NCBI GenBank assembly: GCA_963713855.1
Contig: OY970209.1
Span: 1,457,902 to 1,521,901, forward strand
Direction: 5' to 3'
Source: an uncultured bacterium
GTDB lineage: Bacteria > Babelota > Babeliae > Babelales > Babelaceae
Length of the DNA: 64,000 bases
Shown here: one piece after another, positions 1-64,000 of the stretch
Layout of the letters: the number at the start of each line of letters is the position of its first letter
How positions within the stretch are numbered: the first letter of the stretch is position 1
Position numbers and translations under genes: made by a program
Notes under the pieces: model-generated
Seen by the model: only the letters and a program-made list of their open reading frames with translations
What the model was told of the DNA's origin: nothing
Databases searched by the model: none

Positions 1-623
1 ACAAGAGGCACTTCAACGATCCCTTTAACTGTAGAGAGCAATGGAACGTAGCGAAAATCGTCTTGCATGTAGCCCCAAGAATTAACTCCTGCAAAAAAAT
101 TTGCCCACAACGAGTTATCTGATTTACGAAGAAGTGGCGCTATGATAGGAACATCTGCATCAATAAGAGATTCCAAGGTTGAAGGTTGTATAAAATTATC
201 ACAATCAGCCGTAAAATAATGAGACTTGTGCGCGATTGCCCACCGTAATGACTCATTTCTCATTTTTCCAAGCACGGACAAACGAAGAGCATTCCACTCG
301 TGATGGCCATAATCCTGAACGTTTTCAGCAACGTCAACGTCGTTAAAGTAAATACTTTTATAGCGATGGCTAACGCGGTCAATCCATTCTCTCAAAAGTT
401 CTTTGGTTCTATCAGTATTATTATTTGTTCGAATCCATAGGTGTGTGCGACTTGCCGGCCATGTTTGTCTTTCTATACACTGCAGGTAAAGAGGCAAACA
501 ATGCGCCTTGTCTTTAGCTAAGATTGCGATAGTTACGGTAACGCCATCAGGATCTGAATTTTCAATTGATGAAAATATTCTGGTATACATCAGTAGCGCT
601 AAAAGAAATACGATAATCTTCAT
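1..623 (-). CDS. Secreted GT-A glycosyltransferase, similar to the N-terminal domain of procollagen galactosyltransferase (COLGALT); runs off the window
   Basis: Hand translation from ATG 623: MKIIVFLLALL...VTIAILAKDKAHCLPLYL...WIRTNNNTDRT...YFTADCDNF...IIAPLL...ANFFAG...VEVP; paralog of the next two ORFs. Confidence 0.75.
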   Translation of the reverse strand, partial: MKIIVFLLALLMYTRIFSSIENSDPDGVTVTIAILAKDKAHCLPLYLQCIERQTWPASRTHLWIRTNNNTDRTKELLREWIDRVSHRYKSIYFNDVDVAENVQDYGHHEWNALRLSVLGKMRNESLRWAIAHKSHYFTADCDNFIQPSTLESLIDADVPIIAPLLRKSDNSLWANFFAGVNSWGYMQDDFRYVPLLSTVKGIVEVPL

Positions 624-666
624 GAACACCTCGCGTGCCTTTAAAAACACATTTTGTTTACGTTGC

Positions 667-1494
667 TCAAACAGTTAAAATGTTCGCCATTTCTGACTCA
701 ATGATTTTAGATAGCGACCTGTATCCTCTAAATTCGCTGATCCAGGGTTCTTTTGAAAATGACTCGACATCATTAGAAAAACTTATATGCCCATATATAA
801 TGCGTGTATCAAGGTACTGTGGTATTGCATTGTTGCGAGCTGATTGACTGAAAATGACGTAGGGATGTCTAGTTGTTTGATCCACAAAAGACAATTTTGG
901 TATAAATTCCCATCTAACAAGATAGGTGCCATGCACTACGGGTACCTCTATCAATCCTTTGTATTCTTGCCCGAGAAGATGATGATAGAATAGACAGTCA
1001 CTATAATAGCCTTGCGCGTCTATGCATGCGTGATAATTCGAAAATAGGGTGCTTCCAGTACGCAATAACGGAGCTATTATGGGTAATTTTGGCTTTAAAA
1101 GCAGCTCAATTGTCGATGGTGCAATAAAAGCAGTACCGTCAAGTTCAAAATAATGTGATGAGCGTGCATGAGCCCAATAAGCTGCTTTCTCGTGAATATT
1201 GCCATCCACATACACCTCGTCACTGTCCCTTTGAACATAGTGGATGCCGCGGTATTGATATTTTACTTCACCAATCCACTGCTCAAATATGCGACAAGAT
1301 TGCACATCGGTAGAGGGTACAGAAATGTAAAGATAGGTTTTATTTTTAGGCCAGGTCTGATTTTCTATCGTCGCTAAAAAAAGTGGCAATAGATGCGGCT
1401 TACTGTTTTGTAGAAGAGCTATCGTAACAACATCCTCTTTACAGATAGCGCGAAAGCAAATCAGAAAACTAACTATAACTAACCATAAGCGCAT
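667..1494 (-). CDS. Secreted COLGALT-like glycosyltransferase paralog (DxD motif degenerate)
   Basis: VTIALL..HLLPLFL..IENQTWPK, IIAPLLR..SNY, VPVVHGTYL motifs; signal peptide. Confidence 0.7.
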   Translation of the reverse strand: MRLWLVIVSFLICFRAICKEDVVTIALLQNSKPHLLPLFLATIENQTWPKNKTYLYISVPSTDVQSCRIFEQWIGEVKYQYRGIHYVQRDSDEVYVDGNIHEKAAYWAHARSSHYFELDGTAFIAPSTIELLLKPKLPIIAPLLRTGSTLFSNYHACIDAQGYYSDCLFYHHLLGQEYKGLIEVPVVHGTYLVRWEFIPKLSFVDQTTRHPYVIFSQSARNNAIPQYLDTRIIYGHISFSNDVESFSKEPWISEFRGYRSLSKIIESEMANILTV

Positions 1495-1518
1495 GCGTAC
1501 CTCACTACTTCAAAAGTG

Positions 1519-3009
1519 CTAATTTGGAGCTTTCGTGTGCTGAATTAATAAAACACGGCTTCTGTAGCCCGTCTTTGGTACCACATAGGTAAGAATAGGG
1601 TTGCCCTTACAATTAAATGGTGGTTTTGTAAGATCCAGAGAGCGGTATTCTCCACGCTTGATATCCTGATTAAGCCACTCATCCGGATCGAGGCTGTTGG
1701 TTATAAGGCAATACTTATACTTTTTAAACATCTCAATAAGTTTTTCAACGTCCTGATTGGTTAAATGTTGCAGAACGTCCTTACAAATGAGAAGATCGGC
1801 TTGTGGTAATTCAGACTTAAGGGCATCAAACTCTTCAAAATGAATGTGATCATTTTCATAACGGGACTTATTGAGTGCCACAACACTCGGTACCACTTCT
1901 AGACCACGATACTCTATTCCTTGCCAGTCGATAAGATGAGAAAACTCCCATAAGCCACAGCCAAGATCTACGACCGATTTTATGGCGTGATCTTTTAAAA
2001 AGTTTTGCAACATGATGCGATAGCTTATTGTTGCCTCTACGGTGGATCCTTTTCCAGAGGTACTTTCTCCGTCCTTATCGATACGCCAGATTTTTTGGTC
2101 ATAAATTTCAGTAAAAACGGCTGACGAATCTCTGTTTTTAAGAAAGCCTAATTGGTCATTAATGCTAGCAACCTGAGAAACGCAGCTTGCAAATTCATTA
2201 ATCCAAGGTTCTCCAATCAGTGCTTGTGCATTTTCGGCGAATGTTATACGTCCCTTCGTCGAGCGTGTATCAATATACTGACGAATTCCCGTTTTCCGAG
2301 CGACGTCACTAAAAATAACGTAAGGATAACGATCACTGTTGTCATCGTAAGAAACTTTATCAAGCACAGCGTGGCGAATGAAATACGTACCATTTACGAC
2401 GGGAACAGTTATAAGGCCGCGCACTTCTTGCGCTAATAGATTGGCATAAAGAGGGCAATCTTTAAAATAACCATTTTGGTCAATACACGCATGGTAATTA
2501 GAAAATAAATTGTTTCCCGTTCTCAATAAAGGGGCAACAATAGGCAATTTTGTTTTAACAAGTGTCTCAAGCGTAGATGGAGCAATAAAATGGTTGCAAT
2601 CAACAACGAAGTAATGTGACTTATTATCATTAGCCCAATCAACCGATTTTTTCGAGATTTGACCAGAAGTCTTCAGCCGAATAGGGTCCCACTCGTCACG
2701 ATCATAAAGGTTTGCCTTTTCCTGCTCATCAGCATAGTCAAAATGAATACCAAGATAATCGCTCTTTACTACATCGGTCCAGTCCGTAACAGTCTTTACA
2801 ACGTCAATGTCTTTACAGTCTACATGTATATATAAATATGTTTGCTTTTTGGGCCAGGTTTGATTTTCTATAGAAGCAAGATGTAAGGGCAATGTATGTG
2901 GCTTATTTCTTAGTAACAGGGCCATAGTTACGGTTTCCTGTTCTTGCACCTTACAATCGCAGCAGAAAAATGTAAAAAAACAAATAAAAGAAAAGTAGAT
3001 GAGATTCAT
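1519..3009 (-). CDS. COLGALT-like glycosyltransferase fused to a class I SAM methyltransferase
   Basis: N-half has the same GT motifs (VVDCN); C-half has SGKGS, VVDLGCG and DLLICKDVLQHL. Confidence 0.75.
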   Translation of the reverse strand: MNLIYFSFICFFTFFCCDCKVQEQETVTMALLLRNKPHTLPLHLASIENQTWPKKQTYLYIHVDCKDIDVVKTVTDWTDVVKSDYLGIHFDYADEQEKANLYDRDEWDPIRLKTSGQISKKSVDWANDNKSHYFVVDCNHFIAPSTLETLVKTKLPIVAPLLRTGNNLFSNYHACIDQNGYFKDCPLYANLLAQEVRGLITVPVVNGTYFIRHAVLDKVSYDDNSDRYPYVIFSDVARKTGIRQYIDTRSTKGRITFAENAQALIGEPWINEFASCVSQVASINDQLGFLKNRDSSAVFTEIYDQKIWRIDKDGESTSGKGSTVEATISYRIMLQNFLKDHAIKSVVDLGCGLWEFSHLIDWQGIEYRGLEVVPSVVALNKSRYENDHIHFEEFDALKSELPQADLLICKDVLQHLTNQDVEKLIEMFKKYKYCLITNSLDPDEWLNQDIKRGEYRSLDLTKPPFNCKGNPILTYVVPKTGYRSRVLLIQHTKAPN

Positions 3010-3338
3010 TGGAAGCTCTTAATTTTGCGTATGTATCAAAGCCCTTTTATTTTGGCTAGTGATATGTATACCACACATAGGCTGTAAATGGAAGCGACCA
3101 AGTTACTGCAAATCAAAAAAATATCCTGAAATTCCTGCTTTTCATGATTTCCATTTACCGCCTTCTTAAGCTCTCGTATAAGCACGAAATACGGCGACGA
3201 GGGGAGTACCAATCGCCCTACCAAAAATAGCTCTTAGAAATCATTTAACCTTGTTCTTAGCTTCTCGCTTGAAAAGAAACCATATTGTTGCTGAAAACCC
3301 AGTAGCAGTTAGCACCACCAGGTATTGCAACCACTTTT

Positions 3339-4565
3339 TTAAACGGGCGTTGTTCGCAAGATCCGATGTATCAGGAAACTAGCTATACCTGTTCCTACCA
3401 TCAAAAGCACAAGGGTAGCTGGCACCCCTAACGTCGTTCCTAGAATTACGCCCGGAGGTCGCAGCCATTTATTCCAAAAGAATTCATTTCGAGAGAGCTC
3501 TTGAGAAAGACCGCTGACCACAAACACTGTCATATCATTGAGATTGGAAGTAATTAATAATGTCTCGTCACCATTTTGCGCAAAAACGATTGATGTAGGC
3601 TTTATAGAGTTGGATGACAGACCATAGGTTGTCGCTCCGTTACCGCAATCTAAAGGGTGATAACCATATATAGGTAAACCCCATGTCGTGACATCGTCTG
3701 ATTCTGTATTTACGGCAACAATGTGCTGACTATCTGGTGAAAAGACGATAGCACTAAGGCCCTTTGAAAGGAAAGGTTCTGCACATGGAATAGCATCAAT
3801 CAATAGACCATCTTCGGTTACCTTAAAAAACGATACATCGCCTGACTTATTAGCAGTAACAATATGTTTTCCATCGGGAGAAAACGCTATAGATACGGGA
3901 TTGTTCGAAGGCTCTGGCAACGCAAAAGGCGACTTATAAGTTTCACTCAAGGTGCCATCTTGATTCACCTCAAGAATTGTTATATTGTTTGATTTTTCAT
4001 TAGCTATAGCAAGAAGCTCACCATTCGGTGAAAAGGTTGCATCATGTTTACCATCAGGAAAAGCTGAAAAGGTGTAATTAGAAACTTTGCTTAATTCTGC
4101 GTTGCGAGTTACGTGTAACAATGTCACTTCGTTCGAATTTTTGTAGGTAATAGCCAAATGCTTACCATCCGGAGAAAATACCGTTGAAGAGAGATCTAAA
4201 GAGGGCAGAGTGAAAGTAAAATCAGTTTGAGTCAGCAGACCATCATCATTTACCAGAAACATAGTTACAAGAGTATTACAGCTAAAGGCTAAGAACTGGC
4301 CATCCGGCGAAAATGCTAACGAGTAACTTTTAGAAGTCCCCAGAGATACAGTAGACCTGTCACTCAATGAAAGTCCCTTATCTTTTATTTTCAAGATAAC
4401 GATTCTTGACCTTTTATCAATCATAGCCAAATGACGACCATTTGGACTTACCTTGAGGGAATCGCCAGCAAAATCAAAGCTTTTTGCGTGCCGCAACAAG
4501 ATTGCGTTTATGGGAACGAAAACTGGCATGAGTATAAAAATATACTTTACGATGCTTTTTAACAT
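3339..4565 (-). CDS. Beta-propeller (WD40/lactonase-like) protein with C-terminal membrane anchor
   Basis: Repeated FSPDG/FSPNG blades, signal peptide, hydrophobic C-terminus. Confidence 0.75.
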   Translation of the reverse strand: MLKSIVKYIFILMPVFVPINAILLRHAKSFDFAGDSLKVSPNGRHLAMIDKRSRIVILKIKDKGLSLSDRSTVSLGTSKSYSLAFSPDGQFLAFSCNTLVTMFLVNDDGLLTQTDFTFTLPSLDLSSTVFSPDGKHLAITYKNSNEVTLLHVTRNAELSKVSNYTFSAFPDGKHDATFSPNGELLAIANEKSNNITILEVNQDGTLSETYKSPFALPEPSNNPVSIAFSPDGKHIVTANKSGDVSFFKVTEDGLLIDAIPCAEPFLSKGLSAIVFSPDSQHIVAVNTESDDVTTWGLPIYGYHPLDCGNGATTYGLSSNSIKPTSIVFAQNGDETLLITSNLNDMTVFVVSGLSQELSRNEFFWNKWLRPPGVILGTTLGVPATLVLLMVGTGIASFLIHRILRTTPV

Positions 4566-4984
4566 ATTTTACCTATTACAATAAGTCCAGATTTCAGTAC
4601 TATATTTCGTATTTTAGATCATCAGTTATTTTTGTAAAGCGAAGAAGCATCGATTTCGCTTCTAGCTGGGCTTTCAAGTGAAATACAAGAGCTTATTAGA
4701 ATACAGTCAGCCAAACTTATTATCTTTATACTTCTAAATCTTAAAACCCGAATTTATAAATATTAGAAATTATTATAATTGCTAGGTAACACTATCGTGA
4801 AATCATTAACGCTATACCTAATTGCAGTTCTTGTGTTCTGTTGGCCAAGCAAAAGAACAGGAGGCGTTAATAAGCGAGGCTCAAGGTGTTGTGCTAAAAG
4901 GCCAGGAAGCTAAAGGAGTATTTACGTCAGACGATAAGAAGTACGCTTACATTTTATATCAGGAGCTTTAACAAGCCTTAAAGG

Positions 4985-5677
4985 CTATGCCTGCTGATTA
5001 TTGCTTGTTCTGTATTGCTTTAGCATTTTTTTGACCTTATTTACATATGCCTCACGTGTATCTTGCCAAGCCTTAATAACTCGTTCTTTTGAAGCATCGG
5101 GATTTTGTAACAAAAACTGTTGAGTAAAATTAATATAAGCCCATTCTTTTTTAGGAGGCACTTTCTCATGTTGTCTACGGGTATATTGTTGCTGCCAGAA
5201 TGCGGCAAACTCTGCATATGTAGGAGGATCACCCAGCATCCAGCGGTTTTTAAGCCAGTCAATTCCGAACGCAGTAAAATGAAAATGATTGCCCACAAGT
5301 ACTTTAAAAAATGCCCGAGTTTTGGCATCATTCTTGTACGCGCCATATAACATCAAGGCACTGGTTTCTAGACGATATCGCACACCTTTTTTTGCCTTCG
5401 ATATGGTCGGAATTTGCTTTGGTGGTACTATTTTGCCAGTCTCTATATATGTCATAATACGATGGATCAGCTCAATTTTATTGCCGTTTGTTGGCAAACT
5501 ATACGATAAGCACACATCTTTAAGCTCATTCATTTTCATATAGTGCAAAGCTTCATTTAATGCAAGTAATTCGGCTGCTGACCATAGATGCGCCTTCATA
5601 TCTTCCCATTTCAGATTTTTTCGGCTTCGATTGCGAGCTATCAAATCTAGTTTTACGTCTTTAAGAATTGCTTGCAA
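4985..5677 (-). CDS. SAP-domain / DUF6434-like protein (true start possibly ATG 5599)
   Basis: MKMNELKDVC...LPTNGNKIELIHRI SAP-like motif; YKNDAKTRAFFK..FHFT motif. Confidence 0.55.
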   Translation of the reverse strand: MQAILKDVKLDLIARNRSRKNLKWEDMKAHLWSAAELLALNEALHYMKMNELKDVCLSYSLPTNGNKIELIHRIMTYIETGKIVPPKQIPTISKAKKGVRYRLETSALMLYGAYKNDAKTRAFFKVLVGNHFHFTAFGIDWLKNRWMLGDPPTYAEFAAFWQQQYTRRQHEKVPPKKEWAYINFTQQFLLQNPDASKERVIKAWQDTREAYVNKVKKMLKQYRTSNNQQA

Positions 5678-6036
5678 GATATTTGCTATTTTATTCGGAG
5701 CCCTGTTCGATCAATAATTTCACGATTGTCGTGAGCACCGCAACTCTGATGAAAAAATAGCGCGAATCAAAGATGTTTGGGCGCTGGTGCAGAATAAATA
5801 ATTTCCACATCTCGAATCTTGAATTTCAGCTACCTCTATAGCCCAAATTCTAAGTCGCGAGGATTGTACTATCGCTGGCTGTCCACGCTTAATCCAACTA
5901 TCTGGAATCAGCCTAGAAAAAGAAAACTGATCTGCGCTTGATACAAAAGAAATCATTGACTAATATACTTATAAAATCTTATATTTAGATTATATATTTC
6001 ATGAATTATATTTTCGGGCTTTCATGAGAGGCAATC

Positions 6037-8502
6037 ATGAGGATTTTATGTTCATACCTATTTTTAATGTGTTGTATAGGCTCAGCTTCATTGTACAGTA
6101 ACGCTCCTCTAGAAATTGAAATTGCAAGTAAAGATCTCGCCTTAAAAAATCAACAAGAGTTCGAAGAAAAATTAAACTCTTTAATAAGCGTCGCTAAATC
6201 CACCCTTGCAAAACCTCTGACCGAGAATAATAAAAGATACGCTTCTCAAATACACACCCAGCTATCAGTTTTGCTTGATATTTATGGGCATCGATATCCT
6301 ATCGAGCCATCATTGCGTAAAGAAATCGTAAACCTACTCACTAAGCCTTCCGATACTGCGCCAACTAAAAAAGAAAGCCCTATAAAAGCAACAGAGGTAT
6401 CTATACCTGCACTCGGACTTACTTATCACCCAGGCTTTAAACTTCCTTTCATAAAGCAAAGCCCTGGTCAAATACTTACCCAAACACAAGTTTATTTACA
6501 GGTTCCCGAATTGAGGAGCCGGGCATATAGTCTTATAAGATCATTAGAACAAGAACATGGCACTGAAGCTATTGCTCCTTATCTCTCATTAATACCTGAT
6601 ATTATACGACAAGAAGTTGCGCTCAAGGATTATGATGTATTCTACCATGGACAACATGGTGATTTCGCATTTTTATACGATGTTATTAAGGAAATACAAC
6701 AGTGGCTAGCTGTTCGTCAAGAAACGAAGCACTTTGAGTATCTTCGAACTCCAGGTATGTTCCATCTCGATCAAAGCCTAAAAGAATTTCTTAAAGCAAC
6801 TTTTAGCGAAGATCAAAGTGCTTTCTCTCAGGGAAGTTTTGACAAAACACACCAAGATCTTCTCCTCTCTGTTAATTTATCACTTTTTGGTAGTTCTGAT
6901 GCATCTAATGAATCTTCATTTGCTTATTTCGTTGCAGGATATAATGCCTACACATCATCAACTCGTCCTCTGCTAGAGAAGCTTTTTGACCACTTTGATT
7001 TCAAGAAATCGTACCTTGACGAGTTATTAGCTCTTTCAGAAAAATTTAGAAAAGGTGCTGAAAAAGGTAACCTTCTACAAATTTTTATGCCACGAGACAA
7101 AGTAAACGACTTGGTCTACTTAAGCGGTGGTTTTGGTGGGTTACCTGTAGGAGTAAAACCTTCATACTTCCATCCATTGGATTTTCCAAGATATGCACAA
7201 GCCCACCCAATCAAGGTAAAGGATGATGCAGGCAAAATACGAACGTATAACTTAAAGACAATGGATACCAGAACCTATCTGGATTTCTACCGCAGCAATC
7301 CTCAAGCTATTAATCCTGATGATATGGATGTAATTCAAGGAAGGATTCTTCTTAATAATGATTTTCTAACGTACTCTCGCGAAGGAATAAAAATCTATTC
7401 TTACAATTTTATAACCATTAACCACGTCGAACAATACAAAAAAGAATTTAAGAGAATTATTAGCCGTATGATGCTCGACTGGCTTACCAGTCCAACTGAT
7501 ACTTTTCTTAAAGAACGTTACCATATTGTTCAGAAAGCTTTTAAAAAATACACACCGGCTTCAAAAGTTGGAATAACTATAACACCTAAGCAAGAAAACA
7601 AGCATCCATTGGTAAATGAGCAACAACAAGCACGGGATTTTTGGAAAAAATATTTTGCCCTTCAAAAAGCTCGCCGTAAAAAATTTCAGACACCTATACC
7701 GTCCAGAAGACCCTATGCCAAAGGTGAAAAAGATGTAATGACGGTACGTTGGGCATTAGATCAATTTTTAACAGCAAGTGATAAAAGAGAGAGACTGGAT
7801 GCCTACAATGCTCTTAGAGAACTATTTAACCTTGAGCTTGCAGTTGCTCCCATTGAGATCGATACAGAATGGGTCTCAAATGAGAATCGCCAATCCCTTA
7901 TACAAATTATGAAAAATAACCTAGCATTAAATGAATCCTCAGTTGAAAAGAAGGTCTATCTGCTAAATTCCATATTTGAACCGGAATGTTTCGGCGAAGA
8001 TTATCTCCACTTATTTAAAAGTACTTCGGAACGCAGCACTATCTTAGATGAGATGCGGCTTATAGCTTATAATGAACTACGTAGCATGCTTCATCAATCA
8101 ACCGCTCTATCAACAAACGATATAGATGAGGCATGGTTAGACCACCAAGATACTACTCTGTTTAAATACATCGTTAATACACATTTAGTACAGAGCTTAA
8201 ATACATCTCCAAAACAGCAGTACTTTCTTACAGCCCTTGCTCTTGGTGACGTGTATCCATTAAGTCATCTTTTAGAGAACTCTACGTACGACTTATGTTT
8301 TTCCGAAGAACGTGAAGAGCGAATAAGATTTAACGCTTATAATCTCCTACGTCAGATGCTCAATCTTGCTGTAGCACCCTCGCCATTTCACATGGATAAA
8401 ACCTGGCTTGAGAACATACACGGAAAATTAAACGATGTGTTTCATTCCACTAAAAAAGGACGGCAGTTTCTAGATTCTTTAACAGAGTCTTTTTTTGGAT
8501 AG
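6037..8502 (+). CDS. Large secreted hypothetical protein with three C-terminal YNxLR...D..W repeats
   Basis: 821 aa ORF, signal peptide, GAGAGG RBS, repeats visible in the translation. Confidence 0.7.
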   Translation: MRILCSYLFLMCCIGSASLYSNAPLEIEIASKDLALKNQQEFEEKLNSLISVAKSTLAKPLTENNKRYASQIHTQLSVLLDIYGHRYPIEPSLRKEIVNLLTKPSDTAPTKKESPIKATEVSIPALGLTYHPGFKLPFIKQSPGQILTQTQVYLQVPELRSRAYSLIRSLEQEHGTEAIAPYLSLIPDIIRQEVALKDYDVFYHGQHGDFAFLYDVIKEIQQWLAVRQETKHFEYLRTPGMFHLDQSLKEFLKATFSEDQSAFSQGSFDKTHQDLLLSVNLSLFGSSDASNESSFAYFVAGYNAYTSSTRPLLEKLFDHFDFKKSYLDELLALSEKFRKGAEKGNLLQIFMPRDKVNDLVYLSGGFGGLPVGVKPSYFHPLDFPRYAQAHPIKVKDDAGKIRTYNLKTMDTRTYLDFYRSNPQAINPDDMDVIQGRILLNNDFLTYSREGIKIYSYNFITINHVEQYKKEFKRIISRMMLDWLTSPTDTFLKERYHIVQKAFKKYTPASKVGITITPKQENKHPLVNEQQQARDFWKKYFALQKARRKKFQTPIPSRRPYAKGEKDVMTVRWALDQFLTASDKRERLDAYNALRELFNLELAVAPIEIDTEWVSNENRQSLIQIMKNNLALNESSVEKKVYLLNSIFEPECFGEDYLHLFKSTSERSTILDEMRLIAYNELRSMLHQSTALSTNDIDEAWLDHQDTTLFKYIVNTHLVQSLNTSPKQQYFLTALALGDVYPLSHLLENSTYDLCFSEEREERIRFNAYNLLRQMLNLAVAPSPFHMDKTWLENIHGKLNDVFHSTKKGRQFLDSLTESFFG

Positions 8503-8570
8503 CAATTGAGCAAGAGCACTTTTAACGACTCATCTATACGTGATGTCTAAAAACGCACTTAACAGATTTA

Positions 8571-9344
8571 TTATTCTGAGCTATCTTTTAAGCAGCCTTT
8601 TAAAAGTTCTACTTCTTCAATTGGCGTAAGATTCGAGATACCCATAAGCAAGAGAATTGACTTTACCAGAAAATTAGGCATGCGTATAGCTTCAGAAGCC
8701 TCATAGTTTTTTATCATAGAAAGCACTACATCGGATCTACCATTTTTAACAAGTTTTTGGCATGCAAATAAATCTGCCTCACGTTCGTGGTCAATTTTAT
8801 GGGCAGCATGCATAGATGATTGCAAAGTGCTAAATAGCGGTATTCCTATCAAATATGAAAACCCCAATAACGATTTGCCTGCTTTAAAATGAGCAAAAGA
8901 CTTATACAAAAAATAGCACGCCAAAATGGCCGCTATTAAAGACTCCGCCCTCATGAGTATAGATTCTTGTATAGCTGTAGCGTGATCATAATGAAGGTGA
9001 CCCACTTCATGATAAATTGCAAAGAGTTTTTCAGCTTGAGAGTATGCTGATGTTGATTGAGATGGAAATACGATAAATCTTTGTCCCTCCTGCCTAAACG
9101 TATGAGCCCATTCACCACCGCTTTCTAAAATAATAACGTTCTCGGTAATTCCGCACTCATCTAAAACTTTTCGCGCCTCAGTCTCAACCAAAACTGAAGC
9201 CGGCCTAAGATTTCTTTCGGACATAACGCGCGCCTTGATGCTCTCTGATTCTAATATATCATTACTACCGGTGGCATAAACGCAATTGATTAATAAGATA
9301 CCCATACAAAAAATCTTTAAAGCACAACTCATGCGAAACCTCAA
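8571..9344 (-). CDS. M48-like zinc metallopeptidase
   Basis: HEVGH motif, two TM segments, EREADLFA. Confidence 0.65.
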   Translation of the reverse strand: MRFRMSCALKIFCMGILLINCVYATGSNDILESESIKARVMSERNLRPASVLVETEARKVLDECGITENVIILESGGEWAHTFRQEGQRFIVFPSQSTSAYSQAEKLFAIYHEVGHLHYDHATAIQESILMRAESLIAAILACYFLYKSFAHFKAGKSLLGFSYLIGIPLFSTLQSSMHAAHKIDHEREADLFACQKLVKNGRSDVVLSMIKNYEASEAIRMPNFLVKSILLLMGISNLTPIEEVELLKGCLKDSSE

Positions 9345-9629
9345 GCTTTAAAACGAATATCAATTTGTAATACAGCTCTCATATAATACGATCTGAAAAT
9401 AAAAAGTCAATATGAGTTAAATCCGAAATATCCTCAAATTACATTCAAACATGGCGGAGCATGAGTTATGCGCCCACTAAAACGGATAAAATATCTTTTA
9501 AATGCACAAAACACAAAGCCTATTTCATGAATTTGAATAAGTATATGCCATTCTCGCCCGGAGCTGTGAGAATACCGTTCTCTGTCTGGGCGTCTAAAGT
9601 TTCTTGAAAATCCAAAGAAGTCATTTTAA

Positions 9630-10070
9630 TTAAGAGGCCTTCTTTCTTAATTGGTTGAATTCATCGTGAGTCCACCATTCGATATTTAAAACACCTGAAT
9701 GGCTCTTGAGTGAATCGTCAATCGCGTTCTTAATAGTTTCTACAAATTTTGTAGTGTCTACCTTCTTAAAAAAGAAGCGCCTAACGAATGGAACATGTGG
9801 TTCGATAAAACACAAAAAACCATTTGGATATTCTTCGTAATTTGCACAACCTATCCACGTATTAAAATTTTCATTACGAATGGGTACAACCCAGCCCCAA
9901 TCTTCAACAAATGGCTCATCTACAGGTATTCCTCTTTTTTCAAGTTCAAGGTGTAGAAAGTCAGCAAGACGTTTGCCAAATATTCCAGGGTTAACCATTT
10001 CCGCTTCATCTTCGTAGGCAGGAAATTGATCGGAACAAAATTCTACATAAGTCTTCATCTTAAAGCCCAC
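9630..10070 (-). CDS. Hypothetical protein (possible orphan immunity protein)
   Basis: 146 aa ORF with EDWGW motif; no function recognised with confidence. Confidence 0.5.
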   Translation of the reverse strand: MGFKMKTYVEFCSDQFPAYEDEAEMVNPGIFGKRLADFLHLELEKRGIPVDEPFVEDWGWVVPIRNENFNTWIGCANYEEYPNGFLCFIEPHVPFVRRFFFKKVDTTKFVETIKNAIDDSLKSHSGVLNIEWWTHDEFNQLRKKAS

Positions 10071-10222
10071 TTAATATGTTAGGTCGATTTTTTGTTAAGG
10101 ATAGACTAAATAACTGGCTTGCTCAATAATGGCATACCTAGATTATAGACGGCGCCATCTAGCAGTATCTCGGCCACTCATTAAGTAGCAAAAAAGCCAT
10201 TTTTAGAATAATCGGCCTACCC

Positions 10223-10795
10223 TCATTGAGCTTTTTGAAGGAGCTCTAATATCTGCACCGTTTTTTGAAGTTCGTTCATGGTTTCTTCTTTTGTTAATTT
10301 CAAACCTAAGAGGTTATCAGAGTTCGCTTTTATTAACTCTAATAAGCCAGTTGCTATTCCTACTATTAACGCTAAAGCTCCGATACCCGTCAGTGCGTAG
10401 GTATATCTCGAATCACATTGAACCGGACGCCCTGTCAAGCGCGGAATTTGCTTATATATCAAATAAATACTTAATGGAATGAGGGCTGCGCCTCCAAATG
10501 CATTGTAGAGATTAACCTGCTCTTGCTCTTCATCTTCTAGCTCGATTTTCAAGCTTTCTATCTCTTCAAGAGCTAAAGCAGAAAGAATGCGCCGTTCCTT
10601 CTTAGCAAGTGATCCGTGCTGATACAGCAGATGACTAACAGACTCTGGGTCATGCTGCTCGACAGCTCTTTCAATGTCTTTAAGAGATATAGCAGGGCTA
10701 GAAGCCTTAAAGTGAAAACAGCCAAAGAACAGTGCCATGTATGCAAATAGCGCTATAACATTTTCATTTTTAATCATGAATGCTCCATCAAACAT
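10223..10795 (-). CDS. Hypothetical membrane protein
   Basis: 190 aa, signal-like N-terminus and two hydrophobic helices. Confidence 0.5.
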   Translation of the reverse strand: MFDGAFMIKNENVIALFAYMALFFGCFHFKASSPAISLKDIERAVEQHDPESVSHLLYQHGSLAKKERRILSALALEEIESLKIELEDEEQEQVNLYNAFGGAALIPLSIYLIYKQIPRLTGRPVQCDSRYTYALTGIGALALIVGIATGLLELIKANSDNLLGLKLTKEETMNELQKTVQILELLQKAQ

Positions 10796-11479
10796 GCTTT
10801 AGGCCTAAGATCATACTAAACGTATGTTAACATAAATTCTAATATTGAAAAAAAATAGCACTTTAGCAATAAAAAGGTCAAGCTTGAGCAGGCCGAAAAC
10901 AATTGAATGAGAAAAGACATAGAGAGCCTTGAACAAGTCATGCTTAAAGTAGCCTAATACTTTGAAATGAGGCGCCTAGAATATAAGCAATTATTCTAAA
11001 ATATAGTTAAAAAATAGCTTATTTATCCATAGATAGTCAAAGAGTTTCGAACTCTGACTCGCAAGAGAAAGTTTCAAAGAGCATACTAGTGCTGTACTTG
11101 AAAACAAGCATAATCTTTACTCCAAAGAGCTCAAGGAACTGCCAGCAGCTGATCAGATTATTAAATTACCGCAGGAAATTGCGTAATGTATAGCAAAGAC
11201 TCTAATTCTGCCACCCTCGGCGGAAGTTTTTTTTCTAAAGCGATCTTGCATGATTGGGATGATAAGCGTGCTTTTTAATTCTGGGAATGTATCAGTGCGA
11301 TGCAACTTCAATCAATTTTGTATATCATCGAATCGATATTTGATCATTGTGAAGATGAAAGAAAAATGGGTGATGAAGAGCGCAATAAATTGGCTCGCTC
11401 CCGCAATATTGACATTATTTTGAGATTTTAGTTATTATTTTAATGTCGGTAGATAATTTAATAATAAAGGAGATAGAGC

Positions 11480-11851
11480 ATGAAGAAAACATTACTACTG
11501 ATACTTTTAGTGTCATATACCCATATAAGTAACACCAGCACGACTAAGCAAGAGTGCTCACAAGGTCAGTCCTATGATGCAGTAGCCAATGTATGCTGCG
11601 ATAATAATCTTTTTAGCGCAGCAAGCAAGCGTTGTTGCCCAAGTGGATATGCTCCGACATCGAATAAAGGTGGTGGTCTTATGCTATCGCCTTGGAGTCC
11701 GAAATTTCTTCCTGATTCAGATAAGATTTGTTGTCCTTTAGGCAGCCAAGCCGTTCCTGTTGGGGGAGGGAAATATTACAAATTCGTTTGTTGTGCTAAG
11801 CGAACCGAGGATTTTCCTTGTCAAGTAAAAAAAACAAATCCTCCGGTATAA
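11480..11851 (+). CDS. Small secreted cysteine-rich protein
   Basis: AAGGAG RBS, signal peptide, four CC pairs; TTGACA upstream near 11410. Confidence 0.65.
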   Translation: MKKTLLLILLVSYTHISNTSTTKQECSQGQSYDAVANVCCDNNLFSAASKRCCPSGYAPTSNKGGGLMLSPWSPKFLPDSDKICCPLGSQAVPVGGGKYYKFVCCAKRTEDFPCQVKKTNPPV

Positions 11852-11986
11852 ACCTGCCTATTTAAGCAAGCTTTTTCTAATAGAGGCATCCTGACAACGC
11901 TAATACAAGATTGATAGGAATAAGTGGATTGCTGTTTTCATGCATTGCAAAAAGCTTGTATAAGCTACAACTCGTTGGCGCATTAA

Positions 11987-12260
11987 GATAGGTTTTACCA
12001 GACTATTCGAGATCAGACCATTGGCGTTAATATCCAGCTCGAGCAACTCCAAGAGGACCAAGATAATTATTACGTTACAGCAAAATGCCTTCTGGGTTTA
12101 GCTAATCGAGCATTTGAACTTTTTACAAGTTCTGAAATTGAAGAAAAGCGACAGGTTATGAAACTTGTACTATCGAACGTCGAGATGGCCGGAAAAGCGC
12201 TCTACGACGTTCAACCGCCATTTGATATGATCCTAAAATGTTCGGATCGTCAACTATGGC
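11987..12260 (+). pseudogene. 3' remnant of the serine recombinase gene (paralog of ~38707-38986)
   Basis: Direct DNA similarity, e.g. GCAAAATGCCTTCTGGGTTT, CAGGTTATGAAACTTGTACTATCGAACGTC, TCCTAAAATGTTCGGATCGTCAACTATGGC. Confidence 0.9.
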
Positions 12261-12290
12261 GTACCTAAGAGACTTATTCAGGAACAGAGA
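12231..12290 (+). repeat. att repeat R1 (attP-like: integrase-end left arm + core + P' arm; one core G missing)
   Basis: CGTCAACTA-TGGCG-TACCTAAGAGACTTATTCAGGAACAGAGA. Confidence 0.85.
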
Positions 12291-12376
12291 AACAAACTAG
12301 ACACATTTTCACGTGCTTTAAGAATAGCTACGTGAAACACTAACCAAAAATACCTGCTCTTTCAAAGCTTATGCTG

Positions 12377-12658
12377 CTACTTCATTTCTCTGAACATTTT
12401 TAAATGCTTATTTTCGTCATTCATAAACACTTTCAGTTGACTCATATTGTAGCCATATCGCTCAAAAAGACCTCGAAGCTCAAGCAAGTCTAGCTTGGGT
12501 ATATTTTTTGATACGACATACACGTATACCTCTTTCCCAATTCCCTTACATCCTATTACAGATTTAATCTTTTTAAGCCACTCAAACATTGCATCTTCAT
12601 CATATTGAGGAGAATAAAAGGTGAGCGGAGTTAATATAAGAGTAACTTGATCATTCAT
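12377..12658 (-). CDS. Probable immunity protein of the upstream polymorphic toxin
   Basis: Starts 8 bp after the reconstructed toxin stop; small acidic/aromatic protein. Confidence 0.6.
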   Translation of the reverse strand: MNDQVTLILTPLTFYSPQYDEDAMFEWLKKIKSVIGCKGIGKEVYVYVVSKNIPKLDLLELRGLFERYGYNMSQLKVFMNDENKHLKMFREMK

Positions 12659-12665
12659 AATTTTT

Positions 12666-13549
12666 CTATTTAGTAGGAGGTCTAGTTTTTCCGCCGGGAT
12701 AGATATTATTTACACGATCTCCATCGGGATTTACAATATCCAATGTGGACCGGCATGACCATAAGGACCGCTTGGTACCCAATAGTTGCCATCTTTATCT
12801 GGCCAACCATGCTGATCAGTTTCGGGATGAGGCTGCTTTTTCCCATCAGAATTTTTGGGAGGAATATATCCATCTTTTTCACCAGGCTTATCAGGAATGG
12901 AAAGGTCATAAAGACGGTTGAACTCTTCCTAATTTGCAGTTCTTCCTGATGCACCAAACAACTTTTTAAAAGCTCCATTTACAAAGAATTTTGAAGCTAT
13001 TCCACCTAAAGTAGCGAGAACTCCCATTCCTACGGCATTCCAGCCAACAAAAGCTAAACCTTGGCCTGCTCCCCATGCAAAAAGCGGTATTATATTATGC
13101 ACTAATATATCTTCTCTTGATACACAGAAATTATGATACTCCTCTACGGTAAGATCATAAGCAATATCATGAGTAACTATTTCTAAGATATGACCAACTT
13201 TAACGAACTCTAAGCAATTTTTTAAAAGTGAATGGCCTACTTTGAGCTCTTCTGCTTTTACCCACTTTCCTTCTAAAGGGAGATAAAATATGTGATCATC
13301 TGCTACAACTATTTCCTCGCCATTAACAACAACGCGAAAAAAACGTGAAGCTCCTTTATGTTCTATATGCGTAACACTTCTCTCAATACAAGAGCCCTTA
13401 AAATCAAAACAAATGACTTTATCACCTTCTTTAAGCTCTTCTATTGGTATGTAGCCATTTGAGACTTTAACTAAAGTTCCACTTAAAAACCCTTCTCCTC
13501 GAGCAACGTTTATCGCCAAGAAACATATAAGTATTAAGATTCTTTTCAT
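12666..13549 (-). pseudogene. Signal peptide-Hint-Ntox37-like polymorphic toxin, disrupted
   Basis: Hint (GFLSGTLV...YDLTVEEYHNF...LVHN). Reading through TAG 12929-12931 gives PDKPGEKDGYIPPKN...GWPDKDGNYWVPSG..HAGPHW, then a frameshift near 12740 to DIVNPDG..NIYPGGKTR. Confidence 0.75.
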
Positions 13550-13762
13550 GCTTTTTCTCTTTAGATATTTCTAACGTACAATCAAATCTGCTTCAGTGTA
13601 GAATGAACTTTAATAAAGTCAACGGTGTGTTTGCTTGCAAGACAGTTGCTGTTAACAAGAAAGAAAACATAAATCAGGGCTGCGGTTAGAAAATGATGAG
13701 CTTAAAATTATTGAGGTTTTTAAAGCGGCTTAAAAACCTCTACCAAGACAGTATAGATAATA

Positions 13763-13810
13763 CCAGCCTTTAAGTGCTGGCGGCACCTAAGCGACGCATT
13801 CGGAAATAGA
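13763..13810 (+). repeat. att repeat R2 (hairpin left arm)
   Basis: CCAGC-ctttaagt-GCTGGCGG-CACCTAAGCGACGCATTCGGAAATAGA. Confidence 0.9.
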
Positions 13811-13862
13811 GAGATTAAACCAAACTTACTTTTTAAAATAGGAGATCTCTTTAATTTCTTAC

Positions 13863-14927
13863 TCAATAAGTAATGGCAATAGTTTTGTCTTTACAATTTA
13901 TATGCACCAGCCCACCATTAGGAACAACTATTTGCGGGTCTGTATGACCAAAATTCAGATTAAAAACAACAGGAAGATTAGCGTTGTAATCCTGCAAAGC
14001 TTGCTGAATTGCTTCTCTCTGATTTGTTACATAGTGCCCTCTACCTTCAGGCGGCAACATATGCATAAACTGCGTCTTTGGTAACCCAACTAAGATAGCT
14101 TTCAATCGCCTAAGTATGTTACGCTCAGCAAGTGCCGCAACAAAGCGATAAATAAATCCAGAACTTGGCAACTCTTCTGATGTCTCAATATATAAGACAA
14201 TATCATCATGCTTTTCAAATTGGGGAAGATAATAGGGACTATTTACAGCAAGCTGTAAGTCCAAAACTTCTAAACAGCCTCCCCATAACCTACCCGATAG
14301 TACGCTATCATCACAATTATACCATTCCCAATTCGGAGTCCTTTCCATAGGACGCTTAATGAAAAGTTTACTTGTGTCACTCCAATCAAAATCATAATCA
14401 GTATATTCCGCGGGCTTATTTATATAACCAACTTCAGTATCAAACAAAGCCTTTTTTATAGAATTAATAGTGTAATCATGCATAGCACCTTGCATACCAA
14501 ATTGCGACATAAGTGCACCGCCATAGTAAGAAATTAAGCCAAGATTCCATAATAAAACATGTATATTGGTTATATCACTATACCCTAGAAATATCTTAGG
14601 GTGAGCTAAAATAATTTTGCGATCTAAATAAGGCAAAATTCGAATACAATCACTTCCACCAGTTGTAGCAATTATTGCTTTAATTGAAGCATCTTCAAAA
14701 GCTGTATTGATGTCATCAGCACGTGCTTCTGGATTACGCGACAAATATTCTGGGCTTTTACGAGTAGTAGGCAATTCTATGGGAATAAGATTGAAAATAG
14801 TCTGCAAACGCCGAATACCAAGTTCGTAGACTTGGGGAAATAAGTAAGCACATGCTGCTGATGGAGATACAATAGCGACTTTGTCACCAGGTTGTAAACG
14901 TGATGGTATAATAAAAGAGGCACTCAT
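13863..14927 (-). CDS. S66 peptidase (LD-carboxypeptidase / MccF-like)
   Basis: LQPGDKVAIVSPS, GYSDIT, GRLWGGCLE, ETSEE, FGHTDPQ catalytic motifs. Confidence 0.9.
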   Translation of the reverse strand: MSASFIIPSRLQPGDKVAIVSPSAACAYLFPQVYELGIRRLQTIFNLIPIELPTTRKSPEYLSRNPEARADDINTAFEDASIKAIIATTGGSDCIRILPYLDRKIILAHPKIFLGYSDITNIHVLLWNLGLISYYGGALMSQFGMQGAMHDYTINSIKKALFDTEVGYINKPAEYTDYDFDWSDTSKLFIKRPMERTPNWEWYNCDDSVLSGRLWGGCLEVLDLQLAVNSPYYLPQFEKHDDIVLYIETSEELPSSGFIYRFVAALAERNILRRLKAILVGLPKTQFMHMLPPEGRGHYVTNQREAIQQALQDYNANLPVVFNLNFGHTDPQIVVPNGGLVHINCKDKTIAITY

Positions 14928-14929
14928 AG

Positions 14930-15433
14930 TTACAACTTTCTATTTCTTACCTTTCTCTTAAGCTTACCACGTTCTTTTTCTATAATTTTCTGATCTTGGG
15001 CATACCAAAGCATTTCTTCGGTATTTTTAAGTTTGCGCAAAAGCAATATGTTATGACCCCAAGCGAATCTAAAGACAGGAAGATTTTCAAAAAGTGGCAC
15101 AGCTTGTGCTACTTTTTCGTAAGCTAAGAAAAAAGCCTTCATTCTAAATATATTACTTCTTGAAAACCCTTCTATTCCAGGAAAAGCATTTTGTAAATCT
15201 TTGACAAGACGCTCAATGATCTGAGACCCCCAATGGCTAATCTCTTGTTTCTCTGTTATTGTTTTGCCTAAAGAGTAATGGAGTTTGATTAACTCTTTGT
15301 TTCCCCAAACAGCTGCTTTAATCTGAGACTCATAGATTTGTCTCTTCAGCGCTAATAGTATCTTAGTATAATCTTTAGCTAGAGCGAGAGTCGGCTTAGA
15401 TGTAGTTTCGCTTTTTTTCTTTATGCTTTTCAT
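14930..15433 (-). pseudogene. DUF1016/YhcG N-terminal domain, truncated (nuclease domain missing)
   Basis: WGSQIIERLVKDLQNAFP..GFSRSNIFRM..F...WGHN...WY motifs; ends abruptly. Confidence 0.7.
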
Positions 15434-15550
15434 TGAGTTCTCTCTACATAGTTCTTTAGCAAAAGCGATTTTGCTGGTAATTTTATCTTTTAATAATAAA
15501 CAAAAAACTTCCTAGAAAGGTGATAACCGCTTTTGAATGGTCTTATCGTA

Positions 15551-15893
15551 ATAGATCTTGCAATTACCGTCAAACCTGGATATACCCACTTTTGATCTAA
15601 TAATCACTTCTTAATGAAGGATAAGCCAACGACCGTACTACTAACATATAGCGCGTATGAGCGTCGAGGAAGTACGTTCAAATTTGGCTCGCATAACTTC
15701 AAAGATGCAGATGCTTCAGCATCAGCGTCGAGCTCCTTCAAGCAGTAAGCTCATTCCTAGCCTAATGGTCCGAATGTCAGCTTCCATTTTAAGCGTCAAA
15801 GCTTACACGAAGCTTTTTCAATACTTTAAGCAAATTACACAACACACGATCAGCATAACTCATATGGCAAGGGCCATGAGGAAAACTATGTTT
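15551..15893. repeat. Conserved non-coding backbone segment, copy A
   Basis: Collinear with 33941-34258; identical 26-mer ATCTAATAATCACTTCTTAATGAAGG. Confidence 0.85.
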
Positions 15894-15900
15894 TTGATTT

Positions 15901-16031
15901 ATTTTTGAGTTCTGACGTAGAAGAGAAGCGTCATATTATTAAACTTGAGAGTGGAAGCTGAGTATGTCCTCTATGACGTTCAACCGCCATTCGATGTGAT
16001 CCTAAAATGTTCGGATCGTCAACTATGGCGG
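15901..16031 (+). pseudogene. Second 3' remnant of the serine recombinase gene
   Basis: GAGTTCTGACGTAGAAGAGAAGCG...CTCTATGACGTTCAACCGCCATTCGATGTGATCCTAAAATGTTCGGATCGTCAACTATGGCGG matches 38848-38986 with an internal deletion. Confidence 0.9.
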
Positions 16032-16060
16032 TACCTAAGCAACGCATTCAGGAATCGAGA
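16000..16060 (+). repeat. att repeat R3 (complete attP-like junction)
   Basis: CGTCAACTA-TGGCGG-TACCTAAGCAACGCATTCAGGAATCGAGA; translates in frame as KCSDRQLWRYLSNAFRNRE. Confidence 0.9.
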
Positions 16061-16177
16061 AGCAAGCTTAAGGCAGTTACCAGCCTCTTTAAAAACTCTT
16101 GATACATTTTGCAGACAAAATGTCCTTTAAAAGCTTAATCTATTGACTTTTTTTCCAATTTATTGGACAATTGCTCT

Positions 16178-16498
16178 ATGAGAGTAGTACTTAAAAAAGT
16201 TTACAAGCTTTATAAAACTCCTGAATATGGTGCTTGGCTTGAACAACAGACTTTTAAGTCCCAAGTACAGATTGCTGATCGCCTCTCTAAAATAGAATTA
16301 GAGGGACATTTCGGTAATCATAAATTTCTTGAAAATAATATTTGGGAGTTAAAGTGGGAAAATGGCAGAAGAATTTACTATGCCTATATTAGCTCTTTAG
16401 ATATTTTAGTTTTACTTGGGGGAAATAAGAATGGGCAGAACAAAGACATTACACAAGCAAAAAGAATCTACAGAAAAAATGTTGAAACAGAAGATTAA
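16178..16498 (+). CDS. RelE/ParE (HigB-type) toxin
   Basis: QIADRLSKIE.GHFGNHK...IWELKW.NGRRIYY...LLGGNKNGQ.KDI. Confidence 0.85.
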   Translation: MRVVLKKVYKLYKTPEYGAWLEQQTFKSQVQIADRLSKIELEGHFGNHKFLENNIWELKWENGRRIYYAYISSLDILVLLGGNKNGQNKDITQAKRIYRKNVETED

Positions 16499-16775
16499 AA
16501 AAAGTGCTCAATTAAAACCTTACAATCCAACTGAAGATCTTTTAGATGAGAATTTTATTGGTAAAGCAATTTTAGAGTGTTTAAAAAATAATGATCCTGA
16601 GGGTGTAATGGAAGTGCTTTCGGTATATTTAAAAACAGTTAATAAGGTTAAATCTGCCCAACAAGCAAATATTGCACGTTCAACACTTTATCATAGCATC
16701 AAAAGCAAAAATCCTACCATCAAGACATTGGCTAAGCTTGTTTCAATTCATTCATTAGAGTTTCGCACAAAGTAA
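16479..16775 (+). CDS. HTH antitoxin (addiction module antidote)
   Basis: Overlaps the toxin; ANIARSTLYHS...NPTIKTL. Confidence 0.8.
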   Translation: MLKQKIKKSAQLKPYNPTEDLLDENFIGKAILECLKNNDPEGVMEVLSVYLKTVNKVKSAQQANIARSTLYHSIKSKNPTIKTLAKLVSIHSLEFRTK

Positions 16776-17124
16776 GCTGTTGGCAAGAAATTCTGTTAAT
16801 CGTCTTATAAAGAATGGAAAGTGCACAAATTTTGAGTATATCGAGATAGCGGGGCAAATGTACTTAAGGTGCTTTGGATCGGGAGCATAGAGGTAATGAA
16901 ATTATAGGCTAAGAGAAAGTTAGCACTGGGTATCTAAGCTCAAATAGAAGTTGAAGCTTATCGAGAGCCTTATCATTCGTCTTGCCGGTCGCATTCAGTG
17001 TAGCATATTGATTACCACGAATATGAAATGCTCCCTTACGATCTCTCTAAACCCTGAATCCTTTATTAGCAAGACTAGCACGAAATCTTGTATGATCAAG
17101 CATCGTTTGCTCCCCCTCAAAAGA

Positions 17125-17172
17125 CCAGCTGTAAAAAGCTGGCGTTACCTAAGCGATGCATTCAGGAATAAA
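17125..17172 (+). repeat. att repeat R4 (hairpin left arm)
   Basis: CCAGCT-gtaaaa-AGCTGGCGT-TACCTAAGCGATGCATTCAGGAATAAA. Confidence 0.9.
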
Positions 17173-17257
17173 GAAGTTAGACTAGATTTACGCTATCATG
17201 CTATTCACGTCTCGTTATATAGATTTGTTAAATAACTAATATTTTGAAGCAAAGCGA

Positions 17258-18499
17258 TTAAGCAAGCCGTTTCATGTTCCACACAGCATACGCTTTTTCA
17301 ATTTGTTGGCGAATTTGTGATGGTGGAATAAAAAGATAAGCATAGTTTTTTACCACTTCACCAGACTGACAAATGCCTTTTTGTTCCCATGCGTTGATAA
17401 GAGTTGCAATGTTAAATTCATGTGCAATGAGAAAGCCTATTATATAAAGGGCTCTCTCAACATGCGACGGATGTCGATCGGATAAACCTATTGTAATAAT
17501 ACTTGGCTTTTCGTCTTCTTCTTCAGAAAGAAGTATGGTTATAAAGTTTAGTATGGCACTCATTTCTCCTAACTTTAAAAGTTGTCTCAATGCGAAAAGG
17601 TCAGCTCGTTGCTCAGTTGTTCGCTCATATAACGACAGAAGCTTGTTCTTTTCGCCTTCGGGCGGGATCCAAAGGAAACCGTAACGCTTAAGCACTCTTT
17701 GAGCTTCTGGCTCGGCTAATGCTTCCACTAATATTTTTCCGATCTTTGTATGACCGAAAGAAGGGAGTGTATGTATGCCAAGCTCTAGATAATCTTTAAT
17801 ATCTTTTTGGTCGGATTTTACTAAAGGCTCGTTTAGGAAGCCCTGCATATCAACATCTCGAGTATCTCCGTGAACAATATGTCCGATCTCATGATAGAGG
17901 GTATACAGTCGAGAATCCAAATCAGGTGTTTTACACATGATTATATAGCTCTTCAAAGGTTTAGTGACTGCTTCACCAGCAAAGGATTTGGTTGTACTAA
18001 GGGCCCTTACTTCTTCTTGAAGACCCGCCAAACGTACGCCTTCGTCAACCAGTTTTTTCTGCATCGCTGTTGGTATTTCAACACCTTTTTCTTTAATAAG
18101 CAAATCAAGCTCAACTTCAGTTATTACTTCCTTTAGCCATGTTCTATCTATCCCATATATTGAAGAAGCTGGTACTAGTCCAAGAAGCTCTCTTAAAAAA
18201 TTGTAAGGATATAATAATATGTTCGGCCTCACACTAAGGTTAGGCTGAACAAGTCCATAATTAGCTCGATAAGCAACATTTTCTAGCCAATCAAAAAACG
18301 TCAAGTCAGATTTGTCCAACTCTTTTAACAGCTCTTGTTTCCAACTCTTGTAATCTTTTCCTTCCACAGTGGGTTTTTCATTATAAACAAAGCTTCCTTT
18401 GTCAAAATCCATTACAAGGGTTATTCCACGAGGTGTTTTGCCATAACTGACTACAGTGAAGGCAAAAGATAAAATAATCGCTTGCATGATTTTTTTCAC
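17258..18499 (-). CDS. Secreted zinc metallopeptidase (M48-like) with one YNxLR repeat
   Basis: Signal peptide; YHEIGH, EQRADLFA, HPSHVERA. Confidence 0.7.
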   Translation of the reverse strand: MKKIMQAIILSFAFTVVSYGKTPRGITLVMDFDKGSFVYNEKPTVEGKDYKSWKQELLKELDKSDLTFFDWLENVAYRANYGLVQPNLSVRPNILLYPYNFLRELLGLVPASSIYGIDRTWLKEVITEVELDLLIKEKGVEIPTAMQKKLVDEGVRLAGLQEEVRALSTTKSFAGEAVTKPLKSYIIMCKTPDLDSRLYTLYHEIGHIVHGDTRDVDMQGFLNEPLVKSDQKDIKDYLELGIHTLPSFGHTKIGKILVEALAEPEAQRVLKRYGFLWIPPEGEKNKLLSLYERTTEQRADLFALRQLLKLGEMSAILNFITILLSEEEDEKPSIITIGLSDRHPSHVERALYIIGFLIAHEFNIATLINAWEQKGICQSGEVVKNYAYLFIPPSQIRQQIEKAYAVWNMKRLA

Positions 18500-19075
18500 A
18501 AAGAGCTCTCAAGAGGCATGATATTCATTAAATTTTTTTACTACCTATATATTTAATATTAGTTTTATTAATGCCAAAAAGTCAATGGTGTATTTTTATA
18601 GCAAAACTTATCTCGTCAAATAGCCAATGAAAAGATCTTGAGGCTATAGGTAAAAAACTTTCTCGAAAGTCAATACCATTTTGCTTGACAGTATTGCTTA
18701 TAAACGGGATTATTGAATTATATTTTACCAAATTTTTCTAGATTTATGACCTAATCAACTCTATATCTGATCAGGGTAGCTAGACTGATGCGATAAACAT
18801 AAAATAGCTGTGATAGGCGTTTCTCTTCTTCTCCATGCTAGATAATGGAGAAGCTCGGTTGGTATATATTCCAAGTTTGAAAGGCTCAGATAGAGGTGAT
18901 TATTCGTTGCTACCTAAGTTGCTTCATCTTTATGGGGCGCCCGAAATCCCTCTGTTGCGATTTAGCAAAGAACTCTTTACTATAGGCGGGATTTTTCGGA
19001 AGAACAAAGATTAGCGATTATTAAGGCATTATTTCGCTGGCCCAGCGTAAATCGAAATAATGCAGGAGCTGCAAT

Positions 19076-19130
19076 CCAACTACTTTTTAAAGAGCTGGCG
19101 GTACCTAATTGACGCCTTCAGGAATAGGCA
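19076..19130 (+). repeat. att repeat R5
   Basis: CCAAC...GAGCTGGCGG-TACCTAATTGACGCCTTCAGGAATAGGCA. Confidence 0.9.
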
Positions 19131-19222
19131 AGTAAGGCTTTTGTATATTTAAGCTGACTTTTAGTTTTACTAAAGAGAAACTTTGCTAAAGCATACTATT
19201 ATGCTCTTTCTACAGTAAATTA

Positions 19223-19252
19223 TTGACATGCTATACTACACAGTGGTATGGT
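19223..19252 (+). promoter_or_regulatory. Promoter with antitoxin-operator-like palindrome
   Basis: TTGACA at 19223; imperfect inverted repeat ATACTAC-aca-GTGGTAT (19233-19249) directly before the TA operon. Confidence 0.5.
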
Positions 19253-19260
19253 ATAAGCAC

Positions 19261-19600
19261 GTGCTTAGAAATATTACCAACAACCTATTTCAGCAAAATG
19301 AAAGACAATCTTCTAAAAAAGAGACAACTCTTTTAAGAAGATTATGATGTATTTCTTGAAGAATTAGCCAAAAACCCAGATTCAGGTGATGTGATTTCTG
19401 GCACAGGTGGTGTTCGAAAGATACGATTAAAATCAGCATCCAAAAGAAACGTGGTGGGTTTAGAGTTTGCTACTTTTACTTTCAGGCAAAGGAACGAATA
19501 TACCTGTTTTATATCTTTGGAAAAAATGAGCAAGAAAAGATAACAGAAGAAGAGAAGAAAATTCTTAGGGACTTAGCAAGCTATTTTGAGAGGGGTTCAG
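19261..19600 (+). pseudogene. HigB-2/RelE-like toxin, disrupted
   Basis: ELAKNPDSGDVISGTGGVRKIR...KRGGFRVCYF...KNEQEKIT, with an in-frame TAA near 19334 and a frameshift near 19445. Confidence 0.8.
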
Positions 19601-19603
19601 AGC

Positions 19604-19921
19604 GTGAGTAAATTATTCAAAGCTTTAAAAGCAGGCTTCGAAGAAGCTATTGCACACGATCAAGGAAAGTTACAGCTTCGCTCAGAATGCATAGAGATTC
19701 CAGAACCACCTGCTCAATATAAAGCTAAAGAAATAAAGAAAATAAGAGAAAAAAATAAATATTCCCAAGCTATTTTTGCAAAGGTTCTTAACGTAAGTGT
19801 TAAAACCGTACAATCATGGGAATCGGGACAACGTGTCCCGAGCCAATCAGCATTACGCCTTCTTGAAATCGTAGAAAAAGGAATTTATAATCCTCAAATT
19901 TATAGAAAATCAATTAGTTAG
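19604..19921 (+). CDS. HigA-2-like HTH antitoxin
   Basis: IKKIREK..SQAIFAKVLNVSVKTVQSWESGQRVPS; GTG start 19604. Confidence 0.85.
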   Translation: MSKLFKALKAGFEEAIAHDQGKLQLRSECIEIPEPPAQYKAKEIKKIREKNKYSQAIFAKVLNVSVKTVQSWESGQRVPSQSALRLLEIVEKGIYNPQIYRKSIS

Positions 19922-20005
19922 ATGACGAATTACTGCCACAGAACAGTTGATTTATCCTAATCTCTTTCTTTACTTATTCTTTAAAGAGCTATTAAAAGCA
20001 TTGTT

Positions 20006-20060
20006 TGCCAGCTTTATTAAGCATTGGCGGCACCTAAGCGACGCATTCAGTAAAAGAGAA
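20006..20060 (+). repeat. att repeat R6
   Basis: TGCCAGCTTTATTAAGCAT-TGGCGG-CACCTAAGCGACGCATTCAGTAAAAGAGAA. Confidence 0.9.
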
Positions 20061-20198
20061 ATAAGAATAATCTCTGTAAGACCCAATAAACTCAAATAAA
20101 GCCTCTTTTTTACGTTAAAGAACAAATGGTTGACTTTGACTTAGCTTATTTTAGAATAAGCACAAAGTTGATTATGTATTAAAAGTGTATCAAAACTT

Positions 20199-21119
20199 AT
20201 GAAAAATCTTCTAGCTTTTATTTATTTTTTAGCAGCAGCCTGCGCTCATGGAGAAGGCTTCTTAGCAGGAACTTTAGTTAAAACTCCAAATGGCTACACT
20301 CCTATAGAAAAACTGCAAGAGAAAGATTTAGTAATTTGCTATGACTTTCAGGGAAACTGTGTCACAAGAAGGATAACAAAGACTTTTAAGCAATCTACCT
20401 CTGATTATATCCGCTTGTGGATTAACGATGAGTTAATTGAAGTTGCTTCTGATCACAAATTTTTTCTACCTCTTGAAAATCGCTGGATCGAAGCGAAATG
20501 CGCTAACTCTAAGCATGTTTTTTTGAGTAGATGTATCGATTTAGTTCTAATTACTGCTGCTCAATATCTGACAAAACAAGCAGAAGTTTACGACATTACG
20601 GTAGAAGAGTTTCATAACTTTTGTGTTTCCAATCAAGATGTTCATGTGCACAATATATCACCTGTAGTAGCAATTGGTATCTCTTGGGCCTTTGAAGGAC
20701 CTATTGTCTGGACAGCTTCTATCGGACTTGCCGGCTTAGGATGGGGAATTGGATACTTGCTTTCAAGTAATCGTCATGCGAGACCGCAAACTCACTTTAA
20801 TGCCGACGAATTTGGACAAAGATTTAACAACAAAAAGCATCACGAAGAAAGCTATCACACAACAGCAGCTAGTGGAGGATCTTCTGATGACTTTGATGAT
20901 GAAGATCCTTATAAAGAAGAACAACACAAAAGCAAGCAAATGAAAAAGCTTTCCGAAGGAGAAATTAAAAAATTGGAAGCTGCTGGAATTGATGTGCACA
21001 CGCTTAAGCCAAATTCAAAATTTGATCTTTTCAAGAATCAGGCCGGTGAAATTTTCGTAAAACCCAAAGCAGGCAATGGTCCTGGCGACTCAACAGGCTT
21101 TAACATCAATAATTTTTAA
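20199..21119 (+). CDS. Signal peptide-Hint-Ntox33-like polymorphic toxin (intact)
   Basis: GFLAGTLV...VYDITVEEFHNF...VHVHN Hint domain; C-terminal KKLSEGEIKKL..GIDVH.LK...DLFK...GEIFVKPK.GNGPGD.TG. Confidence 0.8.
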   Translation: MKNLLAFIYFLAAACAHGEGFLAGTLVKTPNGYTPIEKLQEKDLVICYDFQGNCVTRRITKTFKQSTSDYIRLWINDELIEVASDHKFFLPLENRWIEAKCANSKHVFLSRCIDLVLITAAQYLTKQAEVYDITVEEFHNFCVSNQDVHVHNISPVVAIGISWAFEGPIVWTASIGLAGLGWGIGYLLSSNRHARPQTHFNADEFGQRFNNKKHHEESYHTTAASGGSSDDFDDEDPYKEEQHKSKQMKKLSEGEIKKLEAAGIDVHTLKPNSKFDLFKNQAGEIFVKPKAGNGPGDSTGFNINNF

Positions 21120-21122
21120 GCT

Positions 21123-21521
21123 ATGAAATACGAATACAAAACCCTTGTCCGTCTTAAAATTTTGAGCACGACTCTTAGCCCCGAACAAATCACCTATGAA
21201 TTAGGAGTTGCTTGTGAACAATCTTGGAAGATTGGTGATAATCGAGCATCGAGTATTATTAAAGAAACAACCAATGGGTGGGTTCTTGGTTCAGGGTTTT
21301 CTCAATCAACACCCCTGGAAGAACAACTTGAGCCTTTCCTTAACCGTTTAACTACCTATTCTGCTAAAATTCGTCGATTATCTGTACACAATATTGTTGA
21401 GCTTTCTTGCATTGTCTACGCTGTGGCCCCTCCTGCTCTCTATTTTAATAAGAACGTTATCTCATCCATTGCTAAACTCGGGGCAAATTTTGACATCGAT
21501 TTGTACATTTTAGCAAAATAG
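21123..21521 (+). CDS. DUF4279-like cognate immunity protein
   Basis: 3 bp after the toxin; LSPEQIT.ELG...W..GD...LGANFDIDLY. Confidence 0.7.
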   Translation: MKYEYKTLVRLKILSTTLSPEQITYELGVACEQSWKIGDNRASSIIKETTNGWVLGSGFSQSTPLEEQLEPFLNRLTTYSAKIRRLSVHNIVELSCIVYAVAPPALYFNKNVISSIAKLGANFDIDLYILAK

Positions 21522-21584
21522 TATTCATCTTATCCGGGCTCTACTTCACTCCAAAACTCCGTAGAACAAGTTTAAGAAAAAGAA

Positions 21585-21902
21585 TCATCGTTTTGCCGGC
21601 AAGCTAAATTTTAAATCAAATCCCATTGCTTGCACGATTACTGTTAAAGTACTTAAACGCGGGTTGCCGCTAGGCGATAATGTTTTATATAAACTTTCTC
21701 TACCTAAACCAGTTTTCCGCGATAGCTGCGCATAACCACCTTGAGCTAACGCAACAATTTCAAGAGCCATAAGAAGTAGTTTTTGTGATTCTTCATCTCC
21801 TTTTTTGCATTCGTCTAAAACTGAGTTTAGATAAGCAATAGCTTCTTCTGGATCCTTTAAAGATTCGACTAAGAGATCTTGATATTTTTTACTTCTTGGC
21901 GT
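21585..21902 (-). pseudogene. Orphan addiction-module antitoxin; start codon appears mutated to ACG
   Basis: Frame extends to 21902: (T)PRSKKYQDLLVESLKDPEEAIAYL...AQGGYAQLSRKTGLGRESLYKTLS.SGNPRLSTL; no intact toxin upstream. Confidence 0.7.
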
Positions 21903-22049
21903 ATTTCTTACCCCTCATAATATGGTTGAATAAATAGCAAAATAGCCTTACCGCGTAGTTTACTTGGACGCAAGTTTCTATAAATTGCTAATCCAAAAGC
22001 AGAGATGGAAAGTGTCTTAATAAAAATTATTTAACTTTTGACTGAAAGA

Positions 22050-22110
22050 TGCCAGCTGAAAGCCTTTCGAAAGCTGGCGGTACCTAAGCGACGCATTCAG
22101 GAATAGGGAA
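22050..22110 (+). repeat. att repeat R7 (closest to consensus)
   Basis: TGCCAGCT-gaaagcctttcgaa-AGCTGGCGG-TACCTAAGCGACGCATTCAGGAATAGGGAA. Confidence 0.95.
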
Positions 22111-22258
22111 ATTAAGTTTCATCTACAATATATTCAAAATTAACTTTTACCCTTCTAAAAGTTCTAAGCCGTTTAAGATCTTCTTTGCTTCATCCATTGA
22201 GGATAGATCATATATAGGATATATTAATAGTATAAGTGTTATATAAAGGAATAATCCT

Positions 22259-22465
22259 GTGGAAATTATAGCGTTCGAAGCAACAACAGAAAAGGGAGTC
22301 ATAAAGATCCCTCAACAGTATCTTAAATCAATGACTCCTTACGTACAGGTAATTATAGTAATTGAGGAAGAAAAGAAACATAAAAAGCCTAAGGTTGAAT
22401 TTAAAGCTCTCAGTATCGATACAAAAAAAGTTAAATTTAACCGAGACGAAGCAAATGAACGATAA
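22259..22465 (+). CDS. Putative VapB-type antitoxin
   Basis: Small ORF ending FNRDEANER and overlapping the PIN gene. Confidence 0.7.
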   Translation: MEIIAFEATTEKGVIKIPQQYLKSMTPYVQVIIVIEEEKKHKKPKVEFKALSIDTKKVKFNRDEANER

Positions 22466-22865
22466 TATCGTTTTCTTTGACACGAATATACTCGTTTATC
22501 TTTACACGCAAAGTGAACCTGAAAAAAAGGATGCTATTATAAAGCTTATAGGCTTATATAAATCTCTATTCATTAGCACGCAAGTTATTAATGAGTTTAT
22601 TAATGTGATGCTCAAAAAACATCAAGCATCATATGAGCAGGTAATGGCTGCCTTACAAAAAGAAATACTCGTCCAATTTAACCTTCTTACTGTTACGCAA
22701 GTTACTATCCACAAGGCTCTCACGATAGGAGATAGATATAAATACTCTTATTACGATTCTTTAATAATAGCTGCAGCGCTGGAGTGCGATGCCTCCGAAT
22801 TATATTCAGAAGACATGCATGATGGACATACAATTGAGTCGCTTCAGATAACCAATCCTTTCTGA
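22455..22865 (+). CDS. PIN-domain (VapC-like) toxin
   Basis: FFDTNILVY, ISTQVINE, YSYYDSLIIAAAL, LYSEDM. Confidence 0.9.
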   Translation: MNDNIVFFDTNILVYLYTQSEPEKKDAIIKLIGLYKSLFISTQVINEFINVMLKKHQASYEQVMAALQKEILVQFNLLTVTQVTIHKALTIGDRYKYSYYDSLIIAAALECDASELYSEDMHDGHTIESLQITNPF

Positions 22866-22894
22866 GAAAGGCTTTTTTAAGGCATAAGCTTCCA

Positions 22895-22950
22895 TGCCAG
22901 CTGCTTTAACGAAAGCTGGCGGTACTTAAGCGACGCATTCAGGAGCAAAG
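22895..22950 (+). repeat. att repeat R8
   Basis: TGCCAGCT-gctttaacgaa-AGCTGGCGG-TACTTAAGCGACGCATTCAGGAGCAAAG. Confidence 0.95.
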
Positions 22951-23065
22951 AAATTAGACTTAGGTTAAGTTTGAGCGATATAAAAGGGCTTTATTGCAAG
23001 CTGCGACGTTATGAACATCTATTCTTAGAAAGCAGAAAACTAGTTTGACCATCAATAATAATACA

Positions 23066-23638
23066 CTAAGCCGCAGGTGCAGCTGGAGCAGCATAGGGCA
23101 GCGCTGTCAAAATAGCTATTACCTTTAAATAATAGTAAATTTTCCTAAAAACTATAAGAGGAAGTCCCACAAAAATTACAATAACTGCGGCAATTACATA
23201 CAGAATCGCACTAAAAATCATACTCCTTATAGCTGCATCGAACAGCAAGTAAAGACCTGCTATTATTGGCCTTTCTTCAAAAAACTTAAATAGCTGTTCT
23301 ATGTCATCAACTTTAGCAACAGCATCAAGGATTGCGGTAGGAAGCCCCATAAAAATAAATATAGCTAAAGTATACTTTGCGCCTCCAATAGGAAGCGCCA
23401 TTGCATGAAGAATGATACCCTCTACAGCCGTTGCACATAACAAGAATAAATCTTGCATTTTTGGCGGCATGTCTTTAAAAAAATTAGATGAGCACTCTAA
23501 CCTACCATCATTATTGGCTATATCGGCCCGTTTACAAGCCTCAGGGTCAATTGTCGTAAAATGCATCAAATCTAGAGTAGGATCAGCCTCATAAGAAGAC
23601 TTTTTAATACGACATTTACAACCTAGACTAACACTCAA
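23066..23638 (-). CDS. Hypothetical membrane protein (5' end probably lost)
   Basis: Several hydrophobic helices; abuts a deletion junction near 23648. Confidence 0.45.
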   Translation of the reverse strand: MSVSLGCKCRIKKSSYEADPTLDLMHFTTIDPEACKRADIANNDGRLECSSNFFKDMPPKMQDLFLLCATAVEGIILHAMALPIGGAKYTLAIFIFMGLPTAILDAVAKVDDIEQLFKFFEERPIIAGLYLLFDAAIRSMIFSAILYVIAAVIVIFVGLPLIVFRKIYYYLKVIAILTALPYAAPAAPAA

Positions 23639-23703
23639 TGGCTCTTCGAAAGCCGCGATATTGAAAAAGCAAAGCGATATTGGCTTGATTGCGAAAGGTT
23701 ATT

Positions 23704-24006
23704 ATGAAAAGAAGATTTAGGGATTATCAAGAAAAACCTTACGCAGACTTAAAGGACTCAGAATTAGCTAGTGCCTATCTTAACGTAGCGCTTATGGAGG
23801 AAGATCCACGCGTCTTTTTATTTGCGTTAAAGAATGTTTATGAAGCTCAAGGCGGAGAAATGGCTGATCTTGCTCGAAAGACAAAATTGAGTCGCGAAAA
23901 TCTTTATCGCATACTTTCAGAAAAAGGCAATCCCAAGCTTAGTATCGTATCTTTGCTTAATGCTATAGGATTCTCACTCGCCGTGCAACCTCGTAAAAAT
24001 AAATAA
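23704..24006 (+). CDS. Orphan antitoxin, near-duplicate of 36212-36514
   Basis: Nearly identical DNA, including the last ~55 nt of the toxin gene (23649-23706). Confidence 0.85.
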   Translation: MKRRFRDYQEKPYADLKDSELASAYLNVALMEEDPRVFLFALKNVYEAQGGEMADLARKTKLSRENLYRILSEKGNPKLSIVSLLNAIGFSLAVQPRKNK

Positions 24007-24161
24007 TCTTAGAAAGAAAGTTTTAGTTTTCTCAAAAGGAAGCACTACCATGGCTAGCGTAAACAAAGATGCTGTTGGCTTAAATTTATTTGGGTCAATC
24101 ATGCTGAACTTGTCTTGGCTTAAAATTAGAGCAATTCTATAAGAAAATAATAGCCCATCTA

Positions 24162-24190
24162 TTGACCGACGGTCGGTCGCATGCTATAAG
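24162..24190 (+). promoter_or_regulatory. Sigma70 promoter with TetR operator
   Basis: TTGACC-17nt-TATAAG; perfect palindrome GACCGAC-g-GTCGGTC (24164-24178) overlapping the -35 box. Confidence 0.75.
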
Positions 24191-24228
24191 ATGTCTATTA
24201 TCAATTATCAAAACAGTGGAAATTAAAT

Positions 24229-24894
24229 ATGGCTAGAATTGTAAAAAAGCCCACCGAACGAAGATCAGATATTGTGAATGCTGCTCGCTGCCTGTTACTG
24301 ACAAAGGCATATGACAAAACAACCATGCAGGATGTAATGGACTATTTAGGTATTGCTAAAGGAACTATTTATCACTACTTTGAATCTAAGGAAGCACTTT
24401 TGGAAGCTGTCATAGCAAGCATCGTTGATACGCATATCGAACAAATGCAGGCCCTGATCAATGAGGCAACTGGAAATGCCTTAGTAAAAATTAAGATTCT
24501 GGTAGAAGCGAGCAATATGGCCAAAGATAACAACGTCATTTTTGATCATCTTCATCGGCCAGGCAGTCATGCCATACATATAAGTCTCCTTGCAGCAACT
24601 TTGGTAAAATTGGCTCCCTTATATGAAAAACTGATTCAACAGGGCTGCGAAGAAGGCCTTTTTCAGACAGATACCCCGCTTGAATGCGCTGAGTTTATTC
24701 TTTCTGCTATTCAGTTTCTAACTGATGTGGGGATTTACCACTGGACACAAAAAGATTTAAGTCGTAGAGCACACGCTTTCCCCAAATTAATAGAGCAGCA
24801 TTTGAGAGCGCCGCCAGGTTCATTTTACTTTATGGCGACGCATATTAAACCCGCCGCTAAAAGTGATTTACAGCATACTTTAGTTGAAAGGTAA
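24229..24894 (+). CDS. TetR/AcrR family regulator
   Basis: YDKTTMQDVMDYLGIAKGTIYHYFESKEAL HTH. Confidence 0.9.
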   Translation: MARIVKKPTERRSDIVNAARCLLLTKAYDKTTMQDVMDYLGIAKGTIYHYFESKEALLEAVIASIVDTHIEQMQALINEATGNALVKIKILVEASNMAKDNNVIFDHLHRPGSHAIHISLLAATLVKLAPLYEKLIQQGCEEGLFQTDTPLECAEFILSAIQFLTDVGIYHWTQKDLSRRAHAFPKLIEQHLRAPPGSFYFMATHIKPAAKSDLQHTLVER

Positions 24895-24900
24895 TCTATC

Positions 24901-26117
24901 GTGTCAAATTTTGCTGTTGATATACATGAATTATATAAATCATATGGGATTTTCATGTATTAAAAGGCGTTAACATGCACGTAGAGTCTGGTACAATCTT
25001 TGCGTTACTTGGCCCAAATGGGGCGGGAAAAACAACAATGCTGCGTATTTTAATGACACTTTTAAAGCCTGATTCAGGTTCTATCTTAATAAATGGTATT
25101 GATACAATTAAACATCCAAATCAGGTTAAACAGGTAATAGGAATAGTTGGTCAGTGTGCATCAGTTGATGGCCAATTAACTGGTTTAGAAAATCTGCGAA
25201 TGATCGATAGGTTGCATCATTTAAGCATAGAAGAGGCTAATAATAATGCACATAGACCAACATCAGATGATGTATTTAAGACCCTGACAAAAGCAAATGG
25301 AAGGGTAATTATGACTGTGTATAGAAACTCTATCAAAAAATTAAGCTGGTTCTTAAGTGATGCATTTGTACTTGCTAAGCGAAATTTATTACATATATCA
25401 TGTGATCCTGATCAAATCTCTGGGTTACTCGTTTTACCAATTATGTACACCCTATTATTTCGTTATTTGTTTGGCGGAGCTATAGATAAGATGACATTCG
25501 CTGATGTGGGGACTGGAGATTATATTACTTATATTATGGCTCGGGCGTTTGTTATAAATATTTTATTTGCCTCAATAATCACCTGTGTAGGAGTTGCAAA
25601 TGATTTGACAAAGGGTGTTGTAGATCGCTTTCGCTCACTACCAATTAGCCCGTCATCGGTGATTTTGAGTTATCTTCTTGCCAGTGGTCAGTCAATGATT
25701 ATTATTGCAATAATGACTATTCTGGGACTCATTATGGGATTTCAGCCAACGACGATTCCAATCAAATGGTTAAGTGCTTTGGAAATGTTAGTACTTATGA
25801 CATTAGCAATCTCATGCCTTATGATATTGATTGGTGTATCATCTAAAAATGTTGAATCAGCACAACAATTTGGCGGTCTACTCGTTTTGTCATTATCAAT
25901 GATTAGCTCTGCTCTTGTTCCAACCCAGACAATGCCATCTTTTTTACGTATAATTGCACAAAATCAACCATTTACTCATGCAATTGAAGCAATACGTTCA
26001 TTGCTTTCTGGAACCGATATTGGTAATCATCTTTTTATGTCTTTGATCTGGTTTATAGGTATTATCATCATTACTTTCACCTTGAGCACATATTTATTTT
26101 CTAGCTCGAGTGAATGA
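24901..26117 (+). pseudogene. DrrA-like ABC ATPase (frameshifted, internally deleted) running into an ABC-2 permease (ATG 25311)
   Basis: Walker A GPNGAGKTT present; signature and Walker B absent; jumps to RPTSDDVF, then DrrB-like permease. Confidence 0.75.
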
Positions 26118-28455
26118 GAACCGGATAAAGGGCTATGAAATGTGGATATCAATACTAAAAAAAGATTTTCTCAAAAACAAAGGCATCACTTCAGCATTAG
26201 TCATTTTCATCTCAGTATCAGCATTACTTATTGCTTGTGGAACAAGCATGATCTCTGAATTATATAATTCTTTAAACTACCTATTTGCTAAATCTAATGT
26301 TCCTCATTTTCTTGTAAAGCATTCTGGAAAAATCAATCAAGCAGAGATTGAGCAGTGGTCATTGAATAATAGTCTAGTAAAGAACGAACAGACAACTGAG
26401 ATGCTTAGTATCGATAGATCAAACATTTATTTAGGCTATAGCAACAGGTCTGAGTATGATAGCGTAATGAACATTGATTTTGTTAAGCAGAATTCTTCTA
26501 TGGATATACTGCTTAACAAAAAAGGGCAAGTCATTCGGTTATCAAAAGGGGAAGTTGCAGTTCCACTCTATTATATGCAATTAAAAAACATGAAAATTGG
26601 CGACAGGGTTAGAGTTGCCAATAAAGATTTTGATATGAGTTTTACTGTTGTTGATTTCGTTCGAGATGCTTTGATGAACCCATCATTAGTGCATTCAAAG
26701 CGCTTCGTAGTAAATGATGATGATTTTGAAATCCTTAAAAAGAATATTGGAGAAATTGAATACTTTATCGAATTTCGCCTTGCTGATATAAGTAAGCTAA
26801 ATGAATTTAGAAATGCATATCAGGCATCCAATTTGCCCCAAAATGGACCAATGCTTGATTTTAACTTGATAAAACTTTTAAATGCTTTATCAGATGGTCT
26901 TGTGGCTGCAATAATATTGCTGATAAGTATATTGCTTACTATTATTGCTGTTCTTTGCTTTAGATTTACTATTCTTACGACTCTCCAAGAGGATTATAAA
27001 GAAATTGGCGTAATGAAAGCAATTGGCATTTTGCAACAGGATATCCAAAGAATATATCTGGCCAAATATATCTTAATAGCTGCTATAGGTACAGTGCTTG
27101 GATATTTGGCCTCTTTATTTTTTAATCAGCTGTTTATGGAGAATATCATTATCTATTTAGGGATTGCGCCAAAAACTATTTTAAACCACGTAAGTCCTTT
27201 GATTGCAGTTATCATAATATTCTTGATAATAATATCCTCTTGTGGGGTGGTACTTCGAAAAATAAATAAAATATCACCCATAGAAGCCTTGCGTGGTGGA
27301 ATTATCGGGGAAGCACAGAAACTCAAAAGTAATATGTCTCTGTACAAGAATAGATTATTACCTGTTGATATTTTTCTGGGAGCACAAGATGTATATCAAC
27401 GATTAAGAAGCTATATGGTTTTACTCCTAATTTTTTTCTTTTGCTCATTTATGATCATTGTTCCTATAAATTTTCTTAATACTATTAAATCGCCTAATTT
27501 TATTACATACATGGGGATAGGCCGTTGTGATATCAGAATAGATTTGCAACGGACAGATAACATTCCTGAAAGATTTAATAATCTGATTACATATCTCAAA
27601 AATGACCCGGATGTTGCACAGTTTTCCCCGTTAGTTACCAGTCGGATTAAGACGATAAATGATGGTGTCCAGCAAAATATTAATGTTGAAACAGGGAATT
27701 TTTCGGGATTTCCACTAGAGTATTTGGCAGGCTCAGCTCCAAAGCATATTAATGAAATTGCTCTTTCCGTTCTTAACAGTAAAGAATTTAGAAAGCACGT
27801 TGGAGATAGCTTGCGATTAATAATCGATAAACAAGAAAAAAACATGAAGATTACCGGTATTTATCAGGATATAACTAATGGTGGGCTAACAGCAAAAGCG
27901 GTATTGCCATTTAATCATGAAACAGCGTTATGGTATATAATTAACGTAAATGTAAAACAGGGCGTTAACGTACAAAAAAAAATTGATGAGTATGCAAAAA
28001 TTGCTAATCCAGCCAGGATTAGTGACTTGGCAAAATATCTATCTCAAACCTTAGGGAATACTATCAACCAATTAACGCTTTTCACAATCTCTGCTATCCT
28101 CATCGCCCTGTTTATTTCACTATTAATTACCTATTTATTTCTAAAATTGATACTTGCAAATGAATCCTCTCAAATAGCTATTATGAGAGCTATTGGTTTT
28201 ACATTAAACGATATTCGACTGCAATATGTAACGAGAGTATTGCTAGTGCTTGTCCTTGGAATAATTTTCGGGACAATTATTGCTAACACAGTTGGTCAAA
28301 GCATAATTAATTTATTGTGGTCATTTTTAGGTGCTTCGAAGGTTAAATTCGTTGTATTTCCTATACAGACTTATGTTATTATCCCTCTCGTAGTAATGTT
28401 TGTTGTAGCTATTACTGCATTAATGAGCATGTTGTCCATACATAAAGCTAAATAA
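26110..28455 (+). CDS. FtsX-like ABC transporter permease
   Basis: Two EIGVMKAIG/QIAIMRAIG motifs; multiple TM segments. Confidence 0.85.
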   Translation: MNENRIKGYEMWISILKKDFLKNKGITSALVIFISVSALLIACGTSMISELYNSLNYLFAKSNVPHFLVKHSGKINQAEIEQWSLNNSLVKNEQTTEMLSIDRSNIYLGYSNRSEYDSVMNIDFVKQNSSMDILLNKKGQVIRLSKGEVAVPLYYMQLKNMKIGDRVRVANKDFDMSFTVVDFVRDALMNPSLVHSKRFVVNDDDFEILKKNIGEIEYFIEFRLADISKLNEFRNAYQASNLPQNGPMLDFNLIKLLNALSDGLVAAIILLISILLTIIAVLCFRFTILTTLQEDYKEIGVMKAIGILQQDIQRIYLAKYILIAAIGTVLGYLASLFFNQLFMENIIIYLGIAPKTILNHVSPLIAVIIIFLIIISSCGVVLRKINKISPIEALRGGIIGEAQKLKSNMSLYKNRLLPVDIFLGAQDVYQRLRSYMVLLLIFFFCSFMIIVPINFLNTIKSPNFITYMGIGRCDIRIDLQRTDNIPERFNNLITYLKNDPDVAQFSPLVTSRIKTINDGVQQNINVETGNFSGFPLEYLAGSAPKHINEIALSVLNSKEFRKHVGDSLRLIIDKQEKNMKITGIYQDITNGGLTAKAVLPFNHETALWYIINVNVKQGVNVQKKIDEYAKIANPARISDLAKYLSQTLGNTINQLTLFTISAILIALFISLLITYLFLKLILANESSQIAIMRAIGFTLNDIRLQYVTRVLLVLVLGIIFGTIIANTVGQSIINLLWSFLGASKVKFVVFPIQTYVIIPLVVMFVVAITALMSMLSIHKAK

Positions 28456-28488
28456 TTGAAGTAATTCAGGAGTAATAGGATAATTTTT

Positions 28489-29253
28489 ATGGAAAACATA
28501 TTAGAAGCTAAAGCATTAAATAAATCTTACATTATAAATAACAAACACTATGACGTCCTCAAAGATATAAATTTGTACATTAAAAAAGGTGAATTTATAT
28601 CGGTGATGGGTCGCTCTGGTTCTGGAAAATCTACATTACTTTACACAGTCAGTGGCATGGATAGAATGACATCCGGCAGCGTAATCTTTAATGGGCAAGA
28701 TCTATCACGGCTTGCAGAAAAAGAACTTTCTAAGATACGCCTTAATAAAATGGGATTTATATTTCAGCAGTTTAATCTTTTAAAAAATCTTTCTATTTTT
28801 GATAATATTATCCTTACAGCTTACTTGAGGCGAAAAGTAAATCGCACAGAGATTAATAACCGCGCTCTTGAATTGATGAAAAAAACAGGTATTGAAGAAC
28901 TTGCCGATAATGACATTACCCAGGCTTCAGGTGGTCAGCTACAACGAGTAGGAATTTGTCGGGCTCTTATCAATAATCCTGAGATTATTTTTGCAGACGA
29001 ACCTACGGGGGCGTTGAATTCAACGGCTGCAGATGGAATCATGGAAATTTTAACCGAGATCAACTCGTCTGGGACGACAATTTTATTGGTGACACATGAT
29101 CTTAAAGTCGCATCGAAAACAGAGCGAGTTCTTTTTGTGTTGGACGGCAACATTGTTGCCGAACAAAAGCTTGGCAAATACATAAAAGAAAATATTGATG
29201 TTAAAGTGAGAGAAGAAAAACTATCAAAATGGTTAATAGAACTGGGCTTTTAA
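28489..29253 (+). CDS. ABC transporter ATP-binding protein (LolD/MacB-like)
   Basis: GRSGSGKST, SGGQLQR, ADEPTGALN, VTHD. Confidence 0.9.
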   Translation: MENILEAKALNKSYIINNKHYDVLKDINLYIKKGEFISVMGRSGSGKSTLLYTVSGMDRMTSGSVIFNGQDLSRLAEKELSKIRLNKMGFIFQQFNLLKNLSIFDNIILTAYLRRKVNRTEINNRALELMKKTGIEELADNDITQASGGQLQRVGICRALINNPEIIFADEPTGALNSTAADGIMEILTEINSSGTTILLVTHDLKVASKTERVLFVLDGNIVAEQKLGKYIKENIDVKVREEKLSKWLIELGF

Positions 29254-29388
29254 TGTGGCTTAAAAACATTGAGATTTCTTATTTTTCATAAAAATAAGAA
29301 GGATTTTGTTATTCTTATGTAACTTATGGAGATAGCGTGGTTCATCGCAAATTACAGCCTATTTTGCCCACGGGATACGAGCTCCGTG

Positions 29389-29887
29389 ATGAAGCTCATA
29401 GTAATATACGATTCTTGCGTTCTTTATCCAGCACCATTGAGGGATCTTCTTATGCGCCTTGCACTTACGGACCTTTATCAGGCAAAGTGGACCCACAAGA
29501 TTCATGAAGAATGGATTTATAACCTTTTAAAAAAGCGCCCTGATCTAACGGAAGAACGACAAAAGAAAACATGAACCTGTACGTTAGAGATTGTCTAGTT
29601 AGAAGGCTATGAGAAATTAATCGATAAGCTAACATTACCTGATCCATGCGATCGGCACATTTTAGCCGCAGCCATCGATACGAAAGCGCATTTAATTATC
29701 ACTTTTAATCTGCGAGACTGTTCCCCTTAATATTACGGCTCATTATGGGGTCCAAGCGATATATCCTGATGTGTTTCTTGCATCCTTGCTAAGTAAAGAT
29801 ATAGATACAGTTATCCAAACAATGCGAGAAACAAGGCTCAGTTTAAAGAAGACAGCAAAAAATCCTGAATACTTAGCTACTTCCTAA
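29389..29887 (+). pseudogene. PIN-domain protein, multiply frameshifted
   Basis: YDSCVLYPAPLRDLLMRLA...WT.KIHEEW; later frames give LPDPCDRHILAAA and IITFNLRD. Confidence 0.7.
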
Positions 29888-29978
29888 AACTGTTGCTTAT
29901 GTGCGCAAATACATAAACTTCATTTAATGACGCAATGCCTTAATAGGATAATATTGCATAATCAGGCTCGCTAAATGA

Positions 29979-30030
29979 TGCCAGTTCATTAAGGTGGTGG
30001 CGGTACCTAGTTGACGCATTCAGGAATGAA
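29979..30030 (+). repeat. att repeat R9
   Basis: TGCCAG...TGGCGG-TACCTAGTTGACGCATTCAGGAATGAA. Confidence 0.9.
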
Positions 30031-30107
30031 AAAGTACGCTTACCTATTTTTCATAAACACAACACAATAGGCAAAAATATTTTATTTAGCATAGTTTCTA
30101 AACAAAC

Positions 30108-32384
30108 TTAACGCCCCAACCAATATCCTAGCTTTGTAATGATTTTGTATACCTTACTTAGAGATGACATGCTTTCTCTGTAAAGAGATTCTTGCTGACG
30201 AATCCACTTAAAATCAAGCTGTTTTAATGACCATATATGAGGGCTTTTTGCAGTCTCATCTAGAAGTAGATTATAGCAACAAAGAGCTTCTTGCTCATGA
30301 TAGTTTGATAACGTGCTAGAAACTTCTTGTGCTTCAAATTCATCAAGGTGAAAGTTAAGCTGCTTAATTAATTCCCTTATTGTAAGCATAGTAATATGAG
30401 TATCATTATAATATTCATACCAGGCTGCATAATAAGTTTCCTGCATCCAAAGAAAATTAATCTCGGCAAAGGAAACTGCTGGAGATTGACCCAAAAGCTC
30501 TCTAAGCAGATTGTAATTATAAAGAGCTTGTAATTCATAATCAGCAGGCTTAGAGATAACACGCTCCATTTCGCGTTGAGCAATATAGTAAAAGTGCTTT
30601 ATAGATGAAAAAAGCATATTTACTTGCGCGTAAAGAGTTGTTAATCCCTCTCTCTGCCAGCTGGCCTCAACATGCATTTTCCACTGTTTGAAAGATTCTG
30701 TTGTTGCATCTTGTTGCCATATTTGCTGCGCTTTTGAAAAAACTTCATTATTGACAGCATCTTTAGATGATGCAGCAAAAGCGATGCTTGGTTTGTGTGC
30801 TTGAATGTCTTTCTTTGAATACCATTCATCAAATGCTTGATTAATATCTAGACCCTTATCCACCAAGAAACCTATCATATAGAGTGCTCTCTCAAAGTTT
30901 GAAGGATGCTCATCTTCATTGCCATACGCAGTGATATAATTTGATAAAGCATAAAGTTCAATAGTTGCTAAAATAGGATCTAACTTGCCAAGCTTCAGAA
31001 GCTTATCACATGCAAAGAGGTCTGCTTGCTGCTCATACTCTCGCGCAAGAGTTGTTTTCTTGTATTCGTAATCATTCAGAGGAAGCACCCATAATGGCAA
31101 CATACTTGATACTATACTGTTAATAGTTTTTCCCAAGCGTGTTTTATTGGTAAAAGCTTTTTTTCCTATATTGATAAATTTGCTAATCTTCTCTCTCCCT
31201 TGGATAAAATCATCGCTGGATAGCAGTAAATCAATTTCTTCTAGAGAAATAGTGTTATTCCGCATTTCAGGAGTTTTATCATGCTTAAGCATGATGTGTC
31301 CGAGTTCATGGTAAAATACTTTATATTGGTGATTATGCTCATTCGCCAATCCTAAAACAATATAAAAGTTTATTCCATTACCATAGGCATTTGTTCCGCC
31401 TTTCCCTTTACGTACAGCTAAAACAATACTATCATCTAGATGAAATGCTTCTCGTGCTTCTGTCAAAATATTTTCTAAAATATCTGGTGCTAATTCATAA
31501 TGATATTTTTCAAGAAATTCGTTAAGTAAAGCTTCTTTTCTTATACTTTCAATCCAAGGGTAATCTATTTCGGTAATGGTTTTAGCATTGTCCAAATGTA
31601 ACATTTCTCGCAACAAATTATAGCAATAAAGAAATCTCTTTTTAAAAAAAAGATTGTTTGAATCCGCTCTAAATTCTTTTAAAGCATTTTCTATTTTTAT
31701 TAAAATATCAACTATCTTGCAAGCAAATGACTCTATTTTTCTTTTTTTCCACTCCTGCTTGATTTCGTCATTCCATGTTACATAGACATGATCGTAAAGC
31801 CAATCGCTATCTATAGTGCTTAAAAAAGTTCGACCAAGCGGAAATTCACTTAGTTCGTTTAGAAGATTATAATTAAAAAGAGCTTGTCGTTTATGGGCAC
31901 CTATGGGTTCATTATTAGAGTTTAAAAAATGATTAAGTGACGTTACCAATTTGTTTTTTTGCTCTTTTTTAGTATCTATCCCTTGTTTTTCCCATATCTG
32001 TTTTTTCTCTTCTTTCCATAGAGGGTATACACAGTCATTAATCCACGTATCATCTATTTGATCTAAGGTGTGTATTAAAGGAAAAGATAAACTTTCTCTT
32101 AAGAAGTTGTATGTTACTAGCACCGCTCCTTGATAAAAGCTATTATTAAGATTTTGCCGTAGAGCGCTTAAATCGTGATCAAAGCGGTAAATCAAGTCCA
32201 GAATACGGTCTTCAGGTGGCTGCTTTGACCAAAAATACTCTAGAGCTTGTTTCCAGTCACTGTAAGAAAATTTTGATGTCTCTGTATATGGTATTGTGTT
32301 TTCTGCTTTTAAGAAAGAGGGTAACGTATATAAGCCAATGGAAAACAAAAGCGCTATTCCAACTATAAATTCCTTATAATTCAC
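30108..32384 (-). CDS. Secreted zinc metallopeptidase with five YNxLR...D..W repeats
   Basis: YHELGH, EQQADLFA, HPSNFERA; paralogous to 17258-18499. Confidence 0.7.
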   Translation of the reverse strand: MNYKEFIVGIALLFSIGLYTLPSFLKAENTIPYTETSKFSYSDWKQALEYFWSKQPPEDRILDLIYRFDHDLSALRQNLNNSFYQGAVLVTYNFLRESLSFPLIHTLDQIDDTWINDCVYPLWKEEKKQIWEKQGIDTKKEQKNKLVTSLNHFLNSNNEPIGAHKRQALFNYNLLNELSEFPLGRTFLSTIDSDWLYDHVYVTWNDEIKQEWKKRKIESFACKIVDILIKIENALKEFRADSNNLFFKKRFLYCYNLLREMLHLDNAKTITEIDYPWIESIRKEALLNEFLEKYHYELAPDILENILTEAREAFHLDDSIVLAVRKGKGGTNAYGNGINFYIVLGLANEHNHQYKVFYHELGHIMLKHDKTPEMRNNTISLEEIDLLLSSDDFIQGREKISKFINIGKKAFTNKTRLGKTINSIVSSMLPLWVLPLNDYEYKKTTLAREYEQQADLFACDKLLKLGKLDPILATIELYALSNYITAYGNEDEHPSNFERALYMIGFLVDKGLDINQAFDEWYSKKDIQAHKPSIAFAASSKDAVNNEVFSKAQQIWQQDATTESFKQWKMHVEASWQREGLTTLYAQVNMLFSSIKHFYYIAQREMERVISKPADYELQALYNYNLLRELLGQSPAVSFAEINFLWMQETYYAAWYEYYNDTHITMLTIRELIKQLNFHLDEFEAQEVSSTLSNYHEQEALCCYNLLLDETAKSPHIWSLKQLDFKWIRQQESLYRESMSSLSKVYKIITKLGYWLGR

Positions 32385-32530
32385 TTTTTATCTCCATAAA
32401 GAATTACATTCTTTATTATACCATCAAAAATAAAAACCTGGAATCAAGAATTAGCAAAGCTTTTGTCAATCTATACACTGGAGTTTCATACACAATAATT
32501 TGAACTCGTAATTTAAGGATAAATCCTAAT

Positions 32531-32575
32531 ACAGCTTGATCTTAAGAACTGGCAGTACAAGGCGACGCTATTCAG
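32531..32575 (+). repeat. att repeat R10 (degenerate)
   Basis: ACAGCT...CTGGCAG-TACAAGGCGACGCTATTCAG. Confidence 0.6.
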
Positions 32576-32801
32576 TTTTCTTTAGCGCTTTGAGATTTAT
32601 GTAATCATGTATTAATGTTTCAGTTAATTTCTGCTTTTTATATAAGCAATATTCAAGGCTATCTGCAATTGTTGACAATATATTACTTAGGCATCCAAGC
32701 TCGCTTTCTATGCTTGCTTCACGATAATATAAGTATATCCCATGACGATTTTTGATTATTTCTACAGGTTCGTTCATTAACTTGCTCCTCTTATTTAGCA
32801 A

Positions 32802-32853
32802 TGCCAGCCTTTTAAGCGCTAGCGGCATCTGGTTGACGCATTCAGGAACAGAG
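32802..32853 (+). repeat. att repeat R11, left end of the tRNA-proximal element
   Basis: TGCCAGC-cttttaagc-GCTAGCGG-CATCTGGTTGACGCATTCAGGAACAGAG. Confidence 0.85.
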
Positions 32854-32932
32854 TGATTGAGCCAGAATTACAAAAGGCACCATTTCTCATACATTAGATT
32901 GCTGATGCTCAACTTAAATTTAAGACTTAATA

Positions 32933-33736
32933 TCATAACTCCAACACAGTGGGCACGTCGATCTCTTTAAAGATTATAAAAATACGCTCAAAGCCTTTTT
33001 TTATATGACTATCAATAGCTCTAAGTCTTTTAATTGCCTCTCTATAACTAGACCTGTCAAAGCCTGTTCCACTAGTTATTATTAACCACATAGCTATTGT
33101 GGTATCGTTTACAATAGATCGCAGTTCCTTTGTGCGCTTTAATTCCTTCTTTTCAATCAAGCTCCTTAAATGTTCTGGATCTTCTGGTCCATTTTTAACT
33201 TGTATACGATTAATAAAAAATACTCTGTGCTGGCTAATCCCAGATAAGCTATAATACGGGAACTTAAAAATAAAAGTTTCGTTATACGTTAAAAATCGTG
33301 CTGAATCAATTGCTATTTCATTTATAAAACTCGAAAAGTCCTCCCTAGAAAGATATAATCTCCCGGCTTGAAAACATTTCTTTAAGTAATTCGATAATTT
33401 GTGGGCAAGAAAGTGGCCTCCTCTCCTTCCGATAATAAACTTACTAACGTTTATAAGCAGAGTATATTCATTAGGAACCCAAGCGGAAATCAACTGATTC
33501 AGCTGTTTAATTCGCTTTATATCATTATTGTCGTCTTCTCTCAACTGATTGTGTGAAATCTCAAGATAAACCTGTTTATTATCAATCATCGCAGAGAAAT
33601 CTGGAAATGTTTTAATTCCATTAGGCTCATACTTTTCCTCCTCTATAAGACTCCCTTCTTTATGATGCAAGTGGTTTTTAATGATTTCAAAAGCTTCAAA
33701 TTCTTTTACTTTCGCTTGCGTAAACATTTTCGACAT
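32933..33736 (-). CDS. Hypothetical protein, possible PD-(D/E)xK fold
   Basis: FPDF...VYLEIS motif; weak. Confidence 0.45.
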   Translation of the reverse strand: MSKMFTQAKVKEFEAFEIIKNHLHHKEGSLIEEEKYEPNGIKTFPDFSAMIDNKQVYLEISHNQLREDDNNDIKRIKQLNQLISAWVPNEYTLLINVSKFIIGRRGGHFLAHKLSNYLKKCFQAGRLYLSREDFSSFINEIAIDSARFLTYNETFIFKFPYYSLSGISQHRVFFINRIQVKNGPEDPEHLRSLIEKKELKRTKELRSIVNDTTIAMWLIITSGTGFDRSSYREAIKRLRAIDSHIKKGFERIFIIFKEIDVPTVLEL

Positions 33737-33940
33737 CCTGTATTTTTATGTGCGCTCTAAAAATTACTTTCAATTTCGTAAAAAAGCATTATGGAATTTA
33801 GAAGCTTTCTTACTTAAGTATCAATCTATTTAAGAGTCTTTACTAAAACATGGCATATTTAATCTATGTAAAAGCTCTTAATTGTCCAACTAGCTGTTGG
33901 ACTTTTCATACACAAGATGATAGATAGAAATAAAACGTTA

Positions 33941-34258
33941 ATAAATCTTGCAATCACCATCAAGCATCCATATACTCATCTTTATCTAATAATCACTTCT
34001 TAATGAAGGGTAATCCAATGACTGTACTACTAAAATATAGCGCATATAAGCGTTTAGAAAGTACATTCACACTTGGCTTATATAACCCGCAAGATAGACT
34101 TTGCTTGTTCGAACTACAAGCTTATTCGCATCAACCCGAATGTTAGCTTTCTCTTTAACCGCCAAAGCTTATATAAAACTTTTTTAATACTTAAATAAAG
34201 TCAATAGATGATCAGCACATATCTCTTGTAGTTAAGAGTCGTGAGGAAGACTATGTTT
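33941..34258. repeat. Conserved non-coding backbone segment, copy B
   Basis: Collinear with 15551-15893. Confidence 0.85.
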
Positions 34259-34519
34259 AAAAGAGATCCTCCGGCTAGGCCAAAGGCAATTTTGACCATT
34301 GATCAGCGTAATAAATTTGCACATTTCTTTATCTTGCTTATGACTATTGATAAGCAATTACAAAAGAAAAGCAAATCAAAAGAAATAAAGAAATCAAAAA
34401 TCAAACTAAATGACGAGACAAGCTTCACCACTAGGCGAACCTTGTTTTTCTTACTAGCTTATTTATCTTTAAGTAGTCAAAGAGCTCCCCAACCCTGCAC
34501 TTGTGAGAGAATGCTTTAA
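34253..34519 (+). CDS. Small hypothetical element protein
   Basis: GAGGA RBS and ATG at 34253, both conserved in copy A (ATG 15888). Confidence 0.45.
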   Translation: MFKRDPPARPKAILTIDQRNKFAHFFILLMTIDKQLQKKSKSKEIKKSKIKLNDETSFTTRRTLFFLLAYLSLSSQRAPQPCTCERML

Positions 34520-34741
34520 AGAGTGCATTGTATTTGAAACGAAGCTAAGAAACATCTGACGAATGGACACCATCTTTCACTTTCTATGCTATCGATGAAA
34601 ACTGCCACCAGTAATGGCAGAATTAGAAAGTAGCCTAAGCATCGCATTACCTAACCTAATTACGCAGCAGTTGCTGCGCAATTGATTAAGATTTATCCTT
34701 AGCTGAATGATTCGCAAAGAGAGGAATCGATAAAGTAATTT

Positions 34742-35859
34742 ATGATAGATACTGTCGTTTTAATACTGAGCCAAGATATGTATCATATCAGTGAGCCTGA
34801 TAAGTTTGTACCATCTGCTCGATGGATTGGCAATCCATCGCCAGCTCTTCATGGTATTTGCTCTAAGCAAAACCCCACTAAAAAAGAGCTGTTAAGTCGC
34901 ATATATAAGCCACGCCTTCTCTTTCATATCACTATAACAAGGAAAGCAAACAAGAAATAACACTTAAAATTGAGCTTTCATTACCCAAACTAGTTTTTGG
35001 CAATAACTTCAATGAGCTCATGCGTAAAGACTTTACCTCAATACTACAAAAGCTAGTTTATGTGCTCAAAGAAATGGGAGTCATAGTAACCGAAGAAGTG
35101 CTCACGAAGGCGCCTGTTTCCGCTATTCATTATTCTAAGAATATTCCCTTAACTGACGGTTCTTTACCTTACCATTTCATTAACAAAGCCAAAGAAGCCA
35201 ATCTTAAGTTGTCACTAGATACTAATCAAACAGATTATAGCGATGGTCATAGCTATAAATGGCATTGTAATTCCTATGAAGTTGTCTTTTACGACAAGAT
35301 CAAAGACCTTGAAATGGCTAAAAAGAGTAGTAAGCGTGCATTAGAAAAGGACAGTGATGTACAGCTCAATCTTTTCGAAGCTTTGCGTAAAAGAAAGAAG
35401 TTTGAAGTTTTACGCATAGAAGTTCGGCTTAATAAGCGCCAGAAAATGAAGCAGCTTTTTAAAGATCTTGAGATTATATCAAACCTCACTTTGAAGAGTT
35501 TGTTCAAGCCGGCTATCTCCAAAAAAGTTTTATTACATTACCTTGATGAGTTAGAAAGGAAAAGGCCGGCTTTGCTTGATTATAGAACATCAAGTGATCA
35601 AGCACTCTTAGCTGCTTTAGTTATTAATAACTCCAAGCTGAATCCGAAAGCTGTCCTTCAAATGTTCGGCCTAAAAAAAGCTTTAGAAACAGTTACAGCT
35701 CGTGAGCTGAGAATTATCTTTGCTAAACATCATTCAAGAAGCTGGAATCGCCTTATAGCTGACGTTCAGAAGCTAAAGCTCCCTATAGCACAACGTTCTT
35801 TGACAGTTCTAAGGGATTTGATCAAAACTAAGCCCTTAAGATTACCAATCTTGCGTTAA
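34742..35859 (+). pseudogene. Phage/plasmid replication initiator (gene II/X-like), one frameshift near 34918
   Basis: MIDTV...; joined frame gives ELSLPKLVFGNNF; later IHYSKNI, FYDK and LRIEVRL motifs. Confidence 0.6.
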
Positions 35860-35879
35860 TGTAACTTTTATATTACACT
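35851..35879 (+). promoter_or_regulatory. TA promoter/operator (probably leaderless)
   Basis: TTGCGT-17nt-TACACT, 6 nt before the ATG; TGTAA...TTACA inverted repeat between the boxes. Confidence 0.45.
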
Positions 35880-35885
35880 TATAGC

Positions 35886-36215
35886 ATGAGCTTGATAAAA
35901 ATTATTATTTACTCTACAAACACAGGCAAAGAGCCTTATTCCGAGTGGGAAGATGGACTTGATAAGATGGCAGTAGCTATCGTTAAAAACAGATTAGACC
36001 GGATTCGCCTTGGTAATTTTGGTGATGCTAAAATGATCAAGGAAGGAGAGGGAATTTGGGAACTGCGCATCGATTTTGGTCCAGGCTATAGGATTTATTT
36101 TGGAAAGAAGGGAAAAAAAATCATTATCTTATTAGTGGGTGGTGAAAAAAGGAGTCAAAGCCGCGATATTGAAAAAGCAAAGCGGTATTGGCTTGACTGC
36201 GAGGGGTTATTATGA
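35886..36215 (+). CDS. RelE/ParE (HigB-type) toxin
   Basis: RLDRIRLGNFGDAK...GIWELRIDFGPGYRIYF...GGEKRSQSRDI. Confidence 0.9.
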   Translation: MSLIKIIIYSTNTGKEPYSEWEDGLDKMAVAIVKNRLDRIRLGNFGDAKMIKEGEGIWELRIDFGPGYRIYFGKKGKKIIILLVGGEKRSQSRDIEKAKRYWLDCEGLL

Positions 36216-36514
36216 AAAGAAGATTTAGGGATTATCAAGAAAAACTTTACGAAGACTTAAAAGACTCAGAATTAGCTAGCGCCTATCTTAACGTAGCGCT
36301 TATGGACGAAGATCCACGCATCTTTTTACTTGCATTAAAGAATGTTTATGAGGCTCAAGGTGGAGAAATGGCTGATCTTGCTCGAAAGACAAAATTAAGT
36401 CGCGAAAATCTTTATCGCATTCTTTCGGAAAAAGGCAATCCCAAGCTCACGAGTATCGTATCTTTGCTTAATGCTGTAGGATTCTCTCTTGCCGTGCAAC
36501 CTCGTAAGAAATAA
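36212..36514 (+). CDS. Addiction-module antidote HTH antitoxin
   Basis: ATGA overlap with the toxin; LARKTKLSRENLYRILSEKGNP. Confidence 0.9.
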   Translation: MKRRFRDYQEKLYEDLKDSELASAYLNVALMDEDPRIFLLALKNVYEAQGGEMADLARKTKLSRENLYRILSEKGNPKLTSIVSLLNAVGFSLAVQPRKK

Positions 36515-36564
36515 CCTTTGTAAGATAAACCATAAGCGTCAAAAAACAGATTTTAGTTTTTAAA

Positions 36565-36936
36565 TTATTTACAGAATAAGTTATCAAGATAGTTGTTAAC
36601 CTCTTTCAACCCACTTACTAAGGATGAAGGCAAAAGCTTTTTAGCAGCTTCTCGGCTCATGCCAGCTTTACTTATTCCTTCAAAATGTAAATGTTCTAGG
36701 TAGGACACATAGAAAGCATTTTTCAATTCTGGGTCGGCAATTCTAAAGAAACGATCAGCTATTTTGAAGTATTTTTTTAATAACTCAAAATTGCTCGAAT
36801 CAATTGCTTTTTGTGTAGCGTTAGCAAAGCGAGACATTTCGAGATGGCATAATCCAGCAATTGTTTTATCTTGGAGCTCATGTTGTAATTCAGGGAATTC
36901 ATGAGATAGCAATTCGAAAAAATCTCTACAAGTCAT
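36565..36936 (-). CDS. Hypothetical protein (immunity-like)
   Basis: EFPEL...LKNAFYVSYLEHL. Confidence 0.5.
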   Translation of the reverse strand: MTCRDFFELLSHEFPELQHELQDKTIAGLCHLEMSRFANATQKAIDSSNFELLKKYFKIADRFFRIADPELKNAFYVSYLEHLHFEGISKAGMSREAAKKLLPSSLVSGLKEVNNYLDNLFCK

Positions 36937-37004
36937 CTTTTATACCTTTTCATAGTAGGCAGTCTTAAGTTCATTTTATTGCTTGATGAATTTTAACACA
37001 AAAG

Positions 37005-37438
37005 TTCAAGATGGCTTAGAAAGCCCAAGGTCGTTTATAATTGAAAGAAGGATGGGATTATTAAGTTCATGGTAGCAATATGCTTCAAAGTATTCTTTAA
37101 TAAGTGTTATTTCTTGAGGATCCCATGCCAGCCATTCAGCCTTGATAAAGAGCAACTTTAAGACAACAAAGAAGAGTTATTCTTGAAGCGAAGCCATTCT
37201 GGGATGCTAACTCAAGCACACGAGGCAAAAGTCGAGCTAAATTAGATTTTGATCCAGATGTGGTCATCCCATCTTTCAGGAAAACTGAAACATCCCAATA
37301 ATTAAGCGATTTTAGATCTAGAGCATTCAGATTATCTAGCGTATCCTGGTCAATGCAGCATGGACAGACATTTTCGATAAGAATTTGTGGATAGATACTA
37401 AAAATCAGATAAGCTTTTTCAAAATCAAAATACAGCAT
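37005..37438 (-). pseudogene. Hypothetical protein, frameshifted
   Basis: LLPRVLEL; continues in another frame as KAEWLAWDPQEITLIKEYF. Confidence 0.45.
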
Positions 37439-37534
37439 GATTTTTGGTCTTTGGCGTTTATTGACATTAAGATTTAAGATGTAGCGCTTTACTTGAAAAT
37501 ATCAAGCTCAAAACAGAAATAAAAGAGACTAAAT

Positions 37535-38992
37535 ATGAAAGCCATACTTATCGCTCGCGTGAGCACAGAAGAACAAAAAGAAGCAGGTAATTCTTTACCA
37601 GCTCAAATTTCACGCCTTAAAAGCTATTGTGAAAGTAGAGATTTTGAGGTTATACGTACTTGTAGCTTTGATGAAAGTGCTTACTCTAATGACCGTTCTG
37701 AGTTTGACCGTATTATTGATTTTATCTTAAAGCAAAAAGAAAGGGTTGCTGTCTGCGCTGATAAAGTTGATAGGCTTTCGCGTAATGTCTTTGATAAACG
37801 CATCTCTGTTTTATATGAAAAAGCACTGAGCGATGAAATAGAACTGCATTTTGTATCGGATGGTCAGGTTATTAATAGCCGTATATCAGCCGTTGAGAAG
37901 TTTCAGTTTAGTATTAGCTTAGGCCTTGCCAAGTATTATTCTGATGCCATAAGCGATAACGTTAAAGCGTGCCCACGAACAAAAGCTACGTAAAGGTGAA
38001 TGGCTTGCTAAAGCGCCTTATGGTTATAGAAATGTAAAGAATGCGAATGGCAATACTGACATTATCATTGACGATTATGCTTCTCAAATCGTTAAAAAGA
38101 CGTTTGAATTGTATGCGACTGGCTCTTATTCAATGGAATTGCTCTGTAAAAAGCTTAAGAATGATTATGGCCTTGAGTGGCCAAAAGGCTATTTAGGTAA
38201 ACTCCTTGATAATCCTTTTTACTACGGCGTTATGGTCATCAAAGGGAAGGAATATCCTCATCGATACCCAACTGTTATTACCCAAGCTCTTTTTGAGGAA
38301 GTACAGAGCATCAAAGAGGGATTTAAGAAACAGCCTTTTAAGTACGCAGGTAAGCCATACGTCTATCGAGGTCTTTTACGTTGTGGCCACTGCGGATTAG
38401 CCATAACACCGGAAAAGCATAAAGGATTCGTATATTACCATTGCACGCAGTATAAAGGTAAGCACGGAGCAAAATGGCTTCGGGAAGAGGAAATCACGCG
38501 CCAATTAGTAAAGTTTTTAGGAATCTTCAAATACCAGAGTACATCCTAACAGAAATTACTCATACGCTCGATACTCTTCATAAGGATAAAATAGATTTTC
38601 ATAACAAAGAGTTCGATAAGCTTACTACTGAACAGAAAACACTTACTAAGATGATTGATAATCTTTATATAGATAAACTCAAGGGGAGAATTACTGAGAG
38701 CGACTATGACAGATTTTACCAGTCTCTTAAAGATCAAAGCATTGATATTACTATTAGACTTGAGCAACTTCAAGAGGCTGAAGATAACTACTACCTTACA
38801 GCAAAATGCCTTCTGGGTTTGGCTAATCGAGCATTATGAATTTTTACGAGTTCTGAAGTTGAAGAAAAACGGCAGGTTATGAAACTTGTACTATCGAACG
38901 TCAGGATAGAAGCTGGAAAAGTGCTCTACGACGTTCAATCACCATTTGATTTCATCCTAAAATGTTCGGATCGTCAACTATGGCGGGGCTAA
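37535..38992 (+). pseudogene. Large serine recombinase (integrase), three apparent frameshifts (~37970, ~38510, ~38835)
   Basis: ARVSTEEQ catalytic Ser, DKVDRLSR, APYGY, NPFYYG, zinc ribbon CGHCG...YYHC, coiled coil; ends ...DRQLWRG* inside the tRNA. Confidence 0.9.
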
Positions 38993-39057
38993 CGAGACTC
39001 GAACTCGCGACCTTCCGCGTGACAGGCGGACGCTCTAACCAACTGAGCTATAGCCCC
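38981..39057 (-). tRNA. tRNA-Asp(GTC), integration target
   Basis: GGGGCTATAGCTCAG...GCCTGTCACGC...GTTCGAGTC...CCCCGCCA cloverleaf. Confidence 0.95.
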
Positions 39058-39099
39058 TTAAGAAATTTTTGGCTTGCCATACAAGGCCTCGGCGTAGTA

Positions 39100-39173
39100 T
39101 GGCTCCCCGGGCTGGATTCGAACCAGCGACCTCCGATTAACAGTCGGGCGCTCTACCACTGAGCTACCGAGGA
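39100..39173 (-). tRNA. tRNA-Asn(GTT)
   Basis: TCCTCGGTAGCTCAG...CTGTTAA...TTCGAATC...GGAGCCA. Confidence 0.95.
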
Positions 39174-39187
39174 AAACAGAATTCTTC

Positions 39188-39263
39188 TGGTGGGCGGTGC
39201 AGGACTCGAACCTGCGACCCCCAGTTTGTAAGACTGATGCTCTACCAGCTGAGCTAACCGCCC
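39188..39263 (-). tRNA. tRNA-Val(TAC)
   Basis: GGGCGGTTAGCTCAG...CTTACAA...TTCGAGTC...CCCACCA. Confidence 0.95.
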
Positions 39264-39407
39264 AGACTCTTGTATCTAACCATAAAGTATATCTAATTTG
39301 TTGCTAACAGTCTAATGAAAGAACCCTAAAAAGTCAAAAAAAACATCGCTTAAAAAAGGGTATACTAAGGAAGATCCAGCATCTCATTTTACCTGAAAGG
39401 ACACTGT

Positions 39408-40310
39408 ATGTCTCGCCTCGCGACGTATCTTAAAAACCTCTTGCTAGTCGTTCTTCTGATATCATTTATACGACCTCTTATAAGAGGCATATGGGGACAG
39501 TATAGCAGCCTTGTGGAGCATAAAACCAAAATTGGGGTTGTGGAGATAGACGGAACTATTGCTAATGGCTCAGCCTACGTACCACATTTAAGAAATTTCT
39601 TTAAGGACCCTGAAATTAAAGGACTCGTACTTAAAATAGATTCACCCGGGGGTTCGTCAGGTTCTGCTCAAGCTGTTTTTCAAGAAATTAGCGATCTTAA
39701 AAAGCAGTACAATAAACCAATCATAGCCTTCTGCGAAAATATATGTACATCTGCAGCATACTATATAGCTTGCGCCACAGACTACATCATTACCCAGCCG
39801 TCAACGCTTGTCGGCAATATCGGGGTCTACCTTGCCTATCCTAACTTTCAAGATCTTCTTAAACAGTTACAGGTAAAATACACTGTCATCGAGACCGGAG
39901 ACTATAAAACGGGAGGCCTCTACTTTAAAGACCTTACACCGGCTCAACAAGCCATGTACCAATCAATCACCGATGACACTTATAAGCAGTTTGTCTACGA
40001 CGTGTCGCAGCGACGCCCTAAAGTTGCCTCCAAAGACCCTAAAGAATGGGCGGATGGGAAGACATTCACAGGAAAACAGGGCTTAGAAATCGGACTTGTC
40101 GATGATCTTGGAGCCCAGGCCCTACTTGAAAAAGCTCTACGTGATCGCATCGCAGTAGAGGGCGATATTGAATGGGTACATATACCAAAGCCAAGCATGT
40201 TTTCAAAATTATTTGGCACAGAAGAAAATAATAACGGAGAGACATTTATGGCCGCGATTGGTAGTAAACTTATGAATACTTTTTTTGCCCTAAAGCCAGT
40301 GCAATTATAA
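39408..40310 (+). CDS. sppA: Signal peptide peptidase SppA (S49)
   Basis: IDSPGGS, TSAAYYIA, GNIGV, GDYK. Confidence 0.9.
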   Translation: MSRLATYLKNLLLVVLLISFIRPLIRGIWGQYSSLVEHKTKIGVVEIDGTIANGSAYVPHLRNFFKDPEIKGLVLKIDSPGGSSGSAQAVFQEISDLKKQYNKPIIAFCENICTSAAYYIACATDYIITQPSTLVGNIGVYLAYPNFQDLLKQLQVKYTVIETGDYKTGGLYFKDLTPAQQAMYQSITDDTYKQFVYDVSQRRPKVASKDPKEWADGKTFTGKQGLEIGLVDDLGAQALLEKALRDRIAVEGDIEWVHIPKPSMFSKLFGTEENNNGETFMAAIGSKLMNTFFALKPVQL

Positions 40311-40318
40311 CGCCAAAG

Positions 40319-41185
40319 CTACTTCTTCTTGGCATTATTTTGAGCACCAGCACCGTATTCAGCTCCCCGAGCTAGAACCAGGCAATAAGGAATTTCTCTA
40401 AAATTAACGAGCGGCGACAGAACTAAGACCTGCTGAAAGTGCTCTTCGCTAAAATCTTTAATGCTGCCCAGACCAAACCCCTTGGGAAAGACTTTTCCCT
40501 GGCCACTAGAAAGCACAAGGTTCCCCTTTTTAACTCGTTTTTGCAAGGCTCCTTCATGTTCAGAAAGATGGGGTAACTGTAGTCTTGTTTTCATATAATC
40601 AAGTGTACCACAGCCCTCATTCATACCCTCATCATATGAGCCTTCACATAAGGCTGCAACCTTGCAGCTTGGGTCAGTAATAAGAACAATACGGCTATAT
40701 GATGGGTATACTTCACTTACGCGACCTAAAAGGCAATTTTTATACACTGCGACCATGTTTGTTGTGATGCCACGATTGTGTCCCGCATCGATAAGAAAAA
40801 AGTGGGAGTGTGGCGAAAATTGCTTTAAAATAACTTGAGCAATAACACCATTATCATACGTATATCTCTTTTTAAACTCAACCAATTCGTCAATATTTCG
40901 ATACGCATCCAAGAGGCTCGTAAGCTCTATATTTTCCTTGATGATTTCCTCACGTTCTCTCGAGTACCGCTCACACAAGCTTGTAAGATCTTTATGGCTC
41001 TTAAAAAAGAAACATGCCTTATCGACGCAATCAACGCAGTAGTGCTGAAGAGCAATAAAAGGGTATACCATGCGCGAAAGTAAAGAATCAACAGTACCAA
41101 TTTTAACCTGCGCCCCCCAAGAAAAGGCATAAAGAGAAGCCGCTATAAGAAACACTCGGATAAAATGGGTAGCCAGAATTTTCAT
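40319..41185 (-). CDS. mreC: Rod shape-determining protein MreC
   Basis: Coiled coil, IDAG..GI, LLGRVSEV, LITDP, SSG.GKVFPKG; start chosen at ATG 41185. Confidence 0.85.
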   Translation of the reverse strand: MKILATHFIRVFLIAASLYAFSWGAQVKIGTVDSLLSRMVYPFIALQHYCVDCVDKACFFFKSHKDLTSLCERYSREREEIIKENIELTSLLDAYRNIDELVEFKKRYTYDNGVIAQVILKQFSPHSHFFLIDAGHNRGITTNMVAVYKNCLLGRVSEVYPSYSRIVLITDPSCKVAALCEGSYDEGMNEGCGTLDYMKTRLQLPHLSEHEGALQKRVKKGNLVLSSGQGKVFPKGFGLGSIKDFSEEHFQQVLVLSPLVNFREIPYCLVLARGAEYGAGAQNNAKKK

Positions 41186-41457
41186 TTTAAAAGTCTTAAC
41201 TAAATGAGCCTTACTATGAGTAGCATACTGACTTATTTTTCCACTTGCAAACATGCTCGTTTCCCTTGCTTCTTTTTTTAGTATACTTTTCGACAATGAA
41301 GATCTGCTTCAAGAAAAAATTTGATTTAAGAAAATTCTTTCTCTGGGTACTCAAAATTTGCTAAAGTACTACTATAGATAAATAACACAAAATCACGAGG
41401 CAAATTATTACAAACATAAAGAATAGATTTTAGTTAGGATTATAGTTTACTAAAAAG

Positions 41458-42855
41458 GTGCTTATGGTCCGTAAAGACAATCCCAAATTTATTATTCTGG
41501 ATACAAATGTTTTTGTAGAAAACCCCGAAGCTCTCTTAGGATTTGAAAACGATCAGATAGTAATACCGATCGTTGTCCTTGAAGAGCTTGACCGCCTAAA
41601 AACTGAGTCTTCATTTAGAGGAAGGAATGCGCGAGAAGCTATACGCGCGCTTGACGCTCTTCGGAGTGAGGGTTCTTTAAAAGATGGGGTGCGCTTAAGT
41701 AATGGAAGCGTGGTAAAAGTTACTTTACCGCCTTCGGACCACTTCTTCCAAAAAGAGATTCTGGAAAGGACTGCGGACAATGAGATACTCAACATAGCAA
41801 AGTCCATGCAAGAACAGGGCGCAACGGTAGAGCTTATTTCAAAAGACATTAACTTGCGCGTGAAAGCGGACGCTTTAGGTATTCCAGCGCATGACTACAG
41901 AGCAAATCTCGTAAATGAAGCAACTATTTATCGCGGTTGGCGAATACTCGAAACTTCAGCTTTCCAACTAAAAAAAGAAAACCCTGAGATTTTGCTAGAA
42001 ACGCATAAGGAGCATCCGTTCACCGTTAATGAGTTTGCCCTCGTACAAAGTATGCACAATGCGTTCAACGCTCGAGCATTCATATACAAAGGTGGAGACC
42101 GGTTTCAAGCAGTGCAAGTACCTGATCTTAAATGGTCTTTACAGCCACGAAATATTCAACAAAGAATCGCTCTTGATCTCCTTTTTGATGAGACTATTAA
42201 GCTCATAACACTCGTAGGCTCGGCTGGTACAGGTAAAACCTTTTTAGCACTCGTAGCTGCGTTACACGAGGTGTTAGTGCATGAAAATTATGAAAAGGTA
42301 CTGATTACAAGACCTGTCATTCCGTTAGGCCCTGACATTGGGTACTTACCAGGCGATGTACGCGAAAAACTCTTTACCTGGATGCAACCCATATACGACA
42401 ACATGGACTTCATAGTACACGCCTCCCATACCACTCAAAAGCACCTCGGGCTCTATAAAGAAGAACAAGCCGATAGAAGCAAATACAAAAAAAGAAAGCT
42501 ATCAAGAGAAGCTAATTTACCTACGCTTGATGAACTCATAGCAAGACACAAAATAAGCCTTGAAGCAATCACCTATATGCGCGGTAGATCCATACCGTAT
42601 CAGTTTATAATCATCGATGAAGCTCAAAATTTAACGCCACACGAAGTAAAAACTCTCATTAGCCGCGTTGGTGAAGGAAGCAAAGTCGTATTAACTGGTG
42701 ACCCATATCAGATTGACGCACCACACTTAGACTTTAGCAACAACGGACTCGTAATTACAACCGAGCGCTTTAAAGGTCAATCCATATTTGGAACAGTGTT
42801 TCTGGAAACAACGGAACGAAGCGAACTCAGTAGACTTGCAGCAACACTTTTATAG
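41458..42855 (+). CDS. PIN + PhoH-like ATPase
   Basis: LDTNV PIN domain; GSAGTGKT, GYLPG, MRGRS, DEAQN, GDPYQID. Confidence 0.9.
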   Translation: MLMVRKDNPKFIILDTNVFVENPEALLGFENDQIVIPIVVLEELDRLKTESSFRGRNAREAIRALDALRSEGSLKDGVRLSNGSVVKVTLPPSDHFFQKEILERTADNEILNIAKSMQEQGATVELISKDINLRVKADALGIPAHDYRANLVNEATIYRGWRILETSAFQLKKENPEILLETHKEHPFTVNEFALVQSMHNAFNARAFIYKGGDRFQAVQVPDLKWSLQPRNIQQRIALDLLFDETIKLITLVGSAGTGKTFLALVAALHEVLVHENYEKVLITRPVIPLGPDIGYLPGDVREKLFTWMQPIYDNMDFIVHASHTTQKHLGLYKEEQADRSKYKKRKLSREANLPTLDELIARHKISLEAITYMRGRSIPYQFIIIDEAQNLTPHEVKTLISRVGEGSKVVLTGDPYQIDAPHLDFSNNGLVITTERFKGQSIFGTVFLETTERSELSRLAATLL

Positions 42856-42866
42856 CATGAAATAGT

Positions 42867-42901
42867 GAGCACGAGAGCTTTTTGACAGAACTCTCGTGCT
42901 C
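42867..42901 (+). terminator. Hairpin downstream of the PhoH-like gene
   Basis: GAGCACGAGAG...CTCTCGTGCTC 11-bp stem; no strong U tract. Confidence 0.5.
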
Positions 42902-42999
42902 GTCTTCACCTGAACGAATAAAACTATACTTTTTCTTTTACATGTGCCATAAAAAAAAAGAATAATTAACAGAATTGTTTATTATTCGGAGGCACATCT

Positions 43000-44046
43000 A
43001 TGAACAAGTTCGCATTCTATTTCGTCTCATTATTTTGCTTTGGTTCTACACAACTTAACTTTGCTAGTGATTACCTATTAAGAGCGTATGATTGGGTCAA
43101 AGATTATGCACAAGCAAGTGCTCTTTGCCAACAACATTGGCAACTGCTTGGCGAGAACGACAGTTTTTGTTCGCACACGTTTGAAAAATATCTTTATGCA
43201 ATTACTTTTCCATTCACACTTCCGGAATTCAGCCTCGAGGCTTTAGTTCTAGAAAGTCAAGGAGAATTAATAGGCCTTTGTATTTATCAGGTGACTCCAA
43301 AAGGCCTTTCGGCTGAGAATATGAACTTCATGGAAATGAGCTACATAATAATTGATACAAAATATCAAAGACAGGGATATGCTTCAGCGTTATTTGATGG
43401 GGTTAAAGCTGATCTTTTAGAACAAGGCTGCAAAACCGTTTTTGCGAGGGTGCAAGAAACAAATATACCAGCTATCGCATGGCACACAAAACAAGGCTTT
43501 GTAGATGTTGAAGAAGAATCTAATGACGGCCTAGAACAAACTCACTACCTTCACGCTAAAAGCTATGGATATAGGTTCATGAAGTTAGTGCTTGCGCCAA
43601 AATCCAAAAGCCGCCATAAATCCCTCGATTCTGAAACATTGCTATCTTTGAAAACTCAGCTTCGAATGCGAGCTGAAGTGGATAAGATAACACTTGATCG
43701 ACAAACTCGTATTATTAAACATGCTTCCGTGCTCTTTCATCCTCTCATTGAGGTAAATGGGCTCAATTGTGCTCAATTTTTTAAAATGGCACGTTATTAC
43801 ATAAATGCTTCAAGTGATGCAAACAAAACAATGGCGTATATTGTGTATTTGATGAGGCATCCTTTGAACGACGAAGAGGAAGCAACTTTTGCTGAAATTT
43901 TTGGACTTATCGATATATACATCAATCTCGTCAACGAGTTTCGCAAACAGAATAAAGAACTCTCGTTTGATGAGGCTTTAAAAATGGCTGACGCCGCTTA
44001 CCACAAAGATAAAAAGTCCCTAGAATCAGAGGGCATCTTGTTATAG
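43000..44046 (+). CDS. Secreted GNAT acetyltransferase-domain protein
   Basis: YQRQGYASAL, NIPAIAWHTKQGF; signal peptide. Confidence 0.7.
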   Translation: MNKFAFYFVSLFCFGSTQLNFASDYLLRAYDWVKDYAQASALCQQHWQLLGENDSFCSHTFEKYLYAITFPFTLPEFSLEALVLESQGELIGLCIYQVTPKGLSAENMNFMEMSYIIIDTKYQRQGYASALFDGVKADLLEQGCKTVFARVQETNIPAIAWHTKQGFVDVEEESNDGLEQTHYLHAKSYGYRFMKLVLAPKSKSRHKSLDSETLLSLKTQLRMRAEVDKITLDRQTRIIKHASVLFHPLIEVNGLNCAQFFKMARYYINASSDANKTMAYIVYLMRHPLNDEEEATFAEIFGLIDIYINLVNEFRKQNKELSFDEALKMADAAYHKDKKSLESEGILL

Positions 44047-44184
44047 CGGTGGCCATGATAAACATCTAAGGCTAGCTACAAAAAATGCGCGAAAAATTCG
44101 ATAAACCATTGCTTCTCAATAGACAAATTGCTAGTACTATTCTATATCTGAATATTTTACATGAATATTTTTGAAAGGTGATCG

Positions 44185-45267
44185 ATGAAAAAAATCTTAC
44201 TTTGTTCACTTAGTGTACTAGTGCTTACGGGTGCAATATGTGATTCCGTATTTGCAAACCAAGACTCCACCTCTGCTAAACCCGGTTCAAAAGCTTTATG
44301 TAAAGGTGAAACTTGCGTCTATGAACGATCAAGCAATGACTCGCTTGAAAAAATGGTTTACGAAACCGCAACAAAAGATCCAAAATTCTTATCTTGGTTG
44401 GTTGCGCGCGGCCATGCAGCTCTTATTAAAACACTTCTCGAGCATGGCTTTAAGCCATCAAAAGAAAACCTAGTTCATCTAGCAGCAATTAACAATAGAG
44501 TTGATGTGCTTAAAGTGCTCAAAGACGCAGCATTTGACATTGACTTGAAAGATGAAGACGACCTAAAACCAATCCATAAAGCAGCGCAGCACGGTGCTGT
44601 TGAGGCTATGCAATGGCTCATTGCTAACGGTGTAGACATTGACACTCTCGTACGAGAAGGCTTGGAACGAGTATCCCCAGTCTACTTAGCCGCTGAAAAC
44701 CATGAATGGGATACTGTTCGATGGCTTCTAGAAAACGGCGCTAGTCCATACGTTATAAAAGACGGCTATTCATTGTTAGACCTTGCCGTTAGGAACGACA
44801 GACCTGATATCGTTGAGTTGGCACTCAAAAAAGGCGCCATTTGGAGCAATGATACACTTGAAATAGCAGTCTACCAAAATATAGTACCGATCGCAAAAAT
44901 TCTTCTTTCCCATGAAGCTAATTCTAGCATAACTCCCGGTGGGCTTAACACCGCTTTTAGCGACGCGGTACATCACGGCAATCTTGAGATGGCAGCGCTA
45001 CTTCTTGACCATGGAGCAAATGTAGATACCATAGACGCTTCAGGCTTTACATCCCTTTATTGGGCTATTTTTAATGACCAAACCGAAATGGTTGAGCTTC
45101 TTATTAAGCATAATGCAAACGTTAATCTAGCAACAGTTTACAGCGCGCCGCTTTCACACGCAAAATCTAGAGGCAACGAGGCGATTATTGATTTATTAAA
45201 AAAACACGGTGCTGTTGAAGTTCCGTGGGGGAAAAAATCGTCTGGAGATCGAAAGCCGCAAAATTAA
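44185..45267 (+). CDS. Ankyrin repeat protein
   Basis: Multiple LHxAA...LL..GA.V repeats. Confidence 0.9.
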   Translation: MKKILLCSLSVLVLTGAICDSVFANQDSTSAKPGSKALCKGETCVYERSSNDSLEKMVYETATKDPKFLSWLVARGHAALIKTLLEHGFKPSKENLVHLAAINNRVDVLKVLKDAAFDIDLKDEDDLKPIHKAAQHGAVEAMQWLIANGVDIDTLVREGLERVSPVYLAAENHEWDTVRWLLENGASPYVIKDGYSLLDLAVRNDRPDIVELALKKGAIWSNDTLEIAVYQNIVPIAKILLSHEANSSITPGGLNTAFSDAVHHGNLEMAALLLDHGANVDTIDASGFTSLYWAIFNDQTEMVELLIKHNANVNLATVYSAPLSHAKSRGNEAIIDLLKKHGAVEVPWGKKSSGDRKPQN

Positions 45268-45320
45268 TATTTCTTGAGACACATTAGAAGGGAAAGGGCA
45301 TACCTGTCCTCTTTTTATGC

Positions 45321-45950
45321 TTACAGCTCTTCTATAAAGTGCCTGAATGCGTAAGCTGCCAAGAAGGCGCCAAGAAACGCTCCACCTACGTATAATCCTA
45401 CGTCATTCCATACAACTGGAATCCCCTTTAGTAAGCTGAAAAATGCTGCACCAAGGGCTACAGCCGGGTTAAAGAGCCCGCCTGAGATAGGACCTCCTAG
45501 CATTGAAAGAGCCGGAATGGTAAATCCTATGGCAAAGCCAAAAATCTGGTTGCCGCGATACTTGTCCGATGTGGCCATGGTAAGAACGATGAGAGCAAAA
45601 ACAAACGACAGAAGAACTTCCACAAGAAAGGCTTGCCAGAAGCTTACACCAACAGAAGGGGCAGGAATAACTACGTGACCCTTAAGAAACGATGTTGTCA
45701 GAAAAGCAAGAAAGCCACCAAGTACTTGAGCAATTATGTAACTTGGCACTAAGTCCCAACGTAACCGGCCTCTTAGCGCAATTGCAAATGAAAGCATCGG
45801 GTTATAATGTGAACCTGAAACATTGCTACCAATGTATATCCACGCCATAAGCATTGACGCTATAGCAAAAGGATTTGCTGTCGCAGCAATGGTAAGAATA
45901 AAAAAGAACGTACCTAAAAACTCCATTATTTGTCGTTTCATAGACTTCAC
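45321..45950 (-). CDS. MIP family channel (aquaporin-like)
   Basis: EFLGTF, SGSHYNPM, SGGLFNPA. Confidence 0.85.
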   Translation of the reverse strand: MKSMKRQIMEFLGTFFFILTIAATANPFAIASMLMAWIYIGSNVSGSHYNPMLSFAIALRGRLRWDLVPSYIIAQVLGGFLAFLTTSFLKGHVVIPAPSVGVSFWQAFLVEVLLSFVFALIVLTMATSDKYRGNQIFGFAIGFTIPALSMLGGPISGGLFNPAVALGAAFFSLLKGIPVVWNDVGLYVGGAFLGAFLAAYAFRHFIEEL

Positions 45951-46049
45951 CTTGCGTAAGAAAATATCGATGCACTAGTGCATACTAACACCAACACTGT
46001 CAAAGCGCAATGCAAAAACTGACAAACTTCTTAAGTTCTGGGAAGCATA

Positions 46050-46283
46050 CGCCTACGCGGCGAGCGCAAGGGCAGACGCCCTTGACCCAGGCTTTATGAC
46101 CTTGACCCACACCCTTATTAAACTTTTTACGTAGATTTAATATACCAGAAAGGGGTTCCCTTTCTGGTATATGTGCTAATGAGATAGACCGGAAAATCCG
46201 GTCTATCTCATACACAATAAATATGTAACATGCAAAACAAGCAACAGGTGCAGGACAATGTCCTGCCGCTCGCCGCGTAGGCG
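46050..46283. repeat. Palindrome-rich intergenic element with 17-bp terminal inverted repeats
   Basis: CGCCTACGCGGCGAGCG / CGCTCGCCGCGTAGGCG plus four internal hairpins. Confidence 0.8.
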
Positions 46284-46332
46284 CCTATTTCTCTTTGCCT
46301 TACTTTTTAGGGACTTTATCTAGAATGCAGCA

Positions 46333-49300
46333 CTAGAATTTAACGCCTAAGGCAATTTCGACCCCATGCTTTTCAAGCCCAAGGCCGATGCTATTTGAAA
46401 ACGCTATAGTATCTTGCGTCGTAATTTTAAGGTGCTTATCATTTTCTTTGAAAGCAACATGCAGCTTAATTTTGCCGGGCGTGAGTAATGCTTTGAGTTG
46501 TTCAAGAAACGGCATATCCATAAGCGCAGGAAGCTTTAGGGTGAGAGATTCTATGCAATACCCATCACGTAGTACAAGATCTAGTGGAATGAGCGATTGA
46601 GCTTTAATTTTACATACATCAGACGAACTTGTATCAACAACACCCTCTATTAAAAACACGCTATAGTCGCGAAGCCAACCAGAGACTTTCTCATAAAGGC
46701 GCGGGAATATAACAATCTCAGCTGTAGCTGATTTGTCTTGACACTGCACAAATGCCATCGGCTCACCTTTTTTAGTCGTAAGAAGGCGGCTTGACTTTAA
46801 AAGCCCGCAAGCAAGAATCCGGCTTTCGGGAGAAAGACCGGCGTTAAAAGGCTGCATGGAAAACCAAGACAAATAGCGTGCGTAACTATCAAGAGGATGC
46901 GCCGTTAAAAAGACACCAAGTACCTCTTTTTCACGCTCGAGCTTGATACGCTCTGGCCATTCATCCTGTAACGCAAATTCATACACGTCTTCAACAACTT
47001 GCTCATTAGACGAGAAAGAAACATCAAAAAGCCCCATTTGGCCCGTTGCTAAAGCCTTCTTTTTTTCAATTGCTCTATCAATTATTTTAGGCAGCTCATC
47101 ATATTTTTGCGAACGATGTCCCGGCAAGGTATCGCATGCGCCCGATGCAATAAGACTTTCGATCACCCGCTTATTGCAACTACGCATATCGATGCGTGAA
47201 CAAAAATCGAGCATGTGCTTAAATTTTCCTGCTCGAGCACGTTCTTGAAGAATAGTATCTAAAGCTGCACCGCCCACATTTTTTATGCCCTGAAGACCGA
47301 ATAAAATAGCACCATCGATAACATCAAACTCTGTGCCAGATGCATTAATATCAGGAGGTAAAATGCGAATGCTATCAGTCTTTGCTTCTTCTAAATACGT
47401 CGCCATCTTATCCCCATCGGATGACTCCAATGATATAAGGCATGCCATAAATTCTGCAGTATAGCGGGCCTTTAGATATGCTGTTTGATAGGCTATCAGA
47501 GCATATGCAGCTGAGTGTGATTTATTAAAACCATAACCCGCAAAATACGCCATAAGTTCAAAAAGTTGCTCAGCTTTTTCTGTATCAAAACCAGCTTTTT
47601 GTGCACCATGTACAAATGTCGCCTTTTGCTTTGCCATCTCCTCAGCTTTTTTCTTGCCCATGGCTCTCCGGAGAATATCTGCCTCTCCAAGACTGTAGCC
47701 TCCAATGAGCGAAGCAATTTTCATAACCTGCTCTTGGTAAACAATGACGCCATAGGTGTCTTTTAAAAGAGGCTCAAGCTCCGGAAAAATATATGTAATA
47801 GGCTGGCGCCCATGCTTTCGCTCTATAAAATCATCAACCATGCCTGAACCAAGAGGTCCGGGCCGATATAAAGCGTTAACAGCGATAATATCCTCAAACG
47901 TGTGTGGTTTTAGCCTACGTAACACATCGCGAATACCTTCAGATTCTAACTGAAACACGCCCGAGGTATCACCTTTACATAAAAGTTGATACGTTAAAAC
48001 ATCATCCAATGGTAGACGAGCCATATCAATGGTAATGTTCCAATTTTTTTCAATAAGCGCTACTGCACGCTGAATGAGCGTTAAGTTTTTAAGACCGAGA
48101 AAATCCATCTTAAGAAAACCAAGACTCTCAAGCTCAGTCATTGCGTATTGCGTCACTAAATCAGTTGTACGAGGAGGCACGTAGACAGGCAAAACGTCAC
48201 AAATAGGGTCAGGTGAAATAACGATGCCTGCTGCATGCTTAGAAGCATGGCGGGTTAATCCTTCAAGCCTAAAAGCGAGATCAAACATTTTTGCAACTTG
48301 CGGGTTGCTTTCGACAAGCTTTTTAAGTTGGGGTTCACTTTCAAGAGCTTCTTTAAGTGTTACCTTGAGCTGATCCGGTATTAAATCAGTCAAAGCATTA
48401 GAGTCTTCAAAAGGAATACCGAGTGCTCGAGCGACGTCCTTTATAACGCCCTTTGCCATCATGGTACCGAACGTAATAATTTGACAAACTTTGTCAGCCC
48501 CATATTTTTGACGCACATACTGTATAACGCGGTCTCTACCTTCAATGCAAAAATCGATATCGATATCAGGCATACTCACGCGTTCAGGATTAAGAAAGCG
48601 CTCAAAGAGCAGGTTATACTTAAGCGGATCAATATCAGTTATTTGTAATGCCCAGGCAACCAAAGAACCAGCTACCGAGCCACGACCTGGGCCCACTGGT
48701 ATATTGTTAGTTTTTGCCCACTGTATGAAATCGCTCACTACTAAAAAATACCCTATATACCCCATTGTCGCTATGAGATCACACTCAAGATATAAACGAT
48801 CCCAGTAGGCTTGAGCCTCTACATGCGAAATACGCTCATGAGCTATAAGACTTTCGAGGCCTTGAACACACAAAGCTTTAAAATAAGAGCCCTCTGTATG
48901 CTCTTTTGGAATTTCAAATTGGGGGAAAAAAAGCTTACCCGATTCAAATTCAAAATTACACCGGTCCGCAATAGCACCACTCGTCCATAAAGCCTCTTCA
49001 TGGCCAGGAAAAGCCTCAAGCATCTCTTCCATAGAACGCAGATGTACCCGACACTCTCCAAACGTAAAACGATCGGGGTCAGAGATTTTATGATGCGTTT
49101 GAATTGCAAGCATCACCTCATGAGCTTCCCTATCTTCAGCAGAAACATAATGACAGTCACCGGTCGCTACAACAGCCACACCCTTGTCTTTACTTAATTG
49201 CCAGATACTATCGTTGAGTATCTGTTGTTCTTTTTGGTCTTCGGGTTGTACCTCTAAATAAAAACGTTCAGGACCAAAAACACGCAAATACCAATCGGTC

Positions 49301-49767
49301 CATTTATGGGCTTCTTCGTGATATCCTTGCATGAGCAATGTCGGTATATGCCCCCCAAGACAGGCAGAGGTTACGATAAGGCCTTTAGAATGAGCTTCAA
49401 GCATCTTATAATCGATACGAGGCTTAAAATAAAAACCATCTGTATACGCAAAGGCAATAAGCTTACACAGATTTTTATAACCTTCAGCATTTTCTACAAG
49501 AACTATAAGGTGATAATACTTATTAGATGAATCTTTTATACGAGCATCTTCAGTAAGATAAGCCTCCATACCCAAAACAGGCTTTATTCCAGCTTTCTTG
49601 CAGTGTTGAAAAAACTTAACAGCTCCAAAAATATTACCGTGGTCGCTCATAGCAAGCGCTTTGAATTTATGCTGCAATCCAAAAGCTACAAGCTTCTCCA
49701 CGCTGATAGCTCCATCAAGAAGCGAATAGTCAGTGTGAACATGTAAATGGGTAAAGTGGCTTTGCAT
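46333..49767 (-). CDS. dnaE: DNA polymerase III alpha subunit
   Basis: HLHVHTDYSLLDG, GPGRGS, PDIDIDF, GFNKSH. Confidence 0.98.
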   Translation of the reverse strand: MQSHFTHLHVHTDYSLLDGAISVEKLVAFGLQHKFKALAMSDHGNIFGAVKFFQHCKKAGIKPVLGMEAYLTEDARIKDSSNKYYHLIVLVENAEGYKNLCKLIAFAYTDGFYFKPRIDYKMLEAHSKGLIVTSACLGGHIPTLLMQGYHEEAHKWTDWYLRVFGPERFYLEVQPEDQKEQQILNDSIWQLSKDKGVAVVATGDCHYVSAEDREAHEVMLAIQTHHKISDPDRFTFGECRVHLRSMEEMLEAFPGHEEALWTSGAIADRCNFEFESGKLFFPQFEIPKEHTEGSYFKALCVQGLESLIAHERISHVEAQAYWDRLYLECDLIATMGYIGYFLVVSDFIQWAKTNNIPVGPGRGSVAGSLVAWALQITDIDPLKYNLLFERFLNPERVSMPDIDIDFCIEGRDRVIQYVRQKYGADKVCQIITFGTMMAKGVIKDVARALGIPFEDSNALTDLIPDQLKVTLKEALESEPQLKKLVESNPQVAKMFDLAFRLEGLTRHASKHAAGIVISPDPICDVLPVYVPPRTTDLVTQYAMTELESLGFLKMDFLGLKNLTLIQRAVALIEKNWNITIDMARLPLDDVLTYQLLCKGDTSGVFQLESEGIRDVLRRLKPHTFEDIIAVNALYRPGPLGSGMVDDFIERKHGRQPITYIFPELEPLLKDTYGVIVYQEQVMKIASLIGGYSLGEADILRRAMGKKKAEEMAKQKATFVHGAQKAGFDTEKAEQLFELMAYFAGYGFNKSHSAAYALIAYQTAYLKARYTAEFMACLISLESSDGDKMATYLEEAKTDSIRILPPDINASGTEFDVIDGAILFGLQGIKNVGGAALDTILQERARAGKFKHMLDFCSRIDMRSCNKRVIESLIASGACDTLPGHRSQKYDELPKIIDRAIEKKKALATGQMGLFDVSFSSNEQVVEDVYEFALQDEWPERIKLEREKEVLGVFLTAHPLDSYARYLSWFSMQPFNAGLSPESRILACGLLKSSRLLTTKKGEPMAFVQCQDKSATAEIVIFPRLYEKVSGWLRDYSVFLIEGVVDTSSSDVCKIKAQSLIPLDLVLRDGYCIESLTLKLPALMDMPFLEQLKALLTPGKIKLHVAFKENDKHLKITTQDTIAFSNSIGLGLEKHGVEIALGVKF

Positions 49768-49922
49768 AGAAGCTTTTGTAAAATGGTTATAGCGATACCA
49801 GAAATTCTCTCAAAACTATCGAATTGATAGACGTTTTGAACTAAGCCTCAAGTCTTAAACCTTCAGGTATGTTTAGCTTACCATATTTCTCATAGCTTGC
49901 ACATTTGGACAACAAAGGTTTC

Positions 49923-50477
49923 TTATAAAAGCGTAGCCTCTAAAACTATGACATTATTGCCCTCTATCGAGAGCGTATAGGATACACCATTATGGGGCAC
50001 AATGCGAGTGCTCGCATAAATGGGAACGTTGATTTGACGCACTGCACGTCCTTTTCCAGCAAAGATCGGACCAGACTGAACGGTAATATTTTTATGACCA
50101 ATAACCTTACTGGTTTTGATGTCGTAGGATGGAGACTGCTCAAAGTCATAGACCGTATACCCGTACCGATCTTTTTCGAGCACCGCTAGGTCAGGCAGAG
50201 ATACTTTTAAAGAGTCTCCATTTTGAAGCGTAAAAATGCTGGGTGGCAAAGTTAATTGCTTGGGGCTGAATTGCTCGCTGCTTACAGTTCCTGACCTCCA
50301 AGACGCTTCTCCTTGAGACACAGTATATTCTTTTTGAGCCAAAGGCTTGAAATGAATGGTTTGAGCTATGATTGCGGTACCGTCGATTGTGCCACCCGTT
50401 TTATTTACTATGGAAAACTCACGCGCATAAAGCGTAGAACCTAGAATATAAAATGTAAGGGCTATATATTTTTTCAT
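49923..50477 (-). CDS. Secreted hypothetical protein
   Basis: MKKYIAL signal peptide after AGGA RBS. Confidence 0.55.
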   Translation of the reverse strand: MKKYIALTFYILGSTLYAREFSIVNKTGGTIDGTAIIAQTIHFKPLAQKEYTVSQGEASWRSGTVSSEQFSPKQLTLPPSIFTLQNGDSLKVSLPDLAVLEKDRYGYTVYDFEQSPSYDIKTSKVIGHKNITVQSGPIFAGKGRAVRQINVPIYASTRIVPHNGVSYTLSIEGNNVIVLEATLL

Positions 50478-50745
50478 GACTTCTTCCTTTATCGATCCCA
50501 TTCTCTACCTTAAACTATACCATATTATATTTCTAATTTTCAATAATATATTTTTAAGGTATTAAAAATTTTTCTCTCTTGGGGTACGCGAATTTTTTTA
50601 ATTTTTAATAATGTACAAATTTTGCATATAAAAAAATATTGAATTTCTTATTAAGTAAAAGTTATTATATAAAGAACGGGTTAGTTCTAAGTTATGCCCG
50701 GTTAAAAGAAGATAGAGAAAACTCTTAAAAAGAGAGACGAAAACG

Positions 50746-51021
50746 ATGAAAAAAGTATATAAAAAAATCGCACAGTACCTATTCTTAATACTCTGTGCTC
50801 TTAACGCTCGAATCGCACTATCTCAAGTAGAGGAACAACAATATATACGTAGTGGTCCTACTGGTACTTTTATTGTTCCTGAGCCTACAAGCAGGGATTG
50901 TAAAGAGCACGAAAGATGTGTCACTGAGGACGGACAGGCGGGAATTTGCGATCAAACCTATTGTGGAGTTGGACTAAAGTGTTTTATATGTCGACCTGGA
51001 ACGGGACCAGGATCTACATAA
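50746..51021 (+). CDS. Small secreted cysteine-rich protein
   Basis: Signal peptide; C..HE.C...DG..G.C...C...C..C. Confidence 0.6.
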   Translation: MKKVYKKIAQYLFLILCALNARIALSQVEEQQYIRSGPTGTFIVPEPTSRDCKEHERCVTEDGQAGICDQTYCGVGLKCFICRPGTGPGST

Positions 51022-51039
51022 AACTAAAAGGGGGGATTC

Positions 51040-51294
51040 ATGAAGAAGCTATTCATAGTTTTATTATGTGCATTGATGGTTAATGCATTGGAGATAAAAG
51101 CGGAGCGTGTAATATATCCCCCACGCAAATGCGAGTACGAAGGCCAACTATGTACTCGCTGGGATGGACGAACAGGCTGGTGTCGCACAAGCTACGATAT
51201 TAAGGGCTTTCCAAGCATATATTGTGAAACTATGGAAACTGATTCCTTCGGCTTTCCAGACCGAGGATATTTCTGGCCACAAGAACGGTGCTGA
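51040..51294 (+). CDS. Small secreted cysteine-rich protein (paralog-like)
   Basis: Signal peptide; C..EGQ.C...DG..G.C. Confidence 0.6.
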   Translation: MKKLFIVLLCALMVNALEIKAERVIYPPRKCEYEGQLCTRWDGRTGWCRTSYDIKGFPSIYCETMETDSFGFPDRGYFWPQERC

Positions 51295-51298
51295 TAGG

Positions 51299-52195
51299 TC
51301 ACAGAACATTTTGAAGTTGTTCACGTATTTTTTCAAGCGCTACTTTACTCTCAATGGCAAAGTTTGCAATGTCGGCTCGTGCCGCCTTTGACGCGATAGT
51401 ATTAATTTCCCGCGATATTTCCTGAAGCGTGAATTCGAGCTTCTTACCTTTTTCATAGCCTTCTGCATCAAGCACTTTAAAAAAATGTTCTATATGAGCT
51501 TCACAACGTACAAGCTCTTCGCTCATTTCACCACGATTCAGTTGAAGCTGCAAAAGCTGCAACTGAGCATCTCTGACATCGCTACTAGCATCCTGAAGTA
51601 CTTCTTCAACCTGGCGCATTGCCTCCTGTTTACGTTCTTGAGCAACAATAGCCGCTTTTTCTTTTATTATTTTGACATGCGATTTAACTTCCTGAAGATG
51701 AGCTCTGATATCTTCTTCAAGAAGAGCACCTTCTTTTAAGCGTGTGACCGTAAGCTGTCGCGCGAGCTCATCAATTATACCAAGCACTTGCCCACTTGTC
51801 TCCTCGCAAGCCAAGAGGTCAGGCACCTCAAAAATATGCGGCAAATGAATAAGCTCGGTTAATGAAAGAGTACCGGGTAATTCATAACGTTCTTGAATTG
51901 CCTTTAAAGCTTCAACATAGCCAGAAATAACTTGATAAGAAGGCGTAATATCAGCTTTAAGAGCCTGTGGATTATTAACATGCACCGTTACATACAAAGT
52001 ACCACGTGACAATGAGGCCTTAAGCCGCTTTACTATTTCAGTCTCAAGATGAGTTAACGCATAGGGCAATTTACAATTTACCTCAATAAAACGAGCATTG
52101 AGCGATTTTAGCGTGCACGTAAGGTGAAGAGGTAAACAGTCGCCCGAAGTAATTGAAACTGTCGCATTACTAAAGCCAGTCATGCTTAATAACAT
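51299..52195 (-). CDS. yicC: YicC/YloC family endoribonuclease
   Basis: SMTGF, SLNARF, GKKLEFTLQEISREINTIASK, EKIREQLQNV. Confidence 0.9.
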   Translation of the reverse strand: MLLSMTGFSNATVSITSGDCLPLHLTCTLKSLNARFIEVNCKLPYALTHLETEIVKRLKASLSRGTLYVTVHVNNPQALKADITPSYQVISGYVEALKAIQERYELPGTLSLTELIHLPHIFEVPDLLACEETSGQVLGIIDELARQLTVTRLKEGALLEEDIRAHLQEVKSHVKIIKEKAAIVAQERKQEAMRQVEEVLQDASSDVRDAQLQLLQLQLNRGEMSEELVRCEAHIEHFFKVLDAEGYEKGKKLEFTLQEISREINTIASKAARADIANFAIESKVALEKIREQLQNVL

Positions 52196-52211
52196 GTATA
52201 TATCCTTACTA

Positions 52212-52778
52212 TTATTTAATCACATCTTTTTTTGCATGCGGTAAAGGCTTTTTCTGGCAAGGCTCGCCCAAAAGCTCTTTTAAAGCTTCATTGTGCTTAA
52301 TCTCATTATCAAGAACTTCAATCAAAGAATTAGTTTTTACTATAAGGTCTTGTGATAGGGCAATGACATCTTGAGCGACAGGAGCTATTTTTTGAAAAAG
52401 GGGGGCATAGCAGGGCTCGTTTACAAGCTCCTTAATAGTATCTGTAATCTTTAAGGCACTTTTAATTTCTGGTACTAAGCTTTTAAACTGCTTTATTTGT
52501 TCATGCGCTTCCTTAAAAGCTTTACGTACTTTGCTTCTACTCTTTCGCAGTTTTGGGTCTTTAGCCGCCTTAGAGACATTTCCTTGATGCTTTTTTAAAG
52601 CAGTAAATGGCACTAAAAGAGAAGGATTTGATACGGTAATTTCTATACTCGTTTCTTTTTCTACTTTCGTCTGTACAGGCGCCGCATTGGAGCAATTATT
52701 TTCGTTGGCTTGCGTAAGCGCGGTTCCGTTAACCATGGTCAAAAAACCAAATAGCAATGGCAAGTACTTATATTTCAT
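52212..52778 (-). CDS. Secreted hypothetical protein
   Basis: MKYKYLPLL signal peptide after GAGGA. Confidence 0.5.
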   Translation of the reverse strand: MKYKYLPLLFGFLTMVNGTALTQANENNCSNAAPVQTKVEKETSIEITVSNPSLLVPFTALKKHQGNVSKAAKDPKLRKSRSKVRKAFKEAHEQIKQFKSLVPEIKSALKITDTIKELVNEPCYAPLFQKIAPVAQDVIALSQDLIVKTNSLIEVLDNEIKHNEALKELLGEPCQKKPLPHAKKDVIK

Positions 52779-52984
52779 AGTAATCCTCGTAAACATGTTC
52801 TTTTTTGCAAAGATACTTTTTTCTTCTAGTTTAAGAGAATTACTCGTTAAGAGCAAACGGAGGTGAGCTTATTGGCTTGCATTTTTAACATGCCATTGGT
52901 AGAGTACGTGAGATCTTCATATATAAGGGCAATGCGTTTTAGATTAAAACCCTGCACTGGGTAAGACCGGATTCCATCTTAACA

Positions 52985-55078
52985 ATGGAGAAATTTCTCA
53001 TGAAGCACTTACTCTGTAGCCTGTTACTTTTCATGACCCCCATTTTTGTAGAAGGCTTAGTTTTTACGGTAACCAACACCGCCGATTATGGCGATGGCTC
53101 ATTCCGTCAAGCCATTCATAAAGCTAATCAAAACCCAGGATCCTCCATCACTTTCAACATTGAGGGAAAAGGTCCACATACCATTAAGCCGTTAAGCCAG
53201 TTACCGATCATCTTAAGCGCGCGCACAATTATTGATGGCACAACCCAGCAAGGTTTTACAAAAGGTCCTCAGCTCATCCTCAATGGTGATAACTCCCCTG
53301 CCGAAATCGGCTTAATAGTCGTTGGCAATGCTTGCATCATAAAAGGACTTACAGTTCAGCATTTTAAAAACGCGGGAATTCTAATCCTAGGGCCACAAGG
53401 AAATACCACTATCTCAGGATGTTACGTGGGAACCGACGAGTCAGGATCCGCACCTGCAAGCAACGGTTATGGTATCAGGATACTTGGCTCTTCCAACAAC
53501 ACTATAGGGGGGCAAACAACCAATGAACGAAATATTATTGCGGGCAATAAACAGAGTGGAATAGATATACAGACCGCGGGAAGGGATATTAGTAATAATA
53601 GTATCAAGGGAAACTATATTGGCATCGCTGCAAACGGACAACTAGAAGTCCCTAACAAAACCGCGGGAATAACGCTCGGCTCAAACGATGGATCATATGT
53701 CAAAAATACCATCATTGGCGGAACTACCTCAGAAAGCAACATGATTAACCATGATAATGGTATTTTCATTGGAACCAATGCTATAAACAATACTATTGAC
53801 GGTAATTTTATAGGCACCGAACGATTCGAAACCCCAAAAAACGTCACTGAATCTAGTGAACTTGGCAGCGTTTCTTCTTCTGAACTCAATAGTCAAACTC
53901 TTTTGGATGAAGTCGTTGAGCATCACTCAAATCTTACAAATACAGATACTTTTGCAGAATTAACTCCTTCAGCATCAACGATCATACCAGATAAGCCGGG
54001 TACCGAGCAACCACAAGAAAAAGAGGCCAAAGCGCCAACATCATTAATTGTTACAATAAGCCAAGTGGCTGAAACACCGTTGTGCCCAACGGGATCAACG
54101 CAACTTATTGCTGACGTTTCAGGTGCTGTAAGTAATTTGCTTAAGTTTGAATGGTCGGATGGTCTTACAGAAATTGTTCCAACCCCACATAGGCGGCTTG
54201 TTAATCATTGGGAAAGTGTTTATTACGTAAAAGTGACAGATCCAGAAGCTCAACAAACTGCTTATGCGGAATGGTGCACTATCGATGCACGATCACCACA
54301 GTTCGCATGGTTAAAAGCTTTGCCATCCCCAACACTCGCAGGAACTATACTCAATCTCGAGATAACCGAAGGTACAGCACCATTTACCATTACGTGGACT
54401 GATGGCTTTTCCCAAACTGTGCATGGTAAGCGTATAGAGCGTCTTGTGGCTCCCGAATTCTCGACGGATTATTTAGCTGAAATAGTAGATGTCAATGGCT
54501 GCAAAACTGTTGCAGGTCCTGTGAATGTCTCTGTGCTTCCTCTGACAGCTAGTCTTACAGCAAACAAGCCACAGATTTGCCAAGGTCAATTTGTTGACTT
54601 GAAAGTAACCTTTAATTCATCAACTGCCGTAAAGATACGATGGTCAGATAACTATACTCAAGAACACATTACGACTTCGCCCATAATACGAAAAATGAAA
54701 CCACTAAAAACGACACCGTATTGGGTGGAGATAGAAAATCAAAACGGTCATAAGGTAAAGCAATCACTTCGCGTAATTGTGCATCCCGCAGTCAAGGGAA
54801 TCATTACCCGAAAACCATCAAAAGTCTGCTCTGGCGAGTGTACTCCTATAGATTTTGCAATACAGGGAGGCACTCCTCCTTTTAAGGTTAAATGGTCTGA
54901 CGCTCCTGTTTATCACGCGTTTACACATCTATTTGGAAGACAACTAAAACATAGCGTTTGCCCATTTAAAACGACACCTTATAGTTTTACAGTTATAGAT
55001 GCAAACCAGTGCGTGAGCGCACCAGTAGCAACCACAGTTACCGTCGCAAAAATTGCTAAGGCAATTAAAAAGAAATAG
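52985..55078 (+). CDS. Surface protein with parallel beta-helix and Ig/PKD-like repeats
   Basis: VTNTADYGDGSFRQAI, GNYIG/GNFIG repeats, GTAPFTITW-type repeats. Confidence 0.7.
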   Translation: MEKFLMKHLLCSLLLFMTPIFVEGLVFTVTNTADYGDGSFRQAIHKANQNPGSSITFNIEGKGPHTIKPLSQLPIILSARTIIDGTTQQGFTKGPQLILNGDNSPAEIGLIVVGNACIIKGLTVQHFKNAGILILGPQGNTTISGCYVGTDESGSAPASNGYGIRILGSSNNTIGGQTTNERNIIAGNKQSGIDIQTAGRDISNNSIKGNYIGIAANGQLEVPNKTAGITLGSNDGSYVKNTIIGGTTSESNMINHDNGIFIGTNAINNTIDGNFIGTERFETPKNVTESSELGSVSSSELNSQTLLDEVVEHHSNLTNTDTFAELTPSASTIIPDKPGTEQPQEKEAKAPTSLIVTISQVAETPLCPTGSTQLIADVSGAVSNLLKFEWSDGLTEIVPTPHRRLVNHWESVYYVKVTDPEAQQTAYAEWCTIDARSPQFAWLKALPSPTLAGTILNLEITEGTAPFTITWTDGFSQTVHGKRIERLVAPEFSTDYLAEIVDVNGCKTVAGPVNVSVLPLTASLTANKPQICQGQFVDLKVTFNSSTAVKIRWSDNYTQEHITTSPIIRKMKPLKTTPYWVEIENQNGHKVKQSLRVIVHPAVKGIITRKPSKVCSGECTPIDFAIQGGTPPFKVKWSDAPVYHAFTHLFGRQLKHSVCPFKTTPYSFTVIDANQCVSAPVATTVTVAKIAKAIKKK

Positions 55079-55101
55079 CAGAAAAACGGGTTGAGGCCCT
55101 A

Positions 55102-55836
55102 CTAGTACGGTCCTAAAATATCACTAAGAGTTTCAGGATTAGGTAAATAGTGTCTTCCACGTTCCAGCCAATCATAAAGGCTACGTATACCACCTTGCAT
55201 TTGTCTTCGCTCGGCAGCTAAAGTTCTTTGTGTCCAGCAACTTCTTGCGTCTTCAAAAATCCCCCACGTATATTCGCTCTCACCGGGTGGAAGCTGAATT
55301 CTAAATTCTGTATCTAATGCACATTGTTGAGCCGCGTAATGTTCTGGTGTAAGCCCTTTTTTATCAGCAGCATATATATCTGCGCCTGATGCAAGTAACG
55401 GCACTATGATCTCATTTGGCTTATTATTAAGAATCGCCAGGTGCAGTGGAGTTAAGCCCTCGCTATTTTTTGCATTAACGCCACTTGGATTGGCTTTTAA
55501 CGCAGTTTCTAATTGAAAAGCTTCCTTTTTATATTGCGAATCTAAAGAACGATCCAGCCTCAATGCCGCCCCGTACTTGTTCCAATGCTGTAAAGACCAA
55601 CCACGAAGGTAGTTGGCCAAAGCTGCTTTCACGTTTTCGCTTATCGAACTGAAGGATAGAAGATCCAGATTTTCAGGCCCAATTTTTTGACGTAACTCTT
55701 CAAGAAGCAGCAAAAGCTCTTTCTCTTCAAGCGTCGTCGAAGAAACGGCTTTAAAAATAGGAGTATCATCAACTTCATCACCACACACGTTTAGCGCAAA
55801 ACCTAAAAGTAACGCTAACGCTAATACATTCTTCAT
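55102..55836 (-). CDS. Ankyrin repeat protein
   Basis: GLTPLHLAI, GADIYAADKKGLTP. Confidence 0.75.
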   Translation of the reverse strand: MKNVLALALLLGFALNVCGDEVDDTPIFKAVSSTTLEEKELLLLLEELRQKIGPENLDLLSFSSISENVKAALANYLRGWSLQHWNKYGAALRLDRSLDSQYKKEAFQLETALKANPSGVNAKNSEGLTPLHLAILNNKPNEIIVPLLASGADIYAADKKGLTPEHYAAQQCALDTEFRIQLPPGESEYTWGIFEDARSCWTQRTLAAERRQMQGGIRSLYDWLERGRHYLPNPETLSDILGPY

Positions 55837-55997
55837 ATTACAAATCCTCGATGCAACTTATTATTTTTTTAAATGTCTTTTATAATACTATTTCTAGCAT
55901 ATTTATTTTGTAATTGTCAATTGAATTGAAATCGTTCCAGTCCCAAAAGCGCTAGGACTTTGACACTTAAATGAAAAATGCTCAGGGAAAGAAACTG

Positions 55998-56717
55998 TTA
56001 TTCTAGGTTTGAATACACATTTTGGACATCTTCTAGCTCTTCAACAGCTTCGAGAAATTCAATAGCGCGGGCTTCTTCATCTTCTTTTAAAGCCATGGTT
56101 GTTCGCGGTACAAGCTCGATCTCAGCTTCGAGAACCTTTAGACCAAAAGCTTCTAATGCTTGTTTTACGTCTTGCAAGATACGCGGATTACAGGTGATAA
56201 CGCATCCGTCATCTTCACAATCTATGTCGCGTACATCATATGAAAGTAATGCTTCCATAAGCTGTTCTTCAGATACTTTTGAATCCTCAGCGGTGCGTAT
56301 GACACCCAATCGATCAAACATCCAGCCCACCGTTCCCGATTCTCCAAGGCTTCCGCCTTTGCGGGAGAATACATGACGGATTTCTCCGATTGCTTTATTT
56401 TTGTTATCAGTCAGGACTTCAACAATGACGGCTATTCCACCTGGACCGTATCCTTCATAAGCGTAAGCCTCGTACTGTACACCGGGAAGCTCACCGGTCC
56501 CTTTTTTAATAGCGCGGTTCGCATTTTCTGCTGGCATATTAACATCTCGGGCTTTTTCTAAAAGAAACCTTAGCCTTGGATTTCCCGCAGGATCGCCGCC
56601 TCCAGTACGCGCAGCAACGGTAATTTCCTTAATAAGCTTTGTAAAGCTTTTTGAGCGCTTTGCATCCGCAATCGCTTTTTTATGTTTTATTGATTTCCAT
56701 TTTGAATGTCCGGCCAT
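55998..56717 (-). CDS. yebC: YebC/PmpR family protein
   Basis: MAGHSKW, YEGYGPGG, DVQNVYSN. Confidence 0.95.
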   Translation of the reverse strand: MAGHSKWKSIKHKKAIADAKRSKSFTKLIKEITVAARTGGGDPAGNPRLRFLLEKARDVNMPAENANRAIKKGTGELPGVQYEAYAYEGYGPGGIAVIVEVLTDNKNKAIGEIRHVFSRKGGSLGESGTVGWMFDRLGVIRTAEDSKVSEEQLMEALLSYDVRDIDCEDDGCVITCNPRILQDVKQALEAFGLKVLEAEIELVPRTTMALKEDEEARAIEFLEAVEELEDVQNVYSNLE

Positions 56718-56728
56718 GAAACTAATCC

Positions 56729-57745
56729 TTATATATGCTGTTGGCCCTGATACCTTTTTTTAAGCTGCACTAGAGACTTTGCTGGAATTTGACGCCCTCG
56801 TGACGTTTTTTCGAGATATCCTTTTCGTAAAAGGAAAGGCTCATAGACCTCTTCAAGCGTCGAGCTATCTTCTCCAACAATTGAAGCCAAAGTTTCTACA
56901 CCTACAGGACCACCTCCAAAAAGGTCTACGATCGTTTTTAGTATAGCGTGATCAAGAACGGTCAAACCATCCTCGTCTATACCAAGAAGATGTAATGCCT
57001 CTTGCACAAGTCCTACGGTAATAACGGATGCATTTTGGACTTGTGCAACATCGCGCACACGTCGTAAAATCTTCTTAGCCGTCCGGGGAGTGCCACGCGC
57101 ACAAGAAGCAATAATGTAAGCACCCTCTGAGTCAATTTTAAACCCAAGAAATCTTGCAGACTGCTCAACTATCTGCGAAAGTTCAGATTCCTTATAAAAA
57201 TCTAAGCGTTCGGTAATCCCAAAGCGCGTGCGTAAAGGGGCTGAAAGCAAAGCCGGTCTTGTAGTGGCACCTATGAGGGTAAAGGGATTAATTGGCAATG
57301 TAATTGATTGCGCACCAGGACCTTGGCCAAGAATTACGTCGACCTTGTACTGCTCCATGGCGCTATAAAGCACTTCTTCAACAGCAATGGGAAGCCGATG
57401 GATTTCATCAATAAAAAGAATCCCGCGTTCAGGAAGTGACGTCAAAAGCGAAACTAAGTCACCTGTTCGCTCAAGCATAGGACCGCTACAGATTTTAAGC
57501 TCCACGCCCATGACTTGGGCCATAATAGTAGCAAGGGTTGTTTTACCAAGTCCAGGTGGCCCAAAAAGAAGAAGATGATCAAGAGCTTCGTTACGCAAAC
57601 ACGCGGCAGCCGTGTAGATAGCAAGCTTATGCTTCAATTCAGCCTGCCCTAAATAATCGTCAAAAGTTTTGGGCTGAAAATCAAGTGAGCGTTCTTCTTT
57701 TGGCTCTATAGTGTTTAGCAAAGAAAATGGTGAAATTACTTTCAT
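56729..57745 (-). CDS. ruvB: Holliday junction helicase RuvB
   Basis: GPPGLGKTT, FIDEIHR, GATTR, RGTPR, EVYEPFL. Confidence 0.95.
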   Translation of the reverse strand: MKVISPFSLLNTIEPKEERSLDFQPKTFDDYLGQAELKHKLAIYTAAACLRNEALDHLLLFGPPGLGKTTLATIMAQVMGVELKICSGPMLERTGDLVSLLTSLPERGILFIDEIHRLPIAVEEVLYSAMEQYKVDVILGQGPGAQSITLPINPFTLIGATTRPALLSAPLRTRFGITERLDFYKESELSQIVEQSARFLGFKIDSEGAYIIASCARGTPRTAKKILRRVRDVAQVQNASVITVGLVQEALHLLGIDEDGLTVLDHAILKTIVDLFGGGPVGVETLASIVGEDSSTLEEVYEPFLLRKGYLEKTSRGRQIPAKSLVQLKKRYQGQQHI

Positions 57746-57809
57746 GCTTTCTTGTTTATAATAAAAGTATAGCTGATAGTATAGCACACTCCTACAAAAA
57801 GACTCGTGA

Positions 57810-58907
57810 TCAGTGAGTTATAAGAAAACGACGCATCATGATGCTTTGTATAATACCCAAGCTTATATAGCTAATCCACGAATGCGTAATACCATACGTC
57901 ATAAAGGGAAGCGGTATGCCAACAATTGGCAAAAGGCCTATAACCATTCCTAAATTGATAAGCGTGGAAAATGCTAATGGCAACGTCAGGCCAACAGCAA
58001 GGACTTGCGTATAAAAATTTTTTATCGTTGGAGTCAAAGCAAAAAGCCTTAAAAAAAGTAGTAAGTAAAGCAAAATGAGGCAGAGAGCTCCTAAAAATCC
58101 CCATTCTTCACAAAAGACGGAAAATATAAAATCGGTACGGCCCTCAGGTAAAAAATGTAGCTTATTTTGAGTGCCCTTCATAAAGCCCTTACCAGTAAGA
58201 CCTCCTGAGCCAATAGCTATTTGTGACTGCTCGAGCTGGTAGCGTTCTTTCGTTTTATCTCCTTGCCCCAAAAAAACAAGAACGCGCTGTTGCTGATAGG
58301 GCTTTAGAAAATGCCAACCAAGAGGAGCCATAATAAGGCTTATAAAAGCACAGGCAAAGAAAAACTGCTTACTTATGCCAACAAACCACAAGAGCGTAAG
58401 AACAGAAAAGAGGATGACAAGTGCGGTGCCTAAATCAGGCTGTTTTAAGATAAGTAACATGGTTAATGCTAATGCACCAAGGATCGGTAAAAAGGTTTTT
58501 ATAGAATACTCAGAAATTTTTTCGGTAGCTAGATAGTATGAAAGGAAGGGCGCAAAAAAGAGCTTTGAACACTCAGATGGCTGAAACTTAAAAATACCAA
58601 GATTAATCCACCGTTGACCACCCATAGACATGCTTCCTTTTAAGATCGTCCAGAAAAGAAGCGCTATTACGCCAAAATAGAGAAAATATCCCCATCTTTC
58701 AAATGTTTTGTAGTCCAGGTAACACGAAACTATATACAGCATTAAGCCTGTGACAACTCCAAACACCTGCTTTTTAAAAAAAAGAGACAGGGCTTCATCT
58801 GGCCGATATGTGGCGCTATAAACCGTCAAAAGTCCAATGAGAGAAAGAAGTACAATGAGAAGAAAAGTTGTCCAATCGCTGCTGCGAATATAGCGTAGAT
58901 CAATCAT
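57810..58907 (-). CDS. rodA: Rod shape-determining protein RodA (SEDS)
   Basis: GGQRWI, FQPSE, KQPDLGTA, AIGSGG, TDFIF, GIPLPF; start moved to ATG 58907 to avoid the tRNA. Confidence 0.9.
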   Translation of the reverse strand: MIDLRYIRSSDWTTFLLIVLLSLIGLLTVYSATYRPDEALSLFFKKQVFGVVTGLMLYIVSCYLDYKTFERWGYFLYFGVIALLFWTILKGSMSMGGQRWINLGIFKFQPSECSKLFFAPFLSYYLATEKISEYSIKTFLPILGALALTMLLILKQPDLGTALVILFSVLTLLWFVGISKQFFFACAFISLIMAPLGWHFLKPYQQQRVLVFLGQGDKTKERYQLEQSQIAIGSGGLTGKGFMKGTQNKLHFLPEGRTDFIFSVFCEEWGFLGALCLILLYLLLFLRLFALTPTIKNFYTQVLAVGLTLPLAFSTLINLGMVIGLLPIVGIPLPFMTYGITHSWISYISLGIIQSIMMRRFLITH

Positions 58908-58913
58908 ACAAAA

Positions 58914-58989
58914 TGGTCGGGGCGGCCAGACTCGAACTGACAACCCCTCGCTCCCAAAGCGAGTGCGCTACCAATTGCGCCACGCCCCG
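58914..58989 (-). tRNA. tRNA-Pro(TGG)
   Basis: CGGGGCGTGGCGCAA...TTTGGGA...TTCGAGTC...CCGACCA. Confidence 0.95.
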
Positions 58990-59050
58990 ATATTATGCAT
59001 CAATTGTACGTTTTTTTTAAAATGAGTGCAAGAACAAACTTGAGATTCCT

Positions 59051-59127
59051 TGGGGTGAGTAGTGGGATTTGAACCCACGACCCCCAGAGCCACAGTCTGG
59101 TGCTCTGCCAACTGAGCTATACTCACC
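59051..59127 (-). tRNA. tRNA-His(GTG)
   Basis: GGTGAGTATAGCTCAG...CTGTGGC...TTCAAATC...CACCCCA, with G-1. Confidence 0.95.
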
Positions 59128-59281
59128 ACTACATGTGCTAAAGGCACCTCATCAGTGTATCTTTTTTTAAGATTTAAGCAAACGTTACTGTTATATAAAC
59201 TCGCTTCCAGTATTGACAAAAAAGAAATATATTGAGTATAGTAATTAATACTATAAATTTATTCTCATTGCAAGGATTTCT

Positions 59282-60358
59282 ATGATGCAAAAACAAATAA
59301 GGGTCTTGCTCTTTCTAAAGCTCTGTGTAAGCGTGTTTTTCATCTCTGGTATGGAACAATGTCCGGATGTAGAGATGCAAGAAGCATTACAATCTTTACA
59401 CATTTCACAATTCCAAACAGCCATCGATGAACAAAATATTCCGCTGGTCGAGGAACTTATGCGTCAAGCGCCTTGTCTTGCTTTTGTAAGAGATCAGGTA
59501 GGGTTATATCCTTTTCAAAGAGCTCTTAGGGTGGGTAATGCTGGTTTACTTGCACTTCTCGTGCAACCTCTTAAAGGAAAAATCAACACTATCATGTGGG
59601 GCAACCAAGGCAATCCACTATCGCTTGCTATCAGGCTGCATAGACCCGATCTGGTAAACATTCTGTTGGAAAACGGAGCTTACATAGATGCGCGGGATAA
59701 AATCACCCTCGACACGCCTTTATCGATTGCGCTGGAAGAGACTCTAAAAGCTAGAGATGAAGACAAAAAAAATATGAACGCAATAGTAGCTCATTTACTA
59801 CTCAGTCTCCTAAGCGGCCTGAATGTGCAACGGGAAAACGTTCGATCAGCACTTATTGCGCGATATAAAGGTTTAATGTGGCTTCACGCTATAGCAGAAG
59901 CATTTGATGACCCTATGCTCATATTAATGTTACTAAAACTGGGCCTAAATCCTAACGCGCCGGATGCTCGAGGGAATACTCCTCTACATCTTGCCGTTGC
60001 TCACACTAACACGAGGGTAATCAATACGCTTCTTGCCGATCCAAACGTAGAGGTTAATGTTGCAAATAACAGAGGAATTACTCCTCTCATGATGGCTGCA
60101 CTGAATGGTGATATCGACACTATAGACAGGCTCGTTGAAAGAGGTGCCTTACTTAACTTGCATGACACAGAAGGTAGAAACGTCTTTTCTTATGCTCATC
60201 AACCAGCTGTTTTTGAACACATCCTTCGAGTAGTACCACCTTTTACACCCTTAGCCATCACTGCTGGACTTCCTCAGGTACCAAGTTTTAGTCAAGTTCA
60301 AGCTCAGCCGAGATTTGTACCACCCGAACAATTCTCAAGGATCGGATTTAACAGTTAA
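59282..60358 (+). CDS. Ankyrin repeat protein
   Basis: GNTPLHLAV, GITPLMMAA. Confidence 0.85.
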   Translation: MMQKQIRVLLFLKLCVSVFFISGMEQCPDVEMQEALQSLHISQFQTAIDEQNIPLVEELMRQAPCLAFVRDQVGLYPFQRALRVGNAGLLALLVQPLKGKINTIMWGNQGNPLSLAIRLHRPDLVNILLENGAYIDARDKITLDTPLSIALEETLKARDEDKKNMNAIVAHLLLSLLSGLNVQRENVRSALIARYKGLMWLHAIAEAFDDPMLILMLLKLGLNPNAPDARGNTPLHLAVAHTNTRVINTLLADPNVEVNVANNRGITPLMMAALNGDIDTIDRLVERGALLNLHDTEGRNVFSYAHQPAVFEHILRVVPPFTPLAITAGLPQVPSFSQVQAQPRFVPPEQFSRIGFNS

Positions 60359-61023
60359 AAAGGAGTGTTTTAGAAAGCTTATCAGCTTGGCGAACAAGCT
60401 CCGGAAGCCGATAAGAACTACACGCAATACGAATTCTATCGCCGTTTTAAGGCTAATACGATGGCCTACAAAAACAAAGAGTGGCTTAACTTTGGTGCGC
60501 GTACGAACTACGGCACCAACAATTTCCTTTTTATACACCAGAGGAACTGTCCAGCCTGCTTGGTTACCTAAAGATGACTGATCATACGTGCCAACAAGGC
60601 ACGACTTCGCACAGCCAATGGTAGTCCCATAATAACCCTAGATGAGAAGCGATCCCCAGATAACGTGGGGGTGTGCGCGGCCCGAACCGTCCACCATAAC
60701 AAGATCAGGACGCTTTGTAAGCTTGTTAAAAGCCCCACAATGCTTGGCGCTTCGCGGAACGAGAGAAGTCCTGGTATATAGGGCATATGAATAGTTTCTT
60801 CATGAACCTGCTGCTCAAGTAAGCAAAGTTCTGGATAGCTCATTAACACCACCGCGCCACGGGCCTTATTGGTGACCTCGTTAATAGCCATATCTATTCC
60901 TGCAATAGAATGCACTGCATCAAAACAATCTTTCTGTATGACCAACAGAGCAAGCTGCTTTTAGAGCTCAAGGGCCTATCTAGGCTCAATATTCCAGCTA
61001 TCTATCTTTGCTATAGATCGCAC
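60348..61023 (-). pseudogene. nfi: Endonuclease V, disrupted
   Basis: IAGID, PYIPGLLSFRE, KPLFV..GHRISL, YRLPELVRQAD; two in-frame stops near the 5' end and several frameshifts. Confidence 0.85.
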
Positions 61024-61124
61024 AGTTTACCCTTTTCAAATGGATCATAAACATTGGTTTAGAACTCGTTGGTGGTTATTAGCACGGTATCAAACCTTCA
61101 TTCTATAATAAAGGCTATTGTTCA

Positions 61125-63200
61125 ATGTTTATATACCTAGGTCCAAAACCCGGACTCATATTTTTTTTCTTCCTATTTTTTGCTTTTACCACGCCATGTC
61201 CCGAGATTGAAGGCATTGCAGAAGACTGTACTTTTGAGCAAGAGGAGAGCGAAGTTCAGGAACTTGTGCAAAAAATTATGCGCCGTAATTTAGCGACATT
61301 AACAGAAGATGAAGAAGATTGGCCAAATGAACCTTTTAGCGATTTTCTTGAGCGAATACAGCGCTATCAAGAGAATATGGGTGCAGTTAAACAAAGAAGA
61401 TTAGCTTTTACTATCTTTAAAAATCATGTTGACCTTCTGCAAGAGCACCCAACATCGATACTTGACGATGTAGTAACCTGGCAAGACCTCAACTTGTTTA
61501 ATAGCGCCCAAGAGGACGCAGCATGCTTTATTGATAAAATAGATCGAACCATTTGCCAAATGGGAAAACCGGTTCTTTATTTTCTTCTTACGCAGCCCAC
61601 AACTGACGGCGCTATCATCAAAAAACGCCAGTCCATTATCAAAGAGCTTGTCGATGACAAGGTACTCTTCGACAAACTTGAGAATGATTTCTTGGCGCTC
61701 AAAGACGTAGAAAACAATCTCCTATCCTTTTGGACAAATGACCCATTTAGGCAAGCTATTGAACGCAATTACATAATACTTCCTCAATCCACTCTTCGTG
61801 ACATTGTTAATCATAGCGAGTTGGCGCTCTTATGTAATGTCATGTTTGAGCATCAAAAGCGGATCGCGTGGTTCATTGCAAGTGGCCTTGCAACATTTAT
61901 GCTTCCTCTTTATGGATTAGCTCAATTAACAAGTAAAACTCAAAGTCCACTATTTTTTGATCTATCTAAGCGATTGATAGGAACGAACAACCCTTCGCTC
62001 GCTTTTATATCAATGATCAATAACAGATTCGTACAAGCAGGGGCGGGAATGATCGGTGGATTCTATTCGAGCTTAAGCGCTGGCAATGACTTTTCGTGGA
62101 TGCAAGACAATTTTACCTCAATGGGGCTCGTTCAATCGAAGCTCATTAAAATCTCTGAATTCATTAAAGCAATGCGCAGCATACGTGCAACAGTGGCCGA
62201 ACATGAAGTTCTCAATAAAAATCTTACATTGATCAACCACCTTAACCTCTTTTTCGATGAAGCGAATGCCGATCACGACTTAAAAAACTTATTTTCTCTT
62301 CTTGAAACATCGACATTTGACAGCGATGCCTCATTGTTTTCCCACCAGGGCCGTATTTTGGCCGCTTACAAATGCATGCACGAACTCAAAACTCGCTTTG
62401 AAACACCATTATGTGCTCTCGGAGAGCTTGAGGCTTATTTTTCTATGGCAAAGCTCTATAAAGAGCACAGCCAGAAAAATGCACGCTTTACCTTCGTTGA
62501 ACTGAAAGAAGCTCAAAACCCTGAGCTCAATATTGAGGGTTTATGGAATATTTTTGTAGGCGCGGATGATTCTATAAAAAATGCTCTCGCCTTGGGTGGC
62601 AACGTGATGGAACGTATCGCCGTCGTTACCGGCCCAAACGCTGGAGGTAAGTCAACGTTTATTAAGGCGATAGCTCTTGCTTTTATTCTTGCTCAATCGT
62701 TTGGTATTACTCCCGCAGACTTTTTTTCATTAACACCACTGTCCTTTATAGGAACGTATTTGAATATAGCTGATGATATTGCTTCAGGAAATTCGCTCTT
62801 TAAAGCACAAGTACTGCGCGTAGAAAAACTCTTAAGCCGAGCGCGCTCACTAAACTCAAATGAGTTTTGGTTTATTGCTTTTGATGAAGTATTTACGGGA
62901 ACAGCAAGCAAAGAAGGCCAAGCTCTTTCTTATAGCTTGGCAAAAGACCTTAGAAACTATCTCAACAACATCTGCATAATTGCAACACATTTTCCACTTC
63001 TTACAGAGCTTTTTAAAGATAACCCTTCTTTTGCCAACTACAAGGTTTCTGCTCACATTAATCAGGATGGCTCGATCTATTATCCATTTATTATCGAACG
63101 TGGAGCATCTTTATAAAATGTGGCTATTGATATCCTTAGGTCCGAAGGATTTAAAAGCTCAATTTTAGATGAAGCCGCATCGCTCGTACACAATTATTAG
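61125..63200 (+). CDS. MutS domain V family ATPase; in-frame TAA at 63114-63116 cuts off the conserved tail
   Basis: TGPNAGGKST, DEVFTGT, ATHF; after the stop the frame continues NVAIDILRSEGF...*. Confidence 0.8.
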
Positions 63201-63220
63201 AAAAATTAGAAAGGTTTTAA

Positions 63221-64000
63221 ATGATCTCACAGAGCTATTTCGTGCTTGTTTTCTTAAGCTCTTTAATAACGCTTTCTTGCTATCCGGAAAGCACTGAAGT
63301 TTCACAGCTGGTCCAACAAAAACCGGCCGATGAAAGACTTATTGAATATCTTCATGAGCATAAGGTGCTCTATCACAAAGACTGGACAGTAGATGAAATG
63401 AAAAAAGCGCTTACAGATGCTCTTTACCATATTCAACACCTGTCGGAGGAATCCGCATGTACTCTTTTGTCAATGCTAGACGGGGATGAACACGAAGCAT
63501 ACGACATACGCAAGTCGCATCTTTGGTGGTCAACAGCAACGTATATCGTACCGATGATGATGGGCATTACTGCAGCCATCGTGTCCTTTAGAGGTCAGGA
63601 TTTTACAATCGATAGCGAAAGCCTTAAGAACGCTGGCATTATTTCAGCACCAGCTATCTTTCTTGCTTTTTTGTTTAACTGTATCCAAAAAGATCAGTTT
63701 AATCATTTTCAGAATGAGATACTGCCTATTTCAAACGAGCTTTACGAAGAATTATTTGAGGCACTTAAGCAAAAAATACACCCAGGCGAGAGTGCTCTTT
63801 CTCTTATAGATGCTTTTGCCAAAACTAAAGTTCTCTATAAAAGAGATTGGGATAGATGCTCCGCCGAAAGAGCTCTTGCACAAGATGTGCTTCGCATCAA
63901 TGCTTTGTCTAAAAGTCAAGCAAAAGCCTTACTTAAGCAGATCAAAAAAGATCAAGATGAGTCTCGAGAACTGAAAGACGACACGGTTTTTCTTGGTTTT
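63221..64000 (+). CDS. Hypothetical secreted/membrane protein, runs off the window
   Basis: ATG 63221 after AAAGG; hand-read N-terminus MISQSYFVLVFLSSL... is signal-like; absent from the ORF track, consistent with no stop inside the window. Confidence 0.5.
   Translation, partial: MISQSYFVLVFLSSLITLSCYPESTEVSQLVQQKPADERLIEYLHEHKVLYHKDWTVDEMKKALTDALYHIQHLSEESACTLLSMLDGDEHEAYDIRKSHLWWSTATYIVPMMMGITAAIVSFRGQDFTIDSESLKNAGIISAPAIFLAFLFNCIQKDQFNHFQNEILPISNELYEELFEALKQKIHPGESALSLIDAFAKTKVLYKRDWDRCSAERALAQDVLRINALSKSQAKALLKQIKKDQDESRELKDDTVFLGF

What the first reader, a model, noticed from the sequence alone, without database searches (positions are those of the whole stretch)
12231..39057. Integron-like gene-cassette array apparently built by a large serine recombinase at the tRNA-Asp 3' end
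Seen: eleven same-strand copies of (T)GGCGG-TACCTAAGCGACGCATTCAGGAA with cores starting at 12257, 13778, 16026, 17140, 19096, 20025, 22075, 22917, 29998, 32550 and 32820. A twelfth core at 38981 is the CCGCCA end of tRNA-Asp, next to a serine recombinase gene. The repeats fall between functional genes, and the intervals (0.27-7.1 kb) hold mostly self-contained modules, in order: Hint-toxin + immunity; S66 + DUF1016; HigBA; protease; HigBA-2; Hint-toxin + immunity; VapBC; TetR-ABC; protease; short ORF; Rep-TA-integrase. Established: integrons use a tyrosine IntI and attC sites, and tandem island accretion at tRNAs is known but usually involves a few large integrase-bearing islands. Inference: mostly integrase-free 1-2 gene cassettes were stacked one by one at the tRNA end, which acts like attI, with the newest unit next to the tRNA. 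This would be a serine-integrase analogue of a super-integron.
Basis: partly seen in the sequence, partly recalled or inferred. Interest (0 to 1): 0.95.

Follow-up and report, generated by a model that had tools for sequence, protein, structure and literature searches.

The report
Serine-recombinase cassette stack at tRNA-Asp
Behind a tRNA gene of an uncultured protist-infecting bacterium, small gene modules (mostly toxin-antitoxin and toxin genes) have piled up between leftover attachment sites of a serine-recombinase mobile element, and in related bacteria such modules swap neighbours at those sites: an integron-like result that seems to come from a known island-stacking process rather than a new machine.

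Summary
The repeat is real: 10 of the 11 claimed copies are the only significant hits in the 1.52-Mb genome, all on one strand; 32550 is not significant. Read in frame, it encodes the C-terminal tail (WR[YH]L[SIV]DAFRN...) of the adjacent large serine recombinase, whose gene integration at tRNA-Asp cuts short. Each copy is therefore an attP arm: eight are attR-type junctions, two attP-type with integrase remnants. The host is a Ca. Babeliales; its 6.2-kb integrase+Rep carrier is a true pseudogene. In a sister lineage, 0.5-1 kb one-operon units change neighbours at the core, supporting cassette behaviour. But two window units trace to eroded carriers, and no window unit was found intact elsewhere. 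Best reading: CIME-type accretion, the carrier picking up and dropping units by ordinary attL x attR and attP x attB chemistry. Stacks of this kind are published (Dehalococcoides ssrA islands, SCC), and this scan noted similar arrays before in other genomes, mostly Patescibacteria. New variant, not an integron.

The parts
38981..39057 (-). tRNA-Asp(GTC); its 3' end CCGCCA is the att core (attL; B arm = tRNA, P' arm = integrase 3' end)
37535..38992 (+). Large serine recombinase pseudogene (Resolvase + Recombinase + Zn ribbon; two frameshifts, one premature stop); frame ends ...SDRQLWRG* inside the tRNA
34742..35859 (+). Rolling-circle-type Rep (Phage_CRI-like by atlas lead on the G027 homologue), broken
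35886..36514 (+). RelE/HigB + HI1420 toxin-antitoxin pair of the carrier
32820..38986 (.). Carrier element, 6.2 kb, now dead
32790..32867 (+). Junction: hairpin arm + core (TAG variant) + integrase-tail arm; attR of the carrier
32540..32575 (+). Doubtful degenerate copy
   Evidence: nhmmer E 1.4; fails leave-one-out
29968..30045 (+). attR-type junction; unit to 32820 holds a 758-aa protein
22887..22964 (+). attR-type junction; 7.1-kb unit with HI1420 antitoxin (93% identical to the carrier's), TetR, ABC genes, PIN fragment
22045..22122 (+). attR-type junction; 842-bp unit with VapC (PIN) and a likely antitoxin
19995..20072 (+). attR-type junction; 2.05-kb unit with Hint-Ntox33 toxin + DUF4279
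19066..19143 (+). attR-type junction; 929-bp HigBA-2 unit, the P-end cargo of Rep-bearing elements in G255 and G252
17110..17187 (+). attR-type junction (core TGGCGT); 1.96-kb unit with an M48-like protease
15884..16073 (+). attP-type junction: last ~50 integrase codons + core 16026 + tail arm; 1.1-kb HigB/HI1420 unit follows
13748..13825 (+). attR-type junction; unit to 16026 is an internally deleted carrier (S66, DUF1016_N, backbone 15549-15893 = 33939-34258 at 71%)
11984..12303 (+). attP-type junction: 93-aa integrase 3' remnant + degenerate core 12256 + tail arm; 1.5-kb split Hint toxin unit follows
8460..10205 (.). Probable decayed distal part: M48 gene homologous to the tRNA-proximal unit of G001, tail remnant near 8466, weak site at 10160

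Best explanation
A family of 6-20 kb integrative elements (large serine recombinase + rolling-circle Rep + cargo) inserts at tRNA 3' ends in Babeliales. attP lies inside the integrase gene: integration leaves a protein ending WRG* at the tRNA (attL) and strands a 31-35 aa tail at the far end (attR) [shown in sequence]. The window is a stack of such ends. Units arise from carriers, either by internal deletion that keeps both arms (13778-16026) or by loss of everything from the tRNA side up to the cargo next to the P arm, leaving a new attB'-like arm [origin shown for two units; how the new arm forms is inferred: recombination with a secondary core, or a hairpin repeat at the tRNA end]. Integrase-free units then travel in cis: the carrier excises with attL x a distal attR, taking the proximal units; inserts at another cell's tRNA; and later excises alone, leaving the units in front of the resident stack [inferred; needs only canonical LSR chemistry]. 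The array behaves as a last-in-first-out cassette stack; addictive TA modules are preferentially kept [inferred]. In this genome the only LSR is dead, so the array is frozen until a new carrier arrives.
For: In-frame tail at all strong copies. 17 of 20 integrase loci have a tRNA right behind the gene. 81 of 120 homologues end at WRx*, and P0078 is a natural 516-aa form with the whole tail; its model (pLDDT 81.5) shows the tail as two helices on an LSR fold. P and P' arms share TA(G/A)(T/G)(T/C)GAC symmetrically about the central GG; cassette left arms lack it, so the junctions are attR-type. Of 21 tRNA-Asp loci printed, chosen for an integrase or tail hit, 11 have an integrase-free unit directly on the tRNA: the state expected after the carrier leaves. 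Sister-lineage units keep 60-91% identity inside and 47-51% outside the cores (background median 49-50) with different neighbours. Site DNA stays conserved (0.83-0.97 majority base, codons 3-10) while flanks are saturated (0.43-0.55), implying selection on sites of integrase-free units. Precedent: PMC5704250 and PMC3146451 passages.
Against: No excision, circle or transfer was observed. No window unit was found as an intact site-bounded unit elsewhere; 24 of the 29 best cargo-homologue loci have no site nearby. The shuffling evidence comes from another family of the order and rests on three units, mostly on short metagenome contigs. The stop-avoidance test on the tails was not significant. Order data cannot tell carrier-borne blocks from free cassette circles. 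How the element moves between cells is unknown; no viral contig carried the integrase or the site.
Confidence: 0.66

Rival explanations
1. True serine integron: integrase-free units excise singly by attR x attR recombination as circles and reinsert at the tRNA (attB or attL), the resident integrase acting in trans like IntI.
For: Very compact one-operon units in both lineages (G027: five consecutive TA operons of 0.7-0.85 kb; a class D beta-lactamase-like gene ending about 20 bp before a core in G171); neighbour changes at both cores; integrase-free units between the tRNA and an older integrase (G224, G241, G165, G001).
Against: attR x attR is not a canonical LSR reaction (own knowledge); all arrangements seen also follow from carrier pick-up and drop-off; no circle seen; left arms carry no recombinase motif beyond GCCA-G.
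Confidence: 0.2
2. Fossil pile: each unit is only the eroded end of its own autonomous element, fixed once formed; the repeat is a scar.
For: Every arm is a former integrase tail; integrase remnants in 3 window units and internally deleted integrases in G165, G224, G001, G051; HigBA-2 is carrier-end cargo in relatives; the window integrase is dead.
Against: The same unit has different neighbours in different genomes with breaks at the cores; the 30-bp arm is kept while the rest of the tail is saturated; repeated erosion to exactly one operon five times in a row (G027) is unlikely.
Confidence: 0.11
3. Units are shuffled by homologous recombination or slippage between the 30-bp repeats, after an LSR first laid the sites down.
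For: Sites within one array are near identical over 30 bp; G238 holds two paralogous units in tandem.
Against: Breaks map to the core rather than within the shared arm at the distal ends; 30 bp is short for RecA (own knowledge); it does not explain transfer between genomes.
Confidence: 0.03

Closest known systems
Dehalococcoides ssrA genomic islands with DsiB (PMC3146451, passages read)
   Same: Large serine recombinase whose 3' end overlaps attL/attP; tandem islands behind a stable RNA gene; many units without an integration module, suggested to be cis-mobilizable by accretion
   Different: Target is tRNA-Asp/Glu/Gln/Arg, not ssrA; no DsiA/ParB/Mom module, a Rep instead; units down to 0.5-1 kb with one operon; the split-off tail is conserved (31-35 aa), whereas DsiB C-termini were described as divergent
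CIME/ICE-IME accretion and cis mobilisation (PMC5704250, passages)
   Same: Decayed elements keep att sites; newcomers integrate at the gene-proximal site; composite excision and transfer
   Different: Serine enzyme with intragenic attP; 10 junctions; attR-type hybrid junctions with non-element arms; no conjugation genes seen
Staphylococcal SCC arrays in the oriC environ (PMC3780952, passages)
   Same: LSR-driven tandem cassettes bounded by direct repeats behind one gene
   Different: One recombinase, not CcrAB/C; tRNA target; much smaller units
Integrons / chromosomal super-integrons (recalled; TA cassettes in PMC13108822 seen as abstract only)
   Same: Array of small, TA-rich, reorderable units growing at one end
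   Different: No tyrosine IntI, no attC fold-back site, genes in both orientations, unit boundary is an integrase-tail arm
Archaeal suicidal (SSV-type) integrases (PMC8371274, passages)
   Same: att site within the integrase gene; integration splits it
   Different: Those are tyrosine recombinases split into two large halves; here a serine enzyme loses only its last ~31-35 aa

Membership tests
Large serine recombinase | Resolvase + Recombinase + zinc-ribbon domains, catalytic Ser, coiled coil | tested here: met
   Pfam; S10 nearly invariant in 88 sequences; fold matches serine integrase complexes, E 9e-20
Integron | Tyrosine integrase IntI beside attI | tested here: not met
   One PF00589 gene in the genome, at C1:409347, over 1 Mb away; the adjacent enzyme is an LSR
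Integron | attC: imperfect palindrome with R/L boxes, recombined as folded single strand | tested here: not met
   Repeat is an integrase-tail arm; only a small variable hairpin left of the core (-2 to -10 kcal/mol), not apparent in the sister lineage arms; no Rfam hit
Integron | Promoterless cassettes in one orientation | tested here: not met
   Genes lie on both strands in window and G027 units; promoters not scanned
Integron | Cassette content and order vary between strains at the sites | tested here: met
   Sister lineage; not shown for the window's own units
Integron | Single cassettes excise as circles | not testable with these tools
   No run was listed
CIME/accretion arrays | Integrase-free units with retained att sites in tandem with an integrase element at a gene 3' end | tested here: met
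CIME/accretion arrays | Composite excision and cis mobilisation | not testable with these tools
   Inferred from neighbour changes only
Dehalococcoides ssrA-GI | LSR 3' end overlaps attL | tested here: met
Dehalococcoides ssrA-GI | Target ssrA; six-gene DsiB/DsiA/ParB/Mom module | tested here: not met
   tRNA targets; carrier ORFs show none of these families
SCC elements | ccrAB or ccrC, target rlmH/orfX | tested here: not met
   Single LSR in the genome; tRNA target
IME | Own integrase plus Rep/relaxase or oriT, helper-dependent transfer | tested here: inconclusive
   Rep is Phage_CRI-like by atlas features 0.96 (family on 18-26% of cluster members) and phrog_702 E 0.004; oriT and helper not tested

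The most novel reading that the evidence does not exclude
A serine-recombinase integron: single integrase-free cassettes excise by attR x attR and reinsert at the tRNA, and the ~33-aa tail that is present on the circle and cut off on integration is a built-in directionality switch, with each cassette carrying its own tail variant that completes the integrase.
Probability: 0.2. Interest if true: 0.88.

Novelty: new variant of a known kind. Interest (0 to 1): 0.6.

Why it matters
It shows how ordinary island accretion can reach integron-like granularity (one operon per unit) with a serine enzyme, in a phylum of protist parasites whose mobile DNA is little studied. Such units are invisible to island finders that need an integrase and 2 kb (TIGER/Islander, PMC12424338 passage). 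A class D beta-lactamase-like gene sits as one unit in a relative, so the system can carry resistance-type genes in the environment. The family offers tRNA-targeting serine integrases with fully mapped att arms and a testable idea: a C-terminal tail gained and lost by recombination that may set direction.

Tried and rejected
Genome-wide or two-orientation repeat: rejected. Assembly error behind the broken integrase: rejected, 1 of 61 housekeeping loci frameshifted over 78 kb. attC or structured RNA: rejected. Repeat as a duplicated tRNA 3' end: rejected; only 6 bases are shared and the arm is integrase code. Cassette-specific P'-like left arm (satellites with a true attP): not supported, no motif. 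Long duplication of the host arm at both unit ends: seen in G004, G044, G154, weakly G190, not in the other 10 of 14 loci compared. Protein-level selection against stops in cassette tails: not significant (one of 19 sister-lineage sites dropped as too short, and G003 dropped from the 16 carrier sites by my placeholder). Window cassettes as intact units in 261 genomes: not found. Viral contigs: no integrase relative, no site. Sequencing runs: none was listed, so no read test. Single-sequence fold failed (pLDDT 39.5). PADLOC: only DUF1016 (PDC-S02) and a weak capP hit among 14 proteins. Place look-up of earlier findings gave nothing. Paper searches listed no description of this family or array (listings and abstract starts only; subscription journals largely missing; supplements not read).
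Full report
1. Observation. The window is the last 64 kb of a single-contig 1.52-Mb genome, GC 41.4%; the array is 32-39% GC. An ungapped profile from the 11 claimed copies ranks 10 of them first in the genome, all on + and all between 12256 and 32820. An nhmmer model from 8 copies gives 10 hits at E 0.002 or better, all in the array; 32550 scores E 1.4, like background. tRNA-Asp lies at 38981-39057 on minus with tRNA-Asn and tRNA-Val upstream. The module list is mostly right; the 270-bp 'short ORF' unit is doubtful.

2. What the repeat is. The integrase gene runs toward the tRNA and its frame ends ...SDRQLWRG* inside the tRNA antisense. In the same frame the strong repeats read WR[YH]L[SIV][DN]AF[RGS]... 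(32820 begins with a stop and 12256 is shifted by one base). Integrase matches occur in 17 of 41 genomes, this one included, the closest at 65-86% identity, and 17 of 20 loci have tRNA-Asp, -Glu, -Arg or -Gln directly behind. Of 120 listed homologues 81 end at WRx*, 2 match the tail pattern, 35 read on into tRNA antisense or variant tails, 2 lack the W; P0078 is a natural whole protein with the tail. Its alignment-based model has pLDDT 81.5, the tail forming two helices, and matches serine integrase structures. A source names one homologue Candidatus Babeliales, and record titles give Dependentiae/TM6; that these bacteria infect protists is recalled. So the repeat is the P arm of an attP that lies inside the integrase gene. 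Half-sites read from the central GG show the same motif on P and P' arms and none on the left arms of the other junctions: 12256 and 16026 are P'-core-P junctions behind integrase remnants, the other eight are attR-type. A degenerate tail pattern hits 57 of 261 genomes of the phylum against 8 genomes for the reversed control; this window has the longest array among them.

3. State of the locus. The 6.2-kb carrier (32820-38986) has a Phage_CRI-like Rep (a lead), a TA pair and the LSR. Both Rep and integrase are broken, while only 1 of 61 housekeeping loci compared shows a frameshift. It is the only LSR in the genome; the one tyrosine recombinase is far away. The array is frozen at present.

4. 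Are the units cassettes? For: in a sister lineage (family f4, genus g24, and metagenome contigs) arrays have 0.5-1 kb units. G027 has six sites enclosing five TA operons; L093 has four sites behind tRNA-Asp with no integrase. One unit is 91% identical between L093 and G027 with other neighbours on both sides; a second occurs in L093, L088 and L081 with three different distal neighbours; a third has a HigBA neighbour in G027 and a class D beta-lactamase-like neighbour in G171/L091. Identity is 60-91% inside and 47-51% outside the cores, background median 49-50%. Across array sites the first 30 bp are conserved (majority base 0.83-0.97) and the rest of the former tail is saturated (0.43-0.55), whereas the 15 carrier attR sites keep amino-acid similarity to codon 30. 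Eleven of 21 tRNA-Asp loci examined (a set chosen for hits) have an integrase-free unit on the tRNA. Against: unit 13778-16026 shares backbone with the carrier and ends in the last ~50 integrase codons; HigBA-2 sits about 220 bp behind the tail arm of Rep-bearing elements in G255 and, further in, G252; the 7.1-kb unit shares an antitoxin with the carrier at 93%; internally deleted integrases are common in relatives; and 24 of 29 best cargo homologue loci have no site nearby. The M48 gene next to the tRNA in the congener G001 lies at the decayed far end here, which fits reordering but lacks intact sites.

5. Mechanism. Shown: target, core, split gene, junction types, carrier origin of two units, neighbour changes at cores in a sister lineage. 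Inferred: the carrier excises with a distal attR, carries proximal units to a new tRNA site and later leaves alone, so the stack grows at the tRNA end by canonical chemistry (0.66). Free single-cassette circles (0.2) and a pure fossil pile (0.11) are the main rivals. How new left arms arise is open: many are, or resemble, a palindrome found at many tRNA 3' ends in this order.

6. Known relatives. Passages read: Dehalococcoides ssrA islands (PMC3146451: LSR overlapping attL, tandem islands, 15 without integration module, possibly CIMEs moved by accretion); CIME accretion (PMC5704250); SCC arrays (PMC3780952); archaeal suicidal integrases (PMC8371274); TIGER/Islander limits (PMC12424338); PMC12884075 added nothing specific. 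It works like an integron in layout and outcome but fails the IntI, attC and orientation tests. Searches listed no paper on this family in Babeliales or CPR. Earlier unchecked notes of this scan describe similar arrays and carriers in other genomes; I reached my reading and the Dehalococcoides paper before seeing them and do not count them as support.

7. Verdict. Real feature; new variant of a known kind; interest 0.6. The best evidence for cassette behaviour comes from relatives, not from this window.

Noticed in passing
G000:C1:351893-356169 (own genome, outside the window): Second tail site, 4.3 kb from tRNA-Glu, whole 32-aa tail, no integrase; a HigBA-2-like pair abuts the tRNA
   Followed up: partly
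window:39070-39100 and many relatives' tRNA 3' ends: Palindromic repeat (GGCCTGCCA...CGAAGCTTTAGCGAAG...TGG type) directly behind tRNA-Asn, -Val, -Lys, -Arg, -Asp, -Glu; also inserted inside tail arms in G162; looks like a mobile hairpin
   Followed up: partly
L045 (G004:C4:521231-523813), L052 (G123:C28:21750-21992): 80-aa ORFs that look like GIY-YIG nucleases (by eye, not scanned) next to those hairpin arms; candidate movers of the hairpin
   Followed up: no
L059:340-1298 / L091:332-1117 (G171): Single-gene unit with a class D beta-lactamase-like ORF (NCBIfam 268.7 bits, cut-off 280)
   Followed up: partly
window:13035-13622 vs G000:C1 about 1267100-1267700; window 19640-19909 vs about 1353700-1354000: Hint-toxin and HigA-2 paralogues elsewhere in the genome without sites
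   Followed up: no
L079 (G210:C34:5268 and 8758): Two identical tail sites in inverted orientation; possibly an assembly fold-back
   Followed up: no
P0016, P0025, P0041, P0042, P0053, P0090: Integrases with a second tail type (..L.TLR.F.W..), suggesting subfamilies of tails
   Followed up: no
window:11480-11851: 123-aa cysteine-rich ORF with an apparent signal peptide in the distal unit; weak Galaxin-repeat hit
   Followed up: no
window:32790-32867 vs G001:C2:56522: Both congeners have the same TAG-variant core and a similar arm before a dead Rep+integrase carrier, but G001 has further units between carrier and tRNA
   Followed up: partly

Follow-up and report, generated by a model that had tools for sequence, protein, structure and literature searches.

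The window, the whole 64,000-nt stretch of DNA analyzed here, forms the end of one 1.52-Mb contig and contains a large serine recombinase gene that runs head-on into a tRNA-Asp gene. The closest named loci mostly belong to Babeliales/Dependentiae. The junction comprises the following features:

37535..38992, + strand: gene for a large serine recombinase, present in the short (integrated) form with WRG and a stop at its end (Pfam, tblastn)
38956..38984, + strand: left arm of attP, contributed by the element; it forms the P half of the junction on the tRNA side and encodes the conserved integrase end
38985..38986, + strand: inferred crossover dinucleotide GG, tRNA nt 71–72, acceptor stem
38981..39057, − strand: tRNA-Asp(GTC), the target gene, head-on with the integrase gene

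Pfam assigns the three pieces of the gene to Resolvase, Recombinase and Zn_ribbon_recom, the domain order of a large serine recombinase, in which a zinc ribbon follows the catalytic and recombinase domains. The families PF00239, PF07508, and PF13408 are present in intact homologs, and within the genome PF07508 matches the integrase gene only. All coordinates given in a preliminary description of the locus were exact on re-check. There, the recombinase frame was said to enter the tRNA and to stop at TAA 38990–38992; its end lies exactly there, but the frame is not continuous, as two frame changes and a TGA at 38837–38839 were mapped from three tblastn segments aligned to an intact homolog. The Rep-like gene of the same element is also split. 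An assembly error was rejected as the cause, since 21 of the 22 other gene bins that were tested are intact, unlike those of integrase and Rep. Both genes are pseudogenes in this genome and the resident copy is dead.

The integrase stop sits within the acceptor stem of tRNA-Asp. The triplet TGG at 38981–38983 is at once the integrase Trp codon, corresponding to the invariant W483 of alignment A3, and the antisense of the tRNA CCA. The left-arm sequence CGTCAACTA is found at 38972–38980 and again at 16017–16025. A scan for promoters and terminators near the attachment site remained at chance level.

The resident element and the array of right arms

A decayed integrative element of 6.2 kb, belonging to a family common in Babeliota/Dependentiae and Patescibacteria, has its tRNA-side end at this locus. 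From its far end at 32820, the resident element carries a small ORF, Rep, a toxin-antitoxin pair and the large serine recombinase. Upstream of it, further copies of the right arm of attP are strung together in an array:

34241..34519, + strand: small conserved ORF that precedes Rep (one helix, basic tail); may encode a directionality factor or a regulator
34742..35859, + strand: Rep-like gene, split by a frame change; a homolog resembles Phage_CRI rolling-circle initiators (lead only)
32820..32897, + strand: far end of the resident element (6.2 kb), where a hairpin-type host arm meets the right arm of attP; nearest arm upstream of Rep and integrase
13760..30043, + strand: additional copies of the right arm, each with a hairpin-type left arm, at 13778, 17140, 19096, 20025, 22075, 22917, and 29998
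22917..23036, + strand: array arm with an in-frame recognizable tail (score 10.4; 99.9th background percentile 8.1)
15884..16130, + strand: relic tandem junction of an integrase 3′ remnant and a right arm (attP-like); tail decayed after ~12 codons
11987..12301, + strand: second relic tandem junction, integrase end and right arm, core with a 1-nt deletion

The Rep-like gene lies between tail and integrase in 21 of 23 related islands; the Atlas clusters of its homolog contain 25–31% PF05144, and the likeness to Phage_CRI serves as a lead only. Nine clean right-arm copies (≤7 mismatches of a 29-mer) and the 1-nt-deleted copy at 12257 all lie within 12256–32820. No right-arm match below 9 mismatches was found elsewhere in the 1.52-Mb genome, so the arms are not a product of chance. 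An integrase gene end precedes the right arm only at 12257 and 16026. All others are preceded by a hairpin-type arm, which resembles the sequence beside empty tRNA-Asp genes of relatives, and the copies from 13778 to 29998 partition the cargo into blocks of 0.8–7 kb.

With ten right arms, eight of them with hairpin-type left arms, the array is cassette-like. Its cargo includes toxin-antitoxin pairs, PT-HINT proteins (one with Ntox33), an LD-carboxypeptidase, and a TetR regulator with an ABC transporter. An HI1420-like antitoxin gene is present in two copies ~94% alike, one in the array (23649–23999) and one in the resident element (36157–36510). An eleventh, very degenerate arm at 10160 (10 of 29 mismatches) is possibly the oldest end of the array. 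Comparable arrays were found in genomes G027 (locus L132, six arms) and G001 and in the Saccharibacteria loci L036 and L038.

The preliminary description had paired the left arm with its exact reverse complement in the array arm R9 (core 29998–30007). The coordinates of CGTCAACTA and of TAGTTGACG (30008–30016) are correct, but R9 is not the partner site of the resident element, which is the nearest arm at 32820; there, TGGTTGACG matches the left arm at 8 of 9 positions. Likewise, the reported joining of the gene end to a repeat arm at 16000–16060 is borne out insofar as the frame at 16026 reads WRYLSNAFRNRE, but only ~150 bp of the gene end are left, with an internal deletion. The junction displays the join but is decayed and holds no working gene. 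A non-coding stretch directly upstream of the small ORF (33981–34195) is duplicated at 15592–15829, which shows that the 16026 remnant is left over from a collapsed element built on the same backbone.

Tails in the window are decayed: the frame at 32820 extends for 25 codons, and only the 22917 arm keeps a recognizable in-frame second half. Across codons 3–12 of the nine arms, changes are distributed 12/8/16 over codon positions 1/2/3, with 9 synonymous versus 17 non-synonymous codons. The codon-like variation previously ascribed to these right arms is thus weak inside the window, while the tails of relatives are conserved as protein (see below).

Crossover site and displaced tail in related loci

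Distinct homologous integrase ends abut the 3′ end of an opposite-strand tRNA in 80 of 114 cases, 76 at offset 0 and four at offset 2. Seven tRNA types are represented (Asp 21, Asn 17, Arg 16, Glu 12, Gln 10, His 3, Leu 1). In all of these, the integrase frame crosses the attachment site and host DNA supplies the stop codon upon integration; independent loci thereby back the earlier claim that attP lies inside the integrase gene. Most homologs do end at WRG and a stop, the observation that would have spoken against an extension, but they do so as integrated forms entering a tRNA. Among the best 120 of 586 homologs, 83 stop ≤4 residues from the Trp, 19 read through a tRNA, eight carry a tail of the type W-x6-(F/L)-R, two end otherwise, and eight are incomplete. 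The integrated ending is unconstrained: 47 of the 80 tRNA-abutting ends stop ≤4 residues from the Trp, and the range is 3 to 93 residues. As this length follows the tRNA, a degron in the integrated ending is unlikely. The wider integrase family consists of 1034 clusters at 50% identity (E up to 1e-30), and a crude pattern applied to the best 150 of these clusters returned 77 tRNA-like and 10 tail-like endings. Three distant homologs (~30% identity; L202, L203, and L204, on two faecal scaffolds labelled "bacteriophage" and one Neochlamydia record) were considered as circles and rejected, being integrated forms that run into the 3′ ends of tRNA-Leu, -Glu, and -Tyr.

To locate the crossover, the two ends of each of 23 islands were compared, with positions numbered from the T of TGG. 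Identity at positions 1–7 is 18, 15, 18, 19, 21, 22, and 6 of 23, with the window paired with the arm at 29998. The ends of L016 and L136 share essentially positions 5–6 alone and those of L022 positions 4–6 alone; a mismatch at position 5 or 6 occurs in three of the 23 islands (L018, L135, and L010). The dyad symmetry of the reconstructed sites, for which the arm at 32820 was used instead, also peaks with its center at positions 5–6 (6.4 of 16 pairs, next best 5.0). Comparison thus points to a 2-bp crossover amid an imperfect dyad, as is characteristic of large serine recombinases, and the proposal of a crossover at GG is upheld, at 38985–38986. A center on TG (positions 1–2) was rejected, because the far end of several islands has no TGG. 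A crossover at tRNA nt 71–72 would mean that the element supplies the last four bases of tRNA-Asp, i.e., the discriminator and CCA, with the invariant Trp codon doubling as CCA donor.

At the far end of related islands, the right arm runs on as an orphan frame of about 31–38 codons with the consensus WxxLVDxFRNxxxxFxxxLxxIQTxF. The hydrophobic periodicity of this tail suggests a helix, strand, helix arrangement with an amphipathic helix. Different tails in excised and integrated forms, as postulated in the preliminary description, are backed by independent loci, but the tail has about three times the length described there. A profile built from 24 tails scored held-out tails at 11–28 bits, whereas no reversed decoy exceeded 5.3. 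Codons 11–30 of 29 full-length tails, which lie beyond the DNA-binding arm, show a pN/pS of 0.61 in frame; the two remaining forward frames give 0.87 and 1.5, and the sequence past the stop 0.94. As this set was picked by protein profile, finding all 29 of its frames open is circular, and pS is close to saturation. Leu19 is written with five codons (TTA, CTT, CTA, TTG, and CTG), and the stops cluster at codons 32–39 in 25 of the 29 tails. The decayed arrays in the window and in G027 served to build a DNA-only motif, and the loci of both genomes were left out of its test. Among its 38 sites of at least 15 bits, a set that includes chance matches (7 reversed decoys also reach 15 bits), 23 are open through codon 30 in frame, as opposed to 10 and 5 in the other frames, and Leu19 is present at 21.

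Considering integrase-tRNA ends with at least 8 kb of upstream sequence, a tail lies upstream on the same strand in 23 of 40 and on the other strand in two of 40, while for 17 of 40 no tail was found in reach. The displaced 3′ part of the gene is thus present at the opposite element end for 23 of 40 ends, and in decayed form in the window. Three phage integrases align out before the conserved Trp, and the tail is therefore an addition to the usual fold. Natural fused long forms are represented by P0074, P0159, and P0124. The Atlas model of P0074 has a pTM of 0.43 and a mean pLDDT of 0.77; in the Atlas, its residues 430–516 match only recombinase clusters and unnamed proteins and no directionality factor, and a weak search with its C-terminal 62 residues returned only itself among 20 candidates.

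A second tail type marks the far end in three islands whose integrases are divergent (33–48% identity to P0005); integrase identity to P0005 is 60–73% in 21 of 23 islands of the first type. Only one of the eight long forms among the best 120 homologs carries the first tail type, most being chimeras with the second. Several first-type integrases are fused to a second-type tail; in L006 (11021–13786) and L149 (6046–11861), where the fused integrases are intact, 2.8 and 5.8 kb of integrase-free cargo come next, and then a hairpin-armed tRNA-Asp. These fusions indicate that tandem arrival swaps tails between subfamilies. No circular form was seen and no locus has terminal repeats; the viral contigs yielded no relative, and sequencing runs contained at most 0.08 of the words.

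Recombination model, known systems and alternatives

Comparison across loci shows that the integrase gene spans its own attachment site, that its conserved Trp codon reads as the reverse complement of CCA in the target tRNA, that a conserved tail is displaced to the far end, and where the crossover lies. The best overall explanation, which we regard as highly probable, is a site within the gene, a tail parked at the far end and rejoined on excision, and gene fusions arising in tandem. Recombination at tRNA nt 71–72 (GG here) would leave a gene of ~485 codons whose last residues are spelled by antisense tRNA, with the true C-terminus, a conserved tail of 30–35 residues, left at the far end of the element. 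Excision would rejoin gene and tail, restoring a protein of ~515 residues, and successive arrivals at one tRNA would fuse old integrase ends to new tails, as at the 16026 and 12257 junctions.

The principle of an attP within the integrase gene is already published for Mx8, DsiB, streptococcal rumA ICEs and archaeal suicidal integrases. The target of Mx8 is tRNA-Asp. According to the available parts of the reports on IntP of this Myxococcus phage (and on Mx9), integration replaces the C-terminal 112 residues by 13, giving a less active enzyme (PMC4701971, PMC6070905). Mx8 IntP is a tyrosine recombinase of a phage, whereas the present enzyme is a serine recombinase of a small Rep-bearing element with a ~33-residue tail and many tRNA targets. 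DsiB of the Dehalococcoides ssrA islands is itself a large serine recombinase; the 3′ end of its gene invariably overlaps attL, its islands occur in tandem, and the authors suggest full function only on the circle (PMC3146451, available part). In contrast to the present enzyme, DsiB targets a tmRNA and belongs to a six-gene module with a second recombinase, its C-termini are described as divergent, and the available part of the report mentions no conserved orphan tail. The serine integrases of streptococcal rumA ICEs likewise have attP in their own gene but belong to conjugative elements of Firmicutes that disrupt a protein gene as target. In the archaeal suicidal integrases (SSV1, pTN3, and pT26-2) the att site also lies in the integrase gene, and the available part of the source views the splitting as a built-in directionality control (PMC8371274). 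There, a tyrosine integrase loses its catalytic domain, whereas the present enzyme is of the serine family with all domains upstream of the site, and its short form keeps every Pfam domain. Phage large serine integrases (SPbeta, LI/A118, phiC31, and TP901-1) and Ccr/XisF share the domain order and a short core in an imperfect dyad; unlike the present family, they use a separate directionality factor. Matches were obtained to PHROG 95 (E 3e-65) and to the TP901-1 catalytic domain (E 3e-12), while P0074 scores below the NCBIfam cut-offs for XisF (104 of 375), CcrB (81 of 900), and CcrA (70 of 700), which places it outside the Ccr/XisF equivalogs by this measure. The literature searched holds no account of this integrase family or its tail; the TIGER "regulated gene integrity" paper (Mageeney 2020) and supplements of LSR-mining studies may list such sites.

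What the tail does can be narrowed by weighing several readings. That the peptide-like pattern is a by-product of att-arm conservation at the DNA level, with no tail at all, is largely refuted by sequence comparison and highly improbable. Within the window the pattern fades after ~13 codons with changes that are not clearly synonymous, and some bases of codons 6 and 8 also belong to the tRNA arm, which constrains these codons as DNA; among relatives, however, conservation reaches codon 31 in one frame, well beyond the arm, with synonymous codon switching and the clustered stops described above. If the tail is a protein segment, it may tune activity, the enzyme of the circular element being fully integration-competent and the integrated short form altered in efficiency or direction. 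We lean slightly towards this reading, for which the tyrosine integrase of Mx8 is a reported precedent of tail-dependent activity. A stronger version, which we consider doubtful, would make the tail a directionality factor built into the gene that, on the circle, packs at the junction of DBD2 and coiled coil and locks the enzyme into integration, its loss leaving an excision-competent enzyme. In published structures, directionality factors bind at this very junction (PMC11722253, PMC11795197); the tail follows the C-terminus of DBD2 in sequence, which makes a cis-acting factor conceivable.

Integration might instead cripple the enzyme: the tail would be needed for folding or catalysis, the short form would be nearly inactive, and excision would require a full-length integrase in trans. 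Such a fate would parallel that of the archaeal suicidal integrases, and it would fit a protein-conserved tail, the decayed integrase of this genome, and the stacked, stranded arms in the window, G027, G001 and two Saccharibacteria loci. The short form nevertheless keeps its catalytic, recombinase and zinc-ribbon domains, is as long as the three phage integrases (460–480 aa), and is intact in 83 of the best 120 of 586 homologs; we regard crippling as improbable. A little less improbable, though still not favored, is a tail that is a minor structural appendage, with direction set by the small ORF before Rep and the overlap serving only to supply the CCA end of the tRNA compactly. The small ORF, a candidate for an ordinary alternative directionality factor, has a profile that matches in 14 of 23 islands and no decoys (and no match to NCBIfam or PHROG); chimeric integrases carry foreign tails, and the directionality factors described in the available parts of the sources are small separate proteins at the DBD2/coiled-coil junction (PMC11795197, PMC11722253). 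On the other hand, ~20 codons past the att arm are under selection although only the circle or a tandem junction would express them, which implies that the tail matters, and the tail type tracks the integrase subfamily, with only three islands of the second type compared.

How large serine integrases control direction is an active question, and the known solutions rely on a separate protein. The present family offers matched natural pairs, the same enzyme with and without a conserved tail and with mapped att sites, in which a cis-acting switch is directly testable. Most database entries for these enzymes represent the integrated, tail-less form, which is relevant to integrase mining for genome engineering. 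If the tail were a built-in directionality factor, the recombination that a serine integrase performs would itself act as the switch, and this would apply to a family that numbers about a thousand clusters at 50% identity, targets many tRNAs at their conserved CCA end, and exchanges tails between subfamilies at tandem junctions. tRNA targeting by serine recombinases has been called unknown (PMC4383910) or rare, with Mycobacterium AICEs at tRNA-Leu and phiRSM1 as examples (PMC3218068); the loci compared here show that tRNA 3′ ends are targeted far more widely than these sources state.

Two further observations concern the target sites. In L043, L164, L172, L174, and L179, integrase ends enter a tRNA-like sequence that is not called by ARAGORN and contains a shared longer insert; it is possibly an intron-bearing or decayed tRNA-Asn. 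In L163, a 51-nt hairpin lies between the integrase Trp codon and a tRNA-Arg (7118–7169), and the same sequence is found to the left of the far-end tail (392–432), a duplication that could regenerate the target beside the tRNA.
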